From NCBI GenBank assembly GCA_964019335.1, contig OZ025677.1:248001-312000 (forward strand): a DNA stretch of 64,000 bases. The letters are read 5' to 3'. The translations under genes and the position numbers were made by a program. Under the pieces are notes generated by a model. The model did not search any database. It had not been told where the DNA came from and worked only from the letters and a program-made list of their open reading frames with translations. Positions 1 to 64,000 of this stretch are shown one piece after another. The stretch's first letter is position 1. Each line of letters begins with the position of its first letter. This DNA is from Diplonema japonicum (taxonomy: Eukaryota > Protista > Euglenozoa: Diplonemea).

Positions 1-506
1 GTCAGCAAAAGGTCACTCAGAAACAAAAGGTCCTCCAGGATCGTCAGCAGGTCTCTCAAAAGCTTTCTGTCAGAAAGAAGTGGAATTGCTCTGTGATGTG
101 AGCGACAGATATGATGTTTTCGTCTTTTTGCCTAGCTCCTCTTCTTTTTTTGCCCCCATCCTATTGAATGCACAAAAAAAAGGGGGTGAAAAAAAAAAAA
201 AAAAAAAGAAGAAAGAAAAAAAAAATCCCTTACCTTTCCTTTTCATTGTTTTTTCGATTTAAAATCCCTTGCCTTTCTTTACCCTTACTATCTATAGGGT
301 TTTATTTTTCCTCCCTGGTTTTCTTCTTTTTTGTAAAAGCGGCCTTTAATTGTGTGGTACCAAACGGTTAACAATCTGATTTTTGTTCCTTTCAGGTTCC
401 CTTCAAAGACACCCTTTTCCTTCTTTTTTTTTGTTTTTTTGTTCTCTATTCTATCTGACTCTATTCTATCTGACTCTTTTCAACTTGTTCATAAGGCTTT
501 ACACAC

Positions 507-3017
507 ATGGGTTCCTTCATAACCGATTTCACTGAAAAGTCCAGTGGGAGATGTGGCCATGTGTATGAAGCATTCATGGGCCTTGTGGAGAAGGAAAGCG
601 ACTGCAGCGACGACCGAATACGGAAACGGTTATTGTTCCCGATGGGAGCTGTGTTTCTGGCCCTGTACATGTTCCTGGTGCCGTACACATGGGCTACTGA
701 GAGCTGGTATGCTGCGATGTTCATGTCTGGGGTGCGGATGCTATTGTTCGTGCTGTTCTACATTTATTGCATAACTACCAAGACATGCCCCACATGGTTG
801 GTTGAGGGGATAATTGTGGCCGTGGGCTTCACAATCTTCCTTGTGGATGACATTCTAACATATGGTATCTACGAGTCGTGGTCCGCTGCCATTCTGATGA
901 TGGACGGCCTGCTTCTTACAAAATGTCGCGACAGGGTGACCACCCTGGCCTTCTTTGGTGCTGCCCTGTACCTTACTGTGAAGACCACCGAGGAGGCCTT
1001 CGACATTGGGATCTATGGAAACCTCCCCTCCGTTGCCGACAACCTCTCCCCCCGTGACAGCCAAGGCTCATACTGGTTCTTCCGAGTCCTCCCTCTCCGC
1101 CTTATCACCTTCATGGCCGATTTCGTGATGACACGCAACTTCGCAAATGGGATGCGTTCTGAGAAGCAACGCTCCGAAGAAGACATCATCATGGCGAACC
1201 GTGTTGCTGCGTCTCTTGTGAAGTTCGATCTTGATGCAGCGGAACACCACCTTGTGAAACGTCACAGCGGGAGCTCCAGTGACCTGCGAGATGCCTTCCT
1301 TTCCCTCATCGCAAACTTGAAGCTGTACAAGCCATACCTCCCCGATGCTCTTTTCCACTTGTCGGAGAGCTCTAGTGAGATCGAACATGCCGATGACCAC
1401 CCTGTCACTAAGTACTTCCCGGCAAGGCAGACGCCCCCTGGAATGGGTGGAGAGTCAGTGGCGTTAGCCTTCACCGATATCCAGTCGTCAACAGACATTT
1501 GGGAGAAGCACACGACTGCTATGCGGACGGCGATGGAGCTGCACAACCAGGCCATGCGAGAGTGCATCTTCAAAACGAACGGCTACGAGGTGAAGACAAT
1601 TGGAGATGCTTTCATGGTGGCCTTCGATACCGTGGCTGAAGCTGTGCGCTTCAGTCTGATGGCTCAGGAGGAACTTCTTGCACAGCCATGGCCCTCTTCT
1701 CTCCTGGAACACCATCTCTGCAAGGCAAGTAGCGGGGCTTGGAAGGGGCTGAGGGTGCGAATCGGAGTCCACACAGGGCATGCTCGTCTAGAAGTGAACC
1801 CCACAACAGCGAGGACCGACTACATGGGACCTACAGTGAACAAGACAGCGAGAGTAGAGGCAGCCTCTGTTGGAGGTGCTGTAGCTGTCACAGATGAAGT
1901 GCTTCAGGCATTAGATAAGGATGGCGGCCTAAAGGAGATGGGGAGCCCACTGACCATCAAGATAGGAACGCAGAAGCTTAAGGGCGTCGGGTGCGTGCCA
2001 ATTGTGCTTCTTATACCTGCTAAGCTGCAGCAGCGTGCTGCAGAAGTAGAAATGGCGGTAGAAGAGAAGCAGAGGCTGACCCAAACTGCTGAGGAAAGCG
2101 ACCAGTCAGTCCTCTCACAGACCACTCTGACACTGAAGCGGCACGATATGCCAACCAGGGGCATCAACAGGAACAAGTTAGCACAGGCTGTGGGGACAAT
2201 AGGAACGACGCGACTCGAGTTGAGTGATCTGCAGAAGTTCGGAAATGTTGTAAACGCAGTTGGGGAAGTGCTGGGGACAGTATTGGACGGGGTGAACAGG
2301 ACGGACGGGGTGGTGACAGCGCTGTGCAGCAGCACAGTACTGGTGGGGTGGAACACAAGTAAACAGTGCTTGATGCACGTGGCTCAGTCGGCAAAGTTTG
2401 CACTCTATGTACACAGGGCGGTAAAAAACAGCGGCTGGGCAGGGCAGGTGACAGTGGGGCTGTGTGGGGGCCGTGTCCTGCATGGGATGATGGGAAGCAC
2501 GAAGCAGCGCTTTATGACAACGATCGGTGGTTGCGTGGAGGTGAGCAGGGCACTGGCGAATGCGGCCAAGACATTCGAAACTCTTTGTCTTCTTACAGGC
2601 ACTGGTACTGGCAGTGCTATGGCATGTCGCAGAGGGAGCAGCACAGTACATGACAACTCGCTACAGGCACACGTGCGGCCGATCGACACGTGGGACGGAG
2701 TGACTATCTACCAGTTGAACCTGGAAACCTTCGCCCTTGTGCAGGGTGTGTGGAACATATTCGACGGCCCTGTCCCTACCTCCTGGTCCACCCTGTACAA
2801 GGATGCCTTTGATTCAGGGGATGTAGCTTCTTTAAAGGAGCAGTCCCTCGAGGACCCCTCTCTGCTAAAGGTTATCGCGATCCTTCAGGGCAACCTGTCC
2901 CTTCCTCGTCCGTTCACTTCCCAGAAGATTGATAAATTCCTCACAACTCCAGACGGGTACGAAGACATTGGGCCCGAGTCACCTACGAGGTCAGCAGTCA
3001 ATGCCTTTGTAGACTAG
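507..3017 (+). CDS. Membrane-bound class III adenylate cyclase (N-terminal multi-TM region, catalytic domain, degenerate second cyclase-like domain)
   Basis: 836-aa ORF with about 5-6 hydrophobic helices in aa ~40-210. Cyclase motifs AFTDIQSST, EVKTIGDAFMVAF, LRVRIGVHTG and DYMGPTVNKTARVE are present; the Lys/Asp pair indicates ATP specificity. The C-terminal VTVGLCGGRVLHGMMGS...TIGGCVEVSRAL segment resembles a cyclase fold without the metal-binding Asp residues. Confidence 0.9.
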   Translation: MGSFITDFTEKSSGRCGHVYEAFMGLVEKESDCSDDRIRKRLLFPMGAVFLALYMFLVPYTWATESWYAAMFMSGVRMLLFVLFYIYCITTKTCPTWLVEGIIVAVGFTIFLVDDILTYGIYESWSAAILMMDGLLLTKCRDRVTTLAFFGAALYLTVKTTEEAFDIGIYGNLPSVADNLSPRDSQGSYWFFRVLPLRLITFMADFVMTRNFANGMRSEKQRSEEDIIMANRVAASLVKFDLDAAEHHLVKRHSGSSSDLRDAFLSLIANLKLYKPYLPDALFHLSESSSEIEHADDHPVTKYFPARQTPPGMGGESVALAFTDIQSSTDIWEKHTTAMRTAMELHNQAMRECIFKTNGYEVKTIGDAFMVAFDTVAEAVRFSLMAQEELLAQPWPSSLLEHHLCKASSGAWKGLRVRIGVHTGHARLEVNPTTARTDYMGPTVNKTARVEAASVGGAVAVTDEVLQALDKDGGLKEMGSPLTIKIGTQKLKGVGCVPIVLLIPAKLQQRAAEVEMAVEEKQRLTQTAEESDQSVLSQTTLTLKRHDMPTRGINRNKLAQAVGTIGTTRLELSDLQKFGNVVNAVGEVLGTVLDGVNRTDGVVTALCSSTVLVGWNTSKQCLMHVAQSAKFALYVHRAVKNSGWAGQVTVGLCGGRVLHGMMGSTKQRFMTTIGGCVEVSRALANAAKTFETLCLLTGTGTGSAMACRRGSSTVHDNSLQAHVRPIDTWDGVTIYQLNLETFALVQGVWNIFDGPVPTSWSTLYKDAFDSGDVASLKEQSLEDPSLLKVIAILQGNLSLPRPFTSQKIDKFLTTPDGYEDIGPESPTRSAVNAFVD

Positions 3018-4663
3018 TTCCTCTTCTTCCTTTTTCTTCTTCTTTTTTGTATCTCCCCCTTCCTTGCAAGCATTGCGAAGCGAGCCAATCCGATGTAGAA
3101 GAAGCACTACTCACCTGCTATTGGTGTTTCCCTTTTGGTCAGTGTGACATAAAAGGTGTGTTAATTTTCTTTTATTGTTATTTTATCCCTTGCGATCGAT
3201 GGAGCGGGAGAAAGAGAAAACGTTTTATTTGTCGGTGATCGGTTTTGATTTTTTCCTTATTGGGGACACTGAATGAAGTAAAATTGAGGAGAGTACAGTA
3301 TTCACGTTGCACAATAAACTTTCTCTTCCACTCTTGAAAAAAAGAAATTCACTTCACTCGGGTGACAGAAGATTCATTATTCGTTGTGAATACATAACTT
3401 CTCCTTTCTTTCTTTCTAACTTACATTTCCTTTTTTTTTTTGTTTTGTTTTGTGCCTTCCTCTTTCTATTTCCCCTCCTACCTGCGCTCGTGTTATCATT
3501 AATGAGCCCTTGCAGCTGGTTGACCTCATCCTGCGTTCTGGTTTTTGTTTTTTTTTTTTTCTTTGTTTGAAATCCTTCCTCTTTCTATTTCCCCGTCCTT
3601 CTCAGCGATAGTATCAGACATGTAAGTGTTTTAGCCTATCAGTTGAGGTTTGGGTTTCTTTTTTTGGGGGTTAAAATTTCGAATTAACCCATTCTTTTGA
3701 AACTGACCCCTATTTACTTATGGTTAAATGCTCAGTCCCCCCCCCCTTTTTTTTGTTCCTCCTTTTTTTTGAAGGGAATCCTTAAGTGGGACCCTTAGAC
3801 GTCAGCCTTTGTCGATAACTCGCATGGTTATGGTTAAGCCTTAGTATCACCGTTTGATTTGTTTAGCGTTATTGTCGGCTAGACTAAAAGACGAGTCGAT
3901 GGCAGCATAATGAGTTATTTTATTAGGTAACATACCGTTCGTGCACACAAACAAATGAAGTGCCAAACTATTTTTTGCCCTCCTATTCCTCGTAAATAGT
4001 TGTCTTTGTGATAGCAAACTGTCATTTCTTTTTCTCTCTCTCTTTTAGCGTTCATCATTTGTGGCGTTTTTGAGGGTTTAGGTGTGCACAAATGTATGAA
4101 TCGCCAAACGAATTTTCTTCTTCTTTCAGATTATCGAAAAAATGCCTTTCACATTCACTTTTTAAGGCCAATTTGACCCCGCCTGTGCCGCCCTACTAGG
4201 GGTCCTAAGACACCATTAAAAGGATCAGGCCCCCCCTTTTTTTTTGTTTTGTTTTGTTTTTTTGTTACTTATAGCTTTCTCTTTTCACGGGGACTGCTGC
4301 GTACATCGGTTAGTGAGGAGTGTCATTCCTGCTCCCTTTTTTGTCCCGCACGAGGCGTGGTCCGTTGGCCATGGTGCTCCCTTTTCTCGCCTTCTTTCCC
4401 CTTACCTTCCACTGTTTAGCTTTTCAGGGTTATGTTAGGGTATCGCCCTCACAGAGAGTTGAGCCAATAAGTTTGGTGTTTCGTTTCTCCATATCTTTTG
4501 GTTTCTATTTCGCTTTCTGCCACTGGCACCGAGGCAGCAGTACCCACTGGCACTGGGCAGTACACCATGGTGACAGGTGTCACTCATATTACTGCATCGT
4601 CTACTTTACTACTAATTTGATTGATATGTGGCTTTTACTTCCAATTCACCTCAGGATGCAAGT

Positions 4664-6235
4664 ATGGACACCCGCGCAGTGTGTGTGCTGCTCACGTTAT
4701 TGCTATGCGTGATACTTACCTCTCTGTGCTACGGCAGAGTCAACCCGGTTGTGATTATTGCATCAAAGGAGGACCTTCCTTGCAGTAAAGAAAGAAAAAC
4801 AGTACAAGATAACAACGCCCTGCAAACCCTGCCAGATGAAGGAGATTATTCGAGTTTAGAAGATTCGGAAGTACGGATTAAAAAAAAAAGTTCCTGGTTC
4901 CTCGGGACATGCACTGCCACCAAGAGCAGCGGTGCCTGGATCCGCGAGTGGATCGAACTCCAAATTGCCGTCGGCGTGGACCACGTGTGGGTCGCAGATG
5001 ACAACCCTGCCAACAGCACCGACATCACGACAGGAGTTCTGAAGCACTACGAGCGCCTTGGCTACGTCACCATCATCCCCCCACCGGACCTGAACCACAC
5101 TGGGTGCAGGCAGATTTCGGGCGTTGATGGCAGACACAACTGTGCCCCTGTGAAGCACTGCTTCGAGCATGCCTCACCCTATGTGAAGTGGCTCCTCTTC
5201 GCCGACACCGACGAGTTCATCTTCCCCCACAACGGCTGCTCTCTGAAGGAGCACATCAAGAACCACTGCAACCCTGATGCTACACAGATTTTCGTGAGGT
5301 GGGAGAGGTTCGGGACAAGTAATATCGAACAACACCCTAATGGCTTGATGCTTGAGAACTTCCTCACTTCAGGAGGCATGTGCGAGAAGCAGTTCGAGGG
5401 AATCTGTGGCAGGATGCCTTACAGCAACTGCCCTGAGTGCAGGCACTCGAAGGTGATCTACAACACGGAGTGTGCGAAAGTGGAACATGCTGGGTGGATC
5501 CACTGGCCTGTGAACACCACCGACTGGAAGGCTAAAACACTGCGCGAGTACCGAATTAGGGACTGGGTGCAATCGGAAGGGGAACATGCAAACTGGAAAA
5601 GCAAACAGTGCGAATACACTGGAATGAGAGAAGCAGGCGTGCAGTGCAACAAGTGGGTGCAGGAGGGTGGTGGGTCGAAGAGGCCGAAGGAGTACACACC
5701 CGACTGCTGCACGGCAGGGATAGGGTACAACCATTACGGGACGAAGTCGAGGCAGTACTATGAGAGGAAGCAGGCGAACAAGAACGAGAACATGAGAGGG
5801 TACAGGACGCCGCTGGACAGGATCGACTCGAACAACGTGCTGTCGTTCTCTGCGTTGAAGTTCTTGAGGGCCGTGCGGAGGAGGTTCATCGGGATGGGGG
5901 TTCCGGTATCGGACAATGTAGGCTTCGTGGAGGTTGCGCAGGAGACATGTTTCTTTGAATCAAACTTTGCGTACACAGCCACGGAGAGCACGCAGGCGGG
6001 AAACGTGGAGGGTGTGCATACAATGGAGGAGTGCTGCCAGGCGTGCTTTATGGTGGAGATGTGCAAGGCCTTCACACTCAGCAGCGGGGTGTGCAGTCTC
6101 TTCATCGGCAGTAAAACCATCCCTGGGACCGTTCTGAGGGACAACCCTTACCAACTGCATGCCAACAGGTCATGGGTGCTGCGCGATGTGTCAGGCATAC
6201 CCCTGCGGGAGGGCGAGTGTAAAGCAGGGCAGTAG
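4664..6235 (+). CDS. GT-PAN paralog 1: type II membrane GT92/GT2-like glycosyltransferase with PAN/Apple domain, intronless
   Basis: ATG at 4664 followed by a TM anchor. Motifs EWIELQIAVGVDHVWVADDN, WLLFADTDEF, WERFG, NHYGTKS and C-terminal ECCxAC..MCKAFT..C..SGIP. The junction reads uninterrupted SWFLG. Confidence 0.85.
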   Translation: MDTRAVCVLLTLLLCVILTSLCYGRVNPVVIIASKEDLPCSKERKTVQDNNALQTLPDEGDYSSLEDSEVRIKKKSSWFLGTCTATKSSGAWIREWIELQIAVGVDHVWVADDNPANSTDITTGVLKHYERLGYVTIIPPPDLNHTGCRQISGVDGRHNCAPVKHCFEHASPYVKWLLFADTDEFIFPHNGCSLKEHIKNHCNPDATQIFVRWERFGTSNIEQHPNGLMLENFLTSGGMCEKQFEGICGRMPYSNCPECRHSKVIYNTECAKVEHAGWIHWPVNTTDWKAKTLREYRIRDWVQSEGEHANWKSKQCEYTGMREAGVQCNKWVQEGGGSKRPKEYTPDCCTAGIGYNHYGTKSRQYYERKQANKNENMRGYRTPLDRIDSNNVLSFSALKFLRAVRRRFIGMGVPVSDNVGFVEVAQETCFFESNFAYTATESTQAGNVEGVHTMEECCQACFMVEMCKAFTLSSGVCSLFIGSKTIPGTVLRDNPYQLHANRSWVLRDVSGIPLREGECKAGQ

Positions 6236-7254
6236 CTAGTCGGGCGGAAGATGATCTGTTTGCTGATCAATAAAGGACAGCCTAACAGCGGCCACAATGG
6301 CTTTGGGGGACCAATGCCACGTCATAGCGTCATAGAGAGTTCCAGGGAACTGGGCAAAACTTATTTGAATTATTCAAATAGTCCAAAAAGGGCAGGTTGC
6401 ATCAAACCATCACTCGATTTTGGACCCCCCCTATTTTTTTTCTTCTAAAAGGGGCAGCAAGACCTTTGGCCGGGTCTAGGTGCGTAACGACACCTCCCCT
6501 TAAGTTAAGCGAGTCATTTCAGGGAAGCCTGTCACCTGTCCAACAGACCTCTAACATGGATCGCGTTTGGCTTCGGCAAAAGAAAATGATGTCCCTACCG
6601 CGAGGAAACGGGGACCAGGCACCATGTACTTTATGGTACACTGGGCCGACTGTGGTAGTCGTACTGAGCACCATTATTCGACTTGTGTCATCTTGACGTT
6701 AAAAGATCGAAATTTTTCTTTTCCTTTCCAGCCCGGCTCCTGTGGACCATCTACCACGGCCATGTTTTACTACCAACATTAGTGACTCGTTGGTAACAAC
6801 TTTTTTTTCCCCTCTTTTTCTTCAGGAGTACCCCCATGCACACTGATATCTTATCTAGTTTCTTTTTCACCTACGAGACCACAGGGGCTTGAGGGGCTTC
6901 GGGGCGAAGCTTCACTAGGGTGTCGGTTGTCACATACTGCCGCATCTCATCCCAACGGCCTTCAAGAGGGGGACACGAGACCGCAAGAGCTAGAAGGACA
7001 TGGGTAATTTCATTATTTCACTCTCCTCATATTCACATTTTTACGCTACTTCTTTTTCTTTTATTTCCTTTCGCCGATAATCATATGAAGACACTCAGCT
7101 AAATATATCTTTTTTCTTCTCCTTTGGGTGGCAATCTCTTTCTAACCATTGCTAGTCGTGAATACTGCCTGCCAGACTCTTTGATAGGTCCTACTATTTC
7201 TTTATTCGGATCTAAATTCTTCCTCTTTCATGCATCTACTAAGTCACTCAGGAA

Positions 7255-8894
7255 ATGGGGGGCACAAAAGACAACGAAGGAATGAAATCGCTGAGAGCAG
7301 GCAGTGCTTTGTTCGTGATTCTGCTCTGTGCACTTGCAACAATGCTGTGGGGGCCTGGGTATGCCACCGGGACGAAGGTGTGCAAGAAAGCCGCGAAGCC
7401 CGAGCTAGTTGGGGTGCCAGAGAGCGAGCTTCTTTCCCATATGTACACGAAAGGAGAACATCTGAATATCGAGAATTCGAACAGGCGGATAAACAGCACC
7501 GGGCCTTGGTATGCTGCAATAAAAGAAAAAGAAGAAACACTCAACAAAAAAAAAGGTTTCTGGGAACATGTACTGCGACAAAAGGCAGCGGCGCCTGGAT
7601 GCGCGAGTGGATCGAACTCCAAATCGCCGTCGGCGTGGACCACGTGTGGGTCGCAGATGACAACCCCCGCAGCAGCCATGACACCACGACAAGCATCTTG
7701 AAGCATTATGAAAAGCTTGGCTACGTCACTATTATCCCCCCTCCCCCAGGCATGGGCTTTCCTGGGTGTGAACAGCTCGGGGGAATAGAAGGCAGACACC
7801 AGTGTGCCCCTGTGAAGCACTGTTTTATCCACGCTTCACCCCACGTGAAGTGGCTCCTCTTCGCCGACACCGATGAGTTCATCTTCCCCCACAACGGCTG
7901 CTCGGTTGCCGAGCATATTAGGAACCACTGCAACCCTGATGCCACACACATTTATGTGAAGTGGGAGAGGTTTGGGACGAGCGACATTGAACAGCACCCC
8001 AATGGCATGATGCTTGAGAACTTTCTCAGCTCAGGAGGCATGTGTGAGAAGCACTTCAACGGCCTTTGTGGGAGGATGCCATTTAGCATCTGCCCTGAGT
8101 GCAGGCACTCGAAGGTGATCTACAACACGGAGTGTGCGAAGGTGGAACATGCTGGGTGGATCCACTGGCCTGTGAACACCACCGACTGGAAAGCAGCTGA
8201 GATCTATGAGTACCAAACACGGACATGGGTCAAGTCGGAGGGGGCTGAGTCGCACTGGAAGAGCGAAGCATGTGTGTACTATGGGCTGCGGGATGATTCC
8301 GCGCGGTGCAATGCTTGGGCTATTGCTGGACGTGGGTCGAAAAATGGACAAAAGATACGTTATACCCCCGACTGCTGCACAGCAGGGATAGGGTACAACC
8401 ATTACGGGACGAAGTCGAGGCAGTACTATGAGAGGAAGCAGAGGAACAGGAGAACCTTCAAGAGAGGGTACAGGACGTCGCTGGACAGGATCGACTCGAA
8501 CAACGTGCTGTCGTTCTCAGTTCTGAAGTTCTTGAGGGCTGTGCGGAAGAGGTTTGCGGGGATGGGGGTTCCGGTGTCGGACAATGTGGACTTCGTGGAG
8601 CTGCCTGGTGGGAAGTCCTGCTTTACGGAGAAGAACTGGAAGTACACACCAACAGAGGACACAGCAACAGTGCAGACGAATGCGAGAACAATGGAAGAGT
8701 GCTGCCAGGTGTGCTTTGAGATGGAGATGTGCAAGGCCTTCACACTCAGCAGCGGGGTGTGCAGTCTCTTCATCGGCAGTAAAACCATCCCTGGGACCGT
8801 TCTGAGGGACAACCCTTACCAACTGCATGCCAACAGGTCATGGGTGCTGCGCGATGTGTCAGGCATACCCCTGCGGGAGGGCGAGTGCACCTAG
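7255..8894 (+). CDS. GT-PAN paralog 2 (exons 7255-7508, 7556-8894)
   Basis: Removing the GT..AG intron 7509-7555 (47 nt) joins the anchor/stem ORF to the catalytic ORF in frame and restores GPWFLG. Confidence 0.85.
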
Positions 8895-10685
8895 TACTCT
8901 ATATAGTTAAGAGACGGCTCTGTCGGTCACGCATCTGTAGTCTATCAGGACTCCTTCAAGAGGCTTGCCTCCACAATGGTAGAATAGAGTGTTTTAGTCA
9001 TAATTGTGGGAGAATCATATCAGAATCAGTATAGAGACACCTCCCACTTATTGCCCCATTCAGACTCCCACCGGTGTTGAAGCTAAAACCGTAGAACACG
9101 TTTCTTAGGTCGTCCTTGGCACCTGTCTGCAAGGAGTCTACTTCTAATATAGTTAATTTGTGCCAGCAAGAATCTTTTTCGTCTTCTTTTTTCTGAGGGA
9201 CAATAGTCAGCTGCAATTGGCGGAGTTTTTCATTTTATTTTTCCTTTTTTTCCCTGCTTTTTTTTTCTCTTTTTCTTTTTGCTTTTCTTGTTTAGAAGAA
9301 TTATGCCTCTTCGTTCGTCCCCTTCAGCCCCTTCCGACAGTTCGCTTTGTGGACACATTTCCCCTTTTTCTTTATGGGAGAATCGTTTGTATAGAAATGT
9401 GCTTTACCCTTTAAGGACGGAGCACTGATTTATCACGTTTTGAAAAAAGAGAAAAAAGAAGAAAGGAGAATAAAAAATGCTTTTATATTTGTAAGACATT
9501 TTGGCAGGTCGAGTCCTCCCCCCCCCCCCCCCCCCACCTACTATTAAAGGTTACTATTGTTTTATTTTTTATTTTTTATTTTTTGCAGACCACCACATGT
9601 TCAGAAGCCATTCTCCAAGGGAAAAAAAAAAAAATAATAATAATAAGGAGAGGAAAGAAAACTGACGCTTTCCAAGCAGATCAAAACACATTAAAACATT
9701 TCCGTAAGTTTTCCCATTTGTTTCCCCTTCCCCCCTTTTTTTTTCCCCTGAGAACTCTTAGTCCCCTATCTTTATTTAAAACCAGCTTTAGCTGTGCTGT
9801 AAAACAGAGAGAAGAAGAAAAAGAAAAAAAAGAAAAATATCAAAAAAAAGGTTGTTCATTACGAATAGTAGTTTTGTATGTCGCTCGAGTGACACAATCC
9901 ATCGGGGTGTGGATATGGTTTTATTTTACTTACCTCAATCTGCTTGAATAAAATTGTAGAACCCATACTGGGAAGTAATTACTGTAAAGTGAAATGTGTC
10001 GCGACTGACAAATGTCCAGGTATTCTTCGGCACCCGGAGATTTGCCAGGCCGGGCCATTTCCGTCCAGGAAAATTCTTCTTATAGTGAAATGAAGTATGA
10101 ATTGAAGAGGGAAGTCCTCTTCAGAGCCATTTCAAGATCTTTGTGTCACCACCCCGATCCGAACCAAGCTGGGTACCTGAAGAAATTCGGGTCGCAATAA
10201 ATTTGAAAAGCGTCTTTGCAGGACAATCAACCCACGCCAGGTCGGTGTAAAATTGAGGTAGATGGAGTAAACAAAAAAAAAAAAAGGCTAAATTGTGACC
10301 TTTTCTCCCCCCCCCCCCCCCGTCTATTGCTCCCGTTGTAACAATCAAAACGAACCTATCTTTATACAATGTATTCATTTTTGTCGCCATTTGAATTCAG
10401 ATCCTTGGACAACAGATATGAACGATACCTTACCAGTAACCCTGCTCTACCTTGTTGCTAGTTCAAGCTCAGGCAGCAACAAGGCGGGCACAACGTGAGA
10501 AAATCTCGCACAGGTGCCTGTGGCAGAGGGGTTGATGAAAGACACAAAGAGAAAAGGAGAAGAAAAAAAAAAAGATAATACTTTAACACTGCTCGTCATT
10601 AGAGCGTCTCTTCGTCTCGACTGAGACTGCCTTTCTTCAGGTTGCTACTGGTACTGCTTTAAACTTCATAGGCAGGATCACAGAA

Positions 10686-12252
10686 ATGAGGACACGGGTC
10701 AGTATGGGTGCCTTGTCGGGCCTGTTTGTTGTCTTGTTATTAGCTGCCTGGTCGCCCAGCTGCGAGCCCCCAGTGAAGCCTGTGTTCGATGGGCATTATG
10801 TAAGTCTTGAGAACTCAAAGATGCTGATAAAAAGGACGAGCCCTTGGTATGTTGGATAAAAGAAAAATAAAAATAAAAATAAAATATAAAAATAGGTTCC
10901 TCGGAACATGTACTGCGACAAAAGGCAGCGGCGCCTGGATGCGCGAGTGGATCGAACTCCAAATCGCCGTCGGCGTGGACCACGTGTGGGTCGCAGATGA
11001 CAACCCCCGCAGCAGCCATGATCCAACCAGCGGCATCCTGAAGCACTACGAGCGCCTTGGCTACGTCACCATCATCCCCCCTCCCAAGCTCACCCACCCC
11101 GGGTGCCAGCAACTATCTGGCCCTGATGGTGTTCACAACTGTGCCCCTGTGAAGCACTGCTTCGAGTACGCCTCACCCCATGTGAAGTGGCTCCTCTTCG
11201 CCGACACCGACGAGTTCATCTTCCCCCACAACGGCTGCTCTCTGAAGGAGCACATCAATTCCTCGTGCAACCCTAATGCCACACACATCTATGTGAAGTG
11301 GGAGAGGTTCGGGACAAGCGGCTTCGAGGCCCACCCCAATGGCTTGATGCTTGAGAACTTTCTCACCTCGGGAGGCACCTGCGAGAAGTTTTATCCTGGT
11401 TGTGGACAAAGCCCCTTCAGGAACTGCCCTGAGTGCAGGCACTCGAAGGTGATCTACAACACGGAGTGTGCAGCTTTGGAACATGCTGGGTTCATCCACT
11501 GGCCTGTGAACACCACTGACTGGAAGGCAGGTACTATATCTGAGTACAAGAAGAGACAGTGGGCGAAGTCTCCGGGGGATGGTGGGAACTGGAAGAAAGA
11601 TACTTGCGACTACACAGGGCTGGTACAGGACACCAGCAACTGCAATGCGTGGGCTATTGCTGGTGGTGGGTCAAGGAGGCCGAAGGAGTACACACCCGAC
11701 TGCTGCACGGGGGGTATTGGGTACAACCATTACGGGACGCAGTCGAGGCAGTACTATGAGAGGAAGCAGAAGAACAAGAAGGACAGCTTGAGGGGTTGGA
11801 GGGCGCCTTTGCATATCATTGATCTGAACGACGTGCTGTCCTTCTCGATGCTGAGATTTCTACGAGCTGTCAGGAAGAGGTTCATCGGGATGGGGGCACA
11901 GGTGTCGGACAATGTGGACTTCATTGACCTGCCTGGTGGGAAGTCGTGCTTTGTGGAGACGAACTTCGTGTACGGAGCAATGGATATGACTGAGACATAC
12001 GTTTATGAGGACGAGTTCAACACCACGAGGAAGTGCTGCATGGCGTGCCATGTGGTGGAGATGTGCAAAGCATTTACCTTTACCAACGAGACGTGCAGCC
12101 TCCTGATTGGCGCGAAGCATACCTTCAACGCGAGCATCGAAGACAACCAGTACCAGATCGATGCCAATAGATCGTGGTCACTACACGATGTGTCAGGCAT
12201 ACCTCTCAAGGAGGGCGAGTGTGTCCCCCGAACTCAGTACCGCCCGCCTTGA
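10686..12252 (+). CDS. GT-PAN paralog 3 (exons 10686-10846, 10896-12252)
   Basis: Exon 1 reads MRTRVSMGALSGLFVVLLLAAW...KRTSPW. Removing intron 10847-10895 (49 nt) restores the frame. Confidence 0.85.
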
Positions 12253-12944
12253 GCGAGAAAATACTGTCGATCTAGAAGACAAGGGGAGGAGGCCCTGCTA
12301 TCTCTTGAAGACTATGGGTGTGTTACTTTGTACACGTTTGCACACCGGAGGTCAGAAAAGAAAAGAAATGAAATGAAATGAAAAGAGGGTCAGGATTAGT
12401 CAGGCCGGAGAGGAAGAAAGGGGGGTATCTTTCTGTAATTTACATTTTTTTGTTATATGAAATCAAAAAAAAAAGGGGGGGTGTTTTCCACCAGTTAAAG
12501 TTTCCAAAACTTTTGATCATTCTTTCTTCTTTTTTTTACTTTTTTGAAAGAATTACTTTAAGCTTTGAAGGAGGAATAAAAAGGAGGTAAGAAAGTTGCG
12601 CAATTTATTTTCCCCTTCATTGCCCATGATGTAATTTTCTCAAGCAAGTTCGACAAATGCACTCAACTAAGGCGATAGGCTTATACCTTCTTTCTGTGTG
12701 AGCACGAGTGAGCCAGTTACCAAGAAGAGTCCTTGTCGCCAGCAGGTTTTGAGGGAGCGTGTGTAGCCTATCCTATTACTGAAGCGTTCCAGATCACCAA
12801 CACCACCGTGGTCCTAGGCTCATAAGAAATGCCCTGCTAGATCCCCTGCCGCACCCCTCGTTAGAATCAAGAAGTTGGGTAAGAGTGTGGCCCACGCTCT
12901 TGCAGAGGAACACGTCAACCTTGAAAATTCAGACAAAATTATCA

Positions 12945-13403
12945 TGCACCGGCACTAAGAGCAGCGGCGCCTGGATGCGCGAGTGGATCGAACTCCAAAT
13001 TGCCGTCGGCGTGGACCACGTGTGGGTCGCAGATGACAACCCTGCCAACAGCTCCGACATCACAACAGGAGTTCTGAAGCACCCCATACACAAACTGCCC
13101 TGAGTGCAGGCACTCGAAGGTGATCTACAACACGGAGTGTGCAAAGGCGGAACATGCTGGTTACATCCACTGCCTGTGAACACCACCGACTGGAAGCGTG
13201 GCGGCATACGCGAATATGAAAAAACGAAATGGGCGCAGTCCCCTGGGAAGGGTGCCCACTCGAAGTGCGTACGTATATTTCCTGCAAAGTAATGTACAAT
13301 GCAACTAGTGGGCGTTGAGGATAGGAGAACATCTACCACCTACATACCAACATGGGAACTTTATTATGTTGGGCATACCCTTACTGGAGGGGGTGCGTGG
13401 TGA
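12945..13403 (+). pseudogene. GT-PAN paralog 4, deleted and frameshifted pseudogene
   Basis: The CTGTKSSGAWMREW...VLKH block is fused directly to the PYTNCPECRHSK block at ~13082. There is a frameshift at HWP, and further deletions precede a GIPLLEG-like tail. Confidence 0.85.
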
Positions 13404-13808
13404 CGTGAATAAGAAATGCCCACACGGACCCCCTTTGTTTTTTTTTCTTCTTCTTTTTTCTTCTCGCCATTCTATTCGTCTATGGCTTGAACTTCAAGCT
13501 ATTTCTTTGATGTTTAGTGCTTTATTTCTTCTTTCTTTCGCCTCGTATGGTGCACTGCACACCGGAACCTACGAAGCTCAGAATTTTTAAAGCCATACCA
13601 AAGTTCCCGACCTAACGGTGAGTGAACAAGGTACTCTCCACCTTTCCTTCCTTTTTTGCCGTTTTGCTCTTTTGTTCTAGGAGCCTGTATTTAACCCTAT
13701 CTTTCCTCCCTCATCTCTTTTTTCTATATTTAGCTCCGATTTTTACCTTTGCCTTTTTTATTTCACTGCTTTTGAAGGCACCCAGCAACACAGGTTCGGG
13801 TGATCATA

Positions 13809-15549
13809 ATGAACATATCAAGCGCAGTGGGTGTGCTGCTAAGTGTAGTGCTGTGCGTGGTCCTTATCACAACGTGGGACAACGGCTGCGACCAAGATGG
13901 TGGAAAGGACGTAGATGCGAAGGCTCTGAAGGTGACGGAGAATGATGAAGGGCCTCTCATGCACTTGAGCGAAAAGGCAAAGATCCGTGACGAAATGATG
14001 CTGAAACAGAAGGTTGACGAGGCGCTCAGCAAGATGTCCGGTTCCAAACAGGGCGCGGCGCGGGATATCGAAGGGAAGCTCCTGAAAAGGGAGCTGAGCG
14101 ATGACAAGTACACCTATCCTGAGAACCAGTTGAAAATCCAGAAGAAAGGACCTTGGTATGCACACAGAAAAAAGAAGAAAAAAAGAACGAAAAAAAAGGT
14201 TTCTGGGAACGTGCACCGCCACAAAAGGCAGCGGTGCCTGGATGCGCGAGTGGATCGAACTCCAGCTCGCTGTTGGTGTGGACCACCTTTGGATTGCAGA
14301 TGACAACCCTGCCAGCAGCCACGACATCACCGCAGGCGTTCTGAAGTACTACGAGCGCCTTGGCTACGTCACCATCATCCCTGCACCGGGTCTAATGTAC
14401 CCTGGGTGCGAGCAGCTTTCGGGCCCTGACAATAGACACAACTGTGCCCCTGTGAAGCACTGCTTCGAGTACGCCTCACCCCATGTGAAGTGGCTCCTCT
14501 TCGCCGACTCAGACGAGTTCATCTTCCCCCACAACGGCTGCTCGGTTGCCGAGCATATCAAGAACCACTGCAACCCTGATGCCACGCACCTCTATGTGAA
14601 GTGGGAGAGGTTCGGGACAAGCGGCTTCGAGGCCCACCCCAATGGCATGATGCTTGAGAACATCCTCACCTCTGGGGGCACCTGCAAGATGAAGGGGTGC
14701 CGTCACATCCCGTACACGATCTGCCCTGAGTGCAGGCACTCGAAGGTGATCTACAACACGGAGTGTGCAAAGTTGGAACATGCTGGTTACATCCACTGGC
14801 CTGTGAACACCACCGACTGGAAGGAAGGCGGGCTATGGGAATACGAGAAGCTGAGGTGGGTGCAGTCCCCTGGACCAGATGCTGGATGGAAACAGAAGAA
14901 GTGCGCCTACACAGGGTACGTGGAAGATGCTGAGCTTTGCAATGCATGGGCGATCTCGGGGGGTGGGTCGAAGAGGCCGAAGGAGTACACACCCGACTGC
15001 TGCGCGGGTGGGTTGGGGTACAACCATTACGGGACGAAGTCGAAGCAGTTCTATATGAGGAAACAGTTGAACAAGAAGGACAGCAAGAGGGGTTGGAGGA
15101 CAGGGTTTGGGGGGATTAACTTGAACAACGTACTGTCGTTCTCAGTTCTGAAGTTCATGAGGGCGATGCGGAAGAGGTTCTCGGGGATGGGGGCACAGGT
15201 GTCGGACAACGTTGCCTTCGTTGACGTTGCTGACCAGAAGTCGTGCTTTGTGGAGACGAACTGGGTGTACACGGCAACCGAGACGACAAAGATGATGTAC
15301 TCGCTGAGCAGCAACACGACAGACGAGTGTTGCGAGGAATGCCACTCCACAAGCATGTGCAAGGCCTTCACCCTCGACTCTGGCCTGTGCAAGCTTCTCA
15401 TTGGCGCTACTACTGTGCCTTCGACGGACATCAGGGACAACGAGTACCACCTGCATGCTGAGAGAAGGTGGGATCTTGGGCAGATATCAGGCATACCGAT
15501 GAGGCAGGGAGAATGCTCTCTACCTGAACACGTAGGTGGTGTGCCTTAG
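13809..15549 (+). CDS. GT-PAN paralog 5 (exons 13809-14155, 14199-15549)
   Basis: Intron 14156-14198 (43 nt, GTATG..AAAAG); long charged stem; DSD motif. Confidence 0.85.
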
Positions 15550-16009
15550 AGCTGCTTGGCTCATTGCGACTCCCTAGTTTCCGAGCGAGAGTATAGCCTG
15601 TGAACTCTCGTTGCTTTATTCTACCAAGTTGATTGAGTTACCCTCTCTTAGAGAGGGTTTCGTTGTGTTTGCCCCCTTTTTTTTGATTATTTGTTACTTT
15701 GGTTTTGTATCGCTAGAGGGGGAACAAAGAGAACAAAAAAAGGAGAGAAAAGCGATGTGGCCAGCGAGGTGTATTCTATTCTTTTTTTTAGCCCCCCCTT
15801 CTTGTTTTTTTTAATTTTATTTTACGAGGCGTTATACAAAGACCTCTTTTAACTCATATGGTCAGTATTCGCTGTTTGTCACAACATAGGCCCCTAAACT
15901 AACATCGCTAAGGTGAAATGGAAAAAAAAAAAAAAGAATGTATCCAGTAAGTAAAGTCGTCGAAGAAGTTGACCCCTTAGTGGCTAACAGCGAATAATTG
16001 ACCATATAT

Positions 16010-16759
16010 GAGCTTGTCCGGAAAAAAATGTCAACAAATGACCTCTTTTGCAACGGAAAACCTTCGGAAAATTTCGAAGTACAAAAGTAGTCTGACACCA
16101 CTTTGTTCAGAATGCGGTCTAAGTGTGTGCACCATATAGGTCACAATGCGCGCCGTTTGTTTCATTTCTAAAACGCACGTGCAAAAACATGCTTTTTAGA
16201 ATGGTTTTTTTTTTCTTCAGTTTTTGGCATTCGGAAATTGTAAATGACCCAGGCTCCATAGTTTTCTTTTTGTTTTCTTCAATGAAAAGCGAGAAGAAAT
16301 GAACGCAGAATGGTGGGAACTCTGTGAAACTTAAGGGGTCATTTTGGGTGGTTTGGGCTCTTAATCACTATTAAAATGGGGTGGGGAAAATACTGCTATT
16401 TTTTGGCCTATTTTAGGCTACAATGCCATTTTAGGCTAAAATCCCTTAAGGCTATGCAACGCCACATATTTTCCTCTAAACTTTTAACAGTAACCTGACC
16501 CTGGGTTGTACCCAGGAGGTCACAAGTGTGTATGTGCACCACTTTTATGCACCCACCCCGCCGTTTTTCTGACCTCTGTTTTTCGCTTCCCAGCGGCAGC
16601 CGGTTGCAAAGCCTGCCACCACGGCAACAGGTACACCGTATGTCATCTTCCTATGGTTGCATGCTGCCCTTTTTTTGCTCAAATAATCAAAAAGAAAAAA
16701 AAAAAAAAAAAAAAATAGAATTTCTAAAAAAGGTGTTGACATTTTTTCCGGACAAGCTC
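16010..16759. mobile_element. Non-autonomous Sola-like MITE, copy A
   Basis: ~27-bp TIRs GAGCTTGTCCGGAAAAAAATGTCAACA / TGTTGACATTTTTTCCGGACAAGCTC, flanked by ATAT / ATAC. The interior is homologous, in inverted orientation, to 49061-50047. Confidence 0.75.
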
Positions 16760-17234
16760 ATACATTTATTTTTATTTTGTTTTCCTGTGTTTGGATTTAC
16801 CCCCCCTTTTTTTTCCCACGACCTCCATGAAGAAAGGGTACAACGATCAAAAAACCGAGATTTATTAACGATCTTTTCCCCCCTTTTGATTTTTTTCTTC
16901 TCACCCCCCCCTTTTCTTTTTTTTATACAAGTAAAAAAGAAAGATCTTATGCAACTTGTGCCCAGCAAAAATAATTTTTGCATTCGCCTTTGAAAAAACT
17001 TTTTTTTGTTCATGCGACATAAAAGGATCATCTTTTTCTTTTTTTTTCTTTTGCAAGGCCGCATGTAAGCCTTCTGATGGCCGGCCAACTTCTTGCCTAT
17101 TTGCTATGGTTCTTAGAAAGAAATCGCAAACATGAACAGTAGAATGGGGGGGGGGGGGGGGGGGGGAAGCAAAGCCAAAACAAAACAAACCTGTTGTCCC
17201 CCCCCCCCCCCCCTTTCTTCTTCTTTTTTAATAT

Positions 17235-17380
17235 GAGCTTGTCCGGATTCCAATGTCATTTTTTTTGGGAATTCAATTTTTGCCATAGGAAGATGACATA
17301 TACATGGTGTACTGTTGCCGTTCTTTTAAATCGCGATGCTTGTTTTGCCATGAGGGTGGCAGGCTTTGCAACCGGTTGGC
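17235..17380. mobile_element. Terminal fragment of the same Sola-like MITE family
   Basis: ATAT-GAGCTTGTCCGG followed by ccataggaagatgacatata...gcaggctttgcaaccgg, which matches 49061-49230. Confidence 0.65.
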
Positions 17381-17980
17381 CACATGATGAGTGCCGGACC
17401 ACTCCCCGGACGAACTCGTATTTTATTCCCACCACAATTCGTGCATTCCCCAGCTCATCATAGGTGGCTTCTGTGCATCTTGATTGTGTGTCCCGTCATA
17501 CCTTTTTTTCTCTCCCCCACCCGGGAAAGAGCAAGACTATCCCCCTCCCTTGTTAATATACAAATATATTGTTTTCAAGATACTACGATGGGCCAAAGGC
17601 ACACACGGCAGAAAAGATCTAACACAAGATGTTGATTGTCGGTAAGCCATCCTGTCTCGTACTGAGCTAGGCGGTTCCCCCCTTTTTTTTTTCTTCTTCT
17701 CTCCTTCGTCTTTATTCTTACAGCACTGTGCAAGAGGACGACCCCCCCCAAAAAAAACCTTTTGGAAGAAAAAAAAAACGACCCCCCCCCTTCAACAATC
17801 AACAAATCAAAAGCGAAGAAAAGGTGGACATGCAGCCCCCCCGTTTTTCCTTAACACTTTCTTCGTTTTCAAGAGCCCTACAATAATTACGTTGAAATAA
17901 CACTGAAGAACATGAACCAGCTGGTTGTAAGAAAACTATATATCCCCCCCCCCTTTTTTTTGAGAATATCCCATTTCAAA

Positions 17981-18015
<35 letters not shown>

Positions 18016-18254
18016 GTCTCCGCGCTCCCCTCCCTCCCTGCTTGGCTCGAGAAAGCGAGCTTTAGAAAGAAAATAAGAGGATGATGAACCTGCTAAAAGA
18101 AAATGAGAAAAAAGAAAAAGAAAGAAAAAGCAGGGATCATTTCATTTTTTTTTTTTTTTTTTTGGTGGGGATAAATAACAGCTATTTACTGCCAACAAGT
18201 AATGACTTTACCGTTACCTCGAGAGGTCGGCATTACTTGGCGGTAGGTAAGTGG

Positions 18255-18857
18255 TTTTATTTCACGACACTCAGAAATTACTTCACCACGAGGGGCACAA
18301 CGGGGTGACAAGGGGTACAACAAGAGAGGGGTTACAAAGGTTACAATACAAGTTGTTTTCCCTCCTTTTGTTGACTAAGAGCTGCCGCTGTCGCTGGCAT
18401 TGCCACTGTCACCATCTCTAATCAGGCCTTCCCATACCTGGCGCGGCCGCTGGCTCCTTTTTTTCTGCTGCTTCGGTATTTTGAAGTCACTTGGGGAGCT
18501 TGGGTAAGCTGACTAAGTTACCCTTACCCACAGAAGAGTTACCCCCAGAAACTGGGAACAAGGCCTAGCCAAAAGTGGGCAAATTGGGAGGAAAAAGTAG
18601 TCCAACTTGGAACTGAGCCGAGGCAAAAGTTGGCCAATTGAGCTGAACCTGGGGGGAAATAGCAAACTGAGAGGAAAAAGTAGCCCCACTGGGAACCGAA
18701 CCGAGGCAAAAATTGGCCTACCGAGGCATATTATTTAACGGAAACCCCCTATTACTTCACGGAAAACAGGCCATTATTTCACCGTGAAGTAATGAGATTT
18801 AGCGTGAAGTAATGGGCCCCCCAGTGCGTGAAGTAATTTCTGAAGAGTGAAATAAAA
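18255..18857. mobile_element. Inverted-repeat-bounded element with GTGAAGTAA motifs and internal tandem repeats
   Basis: ttttatttcac..cagaaattacttcac (18255-18286) is the inverse of gtgaagtaatttctgaagagtgaaataaaa (18828-18857). Internal repeats of gaggaaaaagtag..ccgaggcaaaa. Confidence 0.55.
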
Positions 18858-18870
18858 AAAAAGAAAAGCC

Positions 18871-19120
18871 TCAAATGTGTTTGTTCGCTGTTGACCTCCT
18901 CGTCGGTCATCACCGGTAGCGCCCGAGTGGAAGAACATAACGCAGATGCTCAGGGTGACGAACAGGCAGCAAACTGCACGAGCGCAGAATCTTGGTTACC
19001 CGGGACGCCCCGGCTGGGGTTGAGCTGTACACCGCACGCATTAAGGACACGACGCGGAACGCAGAAGAAGCTACAACCCGGCCGCCCCTTTAATCAAGTA
19101 GGCAGTTCTTGTGCAGGGCG
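18871..19120 (+). repeat. Dispersed ~300-bp repeat, copy a
   Basis: Core tgttcgctgttgacctcctcgtcggtcatcaccggtagcgcccgagtggaa...cagatgctcagggtgacgaaca, shared with 24290 and 46112. Confidence 0.85.
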
Positions 19121-19268
19121 TTGTCAACAGCGGCCTCCTTAACTCTTATATAAATATTTCCCCCCCCCCCCCCCCCGTTTTCTTTTCTTTTCTTTTCGAT
19201 AGACATAAAGAAGAAGATAAAGTAGAAATTTTCGCCAGACCCTATCCCAAATGGAAAGAGGGGGGAGG

Positions 19269-19303
<35 letters not shown>

Positions 19304-19985
19304 TAAGCAATACATAGGTTTAAGACACGGCTTTTTTTTTTATTTTACGTTTCCTCAACACACCCCATTAAAGTGACTTTAAGTCGTTTTAAAAAAGAGA
19401 GATATCCACCTTAGCACCAGAGTAAGAAAAGATATAATTCAGGCTGTGTAGAAGTTTGTAAAAAAAAAGAAGAAAAAAAAGAGAAAAAAAATATCATGGT
19501 AAACATCGAGGGATGGTTTAAAGAATAAAAGTCTTGTTTCAATGTGTGGGTGTATTAAGCAAGCTTTTTCCGTTTTGTTTCTTACATTTTTCCGTTTTTT
19601 TTTTTGCCCCCCCTTCTTCAAAAAAAAAGAAAGTACTTGCATTTCTTTTCGAATTCTTCAATGTAAATCAAAAAAAAGTATACAGGGAATATGAAAAGAG
19701 AAAAAAAAAAAGAAGTGTACTGCATATTGCCCCCCCCCCCCCCCCCCCCCTCCCCGGGCATAGTCATGATGCGAAATGTTTTTCGCATAACGAATTCATG
19801 TTCGCATCAAAAAATTCGCATGCGGCCTGAAGAAAAAGTCGGAAATGTTTTTGTCAAAGGCGTTCCCCCCTATTTTTCGACCAACCTGGCTTTTGACCCC
19901 CTTTTTTTTCTTTGTTCGATCTTGTCCTGTTCTTCCTCTTTTCTGAAGAACTTTGTTCTCACCACTTTATTTTTTCCTTCTTTTA

Positions 19986-20136
19986 AAACTGCACGAGCGA
20001 AGGATCTTGGTTACCCGGCGCCCCGGCTGGGGTTGAGCTGCACACCGCACAAGGACACAACACGGAATGCAGAAGAAGCTACTGCTTGGCCGAGGTGCGC
20101 CCCCTGTAATCAAGTAGACAGTTCTTGTGCAGGGCG
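19986..20136 (+). repeat. Dispersed repeat, partial copy b
   Basis: aaactgcacgagcg..cttggttacccgg..gcagaagaagctac..ccctgtaatcaagtagacagttcttgtgcagggcg. Confidence 0.8.
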
Positions 20137-20320
20137 CGACCAACTCTTGGCCTCCTTGATTTTTCTCTTATTTTCTTTTCCCTTCTTTCTTTTTTTTTTT
20201 TTTTTTTTTTTCGTTCACCCGTACTTTCGAACCCTCCCACCCCCCATTATTCTTTTTTATTGTGAAATTCTAATTATTTGTCTTCCTGCACTTCTCACCC
20301 CACCACCAGATCTACTCTTC

Positions 20321-21855
20321 ATGACATCAACGGCCTCGACCTTAGCCAACGTGACAGGCATCACGTTGGCGGTCGTGGTTATCTTGATGGTGGTGCTGAC
20401 ATGGGAGACAGACTGCAAGGTCCATGATGAGACAAGGTCCTTGGTATGGTACTTGGAAGAGAGAAAGAAAATGTTAATAATCAAAGGTTCCTCGGGACAT
20501 GTACTGGGACGAAGGGCAGCGGCGCCTGGATGCGCGAGTGGATCGAACTCCAAATCGCTGTCGGCGTGGACCACGTGTGGGTCGCAGATGACAACCCGTC
20601 CGGCGGCTTCGACATCACAACAAGTGTTCTGAAGCACTACGAGAAGCTTGGCTACGTCACCATCATCCCCCCTCCCAAGCTCACCCATCCTGGATGTATT
20701 CAAATCACTGGTGCTGACAATAGACACAACTGTGCCCCTGTGAAGCACTGCTTCGAGCATGCCTCACCCCATGTGAAGTGGCTCCTCTTCGCCGACACCG
20801 ACGAGTTCATCTTCCCCCACAACGGCTGCTCTCTGAAGGAGCACATCAAGAACCACTGCAACCCTGATGCCACACACATCTATGTGAAGTGGGAGAGGTT
20901 CGGGTCCAGCGGCTTTGAGACCCACCCCAATGGCATGATGCTTGAGAACTTCCTCAGCTCAGGAGGCACCTGCAAGCACAGAGGGTGCAGCCGCATCCCA
21001 TACACAAACTGCCCTGAGTGCAGGCACTCGAAGGTGATCTACAACACGGAGTGTGCGAAGGTGGAACATGCTGGCTTCATCCACTGGCCTGTGAACACCA
21101 CCGACTGGAAAGCAGGAGGCATCTGGGAGTACGAGAAAGTGCGGTGGATCCAGTCCCCTGGACCGGAAGCGCATTGGAAGAAGGACACATGCCACTACAC
21201 AGGGTTTGTGGAGGACAGTGAACGATGCAATGCATGGGCGAAGTTTGGTGGTGGGTCGCAGAGGCCGAAAGAGTACACACCCGACTGCTGCACGGCAGGG
21301 ATAGGGTACAACCATTACGGGACGAAGTCGAAGCAGTTCTATATGAGGAAACAGTTGAACAGAAGGGACAGCAAGAGGGGTTGGAGGACATCCTTTATTA
21401 GCATTGATCTGAACGAAGTGCTGTCGTTCTCAGTTCTGAAGTTCATAAGGGCGCTGAGAACGAGGTTCGTTTCCCTGGGGGCACAGGTGTCCGACAACGT
21501 GGACTTCGTGGACCTTGAGGATGGCTCAGCATGCTTCTTGGAGAACAACTTCAGGTACGGGCCGCAGGAGACGACAGTCATGGAATTCATACCCCCTATC
21601 AACACAACAAAGCTGTGCTGTCAGAAGTGCTTCAAAACAAATATGTGCAAGGCTTTCACCTTCGATCATGGTGCTTGCTATCTTTTCATAGGTGCGACAA
21701 CAGTTCCGGGCACTGCCATCAGGGACAACGAGTACCACCTCCCTGCCAACAGGACATGGGAGATGCGTGTTCAGTCTGGCATACCCTTCCGGCAAGGGGA
21801 GTGTGCGGTCTCTCGTGGTGGCGGGGCCAACTGGTTCCTATGGAAAAGAAACTAA
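20321..21855 (+). CDS. GT-PAN paralog 6, very short stem (probable intron 20449-20486)
   Basis: Exon 1 reads MTSTASTLANVTGITLAVVVILMVVLTW... The ancestral donor at 20444 is out of frame, while the donor at 20449 restores W-F-L-G. The catalytic and PAN ORF is intact. Confidence 0.7.
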
Positions 21856-21878
21856 AATTGAACTCCAAGCTACTTTAA

Positions 21879-22145
21879 CCCTTAAAGACGGGAGTCTGTG
21901 ACAGGGCCTTTCTACAGATTTTTGTAAGGTGATGCATCACTACTCCCAGGTCTGCACAGTATTTGTTTTTAGATTTAGAAGAAACAATAAAGAAAAAAAA
22001 GTTCGAAACCTTGTTTAGTTAGAGTGGTTTGTTTCGAGAGCCCAAATCGAGGTGCAAAAAAGAAATAAATCGCGCAACTGGGGGTCCAAAAAAATCCCCC
22101 CCTTCTTTTTTTTCGAAAACTAATGATAGCACCCGTCTTTAAGGG
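21879..22145. mobile_element. piggyBac-type MITE (267 bp) just downstream of the paralog 6 stop codon
   Basis: TTAA-CCCTTAAAGACGGG ... CCCGTCTTTAAGGG-TTAC: perfect 14-bp TIRs with a TTAA-like TSD. Confidence 0.75.
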
Positions 22146-22350
22146 TTACCAACAGGTGGCCACATTCTTCAACATACTACGTTTATATAACTGCACATAG
22201 TCGAAAGGGCGTGTGAGTATGTTTAACCCACTATCCTCACTCACACCTTTCACATGTGCTGACATTCTTTTTATTTACTTCTTTCAACAACGGATTGGAG
22301 AGACGCAGGGAGGTGATGGGGGAAAGAAAAAAGGGAAAAAAAAGATGAGG

Positions 22351-22382
<32 letters not shown>

Positions 22383-22529
22383 TGATTTCTATTTTTTTTT
22401 GCTTTCTTTTCTTTCCCCCCACCGTGTTCTCCCCACTTCTCTCCGCCCACCTTGCCCCCATCCCCACTTCATTTTTTGTCCCCTTCCCCGACCACACCAG
22501 CACACCACTTCACTTAAGGCAACAACGCG

Positions 22530-24108
22530 ATGAGTTCTACAAATGTTGTGGTGGTTCTCATCACTAGCATGGTAGGGTTCCTGGTTTTATCTTCGTGGGG
22601 AGGGTGCTCCAAGAGTACGGTGCAAGAGGAACTGACGGAAAAGAAAGAACCGAAACTGTTCGTGGGTCTGCAGACGAAAGCTGACGAGGACTATTCGTAC
22701 CCCAAGGACACCAATAAGATACAGAGGAAGGGACCTTGGTATGGATAAAAAAGCTCAATCAGAACAACCAAATAGGTTCCTCGGAACATGCACCGGCACA
22801 AAAGGTAGTGGCGCCTGGATGCGCGAGTGGATCGAACTCCAGCTCGCTGTCGGCGTGGACCACCTTTGGATCGCAGATGACAACCCCAAAGGCAGCACCG
22901 ACATCACGACAGGAGTTCTGCAGTACTACGAAACGCTTGGCTACGTCACCATCATCCCCCGCCCAAACCTTACCCATCCTGGATGCATACAGACCAAAGG
23001 CCCAAACGGTGTTCACAACTGTGCCCCTGTGAAGCACTGCTTCGAGTACGCCTCACCCCATGTGAAGTGGCTCCTCTTCGCCGACACCGACGAGTTCATC
23101 TTCCCCCACAACGGCTGCTCGGTTGCCGAGCACATCAGAAATCACTGCAACCCTGATGCCACACATATTTACCTAAAGTGGGAGCGGTTTGGATCCAGCG
23201 GCTTCGATACCCACCCCAATGGCATGATGCTTGAGAACCTCCTCACCTCTGGGGGCACCTGCAAGATGAAGGGATGCCGTAATATCCCGTACACGATCTG
23301 CCCTGAGTGCAGGCACTCGAAGGTGATCTACAACACGGAGTGTGCGAAGTTGGAACATGCTGGTTGGATCCACTGGCCTGTGAACACCACCGACTGGAAA
23401 GCAGGAGGCATCCACGAGTATGACAAATGGAAGTGGATCCAGTCACCTGGACCGGAAGCGCATTGGAAGAAGGACACATGCCACTACACAGGGTTTGTGG
23501 AGGACACCAACAAGTGCAACGCATGGGTGACAACAGGGGGCGGGGCGCAGAGGCCGAGGAAGTACACACCCGACTGCTGCACGGGGGGTATTGGGTACAA
23601 CCATTACGGGACGAAGTCGAAGCAGTTTTGGGTGCGAAAGCAAGCGAACAAGAATACCTTCAAAAGGGGTTGGAGGACGCCCTTCAATAGCATAGATCTG
23701 AACCACGTGCTGTCGTTTTCTGTACTGAAATTCATGAGGGTACTGAGGAAGAGGTTCGCAGGGCTGGGGGCACAGGTTTCGGACAACAATGCCTTCGTTA
23801 ATTTAGATGGTGGGAGGTCGTGCTTTGTGGAGACAAACTGGAGGTACCAACCGACCGAGACGACCAAAGCGAGGAGGGGCAGCAGCAACACAACAAAGGC
23901 GTGCTGCACTGAGTGCTTCAACGAACACCAGTGCAAGGCATTCACCTTCAACCGAGACACTTGCACACTCTTCATTAGTGGCAACACAGTACCCTTGACC
24001 AGCATAAAGGACAATGAGTACCACTTGCATGTGAACAGGACGTGGACCTTTGGATACCTGTCAGGGATCCCCATGCAGCAAGGGGAGTGCTCCATCCAGC
24101 GGAAGTAG
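22530..24108 (+). CDS. GT-PAN paralog 7 (exons 22530-22738, 22776-24108)
   Basis: Removing intron 22739-22775 (37 nt) restores GPWFLG. Confidence 0.85.
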
Positions 24109-24289
24109 AGGTTTATTTATTGTCAGGGGGTAGAGGTTTATTTATTTATGCGATATCCACTCAAGAAAGAAGAAAAGAAAAATAAAAACCCGCCACTTTT
24201 AGTACCCGCCAGCATCGGTGATAAGAAAATATTTTGCTCTTAAAAAAAAAAAAAACCATCGACTTTTTTTCCCCCCCCCCTTTTTTTTT

Positions 24290-24568
24290 TGGGGTGGATA
24301 ACATGGAAATACAAGAAGTACATCAAATGTTCGCTGTTGACCTCCTCGTCGGTCATCACCGGTAGCGCCCGAGTGGAAGAACGTATTACAGATGCTCAGG
24401 GTGACGAACAAGCAGCAAACTGCACGAGCGTCGAATCTCGGTTACCCAGGACGTCCAGGCTTGGGTTGAATTGCACACCGCACGCATTAAGGACACGACG
24501 CGGAACGCAGTTTAATCCGTGCTTCGTTGCACGCTTAACGCCACTTAGTGTTGCAATCAAAACCCCAT
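24290..24568 (+). repeat. Dispersed repeat, copy c
   Basis: Near-identical to 46112-46432 apart from an internal deletion. Confidence 0.85.
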
Positions 24569-25819
24569 TTTTCTTTTTCTTTTCTAACCCCCTGTTGACA
24601 GAAAACACAATTCGTCTTTAACGATCCTAAGCCGCCTTACAAGGTAAAAAGAGCTGGTTCCTGGTTGCAGTAGTGGATTGAGAAGCAAGTCTAGTGATTG
24701 TGGCGACCCCCTGTTGTTGGAATTGTCGGTTGACTCAAGCGCACCAATACCAGTCGGATCTTCGATGTCAAGCATGTGGGGTGAAGGGGATGTCTTTGGA
24801 GATTCTTTCCTATTTTATATATAATGTTCCGCATTTACGTACCTTTTTTTCTTTTTACCCAATTTGGGACATGATTATCCCAATTCTGGTAGATCAATCA
24901 AAGAATAGGAAAAAGAGAAAAAAAAAGGGGGGTAAAAAAAAAAAAAAAAGGAAAGAATAAGTATAAGAAAAGAATTACAGTATATCGAGGACCGTTTCTC
25001 TCTGCAACTCTTTCTTCTTCTTCTTCTTTTTTTTTTTTTTTTTTTTTTCCTTCTTCCCCCCTTTTTTTAAAAGAACTTGTTTTACCAAGTGGGTTTCCTC
25101 CCCCCCCACAATTTTTCTTTGTTAGGGTTTGAGGGTGATCCTCAAGTGGGATTTGCACTTCAACATCGCCCCCCTATCCCCCCCTCTGAAATAGATGAAT
25201 GGAACTGAAAGAAAAAGAAAAAGAACGAGAGAGAGGAAAAAGAAAATACCAATATTATGGTTATTCATTATTTCAAAGGCACACCCGGTACTGAGCCGGT
25301 GAAAGGGCTGTCGAACACCTAGACGCACTCTGCACGTGTAATCATCAAAAGAAAAAAAAAAAAAAAAAAAGCTCTTTCAAAATACCCCCACTTTTTGCAT
25401 TCATTCGTCACCTGCGGTACTTTTGTTGGCTTCCTTCTTTCTCTCTTCGTGACACTGAAAACGCAAAAAAAATAAAGGTTCCTCCGGTCTCTCCACGCTG
25501 CCCCTCGCTCTCTTTTTCAATCTCACCCCTTGCAAGCTTCCTTATCCGTCCAAGCAGGCACACAGGAAACTCAGGAAGAAAAGGAAACGGGGAACTCTTT
25601 TGAAGTGGACAGTTTTCTTTTGAAAGAATTGGAGGAAGAGTGGTGAGGGGGAAGAAAAAAAAAAAAAAAAAAAAAAAAAACAGGCTATTTTTCTCAGTTT
25701 TTCAATCCGTTCACCATGCTACATCCCCCCCCCCCCCCCCCCCCCCCCCTTCAATGTTTCTCTATTCTGTTCCAACATTTCAAAAGAAGGTCATCTTTCA
25801 GGTTACCGCAATACAAGAG

Positions 25820-27441
25820 ATGAATTCTTCGACGTCGATAGTCAGCGCCTGTTTGTCGCTGTTTGTCTGTTGCCTGCTGTTTTCTTGGGGTAACCGTGGG
25901 ACCACACAGCAGACCTCACCAGTTTTGGAGAACCTCATGAGCAAGCGATCCAGTGAACCATCTAAAAAACTTGCCAACGTAATGACAGAGAACGACCTGC
26001 TGTCCAAGGCGGATGGTGACTATGTGAAGCTCGAGAACTCCGACAAACTGATCAAAACAAAGGGCCCATGGTATGCCATATGTACATCTAGCACACAAAC
26101 AGGTTCCTCGGGACATGCACCGGCACCAAGAGCAGCGGCGCCTGGATGCGCGAGTGGATCGAACTCCAAATTGCCGTCGGCGTGGACCACGTGTGGGTCG
26201 CAGATGACAACCCTGCCAACAGCTCCGACATCACGACAGGAGTTCTGAAGCACTACGAGCGCCTTGGCTACGTCACCATCATCCCCCCACCGTCGCTTAC
26301 CTTCCCCGGGTGCGAGCAGATCCTCGGCAAGGACAACAGGCACAACTGTGCCCCTGTGAAGTACTGCTTCACCCAAGCTGCACCCCATGTGAAGTGGCTC
26401 CTCTTCGCCGACACCGACGAGTTCCTGTTTGCCCACAACGGCTGCTCCATCGCAGACCACATCAAGAACCACTGCAACCCTGATGCCACACACATCTATG
26501 TGAAGTGGGAGAGGTTCGGGACAAGTCACTTCGAGACCCACCCCAATGGCTTGATGCTTGAGAACTTCCTCAGCTCAGGAGGCACCTGCCACAGACGGCA
26601 CAACGGGGAATGCGGCATGAAGCCCTTCGACAACTGCCCTGAGTGCAGGCACTCGAAGGTGATCTACAACACGGAGTGTGCGAAGGTGGAACATGCTGGT
26701 TACATCCACTGGCCTGTGAACACCACCGACTGGAAGGCCCGTGTCATCCCTGAGTACTCTAATAGGAAGTGGGTGCAGTCCCCTGGGCCTGGTGCGCACT
26801 GGAAGCATGAGAGGTGCGAGTACTACGGGTTGCGGGAGGATGCTGCACGGTGCAATGCGTGGGCTATTGCTGGGAGTGGGTCGAAGAGGCCGGTGAAGTA
26901 CACACCCGACTGCTGCACGGGGGGTATTGGGTACAACCATTACGGGACGCAGTCGAGGCAGTACTATGAGAGGAAGCAGAAGAACAAGAAGGACAACCTG
27001 AGGGGTTGGAGGACAAACTTCGGTGGTCTCAACATGAACAACGTGCTGTCGTTCTCAGTTCTGAAGTTCGTGAGGGCTGTGCGGAAGAGGTTCATCGGGA
27101 TGGGGGCACAGGTGTCGGACAACGCTGCTTTCGTAGAGATTGGCGAAGGGAAGTCGTGCTTTGTGGAGACAAACTTTGCATACTCGCCAACAGAGAAGAC
27201 AGCGCTGACCCTCGAAGGGAGCGCTGTGACCATAGAGGAATGCTGCGCAGCCTGCCATACAACCTCCTTGTGCAAGGCCTTCACCTTCGCTAGGAACGAG
27301 ACTTGCGGCCTTCTCATAAGTGCTAATGCTGTCGCAGGAACAAACCTGAGGGACAACAGCTACCACCTGGACGCCAATAGAACCTGGGAGCTGCGGCAAG
27401 TCTCCGGCATCGCCCTCACGGATGGCGAGTGTGGTATTTAA
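25820..27441 (+). CDS. GT-PAN paralog 8 (exons 25820-26070, 26103-27441)
   Basis: Intron 26071-26102 (32 nt, GTATGCCATATGTACATCTAGCACACAAACAG). Confidence 0.85.
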
Positions 27442-27558
27442 TTGCTTTTTGCGGGTTTGTCTTCACCCCCTTTTATCTTTCTGTTTACTGTAAATCTTTT
27501 TAATTAATTTTCCCCCCAGAGCTTCTTGGACCCGAGTCAAAGCAAGACGCTTGCAAAC

Positions 27559-27589
<31 letters not shown>

Positions 27590-27636
27590 TTCAAGAAAAA
27601 GAAGAAAAAAAAGGAAAAAAAAAAGATCTCCCGTTC

Positions 27637-28250
27637 TAATTATTGATTTTTGATTTCGCTCCTATTTAAACAGAAAAAAGAAGAAAAACCGCCAAAAAAA
27701 GGGAAAACCCAGCTTTTCGGGAAAATAATCCTTCTCTTAGTCGTTTTGATGCTCCCTGGGGTCGGCTTTGTGTATCTGGGGGGCCCGGGGGAATAGAAGG
27801 GTTATTATATGCATGGTTGCATGCTCTCCTCCCGTTTTAATTATTGACTTTTGATTTCGCTCCCAATTAGGACCCTGTCTGAAACAGGGAAGCACCAGCT
27901 TTTCGGGAAAATAATCCTTTTCTATGTCATTTGGATGCTCCCTGGGGTCGGCTTTGTGTATCTGGGGGCCCCGAGGGACGAAACGAAGGGTTTTAAGCAT
28001 GGTTGCATGCTCTCCTCCTGTTTTAATTTTTGATTTTCGATTTTTTTTTGTTTTTTCGCTTTTAATTAAAAACCCGCCAAAAAAAGCGAAAAAACAGCTT
28101 TTCGGGAAAACTTTTCCGTTTTGATGCTCCCTGGGGTCGGCTTTGTGTATCTGGGGGGCCCGGGATACGAATATAAGGGTTTTAAGCATGGTTGCATGCT
28201 CGCCTTTCATTTGACGTCAATTTAAAACCCGATTGTAATTAAAAACCCGC
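27637..28250. repeat. Three tandem ~190-bp units
   Basis: gatgctccctggggtcggctttgtgtatctggggg at ~27748, ~27934 and ~28123. Each is preceded by cagcttttcgggaaaa and followed by catggttgcatgctc. Confidence 0.85.
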
Positions 28251-28301
28251 GGGTGATCGGTTAACCCTGGATACATGATATTTGTTTTTCTTTGTTCGCA
28301 A

Positions 28302-28340
<39 letters not shown>

Positions 28341-30077
28341 GAAATCCAGAGAGATGCAGCTACAACCCCCCATTTCTTACGGGGCAATTAAGAGATATAC
28401 AGTATTTCCGTTTGATAATCCATCCCCCCCCATTTTTTTTCTTTTATGTTACATGTTCTTTATATCTATCAGCCCCCCCCCCCCCCCCCCCCCCCGATTA
28501 GGTGAGTTTAGACCGACAGTGCCGGTCTGTGTAGCTTCTTTTGCCGAACTGACAGGAAAATTTCTGTTGGAATCGGGCACTGTATCTATTTATCTTCCAT
28601 TTTTATCACCCCCCCCCCCCCCCCCCCTCCCCCCACTTCTTTCAACAACAACAACAAAGGAGCTATGATACGTTACGTTTCAACGAGGATGGGAAAAAAA
28701 AAAAAAGAAAAGGAAAAAAAAAAAAAAAAAAAAGAAAAGGAAAAAAAAAAAAAAAAAAAAAAAAACCAAGGAAAAGGGAAAAGAAAAAAAAAAAAAAAAA
28801 AAGGAAGGGAACACCTCTTTTACTCATTAACACTTGACAACTCTATTTCTTTGCCTCGGCTCAGCATGTCTGACTGTCGAGGGAAAGAGATGGGGAAAGA
28901 AAAAAAAGTGGTTCATGATCATTCCCCCCTTCTTTCAACAGGGCGCCAACACCGGCCTCCTTTATCTCTTATATTCTTTCTTCTTTTCCTCGTGTCTTCT
29001 TTGTATTCGTTTTCGCCTTTGTTTTATTCCACCTCCCCTTAGGGCTGCGTTGTCGGCGTACGGCTTTCATTTTGCATCAACCTGGGGTGGGTAGCACACC
29101 CACAATTTTTGTGACTACGATTACAAAACATGCCTTCTAGATGTGTGCATCGAAGAATGGAAAATCAGCAAGCTAACCAGCATACAAGACACGTGTGAGC
29201 CTGTGCGCCACCCTCTTCCATCTATTGTAAGCCCTTTGACCCGTTGCCTGTATTTGTGAGGAGTTGTACACACGGCCTTGCGACGTACGCATTTTCGCAG
29301 AATTCTGCTGCATACACGCCCGTTGACAATGTACCCCCCCCCCCCCCCCCCCTGGTTGCTTTTTTATTTTTCTGCTTTCATCATTCCCTTTTACCCTCCC
29401 CCTCCTTCCCCTCCCCTCCCCTCCCCCACTACTTTCAACAACTTGTTTGAGGAATAGAATAATGGCGTTAAATTGAGGGGAAAGAAAAGAGAAAGAAAAA
29501 AAAAAGAAAAAAAAGAAAAGAAAAAAAAAAAAAACTTATGTGTTAGTCTTTGTTTCAAAAAGCCAGGAAAGCAACAGTGAATTGTTTTTTTTTTTTCTTG
29601 GAATTTTGAAAAAAAAAGTTGACACGTATGTCGAAAAAGAAAGAAGAAACAGGGGAGGAAATATGAAAAGGGTACCTGCACAATTGCTTAGATTTTCAGT
29701 CGATGGTTTGTTGATCTTCGGTCGGCAGCCAGTTTTCTCAATGGCAGCATATATGTGACTATTCATTCACCCTTACACATCTGTTTATTATTGATTTCTT
29801 TTCCCTCTTTTTTTTCTTCCCCTCAGTACATCAGCTTGTAAACTATGCTGATTAAAAAAAAAAAATAAAAGATTCTTTCCGGCACTTTTCAGTTTCTCCC
29901 CTTCTCTTCCATTTTCTTCCGGACCCGCACCCATCAAAAGGTCTTCATTTTGGAAGGAAGAAAGAAGAAAGTTGGAGGGGGAGGAGGAAATCTAAGGAAT
30001 AATCGAAACCATCTTCATCAAAACTGTTTTTTTAATGACTCTCTTCTTCTTCTTCTTTTTTTTTTTTATAAAAAACT

Positions 30078-30272
30078 GGGATACCATGGATATTTTCGCT
30101 GCAGCACCTTAATGGAAGAGTAATGCAGATGCTCAGGGTGACGAACAAGCAGCAAACTGTACGAGTGCAGAATCTTGGTTACCCGGGGCGCCCTGGTTGG
30201 GGTTGAGCTCACGCATTGGCAGAAGAAGAGCTCGGCGCCCCCTGTAATCAAGTAGACAGTTCTTGCAGGGCA
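30078..30272 (+). repeat. Dispersed repeat, degraded copy d
   Basis: gggataccatgga..gcagatgctcagggtgacgaacaagcagcaaactg..ccctgtaatcaagtagacagttcttgcaggg. Confidence 0.8.
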
Positions 30273-30586
30273 CCAACACTGCCTCCTTTTTCTCTTACAA
30301 ATATTCTCTCTCTTTTTCTTTTGTTGTTTTTTACGTCCTCCCCACCCCTCTCGTTTCGTGTGGCCATGATGAATGGCATGCACTTCCCTTCTTTTGCTTT
30401 CTTTTTCTGTGTTTAGTTACGACCGGTTAGCCACCGCCCTCGAGTCGGGTTGGATGAGCAGCAAAACCTGTCAAGCGCGACAACCAAGACAACCACACTA
30501 CCATACCAGGCACATGGCTGTCGGCCAACCCACTTGTTTTTCTTATCACCCTGCACACCACTGCACGCACACAGGTAGTACGTACT

Positions 30587-32210
30587 ATGAACGCGTCCAA
30601 CCTCATCACCTTCCTCCTGACAGCTTTGGTCTGCTTCTTGCTTAGCTCATGGATCTTCCGTTCCCCACCAAGGGCACCTGAGGTGTCGCCAGCACCACAG
30701 CAAGTCCCTCTCCTTCCTCGGGTGAATGCTACTCAAGCACCGGTGCCTGTCGAGACACCACAGCCAGCGGTGATGAAGGAGAGGGACTTGCTCCCTGCAG
30801 TCAGCGGGAACTACGTTGATCTCGAAAACTCTCAAAAAGTGATAAAAAGGAATGCCCCTTGGTATGAACGATGGCACTGCTTTGCAACACAACACAAACA
30901 GGTTCCTCGGAACATGCACCAGCACAGCGGCTAGCGGCGCCTGGATGCGCGAGTGGCTCGAACTCCAAATTGCCGTCGGCGTGGACCACGTGTGGGTCGC
31001 AGATGACAACCCTGCCAACAGCTCCGACATCACGACAGGAGTTCTGAAGCACTACGAGCGCCTTGGCTACGTCACCATCATCCCCCCACCGGACCTGAAC
31101 CACACTGGGTGCAGGCAGACCTCAGGGCCCAATAGCAGTTTATCTTGCGCCCCTGTGAAGCACTGCTTCGAGCATGCCTCACCCCATGTGAAGTGGCTGC
31201 TGGTTGCCAAAGCTGACGAGTTCATCTTCCCCCACAACGGCTGCTCTCTGAAGGAGCACATCAAGAACCACTGCAACCCTGATGCCACACACATCTATGT
31301 GAAGTGGGAGAGGTTCGGGACAAGTCACTTCGAGACCCACCCCAATGGCTTGATACTTGAGAACTTCCTCAGCTCAGGGGGCTCCTGTGATAAGCTGCGA
31401 AACGGGGAGTGCGGGAGGGCTCCGTTCAGCAACTGTGAAGAGTGCAGGCACTCGAAGGTGATCTACAACACGGAGTGTGCGAAGGTGGAACATGCTGGTT
31501 ACATTCATTGGCCTGTGAACACCACCGACTGGAAAGCTGGTGCTGTTGAGTACTCCACTGACGCGAAGTGGGTGCAGTCCGAAGGGACGGAGGCTGGGTG
31601 GAAGCATGAGAAGTGCAGCTATGTTGGGTTGAACGAGAGCAGTGAGAAATGCAATGATTGGGCATGGAACGGTGGTGGGTCGAAGAGGCCGAAGGAGTAC
31701 ACACCCGACTGCTGCACGGCAGGGATAGGGTACAACCATTACGGGACGCAGTCGAGGCAGTACTATGAGAGGATAAACCGGGGCAGTGGGCAAAAGGTGA
31801 TGAACATGAACAATGTGCTGTCGTTCAGCGTAGTGAGGTTCCTGCGTGCGCTGAGGACGAGGTTCATCGGGATGGGTGCCCAGGTGTCCGACAACGCTGC
31901 CTTTGTTGACGCAGAAGACGAGATGTCGTGTTTTGTAGAAGCCAACTGGGCATACGAGGCGACAGAGGATACCACCATGAAGGAAATGGGGACAAACATG
32001 ACACTGGAGGAGTGCTGCAAAACATGCCACTCTGCTCCCATGTGCAGGGCCTTTACAGCAGTTAAGGGCGAGAAGTGCTCTCTCCTCATTGGGTCACAGA
32101 CAGCGAGCAAAGAAGCACCAGGGATGACTGACAGCCCCCACCACTTGCATGCCAGCCGTACATGGGAGCTGCGTAAGCACTCTGGCATACCCATGCGTGG
32201 TCAGTGTTAG
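30587..32210 (+). CDS. GT-PAN paralog 9 (exons 30587-30861, 30902-32210); DxD motif lost (AKADE)
   Basis: Intron 30862-30901 (40 nt). The ORF is intact, but WLLVAKADEF replaces WLLFADTDEF. Confidence 0.85.
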
Positions 32211-33621
32211 TACTCCTTCATGTCGCAAGCTGTTGCTGTAGAATCGAAGCAATTTCTTCTTCTTTCTTCTTTCTTCTTCTTGGGAAAAAAAAAAAAAAAA
32301 AGGAAAAAAAAAAAAAAAAACGAGACACGGCAAAGCAAGTAATTTCCACCAAACTCTGTAACCTGATTTTCTTTACCCTTTGCTTAAATATCCTTTTCTT
32401 CCTCCACTGTTTTTTGCGGAAACATGAAAAATTCAAGAGGTGGTGCCAAAATAGAGTACAGAATTTAGCCCTGTATTGAACTCGGCCTAAACGACCTCAT
32501 GTGAGGAGGAACTGACGCCTCACGGTGGTCCAGCCCCGTGGGTCCAAGGTAGGTTCACAACCTCCTTTTATTGGATCTCGTTTCTCCTCTTTTTCTTTGT
32601 ATGAACAAGAAAAACAATATTTTGATAACGAATTGTTCGTGCTAAAAAGAGTAGTGGTAGCATTGCTGGGCTTATCCTTCTACAGGTTAACCCCGGCTGT
32701 GCACATGCAACAATCAACTGACTCTTTTTTTTTTTCTTTAAAGAGGAAAACCTTTGGTGGTTTACAGGGAACGGTGGGAGGGGAAAAAAAGAAAAGAAAA
32801 TAATGAAAATTGGGGTAATCGTGTTTGTGGAAAATGAAATTCAGGTTTGCTCAAACGGTGGAAGGGTTTCATTTGGTTACCGTGTTTAGTTTTTTTTCTC
32901 AAAAAAAAAAAAGAATATTTATTAACTTATGCAACTTTCCGGGCAAAAAAAAAAAGAAAGAAAGACATAAGCCATAATTTTCTCCCCCCCTCCCCCCCCT
33001 TCTTTTTTCGCCTTCTTCATCGGTGCCTTCTGCGGGCATAATCTATTTATCAGGATACAAAGTAAAGGTTTTGAAACTTGATCGGAATGTTGATCTTCTG
33101 TGAGCTAGCTTGTTCTGATGCATACTAGTGAGGGAGAGGGGGGTGGGGGGGTCAAGAAGGGTAATTTTTTTCTACCGCTTTATATTTTTAGATTATTCCA
33201 TCAGTTTCCCATGGCCTCAGAATCGAGTGAGTGCCTAGTTTTTGTTTTGTGGCAATTCCAATTTGCAACCTGGGGGGAGTACCGTGACAACATGGAAGAA
33301 CCTCGGGACGAATCAGAAATATGAAGGAACGTAGTAATAAAAGAAACCAGCGGCAGCCCATTCTTGAAAGCAAACCAGAGTGTCAGGGTTTCAGATTTCA
33401 AACTCCAGGCACGGGAATTGCATCTCGTGCCGGCGGTGTGCTGTAGATGACGTGACGCGTCTCAAGAGCCATCCCGTCGCAACTAGCTGAGAATAGCATG
33501 CCCGCTGCCCCCATTTCGAAACAGGGTAGCGGTGCTTCGGGTCGTGGTGGTGTTCCGATGGCGGACATCTTCTCTTGTTTTATTTCCTTCTTCTTTCCTT
33601 CACTCACTACAGGAGAACACC

Positions 33622-35184
33622 ATGCACACGACCAGCTTCTCCGGCACGCTCGTAGTAGCTGTGGTCTGCTTCACCCTAGGCTCCTGGATAGTCCGACGCA
33701 GCCCATCAGAGCCCGTCGGCACCGTGCAGCACGTCATCGAGCAGCATGCAAGCGAGCAGCGTGTCACTGTGCCCAATAGGGAGGGCAAGAAGGATCACGT
33801 AAACGTAAAAAACTCCAACAAAGTGATTAAAAGAAAGGGCCCCTGGTTCCTCGGGACATGCACCGGCACCAAGAGCAGCGGCGCCTGGATGCGCGAGTGG
33901 ATCGAACTCCAAATTGCCGTCGGCGTGGACCACGTGTGGGTCGCAGATGACAACCCTGCAAACAGCTCCGACATCACGACAGGAGTTCTGAAGCACTACG
34001 AGCACCTTGGCTACGTCACCATCATCCCCCCCCCAAACCTTACCCATCCCGGGTGCAAGCAACTGTGGGGCCCTGATGGCAGACACAACTGTGCCCCTGT
34101 GAAGCACTGCTTCGAGCATGCCTCACCCCACGTGAAGTGGCTCCTCTTCGCCGACACCGACGAGTTCATCTTCCCCCACAACGGCTGCTCTTTGAAGGAG
34201 CACATCAAGAACCACTGCAACCCTGATGCCACACACATCTATGTTAGGTGGGAGAGGTTCGGGACAAGTCACTTCGAGGCCCACCCCAATGGCTTGATGC
34301 TTGAGAACTTCCTCAGCTCAGGAGGCACCTGCGACAAAGTACTGAACGGCGTGTGCGGGAAGCATCCTTTCTACAACTGCCCTGAGTGCAGGCACTCAAA
34401 GGTGATCTACAACACGGAGTGTGCGAAGGTGGAACATGCTGGCTTCATCCACTGGCCTGTGAACACCACCGACTGGAAGCGTGGCCGTTTGCCCGAGTAC
34501 AGGAAAAGAGGATGGGTGCAGTCCCCTGGGCCTGGTGCGCACTGGAAGTCTGATAAGTGTAAATACACGGAGCTGAGAGAAGACAGCAACAAGTGCGACA
34601 GGTGGGCGAAAGTGGGTGGTGGGTCGAAGAGGCCGGTGAAGTACACACCCGACTGCTGCACGGGGGGTATTGGGTACAACCATTACGGGACGCAGTCGAG
34701 GCAGTACTATGAGAGGAAGCAGAGGAACAAGAAGGACAACAAGAGGGGTTGGAGGACAAGGTTCATAGGTATTGATCTGAATGACGTGCTGTCGTTCTCA
34801 GTTCTGAAGTTCGTGAGGGCTGTGCGGAAGAGGTTCATCGGGATGGGGGCACAGGTGTCAGACAATGTGGACTTCATTGACCTGCCAGGTGGGAAGTCGT
34901 GCTTTGTGGAGACGAATTTTGCATACACGGCGACAGAAAATACTAAAATGCAGCAAGCCGCAAACACTAGTTCTGCAGACGCATGCTGTGCAGCGTGCCA
35001 CTCGACTCGGATGTGCAAAGCATTCACCTTTTCTAGGGAAAACTGCAGCCTCCTCATCGGAGGTGCCACCATACCCAGGTCGAATAATTTCAAGCACAAC
35101 ACGTACCAGATCCATGCCAACAGGAGATGGAAACTGCACCACACATCCGGCATCCCTTTGCAGGAAGGTCAGTGCGCAGGTTAA
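33622..35184 (+). CDS. GT-PAN paralog 10, intronless
   Basis: ATG at 33622, TM anchor, continuous KGPWFLG junction. Confidence 0.88.
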   Translation: MHTTSFSGTLVVAVVCFTLGSWIVRRSPSEPVGTVQHVIEQHASEQRVTVPNREGKKDHVNVKNSNKVIKRKGPWFLGTCTGTKSSGAWMREWIELQIAVGVDHVWVADDNPANSSDITTGVLKHYEHLGYVTIIPPPNLTHPGCKQLWGPDGRHNCAPVKHCFEHASPHVKWLLFADTDEFIFPHNGCSLKEHIKNHCNPDATHIYVRWERFGTSHFEAHPNGLMLENFLSSGGTCDKVLNGVCGKHPFYNCPECRHSKVIYNTECAKVEHAGFIHWPVNTTDWKRGRLPEYRKRGWVQSPGPGAHWKSDKCKYTELREDSNKCDRWAKVGGGSKRPVKYTPDCCTGGIGYNHYGTQSRQYYERKQRNKKDNKRGWRTRFIGIDLNDVLSFSVLKFVRAVRKRFIGMGAQVSDNVDFIDLPGGKSCFVETNFAYTATENTKMQQAANTSSADACCAACHSTRMCKAFTFSRENCSLLIGGATIPRSNNFKHNTYQIHANRRWKLHHTSGIPLQEGQCAG

Positions 35185-35626
35185 AACTATGAGATTATCA
35201 CCCCCCTCCCCCCCCCCCCCCCCCCCTCTCTCTCTCTCTCTTTTTTAAAGGCAGATAGCAAAACGACGCGCGCGCATTTGCATTCTCGTCATATAAATTC
35301 TCGTCCATTCTCGTATTACAAGAATAGGCGGAGGATGGGAAGTCGTGTCCTAGAAGAAGAGGAAGTCTATGGGAGCCTCTGCCTGTGAGAATGACGAGAA
35401 ATAATATGAGATTTTCTGGCCGGCCCTACGGGTGAGAAACGTTTCAGCACTAATCAGCCGTAAGAAGTGATGCAAAGGGTACTCTTTTTTTTTTTTTCTC
35501 GATTTTTTGTGGGGAAAAAAAAAGAAAACGCGTTGCCTGAGTTGTGATTTCGACCGGCAGGAAGAGAAAAAAAAAAAAAAAAGTCACCGGTTTGCATGAA
35601 ACTTAGGAAGTCGTTTTTTATTTTAA

Positions 35627-37578
35627 CCATTAAAGGACGAAGCGCTAGATATCTAGCGATCAAAAAATTAAAATTTTTGTATAGGCATTTTAAGTACCAT
35701 AGACCCTTACCCTTGCACAGAATGACCTAGTTCCGCGATTTCTTTTCCATCGAAAATCACTTTTGGCCCCTAGATTAACCTCCAAAAACACCCTCGAAAC
35801 CAGTTTTTGGTGGCACGAAAGCTCAGATGAGCAGTACTGATTCAGACGAGTTCGGGAGTGCCTAAGGGGACATTCTCACTGACGATGGGACCTCACCTAG
35901 CGCCAGTAGTGACGAGAAGAGTGAAAATATGCCCTGGGAGAGCGATATTACGCAGGTTACGCGTAAGAAGTGACAGGGCACATGGGGGGGGCAGAAATCA
36001 CCCATTTCCCACATGTGTGCATCAAGGATTTCCAAGCTGTTCATCTCAATGGGGTTTGTGAAATCTCTTTGCACCGTTTGCAAGTACCACAACCCCGACT
36101 TTGACTTCACTGTGGACGATATCTATCAGTTTCTGGCCTTGTGGGTGCTCATGGACATCATCCGCAAGGCTGGCATAAAAGATTACTGGCCGACCATTTG
36201 TGCCCTCGCCACACCTTTTTTTGGCAAGTGTAATGAAACGTTACTGCTTTTGCGCTTACAGCGGTCGTTGCATTTTGGAGGGGTGAAGAGACAGACAGGT
36301 TGCAAAAAATAAGATTCTTGCTCCCCTACCTGTCTGCAACACTATTCCCCCGGAGAATCGATCATTGATGAGAGTATGATCAAGTCACACGGTAGGCATC
36401 GCTTCAGAGTATTCCAGCCTGCAAAGAGGACAGGTGAGGCTGTGCACCGGACAGGATCTGACACAGGGTCGTGTTCAACTTGTCGATCTACTGTAAAGAC
36501 CTTGCTAATACCATTGTAAAAGCGTGAAAAAGCAATCAAACACAGCACTGTGGACCCCGATGTGAGGTATCTCAGCACTTGGCATATTACCTTCCCATTT
36601 GGTGAAGGATCGAGGTCATTGTAGGGGGGTGCTGGTGTTTGGGAGCCCTGACTCGCGTACAGGATTGGCGTACCACGTGATCACTGCAGAAGCACCAATG
36701 CTTATGATGCCAAAAAAGGACAACATGGCAACCAGAATGTCTCGGCGGCGGAGCTCTACTTCGAGCTTCTTGTCCTGCAGCTCGAGCGCGACAATGAAAG
36801 CTCTTACAACGTTCTCTCATATCTCCTGCGGTGCCTTCAATGGCGTCTTGCTTGACATGAAGTGAACGTCGTGCTCAGTCTGAAAGCGCACCCCACGTGA
36901 CTTGTCGATGCCACTATTCGTGTCCACCTGGTGGATGGCTCGGCATCGGTAGCGTTCCCCTTGTACCCCGGCATCGATAACTTCTATACTGGCGTTACCC
37001 TTGTACAACAGATGTGGGAATCGGGTTTGTGGTGGAAACAATCCGAGGAAAGTCCAGTCAATGGTGGAAACAATCCGAAGAAAATCGCCAGAATGTACCT
37101 AATCTTGCCCCAGTAGCCCGGAAACAACCGCCCAGCAAGCACCCGTTCTGAAATGGGGACCGAGGGGCCCAGGGAAGATGCCAGGCGCGACTTCACCAAA
37201 GGTCACTGGTCCAAAAAACTGGATGCTGCAAGACAATGCACACACCACATGCGTGTTTTGGGGGTCCGGGTGCAAACTATCTTTCATCTGCAAGGCTTGT
37301 ACCGTGCATCTGTGCCCAGCTTGCTTTGCGGACTATCACGAACCAGTGGTTTACCCACCCCAATCTACCCCCTCTGGAGGCCCGGCCACACCGAAGAAAC
37401 GCCTAAGGTACCAGCGTCTCCAAACACATACCCTTCTCCCCAGGTCCCTCCTGGGTGATGTATTTTCTTTTACACAAGCGTCGTTCTATGGTTGCATGCT
37501 CGAGGATGTTTTAATTTTAGAAAATAAAAAAGTCGATGGTGACCTTTTTTTTGCCCAAAAAACCCCGTCCTTTAATGG
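35627..37578 (+). mobile_element. Decayed piggyBac element with internal foreign insert
   Basis: TTAA-CCATTAAAGGACG ... CGTCCTTTAATGG-TTAA. Broken transposase motifs FLALWVLMD..KDYW, IIDESMI and IDNFYTG, plus a C-terminal CKACTVHLCPACFADYH. Confidence 0.9.
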
Positions 37579-38284
37579 TTAAATATTTTTTGAACAGTGA
37601 GCACCCCCATGCACACTGAAACTTTATCGAATTTTTTTTTTTTTTTTATATAAGTTGTGAAACGTTGTTTTGCACGTCACCCTTTTGATCCCCTCTTTTT
37701 TCCCCCTTTCCTGTTCCACTTTCCCTCTGAGACCCCCTTATTGCATCAAAGTACAAGAAATGTATTACCCCTCATACGGGTATTTATCTTTTTTTTTTTT
37801 TTTTGTACGACTCGATATTTTCTTTTAACACTTTTTTTAAACTATAATCACGGGGGCGAAGGGTGGGGGAATATAATAGGAGAACGAATAAAAAGCTATT
37901 CACGAAGATGGCCCGATATAAAATTATCCCCCTCCCGCATGCCACAGGGGTATGAAGTCACTTTTTTATCGCAACTTATCAAGCCCCCTTTTTCTTTTTG
38001 CAATGATGGCTTCTTAATTAAATTCTATGCCATTCCACGCAAACCTTTTCGTTGAGGTACGGCCCCCCTCCTTCTTTTCCCCCTTGCTCGAGTAAGAAAA
38101 AACACTATATTATAACAAGATGGTGTTTGCTTGCTGGGCTTATTCTTTCTCTTCAGAAATTTTTAAAAAAAAAAGAAGAGCTTAGGTTAGGTTTCCCGCT
38201 AAAACTCCGTTAAGCACCCCCCCCCCCCCCCCCCCCCCACTTTGCTTGACGGGTTTTAGGAGATATGGTGGGTTTTATATATAT

Positions 38285-39834
38285 GGCATCGTTTCAAACC
38301 CCCCCCCCCAAAAAATGAGGCCAATTGACACTTTCAATATTTCTCTAAGTACTTTTTCCCAAAGAAAAAAAATTCTACAACTTTCCCGGCCCAGGTTAGG
38401 AAAGAAAACACCCCAGAAAATGGGAAAGTGAGTGTTACTACCCAGAAAATTCAGTCCTAGGGGCAAAAATGGGTTTTTTCACTTTGCACAAATTCAGTAA
38501 AAGAGGGGGGTGACAAAAATGGATGCTTTTAAACTTGCTGTTGAGAAGCTAGGGGTAAAAAAAAATGGTATTCGGACCGAGAAAGGGTAAATGGGAACAC
38601 CACGGCGATCAGGACACTCGCCACAGAGGTTTTTGAGAAGCTCAGTGGCAACGACTGTGCTGCACTAGTTTGTGAAGTGGTGTGTAAAAGGGAACTTCTA
38701 GCGGCACTTCTGCTATCATTTTCTGGTTGATTTAGTAGCCAACAAGACACCACACGGCGCCAATTGGTCAGAGGCATGAGGCTTGACCACATCACACATG
38801 ATGAAATAAGGGCAGCTGGCCTTACTGTTGGAAAAGTCTTGTTCCACAGTAGCATGGGCACAGGAAAAAATAAAGAAAAAAATGGAGTGGATACTCTGGA
38901 CTGACGGTGGGCGTCACTTTCGTGCAAAAGAATTTTGCTACTTTGTTCTTTTTGGTCTTCGTTATGTATATCCCGATCGGACGTTTTCCCTGTGGTTTCT
39001 GGGGGAGAAACACGGCAAAAACAACAGGGACAGCCACTTTGGTGTGCTCTCTCGTGTTTGGCTTTGGGTGCCTCGTTCCACAACAATTAAAACTGTGGAA
39101 CAAACAGCTAACATCACCAATACGATACGGTGCGCCGTGCATAAAAGAAAATTCTTGAGTTTCCGGATTTTACAGGTGCATATGAGCTCAGGAGCACACC
39201 GGAGGGTGTTTTGCTACGTGCGCGTCCACGAGCTAGAAAGAACTAAAGTACATCATCAAAGAACTCGCTGCAGACAGGGCAGAGAAAAGGCCCCCAGTCT
39301 ATGAATCTTGTGATGAGTATGAGGACGTTCCTGATAGCCTTCCCGGACTTGAAAAACGAGAAAGAATAGTAACCAAATTACAAAAATACTCGCCACCCCA
39401 TGACAAGCCCAAAGCACCAAGTACACCTACGAATGAGTCTTAAAACCCCCCCAAAATGCGGTAGAAGGCCTATAGTATGAAAAAGAAACGAGGTCGCCCA
39501 CTCAGCAGCAGCACATCTCAGCCGCAGAAGACCAGGAAATGAAGGTTTCCACTTCCAACATCATTTCAACCACTTTCTAGCAGTGAGTTCCGCTATTTCT
39601 TGCTATTGAAAGCATACTCTCTGACTTTACCAAAACCACTAAAACCCGATTTTTTCCCTAATACTGAATTTTTCATAGGTTAAAATAGCACCCTTGAGCG
39701 ATTTCTGACCCGGGTTCTTTCCTAATATGGGCCGGGAAATATGGAGAATTTTTTTTAAAGGGGGCGGCATGCCCAAAGATGCAACGAAAGTGTCAATTGG
39801 CCTCATTTTGGGGGGGGTTTTTTGAAATCGACCC
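38285..39834 (+). mobile_element. Decayed Sola2-like DNA transposon
   Basis: ~50-bp imperfect TIRs (…AAATGAGGCCAATTGACACTTTC) with ATAT on both sides. Internal ORF remnant WTDGGRHF…WFLGEKHGKNNRDSHFG resembles the Sola2 DDD motifs SDG…HGK..DG. Confidence 0.7.
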
Positions 39835-39875
<41 letters not shown>

Positions 39876-40059
39876 CTGTAAATCTCTTAATTTTGCCCGG
39901 AAAAAAAGAGCCCCGGAAAGATTGTGCCCCTTTTTTTGTTGCTACTTTTCCTGCTGGATGACCCGTCAGACTCGGTGCAGAGTATCGACAAATCGTGATC
40001 ATAGGGCAGACAATGGGCCAGTCTCACCGTAGGCATCAGTCCTTGAAAAAGTGAGGCCT

Positions 40060-40092
<33 letters not shown>

Positions 40093-40102
40093 AGATTTAC
40101 AG
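39876..40102. mobile_element. TA-flanked micro-MITE (CTGTAAA…TTTACAG)
   Basis: TA-CTGTAAATCTC … GAGATTTACAG-TA. Confidence 0.6.
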
Positions 40103-41625
40103 TAGCAGTACTGTGTATTATGTCATCTTCCCTTCTTGGAATGGTATTGATGTTGAAGGAAAAGATTTAAAAAAGAACCCCCCCCCCCTTCACTGCTCAC
40201 TCTGGTTTCAACTTTTTAATTCACACCTCCCCCCCCCCCCCCTTTTTCGATACGGAGTGGTCACACCGTACTGTCCCATGATCGGCATGATCGGCATGGT
40301 TGACTTGATGGGCTGCTTGCGTGAGAGGAAAACAGCCTTTGGGCGTTCTAACCTGATGCAGCGACGAATGTGACTGTAGTGTGGTCTTTCTACCAAAAGA
40401 ACCAAATCCCACCCACCCACCCTATTCCCTCGGTTACTATTGACCGGTGTCCTCCAATTTCTTTTTGTATTTTTTATTACTTGATTTGGCTTTAAGAAAG
40501 AAACAAAAAAGTGTCTGCTGGACACTGTCGTAAGGGTCATTCAAAGACCCTGTAGGCACTACCGCGTACAAGGGTTTCTGTTGGATAGTTTGGGGGCGGC
40601 GGCTATGTTGGCAGAGAAACGCGTTTCCAAACTTTTTTTTTTTTCAGGCGTCCTGCCACATACCGCAGGTACCCTTAAATGTCTCTCTTTTTTTTTTTTT
40701 GAAAATATGGAAACGGAAACGTTTCCTTAAGAAGGGAACACGTTTTCCTGAGAAAGAAACGCGTTTCCCTAATATATCTGAAAAAAAATAGGGAAACAAC
40801 ATCGGAAACGTCTCCCGTTTCACCAACATAACCCTAGGTGGGAGTTGACCGAGGATGGTGGGGGGAAAAAAAAAGAAATGACACCACATTAAGAAGTCTC
40901 TTAAATCTTTTTTTAACCCCTTTTAACCCCCCTTTTTTTTTTCCGTTTAACAATATTATAGTCGAGACTAAAAGCTAGTTGATGCGCACAAGCAGGAAAA
41001 AAAAAAAAAAAAAAAAAAAAAAAGCAATCTCGTCAGCAGGAGCCGTGACAATACCAAGATGACATCTTTGTAGCCGTCCCGTGAATCGACTTCCATGGCG
41101 AACAGGGAACTTCTTCTTCTTCTTTTTTTAAAGAAGATTTTCAGCCTTTCCCCTCATTGCTTTTTTTTGCGTTTTTAACCGATTTTGAGTGCGGCCTTAT
41201 TTATCCCTCCACCCCACCCACCCCCCTTCTTTGAACACTCCTAGGTTGTGGTGCTTCATCGCTGGACCTCTACTATCAGCAGGACTAATCACCGCAGCAG
41301 TTTGTATCTACTTGCATCCAATCATCACTTTTTTTTTTCTTGAACTCCCAACTATGTAGTTAGCTGGGAAAATGAAATGCGACCACACTCTGCTAGTGCT
41401 TCCTTCCTCTTCTTCTCTTCCTTCCTTCTGCACAGTTGTGAGGCCGTGTTGAAAACAAAGGTAATCCTTTAGTTCTCCATTCTTCTTCTTTTTTTTGTTC
41501 TTCGACGTGGGTTGTTCGAGGACTGGGGGAAGAAACCATTATTCACATTCCGCATTCTTTTCTTGTTCTTTTGCCAACCACTTTGACAGATAACCACTTT
41601 GAAAAAGTATAAAAAAAAGTAAATA

Positions 41626-43271
41626 ATGCACCTATCACACACTGTGGGTGTCATCATCACAGCCATAACGTGCTTTATCCTCAGCACGTGGGGGAGTAAG
41701 CCCTACGAATCCCGCTCGGCTCACATTGTCCGAGAGCTCGATTCGTTGGCCAGGACACTAGACCTCACACAGTCCGAGCTCATGGAACACCGCCCCACAA
41801 CAAGGAAGGTCATCAGGGAGAGTGACTTGTTTCCTTCTCAGACAGGGGACACACTCAAGCTTGAGAACTCTGCTTCAGTAATTAAGAAGAAAGGGCCTTG
41901 GTATGCATTATTTACACATGCACATTTAATAGGTTCTTGGGGACATGCACCGGCACCAAGAACAGCGGCGCCTGGATGCGCGAGTGGATCGAACTCCAAA
42001 TCGCCGTCGGCGTGGACCACGTGTGGGTCGCAGATGACAACCCTGCCAACAGCACCGACATCACCACCAACGTTCTGAAGCACTACGAGAAGCTTGGCTA
42101 CGTCACCATCATCCCTCCACCAGGCCTCACCCATCCTGGGTGCGAGCAGATCTCCGGCCCTGATGGTAGACACAACTGTGCCCCTGTGAAGCACTGCTTC
42201 GAGCATGCCTCACCCCATGTGAAGTGGCTCCTCTTCGCTGACTCAGACGAGTTCATCTTCCCCCACAACGGCTGCTCGGTTGCCGAGCATATCAAGAACC
42301 ACTGCAACCCTGATGCCACACACATCTATGTGAAGTGGGAGAGGTTCGGGTCCAGCGGCTTCGAGACCCACCCCAATGGCCTGATGCTTGAGAACTTCCT
42401 GTCTTCTGGGGGCACCTGCCACAATGTAGGAAACGGTGTTTGCGCAAGGAGGCCCTTCGACAACTGCCCTGAGTGCAGGCACTCGAAGGTGATCTACAAC
42501 ACGGAGTGTGCGAAGGTGGAACATGCTGGTTTCATCCACTGGCCTGTGAACACCACCGACTGGAAGGCGGGAACCCTACCTGAGTACAGGAAACGAGAGT
42601 GGGTGAAGTCTGAAGGAACCAGTGCTCACTGGAAACAGGACAAATGCAAGTACACAGGGTTGAGGGAGGACGCAGCCAAGTGCAACTTCTGGGCGAAGTT
42701 TGGTGGTGGGTCGAAGAGGCCGAAGGAGTACACACCCGACTGCTGCACGGCAGGGATAGGGTACAACCATTACGGGACGCAGTCGAGGCAGTACTATGAG
42801 AGGAAACAAACGAACAAGAAGGACAGCTTGAGGGGTTGGAGGACGCAGTTCTGGGGTCTTGATCTTAATGAGGTGCTGTCATTTTCGGCGTTGAAGTTCG
42901 TGAGGGCACTCAGAAAGAGGTTCACTGGGCTGGGGGCACAGGTGTCAGAGAACGTGGCCTTCGTGGATGCTGGTGAAGGAAGGTCGTGTTTTGTGGAAAC
43001 GAACTTTGCGTACAAGGCAGTGGAGCAGACGAAGGAGGTGCAGTTCGGCAGGGTTCGCAGCAATGCTGAATGCTGTGCCGCCTGCTTCAAGACTCAGATG
43101 TGCAAGGCCTTCAATGTTGCGAACCAGCAATGCAAGCTCTTCATCGGTGCACTCACGACACCTAGGACCCGTGTGGTGAGCGACTTCGCATACATGTTGG
43201 ACGCCACACGCAGTAGAGCCCACGGCACAATGGCAGGCATACCTCTGCAGAGCGGGGAGTGTGGGGCCTGA
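41626..43271 (+). CDS. GT-PAN paralog 11 (exons 41626-41900, 41933-43271)
   Basis: Intron 41901-41932 (32 nt). Confidence 0.85.
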
Positions 43272-44114
43272 TCTATTTGTTTTCTCTTTTTTTTTTTATA
43301 CCCCTTTCTTTTTAATCATTCTACCATTTCACGGGCAGGTTCAGCACCTTTTTTATCATTTTAAGTCAGTAGGTTCAGATAGTTCCTTCGTTTTGTGGTT
43401 TTCACGTTCATTATTCGAGAAAAGAAGAGACATCTGAAAGGCTGACGTTGATTCCGAGTGCAGAATGCCGAGCAATCAAATCTTATTTTCCCCCTCAACG
43501 CCAAGATGCGAGACTAGCATCACCGGGCATGCAAGAAATAATTCCTCTCATGCTCACTCCTTTTTTAAGTTATGTTTATTTCCCTCGGAAGGCGAAATAA
43601 ACAATATTTGAATAAAAAAGACGAAAAAGAAAATAGGATAAAATACAAAATAAAAATAGAATCGGTTGATTGTTGTTTGCAACCGGGATTACAACCTGTA
43701 GAGGGGATAAGCCCACAAACAAATCAAAAAAGCAATCAAGGCGAAAGAAGAAAAAAAAAAAAAAAAAAAAAAAAAAGGTGTAATAATAAAAAGAAAAAAT
43801 CTCTCGTAGATCTCCGGACACCTCGGAAAATCAAAAACTTTTTTTTTACCTCAGGTTTTTTTTTTTGATCTTTTTTCTTTTTTTTTTTTGTGGCCTTCGA
43901 TCAGGGAAAAACACTGATGCATCAGTAAGATAACGCCACCCCCCCACCTCCCCCACCCCTTTATTTTATCAACACTTCTCTCCTACTTCGTTTTAAGGAC
44001 AGAGCGCTTTGCTAAAAAAATGTTCTATCTTGGTGTAGAGCGGGGTAACCCACCCTGTTTTTCTTATGAATACCCCCTTATGGTTTGGTTCGTTTCTGTA
44101 TTTTATTGAGGGAA

Positions 44115-44148
<34 letters not shown>

Positions 44149-44293
44149 ATCCCAGCTGTGCATAGCAGCCGGCCCTCTCTGTTCTTTGATACCAGGAAGT
44201 CTGCAGGAAGTAGAGGTGCCGCAGGATAACATCTCCAGAATACTCCGCTTTTTCCTCTCTCTCTCCTAGGTACTAGTAGGGTGAGCGACATCA

Positions 44294-44297
<4 letters not shown>

Positions 44298-44325
<28 letters not shown>
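44298..44325. repeat. (CA)n microsatellite
   Basis: Direct reading. Confidence 0.9.
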
Positions 44326-45222
44326 CAAATTTTCTCTCTGATCTCGCCCTCATGTGCTCCCCGCCTTGATCTTTGTATTGCGCCTCACATCTCTAAACCC
44401 GTCAAGCAAAGTCCGGAATGTTCAACCAACCGGAGTTTCGAAAAAGAATTCAAAAGTCGGCCGAGAAAACTTTCAGAAAAATCTGATTGGATTGATATTA
44501 AAAATAGCAATTTTCCTCATCGCAAATCACTAAATGCACAAGCAAAAACATGTCCGGAAAAGTACCCCCTTTTTTTTAATACAATGTCAAGTGACGCAAT
44601 TGGACACTGACAATGATTTCCCCTTTTGTCTCTTCTCTTATATCTTCTTCTTTTCTTTTTCTTTTTTCTAAGGGCCTATGGTTCTTCTATTGTTTTGTCA
44701 GTGCAAATGCGGAGACCGTGGTCAGGAGAATATTCCACCCTGCTAGCCTACTAGTAGGAACCTTTGAAGGGTGCCTCTCCCTGGAGAGGCCGGCACCTGG
44801 AGGGGCCGTGAGATAAGTTCGAATCTAATATCTCATATCCCTCCCCTGCTTCTAGGGCCTGCGGCTCTCACGCACATGTGACATGTGACATCGACTTCTC
44901 TCTCTGATCCACTGCTCCCTGCTTTCCTTGTGACTTGATATGAGTCTAAAAAAAAAAAAAAAAAAAAGAAAAAGAGATGAGAATTCCTTTTTTTCTTCCT
45001 TTTTATTTTTTTCCCGAAAATAAAGAGAGAACTTTCGTCACGAAATGTATCTTTTTTTCCCCCCTTTTTTCCACCCCCCCCCCTTTTTCGCTTTGCTTTC
45101 ATTCTCTCTCTCTCTCTGGTTTTAACAACTCGACCCCCCGTCGTTATTTCCCTCAGTTTCTTTTTGTTTTCCCCTTTTTCTTTCTCTTTTTCTTTTTCTG
45201 TACCTCAGCACTGCAGCTGCAA

Positions 45223-45972
45223 ATGAACGCCTCGAACGCCAGCGGCATCTTCCTTGCTGCCTTGATCTGCCTTCTGAGCTCCTGGGTCACACACCGACAC
45301 CACGACTGTGTACTCGAAGAACTGGAACAGCTTCCTTTACCTGACGAGAAGCAAAAGGAGGGCCCACGGCAAGGACGAAGAAGAGCCACGTGAATAACAT
45401 CAGAAAACGACTTGGGTCTTGACGTGAGCCAGAACTTCGAGAACTCTAACAAAGCGATGAAAACAAAGGCCCATGGTATGCCACATGTACATCTACAGCA
45501 CACAAACAGGTTCCTCGGGACATGCACCGGCACCAAGAGCAGCGGCGTCTGGATGCGCGAATGTCCAAATTGCCGTCGGCGTGGACCACGTGTGGGTCGC
45601 AGATGACAACCCTGCCAACAGCACCGACATCACGACAGGAGTTCTGAAGCACTACGAGCGCCTTGGCTACGTCACCATCGTTCCCCCTCCCAAGCTCACC
45701 CGTGCTTTGTGGAGAAGCACTTCGTGTACAGGCCGACCGAGAACTCTGTGATGCTGCCAAGCAACGTCTGCGAAGGCCTGCTGTGCGGAGTGCCACAGAA
45801 CAAGAATGTGCAAAGCATTCACTTTTGCTTCTAAACTTGTGAGCCTATCATTGGGGGGACAAGGATACCCAGGACACCTATTAAGCACAACACGTACCAG
45901 ATACACGCAAGCAGAAAGTGGTCCCTCCGCCAGTTGTCCGGCATCCTGCTGAAGGAGGGCGAGGCTGCATGA
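45223..45972 (+). pseudogene. GT-PAN paralog 12, pseudogene
   Basis: Stop at 45391. Intron 45476-45509 (34 nt) is nearly identical to the paralog 8 intron. Small deletion at REW. A large deletion at ~45700 fuses PPKLT to the CFVE (PAN) block. Confidence 0.88.
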
Positions 45973-46111
45973 GGGGCGGAAAGATGTTTCGAGTTCCTCT
46001 TTTTCTTTCCTATTCTGCGGTAAGGTTTTTTTCTTCCTATTTTGACAGCCTGAAGATGACGGTGAGCGGGTCTTGGTTCTATTTTTTTGCTTTTGTTTTT
46101 TTTAAAGGTGG

Positions 46112-46432
46112 TGGGGATAACATGGAAATATAAGAAGTACATCAGATGTGTTGTTCGCTGTTGACCTCCTCGTCGGTCATCACCGGTAGCGCCCGAGTGG
46201 AACAACGTAACGCAGATGCTCAGGGTGACGAACAAGCAGCAAACTGCACGAGCGTCGAATCTTGGTTACCCGGGACGCCCCGGCTAGGGTTGAGCACACC
46301 GCACGCATTAAGGACACGACGCGGAACGCAGAAGAAGCTACTGCTCGGCCGAGGAGCGCCCCCTGTAATCAAGTAGGTAGTTCGTGCTTCGTTGCACGCT
46401 TAACGCCACCTAGTGTTGCAATCAAAGCCCCA
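46112..46432 (+). repeat. Dispersed repeat, most complete copy e
   Basis: ggggataacatggaaat…gttgcaatcaaagcccc. Confidence 0.85.
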
Positions 46433-46807
46433 TTTTTTTTCTCTTCTCTCCCGTCTTCCTTGGGCAAGCTCTCATACTATAGAAGCATTCTGTATGACCT
46501 TTTTGTTTTTGTTTGTTTTTCTTCAGTATGCACTGCTGGTAGTGACAATGCAAACTGAGCTTCCCCCTCCTTTTCTTTGTTAATTCCTATCTTTCTGGTT
46601 CATGTTGCTTTAGTTAGCTCGTTCCTGGCTGCTCCGTGAGAAGGTGGATGCTGCGATGGTGGAACACAATATACCTCGGTCGTTGGTCCTTAATTGTGAC
46701 CACCGGTATTGCCCCCCCTATTTTAAGCCGAATTTCTTCTAGTAAAAATAGACCATTGTGCGAGTGAAGAAAATGACGAATAGCAAAACCTACCAAATAT
46801 CACCTTA

Positions 46808-46854
46808 CTGTAAATCTCTTAATTCTGTCCGGGACAGAATCAAAAGATGTACAG
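46808..46854. mobile_element. 47-bp TA-flanked hairpin micro-MITE
   Basis: TA-CTGTAAATCTCTTAATTCTGTCC-GGGACAGAATCAAAAGATGTACAG-TA. Confidence 0.55.
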
Positions 46855-47020
46855 TATTTGTCCTATTGCTCCCTCGTTGATTCCTCTCTAAAATTTACAG
46901 TGCCTTGTTGTTATATGAGGACACCACTCCCTGCTGGTTTCTACCAAGTGGAATTACTTCTTCTTTTCCTTATCTCTTCTATGCCTACCCCACCAACAGG
47001 ACACGAAGTGCTCACTCACC

Positions 47021-48595
47021 ATGTCCAGCCTCCTGCGCATAGGGAGCATTCTGTGCTTGACTGCGCTGTGCATATGGCTCTCCGTGAGGGGTGGTAGGAA
47101 GGACACGCCGGAAGGGAAGACCACCACCAGTGCGGAGGCCATTGGCACACCTCCCAAACGCACCAGTAAGACTGTCGCTGAGGATGACCTGCTACTGGCT
47201 GCTGAAGGAGACTTTGTGAGCCTTGAAAACACTCAATCAATGATTAAAAGAAAGGGCCCCTGGTTCCTCGGGACATGCACCGGCACCAAGAGCAGCGGCG
47301 CCTGGATGCGCGAGTGGATCGAACTCCAAATTGCCGTCGGCGTGGACCACGTGTGGGTCGCAGATGACAACCCTGCCAACAGCTCCGACATCACGACAGG
47401 AGTTCTGAAGCACTACGAGCGCCTTGGCTACGTCACCATCATCCCCCCTCCCAAGCTCACGCATCCTGGATGCAAGCAGATTTCTGGCCCCGATGGCAGA
47501 CACAACTGTGCCCCTGTGAAGCACTGCTTCGAGCATGCCTCACCTCATGTGAAGTGGCTCCTCTTCGCCGACACCGACGAGTTCATCTTCCCCCACAACG
47601 GCTGCTCTCTGAAGGAGCACATCAAGAACCACTGCAACCCTGATGCCACACACATCTATGTTAGGTGGGAGAGGTTCGGGACAAGTCACTTCGAGACCCA
47701 CCCCAATGGTCTGATGACTGAGAACTTCCTCAGCTCAGGGGGGATTTGCGAGACGCACCGTGGGTGCGGAAAGAAGCCGTTCCACAACTGCCCTGAGTGC
47801 AGGCACTCGAAGGTGATCTACAACACGGAGTGTGCGAAGGTGGAACATGCTGGTTTCATCCACTGGCCTGTGAACACCACCGACTGGAAGGCGGGAACCC
47901 TACCTGAGTACAGGAAACGAGAGTGGGTGAAGTCAAACGGGACAGAGGCTCATTGGAAGAAAGCAACATGCAACTATGCTGGCCTGGCTGAGGACAGCGA
48001 ACAGTGCAATGATTGGGCGATGAAAGGGGGCGGGTCGAAGAGGCCGAGGGAGTACACACCCGACTGCTGCACGGGGGGTATTGGGTACAACCATTACGGG
48101 ACGCAGTCGAGGCAGTACTATGAGAGGAAGCAGATGAATAAAGGTGAGAACATGAGGGGTTGGCGAACATTTCTGGGGGGCCTTGATCTGAATGACGTGC
48201 TGTCGTTCTCAGTTCTGAAGTTCGTGAGGGCTGTGCGGAAGAGGTTCATCGGGATGGGGGCACAGGTGTCGGACAATGTGGACTTCATTGACCTGCCTGG
48301 TGGGAAGTCGTGCTTTGTGGAAACGAACTTCGCGTATTCTGCCACCTCATCAACAGTGGCACTCCTGAAGATTAGTGTACCGAACGCACAGGCGTGCTGT
48401 GATGAGTGCCATGTCACCCCCATGTGCAAGGCTTTTACTTACTCACGAGGGACATCATGCAACCTTCTCATTGGATCGAAGACTATACCACATACTGAAC
48501 TCAGGGACAACCCCTACCAGCTGCACGCAAGGAGGTCATGGGAGATCAACCGTGTGTCGGGCATCCCGCTGAAAGATGATGAATGTGTTGGATGA
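47021..48595 (+). CDS. GT-PAN paralog 13, intronless
   Basis: 524-aa ORF with continuous KGPWFLG junction. Confidence 0.9.
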   Translation: MSSLLRIGSILCLTALCIWLSVRGGRKDTPEGKTTTSAEAIGTPPKRTSKTVAEDDLLLAAEGDFVSLENTQSMIKRKGPWFLGTCTGTKSSGAWMREWIELQIAVGVDHVWVADDNPANSSDITTGVLKHYERLGYVTIIPPPKLTHPGCKQISGPDGRHNCAPVKHCFEHASPHVKWLLFADTDEFIFPHNGCSLKEHIKNHCNPDATHIYVRWERFGTSHFETHPNGLMTENFLSSGGICETHRGCGKKPFHNCPECRHSKVIYNTECAKVEHAGFIHWPVNTTDWKAGTLPEYRKREWVKSNGTEAHWKKATCNYAGLAEDSEQCNDWAMKGGGSKRPREYTPDCCTGGIGYNHYGTQSRQYYERKQMNKGENMRGWRTFLGGLDLNDVLSFSVLKFVRAVRKRFIGMGAQVSDNVDFIDLPGGKSCFVETNFAYSATSSTVALLKISVPNAQACCDECHVTPMCKAFTYSRGTSCNLLIGSKTIPHTELRDNPYQLHARRSWEINRVSGIPLKDDECVG

Positions 48596-48630
48596 AAATG
48601 GAATCTTGCTCTCTCCTTCGTCTTGGTTAT

Positions 48631-48679
<49 letters not shown>

Positions 48680-49060
48680 TCAACAACCGAAAAGCAGTAA
48701 ATTTGTGAACTTTCTTCAGTTGCAGAATCTTTTCATGCGTTTTAAGCTGGAAAGAGTAGCCGCATATTTAACCCATTTAGTTGTTATTTAAATGAGAGGG
48801 GGAAAAAAAAAAAGTGGAGTTTAACCTTTTGCACGGCGCTGTTTTCATCTTTTTAATAGCGAGGGGGACCAATTTTCAATTTTTTTTCTTATCCCCCTTC
48901 CCCTTTTTTTTTTAAATGTCTCTTTTTTTTTTTTTTTTTTTGTACTGTAAAAATAGAATACAAAAATTCAACAAAAAAAAAGAAGTCATGGGAGAATGTA
49001 TGGCAATTTACATAGACATACGTGCTGATTGAACGAAAAAAGAAAGAAAAAAATATATAT

Positions 49061-50047
49061 GAGCTCGTCCGGACGAAAATGTCAACACTTTTTTGGGCAC
49101 CTCCGAAAATTTCTTATTTTGATTATTTGAGCAAAAAAAGGGCAGCATGCAACCATAGGAAGATGACATATATGGTGTACATGACGCCGTTCTTTCAATT
49201 GCGATGCTTGTTTTGCCATGAGGGCGGCAGGCTTGCAACCGGCTGCCCCCAAGCGAAAAATAGAGGTCAAAAAAACGGCGAAAAATGTTTAAAATGCAAT
49301 TTTATTGCTTAAAATGCAGCATCTAGGGTGCATAAAATTGGTGTTCAAGCGCACTTGTGACCCCTGGGTACAACCCAGGGTCGGGTTACTGTTAAAAGTA
49401 CTTAGCGAAAAATATATGGCGCCGCATAGCCCCCGAAAATCCGGTTTTACACCCTATTTTTTGGCTTTTTCAAGGGGTTCCTAAGGGATTTTGGCCTTTT
49501 TCAGAAAAACCAATTCTTAACACTTGCCTGCTCATACAAAACTCCTACATTCGGTATCTTTGGGGTCAAACTTTCATTCTCTACCCATCTGCTGAGGTTT
49601 TTCCTTTTCTTTTTTTTGCACTCATAATACTTTAAAAGTGAAAATTCTACCTAAATGGCACTTTAAGGGTAAGTTCTCCCCACCCCATTTTAATAGTGAT
49701 TTAGAGTCCAGCCCACCCAAAATGACCCCAAAGGTTTCACAGATTTTCAATCTGCGTCCATTCCTCCTGTCGCTTTTCACGGAAAAACGAAAATAAAAAA
49801 TGGAGTCTGGGTTATTTGTAACTTCCAAATTGAATCGTTTGCCAAAAACCATTCTAAAAAACATGTTTTTGCACGTGCGTTTTAAAAAATAAAACAAACG
49901 GCGAGCATTTTGACCTATATGGTGTTCAAGCTTAGACTGCATTTCTGCACACAAAGTGGTGTCGGACTACTTTTTTCTTAGAAATTTAACGGGGGTTTTA
50001 CGCCGCATAGGAGGGTCATTTGTTGACATTTTCTTCCGGACGAGCTC
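49061..50047. mobile_element. Non-autonomous Sola-like MITE, copy B
   Basis: ATAT-GAGCTCGTCCGGACGAAAATGTCAACA … TGTTGACATTTTCTTCCGGACGAGCTC-ATAT: 4-bp TSD and GAG termini. Confidence 0.8.
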
Positions 50048-50236
50048 ATATTTATATATATACAGCTCACTGTTGTGAGCATATTTGTGGCATCATGTTC
50101 TTCAACCTTAGCACCGCACACCGGACTGCCGGCGCCCTGTGGACCTGTGAGTTGTGCCGTTTGTAATCTTTTTTTTTTTACTTTTTACAGTGCACCCTTT
50201 TTTATCAAATTTCTTACCCCTTTTTTTTTCAAAAGG

Positions 50237-50275
<39 letters not shown>

Positions 50276-50664
50276 AGAGAATAATAACTACGTATTTTGC
50301 AAAATGGATTTTGGCGAGATGGGATTTTTGAAAACAGTTGCTTCATCCCTCGCGTGGTATTTTGCATCACCAAGCAAAACACCTTTCATGGTAACCTTCA
50401 GGCGAAACAGTAGCCTACATTCGACAGAAGAAAAAAAAAAAAAAAAAAAAAGAGATCACGCACAGAACCTTGGAAGCACCAATACAGGCTTTCTAAGATA
50501 GTTCTAGTTGCAAATCTTATCAATCCTCTTTGCGACACTCTTTTCTCCTTTCAGATTGCATTGCAATAAGATACTTCTTTTATCATCCTTGATTCTTGCT
50601 AACACTTTCTTTAGAGCATATCTTGTAAATCTCTTTTGCCAAAAAAAAAAAGAAAAAATAGCTA

Positions 50665-50769
50665 CTGTAAAACAAAAATCACCGGAAGATAAAATGTCCG
50701 GAAGAAAAAAATATCCGGATGTTTCGGCGGTCCGGATATTTTGTCTTCCGGTGGATTTTTGTTTTACAG
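50665..50769. mobile_element. TA-flanked foldback micro-MITE
   Basis: TA-CTGTAAAACAAAAATCACCGGAAGA … TCTTCCGGTGGATTTTTGTTTTACAG-TA. Confidence 0.7.
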
Positions 50770-50779
50770 TATTTATTAA

Positions 50780-52963
50780 CCATCTATCAACGGACCATTT
50801 TTGCCCACCAGGGGGTAATTTTTTAAAACCTCAAAAAAAACTATTCTAGCGCAACGCCGGGGCTATATGCCCCTGGGAATGCCTCCAGATGTCCCAATTC
50901 TAGAGAGAGAGTGCCCACAGCAGGGCCCACCCCCACAACATTGTCAAAAATATCGTTCCTGAAATGCTCGAGAGGGGGTACGAAAAACAAGTCAAAAAAA
51001 ATCGACTGTAAAATTAATACTATGAGCTATTTAAGGCCTTCTTGACGCGGTTCGTACGTGCCCCAGGGCTGGGGGACTTCTTTTTTGACCCCGAGGGGTT
51101 TCTGGGGGGTATTCCCGGCAAGGTGGTAGTCCTTGAAGCACGGAGTCACGCAAAGTTGTACCAAGCAGGCTGAACACTGAAACTGGGGTCTTTTCGACTT
51201 GCAATGCTTGCACGCACGTTGCGCTACTTTTTCGGGGAAATGGTCCCAGAAGGTACTGTCGCGGCGCATTGGGGTCTCAGGGCACTCGTTCTGTGTTTCG
51301 GGGCATGATATTGGGGCAGCCTGCTCTGTAGTTGACTTTAGCTGTTGTTTAGACTGCCTCCCTAGTAGCCCTTCGATGACTGCCTCTTTGAAAGGCGTGA
51401 ATCCACTGTCGTTCACACTCAGGGTGTTGGGGGGCAGTGCTTCTTTCCAAACAAGCCAAGCATTTGCCAGAGATTTATCTAACAAGTACGAAAATACTTT
51501 CAGGGACCACTTCGAAGTCATAAGGGTGCGTTTATGGCGTTTTGTCACAGCGTCACCCAGGTCGGTTCCGCCCATTGCAGTGTTGTAAATATGCACTTGG
51601 TGGGGGAGCGGAATGTCCTTTCTGGCTTTTTCTCTCTTTTGACCGACCCAGCGTTTGCACGTCAAGGACGACTTCACCGGAGCATAGCGCACAGGCTTGA
51701 CGTCATGCCACGTTATGTGGTGCAGAGGGTGCTCCACGTGCTGGTGGAACTGTGTGTCCCCACGGGGTGTCGGGACCGCGTCCTTGGGCTTGCGGCCTCG
51801 CTTCTTTGGGGCCTCCGTGGTCTCCGGGAGGCCTTTGCGATTCTTTCGCACAGTGCCGACGAACATGAAGCCCTGCTTGTACAGAGCAAGGACCAGGGGG
51901 ACAGTGGTGTACAAATTATCGGCAGCAAGCACATGCCCCCTGCCGGAGTAATCGGTGCACAGGGAAGTAACGATACTCGAAGTATCGCTTTTCCCACTGT
52001 ACACGGAGGAGTTCAGCGTGTACCCGTTGCTGCTGCTAAGGACATAAACCTTTATGCCATAGCGGTCGCGTTTTAAGGGCGAGTACTGCTTAAAATATAA
52101 GTTCCCAGCATGTGGAATTATACTTTCGTCCACATTCAACTCGGGATACCACGCCAAACGCCATGCAGAAGTTACCGAGGACACCAGCCACGATACTTTG
52201 TAAAGCCTATCTTCGTAGAAGCCAGCACCCTTGTGTGTTTCACTGTGAAAACACAAATTCCACAGAATAGTCAAAAATCGGTCTCTTGACATAACTGCAG
52301 CGTACCCAGGGGTGTAGTTTAGAGACGTGGAGTCTGTGCGCCAGTAATCAGAATAACATGGTTTGATATCCAAGTCCATCGACAAAAAGACACCTAGGAA
52401 GGTACGCAGAGAAGCAGCATCGAGATCCAGGGAAACACCTTTTCTAGCCGCATTTGCCACACTGTTCGAAGCTATGACCCGAATAACGTTTGGGACGAGC
52501 ATTTGGGAGAATATATGGTATGGCGTTGAGCCTTTGATGGCAAAACGGGGTCCACAAGGATTTCGATCCTCACGAAACCGGATGCCTTCCAACCGCTCCG
52601 GCTTTGTCGTCCAATCACCCTGCTGTGACTCGGAATCGGTCGAATTCGTATCAGAATCACTGTCCGTATCAAAACTGCATACTAGGGATGAGCCATCAGT
52701 GCTTTCATCACTCATCATGTCCTCTTCCGGCCTCTTTCTGAGCGCCATTTTTTGAAGTGGTTTTTAAGGGTAAATTTGGGCTGGCGTTTTTTTTTCTTTT
52801 TTCATTTTCTTGTTAAGTTAGGGCAGCATTTAGTTTATATTTTTCAAATTTTCCGCGCAGGACCCCGCCGGCAAGAAAGGGCCGGGCCGTATTGCATTGA
52901 AAGCCCTTTGCGTAAAAGATTTTTTTTCAAATCGTCTATATATAGACGCTCGTTGATAGATGG
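50780..52963 (-). mobile_element. Full-length piggyBac transposon
   Basis: TTAA-CCATCTATCAACG … CGTTGATAGATGG-TTAA (13-bp perfect TIRs, TTAA TSD) enclosing a transposase ORF. Confidence 0.95.
51027..52748 (-). CDS. piggyBac transposase (PGBD4-like), 573 aa
   Basis: Acidic N-terminus, MSRDRF motif, catalytic D residues in NVDES, ADNLYT and MGGTDLGD, and a Cys-rich C-terminal CKHC..CSACLVQLCVTPCFKDYH. Confidence 0.92.
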   Translation of the reverse strand: MALRKRPEEDMMSDESTDGSSLVCSFDTDSDSDTNSTDSESQQGDWTTKPERLEGIRFREDRNPCGPRFAIKGSTPYHIFSQMLVPNVIRVIASNSVANAARKGVSLDLDAASLRTFLGVFLSMDLDIKPCYSDYWRTDSTSLNYTPGYAAVMSRDRFLTILWNLCFHSETHKGAGFYEDRLYKVSWLVSSVTSAWRLAWYPELNVDESIIPHAGNLYFKQYSPLKRDRYGIKVYVLSSSNGYTLNSSVYSGKSDTSSIVTSLCTDYSGRGHVLAADNLYTTVPLVLALYKQGFMFVGTVRKNRKGLPETTEAPKKRGRKPKDAVPTPRGDTQFHQHVEHPLHHITWHDVKPVRYAPVKSSLTCKRWVGQKREKARKDIPLPHQVHIYNTAMGGTDLGDAVTKRHKRTLMTSKWSLKVFSYLLDKSLANAWLVWKEALPPNTLSVNDSGFTPFKEAVIEGLLGRQSKQQLKSTTEQAAPISCPETQNECPETPMRRDSTFWDHFPEKVAQRACKHCKSKRPQFQCSACLVQLCVTPCFKDYHLAGNTPQKPLGVKKEVPQPWGTYEPRQEGLK

Positions 52964-52967
52964 TTAA

Positions 52968-53720
52968 ATGAAAATCAGATAGCCTGATTTCACTTGCGGG
53001 GTCCCCTTTTTGACGAGTGATTTTACTTCACTCGCTCGTGAAGTAAAATCACTCGCTTCGCTCGTGAAGTAAAAAAACGAGTCAAAAAGGGGACCCCACA
53101 AGTGAAATCATGCTCTGATTTTATTCAACACTGCATTTTATTTAATGATGAGCTGCTCTCGAAAAGAATTTAGGTGCTAAGCGTGGCTTCGCTGCTGCCT
53201 GCTTGTAGCGGCACCATGCGAGTCTTTACTGAACACGGTACTGGGTTTGGTATGATCAATTCGGCGAATTGATGTTGACGTTTATGTCAAACGTGATTCT
53301 GTGCACTGTTGAAGTAGTGGGCTGTGTCGAAGGGGCAGGGCTGAAGGGGGCGTTGCAGGCTTCTGTGTTTGTTCCAGCCCTAGTAGGCGGCTCCGAGCGT
53401 TTTACGTACCGGTTCATGCCGGCTCCTTCTTGTAGGCTATTTCGCTTGCCGTTGGAAGCGTGTCTTCCATCACAGCTTTGGCCTCTTTCTCGAGGCTGAT
53501 GCCCTTGGCTCGCTTCCCGGTCGCCTTCGGTTTTCTTCCCATTTTGCTCGAAATGACTGTGGGCGTGAAATAAAGTACCTGATTTTCACGCCCAGCAACG
53601 TTTGGCTTAAAAACATGAGGAAAAAATCAGATACTTTATTTCACGCCCGTGAAATAAAGTGAAACCTGATTTATATCCTCCGGCCTAAATTCTTTGAGAG
53701 AGCTGCTCAGAATTAAAAAA
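52968..53720 (-). mobile_element. Hairpin-rich, internally deleted Crypton-like element
   Basis: Nested inverted repeats at 52971-53122 (…ctcgcttcgctcgtgaagtaaaa) and 53562-53670. A minus-strand mini-ORF at 53414-53542 reads MGRKPK…AKAVMEDTLPTASEIAYKK. Confidence 0.45.
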
Positions 53721-54129
53721 AAAAAAAAAAAAAAAACTGTTTTAGCCTTATGATTGTGTGCCTGGCACCCCACGTCCTCTAGGGGGACTGAGGCTTAACT
53801 TACTCAGTCACCTCGATGGTTTTACACTGCGCGGGCCGTCGAACTGTAGGGAGGAAATAACAATCAGGCTCCTTTCGGGGGGAAAAAAAAAAGATTAAAA
53901 GAGATTTGCATTTCCATTTTCAACAAACCTCCCAGCTTGTCTTTTTTAGATCTTGCTGGGGGAATTACGTGCGTTGCCCCCCCTGTTATTGATTCTTTTT
54001 TTTTTCCAGCCTGGGAGGGAAGGGGAGGCGGTTTTCAACGAGCTTTTCCTGTTTGTCCACGAACAGAAAATAAAAGAAGGGAATATTTCTCCGAGTTCCA
54101 CGCACGGAGGTTTTAGAAGAAGAAAAATA

Positions 54130-54206
54130 CTGTAAAACGAAAAACTCCCGGACGGAAAAATGTCAGGGTTTTTTTTGGTGTCCGGTCCGACATTATTCGT
54201 TTTACA
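54130..54206. mobile_element. TA-flanked micro-MITE
   Basis: TA-CTGTAAAACGAA … TTCGTTTACAG-TA. Confidence 0.6.
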
Positions 54207-54407
54207 GTAAAAAATACCAACCTAATGACACCTCTCCCCCCCGCTCTCCCCCCCGCTCCCCCCCCCCCCCCCCCCCCCCCCCCATTTTCTTTTGGGGGAT
54301 TCTCGTATTTTATTTGTTTCTATTTTAAGGCCTTTTGCTCTGCTTTCATTAAAAAAAAAAACAAGGTCTTCAAACTTAAAAAAAAAAGTACACCCCAGCT
54401 AGCCAAG

Positions 54408-56228
54408 ATGGCGCTGAACATGACAAGTGTTCTCAGTGTCATGCTGATGACGCTACTCGTAGTACTGGTCACCACCACCTACGGGCGTGGCACACGCTCG
54501 CAGCCTGACGTTGAAGCCCAAACCTCACTGGACAAAAAGACAGACAAGCCGTGCCCCACGTTGCCCCCTACATTACCGCCTAAGGTTGTGAAGGTTCCTG
54601 TCCCTGTGAAGGTTCCTGTTCCTGTGAAAGTTCCTGTCCCTATGAAAGTTCCTGTCCCTGTGAAGGTTCCTGTCCCTGTGAAAGTTCCTGTCCCTATGAA
54701 AGTTCCTGTCCCTATGAAAGTTCCTGTCCCTGTGAAGGTCCCTGTGAAGAAGTCTGGGGTCAACACGCCCGAAACAATGAACGAAAAGGAAATAGTACCT
54801 GGGGTGGAGCCTAAGTTCGTGCGCCTCAGTAGCGTAGACACCATCATCAAGAGGGATGGCCCCTGGTTCCTCGGGGCCTGCACTGCCACGAAGGACAGCG
54901 GCGCTTGGATGCGCGAGTGGCTCGAACTTCAAATTGCCGTCGGCATCGACCACGTGTGGGTCGCAGATGACAACAAAGACAACAGCACCGACATCTCGAA
55001 GTCTGTCCTCGATCACTACGTCCGCCTTGGCTACGTCACCATCATCCCCCCCCCGAGTATGACCTACCCCGGCTGTCAGCAGTTCGAGGGGCCCGAGGGA
55101 AGACACGACTGTGCCCCTGTGAAGCACTGCTTCGTGCATGCTGCACCCCACGTAAAGTGGCTCCTCTTCTCCGACACTGACGAGTTCATCTTCCCCCACA
55201 ACGGCTGCTCCCTTGCTGAGCACATCAAGAACACATGTAACCCTGATGCCACACACATCTATGTTAGGTGGGAGAGGTTCGGGTCCAGCGGTTTCGAGAT
55301 CCATCCGTCCGGCATGATGCTTGAGAACTTCCTCACCTCTGGGGGCACCTGCAGGCATGCGAAGTGCAGAACGGCCCCGTACACAAACTGCCCTGAGTGC
55401 AGGCACTCAAAGGTGATCTACAACACGGAGTGTGCGAAGGTGGAACATGCTGGGTGGATCCACTGGCCTGTGAACACCACCGACTGGAAGGCCCGTGGGA
55501 TCAGAGAGTACACCAAGAGGAGGTGGGTGCACTCTGATGGTCCTGGTGCGCACTGGAAGTCCGACAAGTGTTCGTACAGGGGGCTGATCGAGGACAGCGA
55601 CATATGCAACAAGTGGGCCATCAGTGGGGGCGGGTCGAAGAGGCCGAAGCAGTTCACACCCGACTGCTGCACGGGGGGTATTGGGTACAACCATTACGGG
55701 ACGCAGTCGAGGCAGTACTATGAGAGGAAGCAGAAGAACGTGGCGACGAACAAGAGGGGTTGGAGGACAGGGTTCGGGAGCATTGACAACAATGATGTTA
55801 TCTCGTTCTCAGTTCTGAAGTTCATGCGCGCGATGAGGAGGAGGTTCAAGGCACTGGGGACGCAGGTGTCTGACAACGTGGCCTTCGTGGATGTGCCTGG
55901 GAATGACTGGAAGGCCCGTGGGAAGTCGTGCTTCGTCGAGACAAACTGGAAGTACGGAGGAAAAGCGACCACAGTTACGAGGACAGTCAGTGTGGACACT
56001 GTGGAACAGTGCTGTCTGGTGTGCCACGAAACCAGCATGTGCAAGGCCTTCACCTTCACGAAGCTGAAGAAGTGCGACCTGTTCGTTGGCTCCACCACAG
56101 TCCCGGGCACTGACATTAGGGACAACGAGTACCACCTCCCTGCCAACAGGACATGGTCCTTAGGCTACAAGTCGGGGATCGCCATGCGGGAGGGTGAGTG
56201 TGCCTTCACCGCCACTAACCTCTCCTGA
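54408..56228 (+). CDS. GT-PAN paralog 14, intronless, KVPVPV-repeat stem
   Basis: ATG at 54408 (MALNMTSVLSV…) with continuous DGPWFLG junction. Confidence 0.88.
   Translation: MALNMTSVLSVMLMTLLVVLVTTTYGRGTRSQPDVEAQTSLDKKTDKPCPTLPPTLPPKVVKVPVPVKVPVPVKVPVPMKVPVPVKVPVPVKVPVPMKVPVPMKVPVPVKVPVKKSGVNTPETMNEKEIVPGVEPKFVRLSSVDTIIKRDGPWFLGACTATKDSGAWMREWLELQIAVGIDHVWVADDNKDNSTDISKSVLDHYVRLGYVTIIPPPSMTYPGCQQFEGPEGRHDCAPVKHCFVHAAPHVKWLLFSDTDEFIFPHNGCSLAEHIKNTCNPDATHIYVRWERFGSSGFEIHPSGMMLENFLTSGGTCRHAKCRTAPYTNCPECRHSKVIYNTECAKVEHAGWIHWPVNTTDWKARGIREYTKRRWVHSDGPGAHWKSDKCSYRGLIEDSDICNKWAISGGGSKRPKQFTPDCCTGGIGYNHYGTQSRQYYERKQKNVATNKRGWRTGFGSIDNNDVISFSVLKFMRAMRRRFKALGTQVSDNVAFVDVPGNDWKARGKSCFVETNWKYGGKATTVTRTVSVDTVEQCCLVCHETSMCKAFTFTKLKKCDLFVGSTTVPGTDIRDNEYHLPANRTWSLGYKSGIAMREGECAFTATNLS
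54591..54746 (+). repeat. Coding 18-bp minisatellite: (KVPVP[V/M])x8 plus a partial unit
   Basis: aa[ag]gttcctgt[ct]cct[ga]tg units. Confidence 0.95.
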
Positions 56229-57408
56229 ACATGCGATCTAGTTCGGTAGCAGTCCGTTCGACATGGGGTTTGTTAAAGGTTTCAGATTGTTATCTCCCGA
56301 TTTTGTTATGGTTTTTCTTTTTCTTCTTTTCTTTTCCCGTTCTCGTTCTTAGTGTTCTGGTTCTTTTTGTCCTCCAGTTGACAAAAAAAGATTTTTTTTT
56401 TCTCCCCGGTCATTTCCCCCTTTCTTTTTTTCGAATCTTTTTTCTTTTTGTATTTAACAAGCACGGGTCAGTTTCTTGTAAGAGCAAAAAAGAGTAGCGG
56501 TAACATGCGGTATTTATCCTGTGTGCACAACAAATGCTAAACCGACTTTTTATATTTCTCTCCTCTCAATTTTACTTCATTCACCCCGTCCGTCTGTTTG
56601 TGTAGGTTGACTCTTTCAAAGCTTTTTTGTTTCTTTTGTCTACTTACGAAATACCCACCCTGATTGGCTACTGTATGAAAGTAAGATTGAGGGGAGCAGT
56701 GACTGTTTCTCGTATATTGTTTCGCTCGAATATACATTTTAATATTCGTTGTGAGTTATTAACTTTTTTCTCTTTTTTTCCTCGCTTCCGTATACAAACT
56801 GCTTCCATTTCAGCTTTGGAGGGAAAATAGAAAAAGAAAACAAAAGTCTTGCCCCTATCCTAGTTTCCTCTTTCCTCCCTTATCCAATTCCAAGGACAAG
56901 GTGTTTCACTCTTTTTGCTTTCCTCAATTCCTCCCCTCTTTTCGTTCTTTCTAAAAAAAAAGAATGAAGAAGGAGGGGGGGAAGGGAGGAAACAAAAAGA
57001 AAAAGGGTCAACCGACTACAAGGAAACGTTAGACCAGAAAAACAGGCAATTTTTGAAAGGGGGTGTTCCCCATCCTCTTTCCTCCGTATTTTCCCTTCTT
57101 TTCTTTTTCTTGGAATAACTACAAATTCAATGTCTACAAAAAACTTTTTTTCCCTAAATTCATTTTTACGTCCTTTCCTTCGTTGTGACACAATAGTAAT
57201 CTTTTGAGAGAACTGCGGGCAAGCGAAGTAGATGGGGGCAAGTCATTGGGAGTCTCGGAATCTGTATTTTCTCTTCCCTTAATTTGACCCCTTCAGGCCA
57301 TGAATATTTAGTAAATAAGTAGGAGCCCCTCATTTACTTGCTTGGTCTTGCAACAAGAATTAAGGAATTAAAAAAAAGAAGAAAAAAAAATTCTTGCACA
57401 AAACCCCC

Positions 57409-57443
<35 letters not shown>

Positions 57444-58254
57444 CCCGTTTAAATCCCCTCCTCGCCCTCTAGTGTATCAGAAGTGAAACCACCACCATGT
57501 TGGTGTGCACTTTAGCACTATGAACCTTTCTCCCCCACCCCTTTCCTTATGCACCTTTTTTTTTCCTTTTTTCTTTTACCGCATCTCGTATTGGTTCCAC
57601 AACGGATGGAAACGCGTTTCCATGCCTGAGAAACGTGCACCTTGCACCCAATTAAAGAACTGTTACTATCATACATCACCCCTCTTAAGAGATAAGAGAG
57701 TAAGTTTTCCAATTTTGTCGGAATTGTTATAGAACAGCACCCCCCACGAATTCATAAAAATAGGTTTTTTTGGATAGTCTCCTGTGTTTTAAGAGCAACT
57801 CTATACAACATGTGGAAAAGGTCAGGACGGAGATCATCAAATGTGTCCGAACCTGACCGATTGCTCTTAAGTGAGATCCAAAAACCTGTTTTTACGGATT
57901 CGCGGGGTGCCATATTAATTCAGGAAAGAAATCGAAAGTTTGACCCCCTTGACCCCCCCCCCCCCCCCCCCCCTGACAGCCGGGGTTGCACCGGTCCCCT
58001 CTGGTCACCTGAATGGTTATTTCGCAGTGCACTATTGACAACACTGGAAGTGCCCTTTTGCTTTTCTCTTCTTTTTTATTATTTAGGAGTTTGCCTCTGT
58101 TTTCGAGGTAGTGAGATTCAGAACTGGAAAGAAACACCAATTTCTGAATCAATTCCGTACCATACAACTCAGTGCTTCTACTCTAGGTGGCGGAACCCTT
58201 TGGTTGGTTGGTAGGACTATTGTGTGGATTCTGGGTCTTATAGTATTAACACGT

Positions 58255-58295
<41 letters not shown>

Positions 58296-58377
58296 TCCTC
58301 GAAATGAACCACACACCAGTATTCCTTTATAAAAAAACACAAAGCAGCGAAAGAAAGGGCACAGCCCACTCTGCAAG

Positions 58378-59997
58378 ATGAACATGTCAAGTGTGTTTGG
58401 CGTCATGCTCCTGACGGTTGCTGCGGTGCTGCTGACGACGTACGGGAGGAGCACGAAGCCAGTTGACACGCAGGTAGCCTGCCCTCCGAAGCTCCCTCAG
58501 ACAGGGAACCCTCAGACAGGAAACCCTCAGACAGGGAACGGGATGGTTAAGGAAACTGATATGCTGCCTGGTGTCATGGAGGGCGACTTTGTGACACTTC
58601 ACGGAACGGATAACACGGTGATTAAAAGAAAAGGCCCCTGGTTCCTCGGGGCCTGCACTGCCACGAAGGACAGCGGCGCTTGGATACGCGAGTGGCTCGA
58701 ACTTCAAATTGCCGTCGGCATCGACCACGTGTGGGTCGCAGATGACAACAAAGACAACAGCACCGACATCTCGAAGTCTGTCCTCGATCACTACGTCCGC
58801 CTTGGCTACGTCACCATCATCCCCCCCCCGAGTATGACCTACCCCGGCTGTCAGCAGTTCGAGGGGCCCGAGGGAAGACACGACTGTGCCCCTGTGAAGC
58901 ACTGCTTCGTGCATGCTGCACCCCACGTAAAGTGGCTCCTCTTCTCCGACACTGACGAGTTCATCTTCCCCCACAACGGCTGCTCCCTTGCTGAGCACAT
59001 CAAGAACACATGTAACCCTGATGCCACACACATCTATGTTAGGTGGGAGAGGTTCGGGTCCAGCGGTTTCGAGGCTCACCCCAATGGCATGATGCTTGAG
59101 AACTTCCTCTCCTCTGGGGGCACCTGCAAGATGAAGGGGTGCCGCGAGACCCCGTACACGAACTGCCCTGAGTGCAGGCACTCAAAGGTGATCTACAACA
59201 CGGAGTGTGCGAAAGAGGAACATGCTGGGTGGATCCACTGGCCTGTGAACACCACCGACTGGAAGGCCCGTGGGATCCCTGAGTACACCAAGAGGAGGTG
59301 GGTGCACTCTGATGGTCCTGGTGCGCACTGGAAACATGAGAAGTGCGAGTACACGGGACTGCTCGAGGACAGTGAGAGGTGCAACACATGGGCGAAGAGC
59401 GGTGGTGGGTCGCAGAGGCCGAAGCAGTTCACACCCGACTGCTGCACGGGGGGTATTGGGTACAACCATTACGGGACGCAGTCGAGGCAGTACTATGAGA
59501 GGAAGCAGAGGAACGTGGCAACCAGCAAGAGGGGTTGGAGGACAGGGTTCGGGGGGATTGACAACAAAGGTGTTATCTCGTTCTCAGTTCTGAAGTTCAT
59601 GCGCGCGATGAGGAGGAGGTTCAAGGCACTGGGGACGCAGGTGTCTGACAACGTGGCCTTCGTGGATGTGGGCGAAGGAAAGTCGTGCTTCGTTGAGCAG
59701 AACTTCGTGTACGCGGCAGTCGAGAGTACAGAAATGAGGTACGGGGCAGCTGCCAACAACAGTGATGAGTGCTGTCTGGCGTGCCACAACACCAGCATGT
59801 GCAAGGCCTTCACCTTCACGAAGCTGAAGAGGTGCAACCTTCTCATTGGCTCCACTAAAGTCCCTGGCACCGAGATCAGGGACAACGAGTACCACCTCCC
59901 TGCCAACAGGACATGGTCCCTCAAGCATGCCTCCGGTATCCCAATGCGGGAGGGAGAGTGCGTGTTCCCTGGACACGTCCCTAGCCCGTCGAAATAG
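58378..59997 (+). CDS. GT-PAN paralog 15, intronless, (PQTGN)x3 stem
   Basis: 539-aa ORF. Confidence 0.9.
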   Translation: MNMSSVFGVMLLTVAAVLLTTYGRSTKPVDTQVACPPKLPQTGNPQTGNPQTGNGMVKETDMLPGVMEGDFVTLHGTDNTVIKRKGPWFLGACTATKDSGAWIREWLELQIAVGIDHVWVADDNKDNSTDISKSVLDHYVRLGYVTIIPPPSMTYPGCQQFEGPEGRHDCAPVKHCFVHAAPHVKWLLFSDTDEFIFPHNGCSLAEHIKNTCNPDATHIYVRWERFGSSGFEAHPNGMMLENFLSSGGTCKMKGCRETPYTNCPECRHSKVIYNTECAKEEHAGWIHWPVNTTDWKARGIPEYTKRRWVHSDGPGAHWKHEKCEYTGLLEDSERCNTWAKSGGGSQRPKQFTPDCCTGGIGYNHYGTQSRQYYERKQRNVATSKRGWRTGFGGIDNKGVISFSVLKFMRAMRRRFKALGTQVSDNVAFVDVGEGKSCFVEQNFVYAAVESTEMRYGAAANNSDECCLACHNTSMCKAFTFTKLKRCNLLIGSTKVPGTEIRDNEYHLPANRTWSLKHASGIPMREGECVFPGHVPSPSK

Positions 59998-60071
59998 TGC
60001 TTGTTCTTTCTCTTTGTTGTACCGCCCTTGATTTCGTAATTACTTCTTTTTCGTATTCATGAAGAAAAAGT

Positions 60072-60119
<48 letters not shown>

Positions 60120-61687
60120 ACATCCCCCTCCCCCTTCCCTTCTTCGTTCATTTTCATTTTTTTATACCCCCCTTCCCCCCTCTGTTCTAGCAGACTGTAA
60201 GAAATTCAGCGAAAGCTTTTTTTTTCTATACCGTGAATTAAAAAAAAAAAAAAATCAACTTTCTAAAACAAAAACCTCCGCGTTACTGAAAAGTTCTTAC
60301 CCAGTCCAGCACTGAAGATTTTCCTTAACACAATTGGAACAACAACACTCCCTGAATCCCTTCCCTTCCCCCTTTTTTCTTTTTCTTTCTCACATCCGTT
60401 CTGTTGAAATGTGTTGAGTGAAGATTCCCAAACTTTAAAAAAAAAATAAAAAAAAATATGGGAAATAAAAAAAAAAGATCTATGAAAAGAGATCATCAAA
60501 AAAAAAAAAATCTGAAAGAAAAAAATAAATGGACAACGCGGCCTTAGCTTTCTTGCAGTCAAGTGCTGAAGAAATAGCAACCGACAAATCTGCTTCTTCT
60601 TTTTTTTTTTTTTTATAAAATTTTTTTACCCTACAATTTCTTTTTTTTTCCTTGCCTTTTAGAATCTTATGTGTGTGCCCCCAAAAAAAAGCTTTCTTTT
60701 AAAAAGATATTGAAGAGTTTCGCAGTGTTAACCCCTTCCCTTTCCCCCCTTCCAATACCTATCATATTGCCAGCTACTCTTTTCTATTTCTTTTTTCTTT
60801 TACTATTATTTCTTTTTCCTTTACTCTTTTCTTTTCCTCTTTTTTCTCCCGCCCTTCGTCCCCCCTTCTTTCTATTTATTTACTTTTTTTGACCTTGTTC
60901 TTCCTGATTTGCGTCCTTCCTTTTTTTTTTTTTTTTTTTTCCTTCTCTCCCTTTATTTGCTCCATGATAATCATTCTATAAGAAGCAGGTGGTAGAATGA
61001 GAGTGGGGAGGGGTAAAAAGGAAATTTCTTTCGGATGAAAAAACAAGAAGAGCTGATGGTGGAAAAAAAAGGAGAATGAGAAAAAAACATCGAAGGAGAA
61101 AAAAAAAAAAAAAAAGAAGAAAAGAAATGTAAATCAAAAAGAAATAAAAAGAGAAGAAAAAAAAAAAGAAAAGAAATTTTGGAAATACCTCGGGTTGGGA
61201 TCGTTTTCTTTTTTCTTTCTTTGAAATTTAGTTTCCATTCAAAAGTGTCGCAAGGCTTGATCATCCTTTCGATATCAACGACTGAAGCACGTGTATTTTT
61301 TCCCCCTTCTTTTCACCTTATTTTAATTTTTTTTATCTTCCCCTTACCCTTTTCTTTATAAGTTTTTTCCCCCCCCTTTTTTTTCTCCTCCACCTTGTGC
61401 GTGTCTTTGCCCATTGCCCCGGAGTCTGACCCCTAGACCAGGACAGCAAGACGCCGATAGTTGCCTGTGGGGAAAAAAAAGGGAAAAAAAAAAAAGAATA
61501 AAGGAAAAGAATAAAAAAAAAAAAAAAAAAGAAAAAAAAAACCTGAAAGAGAAAGGAAGGAAAAAAATAGCATTTTCTTTGATTCTACTGGATCCCACAA
61601 CTGAGGTATTTTTTTTTTTTTTTTTTTCTATGTATTTATTTTTTTTTACCCCCTTTTTTTTCACATATATTTTTACATATTTCTTTT

Positions 61688-61693
<6 letters not shown>

Positions 61694-61748
<55 letters not shown>
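61694..61748. repeat. (CA)n microsatellite
   Basis: Direct reading. Confidence 0.95.
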
Positions 61749-61750
<2 letters not shown>

Positions 61751-62301
61751 AAAATGCCATGCTTGGAAATGTTTTTCTCTGTTTCTCCCCCCCCCCCTTT
61801 TTTTCTCTTTTGATCTTTTCGAAACCTTTTATTATTTCTTTGTTCATTCCCCTTTCCCTACCTATAAGGTAGTACTCAAAAGAAAAAGAGTAAGTTTAGA
61901 TAATCAACAGAAATAGAAGGGGAAAAAAAAAGAAGAAGATATGCCAAAATAAAGAGCAACTACAGTAACACAGGTATCCCTTCAGGATCCAGAGGGGAGT
62001 AGAACTAAGTGAAACCACCACAAGTTGGTGTGCACTTAGCTCGCCTGATGTACCTATCCAGTCTTTTTTTCCTCTTCCCCCCCCCCCAATATATTTTTGT
62101 TTCTCCATCTTCCTTTGCTCTTTTTCTACCACCACCCCCATCTTTTTCTCTCTGTTTTTTTCTTTGCTTTCTTTCTTTTCCTTTTCCTTTCCCCCTTTTT
62201 TTTTATATCGATCTTCTTTTTCTTCCTCCTAAAGATATTAAATGCGCAACTCACAGAACTCATTTTCCTCCCGTCGTTTCATCGTCAAGAAAAGAACAGA
62301 A

Positions 62302-64000
62302 ATGAACGGCGCCAACTTGGCTAGCCTGCTCTTCGTTGTTCTTATTTGTGTCATTGCACATAATTCTTGGCAAAAGACTACAGTGCTCGTTGTAGACAGT
62401 GCCGAGTCAAGATTAAAAGAACTGCTACATACCTCTGCTCCTGCCTCCACCACTGCCCCCACTCCGACCCCCACAGCGGCCCCCACTCCGGCTCCCACAG
62501 CGGCTCCCACTCCGACCCCCACAGCGGCCCCCACTCCGACTCCCACAGCGGCCCCCACTCCGACTCCCACAGCGACCCCCACGACGGTCCCCACCCCTGC
62601 CCCCCCTACACGCCTTCAGAATTCAGTTCAGATTATACGACCAAAGGGGCCTTGGTATGTTCTGATTGCAAATAAAGGGAGGGGTTATTATTATTTAAAA
62701 AAAAAAGGTTCCTCGGGACATGCACCGGCACCAAGAGCAGCGGCGCCTGGATGCGCGAGTGGATCGAACTCCAAATTGCCGTCGGCGTGGACCACGTGTG
62801 GGTCGCAGATGATAACAAGCCCAACAGCACCGACATCACCACCAATGTTCTGAAGCACTACGTCCGCCTTGGCTACGTCACCATCATACCAGTTGCTGCG
62901 ACAGCCTACCCTGGGTGCGAACAGCTCTCCGGCCCTGATGGTAGACACAACTGTGCCCCTGTGAAGCACTGCTTCGCGCATGCCTCACCCCATGTGAAGT
63001 GGCTCCTCTTCGCCGACACCGACGAGTTCATCTTCCCCCACAACGGCTGCTCTCTGAAGGAGCACATCAAGAACCACTGCAACCCTGATGCCACACACAT
63101 CTATGTTAGGTGGGAGAGGTTCGGGACAAGCGGCTTTGAAGCCCACCCAGCTGGTCTGATGCTTGAGAACTTCCTCAGCTCAGGGGGGGTTTGCGAGAAG
63201 TTCTATGATGGATCCTGCGGGAAATGGCCTTTCACAAACTGCCCTGAGTGCAGGCACTCGAAGGTGATCTACAACACGGAGTGTGCGAAGGTGGAACATG
63301 CTGGGTGGATCCACTGGCCTGTGAACACCACCGACTGGAAGGCCCGTGGGATCAGAGAGTACACCAAGAGGAGGTGGGTGCACTCTGATGGTCCTGGTGC
63401 GCACTGGAAAAAAGGTGTTTGTAACTATACCGGGCTAAGAGAAGATAGCCGGCGGTGCAATGATTGGGCGATGAAAGGGGGCGGGTCGCAGAGGCCGAGG
63501 GAGTACACACCCGACTGCTGCACGGGGGGTATTGGGTACAACCATTACGGGACGCAGTCGAGGCAGTACTATGAGAGGAAGCAGATGAGTAGGAACACGA
63601 ACAAGAGGGGTTGGAGGACTGCTATTCATGGCATTGATCTGAACAACGTGTTGTCGTTCTCAATTCTAAAGTTCTTGAGGGCTGTGCGGAGGAGGTTCAT
63701 CGGGATGGGGGTGCAGGTGTCGGACAATGTGAAGTTCATGGAGCTGGGCGACGGGAAGTCGTGCTTCTTGGAGCAGAACTTCGTGTACAAAGCTACAGAC
63801 AAGACAACGACGGTGGCTGCGCCTAATGCAACTTCATCCTTTCAGTGCTGCTCTGCCTGCCACGAAGCTGAGATGTGCAAGGCCTTTACAGTATCTGATG
63901 GCTTGTGCACGCTCTTAATTGGTGCTGAGACCATCGTAAACACCGATTACAGAGATAACCCGTACCACCTAGCTGCCCAAAGAAAGTGGTCCATAAAGGA
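62302..64000 (+). CDS. GT-PAN paralog 16 (exon 62302-62654, intron 62655-62707, 3' end beyond window), mucin-like P/T/A stem
   Basis: Removing the 53-nt GTATG..AAAAG intron restores GPWFLG. 24-bp PTPTPTAA repeats at ~62450-62607. Confidence 0.85.

Follow-up and report, generated by a model that had tools for sequence, protein, structure and literature searches.

A tandem array of GT92-PAN glycosyltransferase genes in Diplonema japonicum: mosaic copies and a gene conversion that appears chiefly to homogenise

The marine diplonemid Diplonema japonicum carries a tandem array of genes encoding GT92-type glycosyltransferases with a C-terminal PAN/apple domain, and sequence comparison among its copies points to a real mosaic ancestry. 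We consider it probable that this is a lineage-specific family under ordinary interlocus gene conversion, providing fixed specificities rather than shuffling them. Conversion here appears chiefly to homogenise the genes and not to diversify them, contrary to a first-pass annotation that had read the array as a combinatorial system. The array itself looks like a lineage-specific tandem expansion: its 15 copies form one clade (SH-aLRT 98), the sister of which is a single D. ambulator transcript.

The array comprises 17 tandem units on one strand, lying within a run of genes of the same strand (Table 1). Thirteen appear to be fully intact and two are relics; copy 9 is probably a pseudoenzyme, and copy 6 has an ambiguous 5' end. 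The window, that is, the whole 64,000-nt stretch analysed, contains 14 full-length genes and two dead fragments. Of the 16 genes counted in the first-pass annotation, copies 4 and 12 are internally deleted, frameshifted relics. In copy 6 the signal-anchor ORF, starting at about 20321 with MTSTAS, lies 1 nt out of frame relative to the GPW splice junction, which makes the 5' end ambiguous and possibly broken. The array continues past the window, copy 16 ending about 43 nt beyond base 64000. Copies 13 and 14 are separated by a spacer that holds a piggyBac-type transposase ORF, which is outside the GT92-PAN family.

Table 1. Units of the GT92-PAN array and adjacent features (window coordinates, except for copy 17)
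Feature	Position	Strand	Details
Adenylate/guanylate cyclase-domain gene	507..3017	+	PF00211 E 4.5e-29; upstream neighbour, 5' edge of array
Copy 1	4664..6235	+	intronless; signal anchor aa 5-23; stem 55 aa; PF01697 E 5.5e-18, PAN_1 E 3e-4
Copy 2	7255..8894	+	exon 1 7255-7508; 47-nt GTATG..AG intron 7509-7555; exon 2 7556-8894
Copy 3	10686..12252	+	exon 1 10686-10846; intron 10847-10895 (49 nt); exon 2 10896-12252
Copy 4	12942..13326	+	dead relic: N-terminal GT piece joined to mid-GT piece; frameshift and stops
Copy 5	13809..15549	+	exon 1 13809-14155; intron 14156-14198 (43 nt); exon 2 14199-15549
Copy 6	20321..21855	+	intron 20444-20486; catalytic and PAN exon 20487-21855 intact
Copy 7	22530..24108	+	exon 1 22530-22738; intron 22739-22775 (37 nt); exon 2 22776-24108
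Copy 8	25820..27441	+	start Met set from transcript P0002; exon 1 25820-26070; intron 26071-26102 (32 nt); exon 2 26103-27441
Copy 9	30587..32210	+	exon 1 30587-30861; intron 30862-30901 (40 nt); exon 2 30902-32210
Copy 10	33622..35184	+	intronless
Copy 11	41626..43271	+	exon 1 41626-41900; intron 41901-41932 (32 nt); exon 2 41933-43271
Copy 12	45379..45963	+	dead relic: exon 1 end, intron and first ~60 GT codons joined to PAN end; frameshifts, stops
Copy 13	47021..48595	+	intronless
piggyBac-type transposase ORF, 573 aa	51027..52748	-	PF13843 E 2.2e-59, full profile covered
Copy 14	54408..56228	+	intronless; likely start Met 54408 (ORF opens 54225)
Copy 15	58378..59997	+	intronless; core 89% identical to copy 14
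Copy 16	62302..64000	+	exon 1 from ~62302; intron 62655-62707 (53 nt); exon 2 from 62708 past window end
Copy 17	C30:316353-317822		intact, just beyond window end

The gene products are built from a cytoplasmic tail (0-27 residues, mostly fewer than 10) with a signal anchor, a stem, a GT92 GT-A domain and a C-terminal PAN/apple domain. Stems are copy-specific, 31-132 residues long and often of low complexity: that of copy 14 (132 aa) has KVPVPV repeats and that of copy 16 is rich in Thr, Pro and Ala. The GT-A domain has DTDEF as its DxD motif and carries a Cys-rich insertion (approximately residues 240-350), and 22 cysteines in all are conserved across the protein. These cysteines and the family-invariant residues are retained in 13 of the 15 copies. 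The exceptions are copy 8, which has A in place of P191, and copy 9, in which DTD is altered to KAD (D184 changed), CPEC to CEEC, and a 9-residue deletion removes R379; from these changes copy 9 is probably a pseudoenzyme, though transcribed.

Profile searches match PF01697 (E 1e-16 to 1e-18) and, C-terminally, PAN_1/PAN_4; of the 14 gene models read within the window, 13 have a predicted signal anchor. Copy 13 served as the query for structural modelling and searches. Its AlphaFold2 model, computed with alignment A1 (pLDDT 86, pTM 0.82), has as its closest solved structure the GT92 enzyme GalS1 of poplar (Foldseek E 8e-7, probability 1.0), with a superposition score in VIA of Z 15.7 over 226 residues compared to about 11 for generic GT-A folds. 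Model residues 417-519 superpose with Z 10.3 and rmsd 2.5 Å on residues 105-194 of a copper oxidase from Colletotrichum (6stx), which form the PAN module of that protein. By sequence, the same region hits the Sarcocystis protein 'microneme antigen L2' (2yil; E 5.8e-5). Profiles, signal anchors, model and structural matches all agree with the earlier description of a type II GT-A/DxD membrane protein with a C-terminal PAN/apple domain. The enzymes would be inverting glycosyltransferases of the secretory pathway, probably galactosyltransferases, a label carried over from remote members of GT92 that are 13-17% identical. To date the family is found mainly in diplonemids, with 30 or more genes per genome. 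Its D. papillatum relatives are annotated solely as 'hypothetical protein', and no account of the family turned up in the literature open to searching, in line with the earlier suggestion that the fusion is undescribed.

Several lines of evidence argue for gene conversion. Pairwise identity of the core is just 71-81% (89% for copies 14 and 15), yet copies have exact tracts of 100-387 nt in common. A GENECONV-like permutation test with global correction is significant for 68 of 105 pairs; rate variation along the gene can inflate this test, but neither the AU results nor the contrast in synonymous differences described below relies on it. The PHI test gives z = -7.5, with none of 200 permutations as low. 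In AU tests of seven segments, each segment rejects the trees of all the others (p values between 1e-81 and 0.034, the majority of them below 0.01), so that the single congruent tree that would have spoken against a mosaic was not obtained. Tracts lie in, or begin from, the constant blocks, as had been proposed, and the named blocks are present in every copy.

The individual matches listed in the first-pass annotation proved accurate at the DNA level. The PAN ends of copies 1 and 2 are identical at 166 of 166 positions (6054-6219 = 8722-8887), and copies 14 and 15 differ at one of 441 nt (54858-55298 vs 58633-59073; longest exact run 387 nt). Copy 16 has in common with copy 14 a 73/73 cassette (63337-63409 = 55486-55558) that is part of a 149-nt exact tract (55410-55558 = 63261-63409), and with copy 13 a 33/33 cassette (63456-63488 = 48005-48037). 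There are no DNA mismatches in the 27 nt for DLNHTGCRQ of copies 1 and 9 or in the 39 nt for TKSKQFYMRKQLN of copies 5 and 6, one in the 45 nt for AGTLPEYRKREWVKS of copies 11 and 13, and one or two in the 30 nt for GGTCKMKGCR of copies 5, 7 and 15. Some variable cassettes have clearly moved between non-neighbouring copies (14/16, 11/13 and 1/9), as has the PAN half of copies 1 and 2, and conversion therefore does yield some new combinations. However, such sharing of variable segments accounts for a minority of cases: nearly every copy has its own version, with 14-15 types among 15 copies when 30-codon segments are grouped at ≥93% identity.

Synonymous differences separate the segment classes. 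Within the array, pS is 0.24 in the constant blocks (0.01-0.07 for some pairs), 0.56 in the variable GT segments and 0.68 in the PAN domain. The constant-block value rises to 0.57 between array copies and out-of-array paralogues, and is 0.67 between two out-of-array paralogues. Exact tracts of at least 45 nt cover 81% of constant, 34% of variable-GT and 9% of PAN positions, and GC3 falls from 0.78 in the constant blocks to 0.67 in the PAN domain. PAN sharing is limited to one half-domain, that of copies 1 and 2, and the stems are only weakly alike (about 30-60% identity in tblastn with N-terminal pieces). The proposal that loops, PAN domains and stems are combinatorially recombined is not upheld by these distributions. 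Neither is diversifying selection: omega is 0.19-0.46 in every class, 92 of 441 codons are under significant purifying selection, and no window and none of the 441 codons has an excess of amino-acid change by parsimony counting, a low-power test with 15 sequences and saturated synonymous sites. A few loop sites may have undergone episodic positive selection.

Transcripts bear on both the gene models and the assembly. The D. japonicum transcript-derived protein P0191 equals spliced copy 11 across all copy-specific windows. Transcripts contain copy-specific parts of copies 8, 9, 11, 15 and 17, which puts the number of copies transcribed within a single culture at five or more. The copy-8 splice is seen in a contig from run X6 in which 26069 is connected directly to 26102 and the 32 nt left out have GT..AG ends. 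In transcripts P0003 and P0192 the N-terminal half has no match to any copy in the assembly, which may reflect haplotype or copy-content variation. In four runs, which come from three studies, contigs agree at every letter with the copy-specific parts of 20401-26400. PacBio HiFi and Hi-C data underlie the genome assembly (7.93 Gb in 8.4e5 reads, mean about 9.4 kb; PMC13598402), so one read covers 2-3 genes.

These data bear on three other explanations. The identical blocks could be chimeric joins or collapsed repeats. Trinity transcript isoforms of this family are plainly chimeras that change from one copy to another within shared blocks, and short-read graphs therefore do mis-join these genes; yet HiFi reads spanning 2-3 genes exceed shared tracts of at most 441 nt, the four runs agree letter for letter and P0191 matches copy 11 end to end, making an artefact the least credible reading. 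Hardly more credible is that there has been no conversion, block likeness stemming from strong selection on protein or codon usage and shared cassettes being retained ancestral states. The DxD motif and other family-invariant residues do lie in the constant blocks, and GC3 is high throughout. However, synonymous sites in these blocks are evidently free to vary outside the array, the 100-387-nt exact tracts join copies that are about 75% identical, the segment trees reject one another and PHI is significant, all of which contradicts this explanation.

A more serious contender, though still an unlikely one, is selected diversification, in which conversion among copies and relics is maintained to reshuffle acceptor loops and PAN domains, producing strain- or clone-specific surface glycans with a suggested benefit of escape from viruses, predators or symbionts. 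The DNA-identical cassettes in non-sister copies fit this, as do the many distinct PAN domains and loops, the transcript half missing from the assembly and the exact tracts that relics have in common with live genes (107 nt between copy 4 and copies 8 and 13; 116 nt between copy 12 and copy 1). Against it, almost as many cassette types as copies means that there is no small reusable set, sharing is concentrated in the constant blocks rather than in the PAN domain, and omega is below 0.5 everywhere, without codons of excess amino-acid change. Moreover, several copies are transcribed in the same culture, each copy forms a complete gene that has an anchor and a stem of its own, and dedicated machinery is absent nearby, its sole candidate being the piggyBac-type transposase in one spacer.

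The array enzymes resemble several known systems. Plant GalS1/GALS beta-1,4-galactan synthases (CAZy GT92; 8d3t, 8d3z) likewise have PF01697, a GT-A fold, a DxD motif and type II membrane topology, and GalS1 is reported to carry a carbohydrate-binding module beside its catalytic domain much as the array enzymes carry an added module. The array enzymes differ from them in the low identity noted above, a C-terminal PAN/apple domain as the extra module, the Cys-rich insertion, a protist host and the size of the family. Animal members of the same CAZy/Pfam family, GALT-1 of C. elegans and beta4GalT of the pigeon, are type II beta-1,4-galactosyltransferases that modify N-glycans in the Golgi; they are not known to have a PAN domain. 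C. elegans has a large DUF23/GT92 expansion, in which we know of no comparable conversion-mosaic tandem array. The polypeptide GalNAc-transferases (GT27) are designed along the same lines, as type II GT-A enzymes whose C-terminal lectin module steers substrate choice and which have many paralogues of differing specificity. Their structures are among the generic GT-A matches of our model (Z 9-10). However, they belong to another GT family and their lectin is a ricin-type beta-trefoil, not PAN. The C-terminal domain of the array enzymes has the PAN fold and matches the 2yil protein, which is the galactose-binding lectin SML-2; such apicomplexan PAN/apple lectins are stand-alone secreted adhesins, whereas the array PAN is fused to an enzyme and its glycan binding is putative. 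Kinetoplastid GP63, amastin, mucin and trans-sialidase arrays undergo concerted evolution and mosaic gene conversion, and as same-strand euglenozoan tandem arrays with short conversion tracts and homogenised blocks beside divergent patches they are similar to the array described here. D. japonicum, by contrast, is free-living, the products are enzymes and not surface antigens, and neither silent donor archives nor expression-site control is evident in the array.

Under the preferred explanation, ordinary interlocus conversion in a lineage-specific family, the duplicates would be old, since PAN synonymous differences are near saturation. Short-tract conversion would repeatedly re-homogenise the conserved catalytic blocks, where identity suffices for recombination, and an occasional tract overrunning into an adjoining variable loop would leave the few shared cassettes. 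Most variable loops, PAN domains and all stems would remain copy-specific under relaxed purifying selection. By analogy with the lectin domain of GalNAc-transferases and the CBM of GalS1, the PAN domain may be a glycan- or protein-binding module directing each paralogue to its own acceptor, in which case the array would supply many fixed acceptor specificities and not a shuffling repertoire. With 15 or more different enzymes present, a variable surface-glycan repertoire would be a plausible outcome. On present sequence evidence, GT92-PAN thus appears to be an interesting new enzyme family rather than a programmed shuffling system.

A tblastn search of the window with one array copy as query recovered 14 full-length GT92-PAN units and two fragments, all on the plus strand, from position 4664 to the window end. 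The first-pass annotation had counted 16 genes; its numbering from 1 to 16 fits the units found, but copies 4 and 12 are relics with internal deletions and frameshifts. Nor does the array end at base 64000: it runs on past the window, with copy 17 just beyond at C30:316353-317822 (C30 being contig OZ025677.1). Copy 17 came from a genome-wide search of the 62.5-Mb assembly (132 contigs), which also returned more than 15 further paralogues, clustered on scaffolds C37, C34, C93, C25, C41 and C68. Copy 6 has a signal-anchor ORF that is shifted by 1 nt relative to the frame of the exon junction. Further same-strand genes lie between the array and a scaffold gap of 200 N at C30:334837-335036, about 17 kb beyond copy 17, and no TTAGGG or CCCTAA runs occur in C30:228001-248000 or C30:312001-342000; a subtelomeric position of the array is thus not confirmed. 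Upstream of the window the ORFs lie on the minus strand at 228-237 kb but on the plus strand from 243 kb onwards, in keeping with a divergent strand switch.

Away from the array, two GT92-PAN units share one unbroken open frame at C34:516395-519337 (1063 aa) and again at C93:255697-258432 (1049 aa), and in P0034, a 990-aa D. japonicum transcript ORF, a PAN match lies upstream of a second GT92 domain. All three look like natural double-module fusion genes of the family.

Coordinates of the array introns and of neighbouring features in the window
Feature	Position	Strand	Remarks
Adenylate/guanylate cyclase-domain gene (class III)	507-3017	+	multi-pass hydrophobic N-terminal half; directly upstream of array
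Copy 2 intron	7509-7555	+	
Copy 3 intron	10847-10895	+	
Copy 5 intron	14156-14198	+	
Copy 6 intron	20444-20486	+	
Copy 7 intron	22739-22775	+	
Copy 8 intron	26071-26102	+	
Copy 9 intron	30862-30901	+	
Copy 11 intron	41901-41932	+	
Copy 12 intron	45476-45509	+	relic
Copy 16 intron	62655-62707	+	
piggyBac-type transposase ORF	51027-52748	-	573 aa, apparently intact; PF13843 E 2e-59, full profile
~210-nt dispersed repeat	24328-24510; 18882-19064; 19986-20203; 30113-30305; 46126-46386		

The spacer between copies 13 and 14 contains the piggyBac-type ORF, which is read from the strand opposite to the whole gene run and is bracketed by palindromic matches at 50657-50777 and 52963-53129. The ~210-nt dispersed nuclear repeat, SINE- or MITE-like, occupies spacers between GT92-PAN genes; in a first-look genome search the 40 scored of 1,242 candidates were about 90% identical and lay on many scaffolds, and its contig word-depth was 400-900 times that of its flanks in all four runs. 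An Rfam search of the whole window, this repeat included, gave no match. Another element of about 0.8-1 kb occurs in opposite orientations at 16006-16783 (after copy 5) and 49037-50051 (after copy 13), the two being 66-79% identical; their ORFs contain no Pfam domain, and a Pfam search of ten intergenic ORFs yielded only sub-threshold noise.

The encoded proteins had been described as GT92-type, GT-A/DxD type II membrane enzymes with a PAN/Apple domain, and both halves of this description agree with our results. PF01697 (GT92) scores 59-66 bits in copies 1, 13 and 14 against a curated cut-off of 23 (E 1e-16 to 1e-18), and the relatives are assigned to this family as well. Intronless copies or single exons served as queries in database searches; spliced readings were used only to read the N-termini and to compare them with transcript-derived proteins. 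An AlphaFold2 model was built from a 30-sequence alignment (pLDDT 86, pTM 0.82); a single-sequence run with pLDDT 32.6 was set aside. The best match of the predicted fold among solved structures is poplar GalS1 (Foldseek E 8e-7; VIA Z 15.7 over 226 residues, rmsd 3.4 A), with generic GT-A folds well below it at VIA Z of about 11. Residues D184, D186 and E187 are invariant in 30 family members, and the DxD motif is present in 14 of the 15 array copies. Copy 9 has KAD for DTD, and a 9-residue deletion takes out its invariant R379, so that it is likely a pseudoenzyme, though a transcribed one. Copy 8 carries P191A. All 15 aligned copies retain 22 cysteines, and 13 of them retain every family-invariant residue.

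Profile scores for the PAN domain lie around threshold, in the array as in its relatives (PAN_1 20.9-23.8 bits against 21.4; PAN_4 17.7-26.9 against 27). In the model, residues 417-519 align to residues 105-194 of the fungal copper oxidase 6stx, which we take to be its PAN module (Z 10.3, 88 residues, rmsd 2.5 A), and the region matches the Sarcocystis protein 2yil (phmmer E 5.8e-5). Cysteines C459, C463, C469 and C480 are at least 90% conserved. Near the N-terminus, 13 of the 14 window copies have hydrophobic 19-mers (KD 1.75-2.64) and copy-specific stems of 31-132 aa, several of them Pro/Thr/Val repeats, and the model places a helix at residues 3-23. This agrees with a predicted type II topology, in which a short tail at the N-terminus is followed by one signal anchor, a stem and the catalytic domain on the lumenal side. 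We infer that the predicted products are secretory-pathway transferases of galactosyl type, in which the PAN domain would be a putative acceptor- or product-binding module, analogous to the lectin domain of GalNAc-transferases and the CBM of GalS1. The approximately 15 distinct loop/PAN sets are predicted to give different fixed specificities.

In the databases, D. japonicum EukProt Trinity ORFs come closest; D. ambulator transcripts and D. papillatum 'hypothetical proteins' come next. A search of 1.8 billion representative proteins gave only 17 clusters at E <= 1e-30, and in almost all of these the match covers most of the GT-PAN length; those with a name belong to Diplonema, Rhynchopus, Artemidia and Namystynia, and a few are ENA/Logan contigs. 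More than 1,400 other matches fall at E <= 0.001, and among the matches listed many cover the GT-A core alone (approximately residues 80-240). The ESM Atlas gave weak leads in diatom and ascomycete clusters (scores up to 0.85). A quick tree of the family groups all 15 array copies in one clade (SH-aLRT 98), with a lone D. ambulator transcript as its sister; this points either to an expansion in the D. japonicum lineage or to conversion keeping the array monophyletic. A full-text search of the literature returned no paper mentioning a GT92-PAN family, the text of the D. papillatum genome paper contains neither 'glycosyltransferase' nor 'GT92', and the proteins are annotated only as 'hypothetical'; this bears out the earlier remark that the family was not recognised as described.

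Ancestry along the genes is mosaic. The coordinate identities originally noted between copies 1 and 2, 14 and 15, 14 and 16, and 13 and 16 all hold exactly as stated, the four shared peptides have identical or nearly identical coding DNA, and the named constant blocks are found in every copy. Over the core, copies share 71-81% of their nucleotides pairwise, with copies 14 and 15 at 89%. Exact repeats of at least 80 nt number in the dozens, the maximal ones measuring 387 nt (copies 14/15), 187 nt (8/13), 166 nt (1/2), 151 nt (11/13) and 149 nt (14/16). In a GENECONV-like permutation test on 739 polymorphic sites, 59 of 105 pairs reached the minimum p and 68 were significant after global correction, while PHI lay below all 200 permutations (z = -7.5). 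AU tests on seven segment ML trees gave the same picture: each segment rejects every other segment's tree (p 0.034 to 1e-81, mostly <0.01), and four of the seven reject the whole-gene tree. All three tests are thus positive for the segmental gene conversion that had been proposed, and no single congruent tree exists. Shared blocks could in principle have been assembly chimeras. The genome of D. japonicum YPF1604 was assembled from PacBio HiFi and Hi-C data (62.3 Mb), with HiFi reads averaging ~9.4 kb (PMC13598402), and contigs of four runs from three studies have zero differing letters over 20401-26400. Since the reads are far longer than the tracts (at most 441 nt) and the run contigs agree, we consider chimeras very unlikely.

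What conversion does differs between regions of the gene: conserved blocks are homogenised, and variable parts stay copy-specific and under purifying selection.

Silent divergence, tract coverage and GC3 by region class
Region	pS within array	pS to out-of-array paralogues	In exact tracts >=45 nt	GC3
Constant blocks	0.24	0.57	81%	0.78
Variable GT	0.56	0.68	34%	0.71
PAN	0.68	0.77	9%	0.67

Measured over windows of 15 codons, the constant blocks have a pS of 0.13-0.25, against 0.67-0.82 for the variable segments and the PAN region. Purifying selection alone might seem to account for blocks this much alike, but their silent sites vary outside the array: the pS of 0.24 between array copies compares with 0.57 against C37/C34 paralogues and 0.67 between two such paralogues. 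The low silent divergence of the constant blocks is therefore due to homogenisation and not to selection on silent sites, and we reject purifying selection alone as the explanation. Grouping 30-codon segments at >=93% identity gives 14-15 types among the 15 copies for variable segments and 1-6 for constant blocks, and the small share of PAN positions in tracts comes mostly from the single copy 1/2 tract. The raised GC3 of converted blocks is compatible with GC-biased conversion, and sharing declines weakly with distance along the array (Mantel p ~0.03). The duplicates are therefore old. Conversion for the most part evens out blocks that were similar to begin with, and occasionally spills into a neighbouring loop; such spill-over is seen in copies 14/16, 11/13, 1/9, 6/7 and the PAN half of 1/2.

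JC-corrected omega is 0.19 in constant, 0.30 in semi-constant and 0.32 in variable GT regions and 0.25 in PAN, and the highest 15-codon window has a pN/pS of 0.74. A Suzuki-Gojobori-type count on segment-specific trees, a test of low power, gave class ratios of 0.21-0.46, with significant purifying selection at 92 codons and an excess of amino-acid changes at none of 441; the per-site check thus lends no support to diversification. The variable parts are thus relaxed yet constrained, neither neutral nor, within the limited power of these tests, detectably adaptive.

The presence and absence of an intron also vary along the array. Eleven units (copies 2, 3, 5, 6, 7, 8, 9, 11, 12, 16 and 17) have an intron of 32-53 nt, GTATG...AG, in phase 2 within the Trp codon of GPW/FLGTCT (slash, intron position), and copies 1, 10, 13, 14 and 15 are precisely intronless there. 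Splicing is documented for copy 11, where the N-terminus of the transcript-derived protein P0001 equals exon 1 joined to exon 2, and for copy 8, where a contig of sequencing run X6 joins 26069 to 26102, skipping 32 nt with GT..AG ends; for copies 6 and 7 no spliced joint was found in contigs of four runs. Introns of the species have a median length of 41 nt, the 5' splice site G/GTATG and an A-rich tract before the 3' site (PMC12621601), and those of the array fit this norm. In the whole-gene tree the intronless copies fail to group as a single clade, and four of the five have the same junction sequence; gene conversion, or a cDNA intermediate, thus seems to have spread the intronless state. 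We infer a single intron loss that would then have spread by conversion.

Transcript data come from assembled proteins of the species. EukProt protein P0191 agrees with spliced copy 11 throughout the copy-specific windows. Isoforms of the Trinity 'gene' DN137_c0_g1 switch among copies 8, 9, 11, 15 and 17, only within blocks common to several copies, a pattern characteristic of de Bruijn-graph chimeras. In one culture, at least five copies (8, 9, 11, 15 and 17) have their copy-specific parts transcribed, evidence against a single expressed site. In proteins P0003 and P0192 the C-terminal 60% equals copy 15, and the N-terminal ~225 residues (anchor, stem and first GT half) match no copy in the primary assembly; this half may stem from an alternate-haplotype copy, from a copy missing from the assembly, or from a Trinity chimera with an unassembled gene.

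The first-pass annotation read the locus as a system in which loops, PAN domains and stems are recombined combinatorially into a variable surface-glycan repertoire. In a cassette-type diversification system, of the kind of VSG mosaics or Ig pseudo-V conversion, a limited cassette set would be re-used in different combinations, whereas variable segments of the array come in 14-15 types among 15 copies and shared tracts cover only 9% of PAN positions. Positive selection would be expected on the variable parts, and the array has class omegas of 0.19-0.46 and no codon of 441 with an excess, by tests of low power. Such a system might also have silent donors with one expressed site, or exclusive expression; the finding of copy-specific parts of five array copies in the transcriptome of one culture speaks against the first of these. 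Since three defining features fail, namely cassette re-use, sharing of PAN domains and adaptive codons, we find no support for combinatorial cassette shuffling. Another reading, in which recurrent short conversions create strain- or haplotype-specific enzyme variants and selection keeps this diversity, making the array an evolvable glycan-specificity locus, strikes us as improbable. Exchanges could in that case also involve the two relics and copies that this haplotype lacks, and the selecting agents could be viruses, grazers or bacterial endosymbionts of the cell, reading its surface glycans. If true, a free-living marine protist would have, in its glycosyltransferases, a counterpart of contingency gene families.

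As a GT-A enzyme of modular build that carries a lectin module, the protein is of a known kind, and the conversion mechanism is an ordinary one. What is new is the fusion of a GT92 catalytic domain with a PAN/apple lectin-like domain, present in at least 30 genes per genome and in several diplonemid genera. It hints at a layer of glycan synthesis that is so far unexplored, where enzymes would be steered by the lectin module attached to them. Moreover, the array offers a clean natural case of a gene split by conversion and divergence, its catalytic blocks homogenised while its specificity regions escape.
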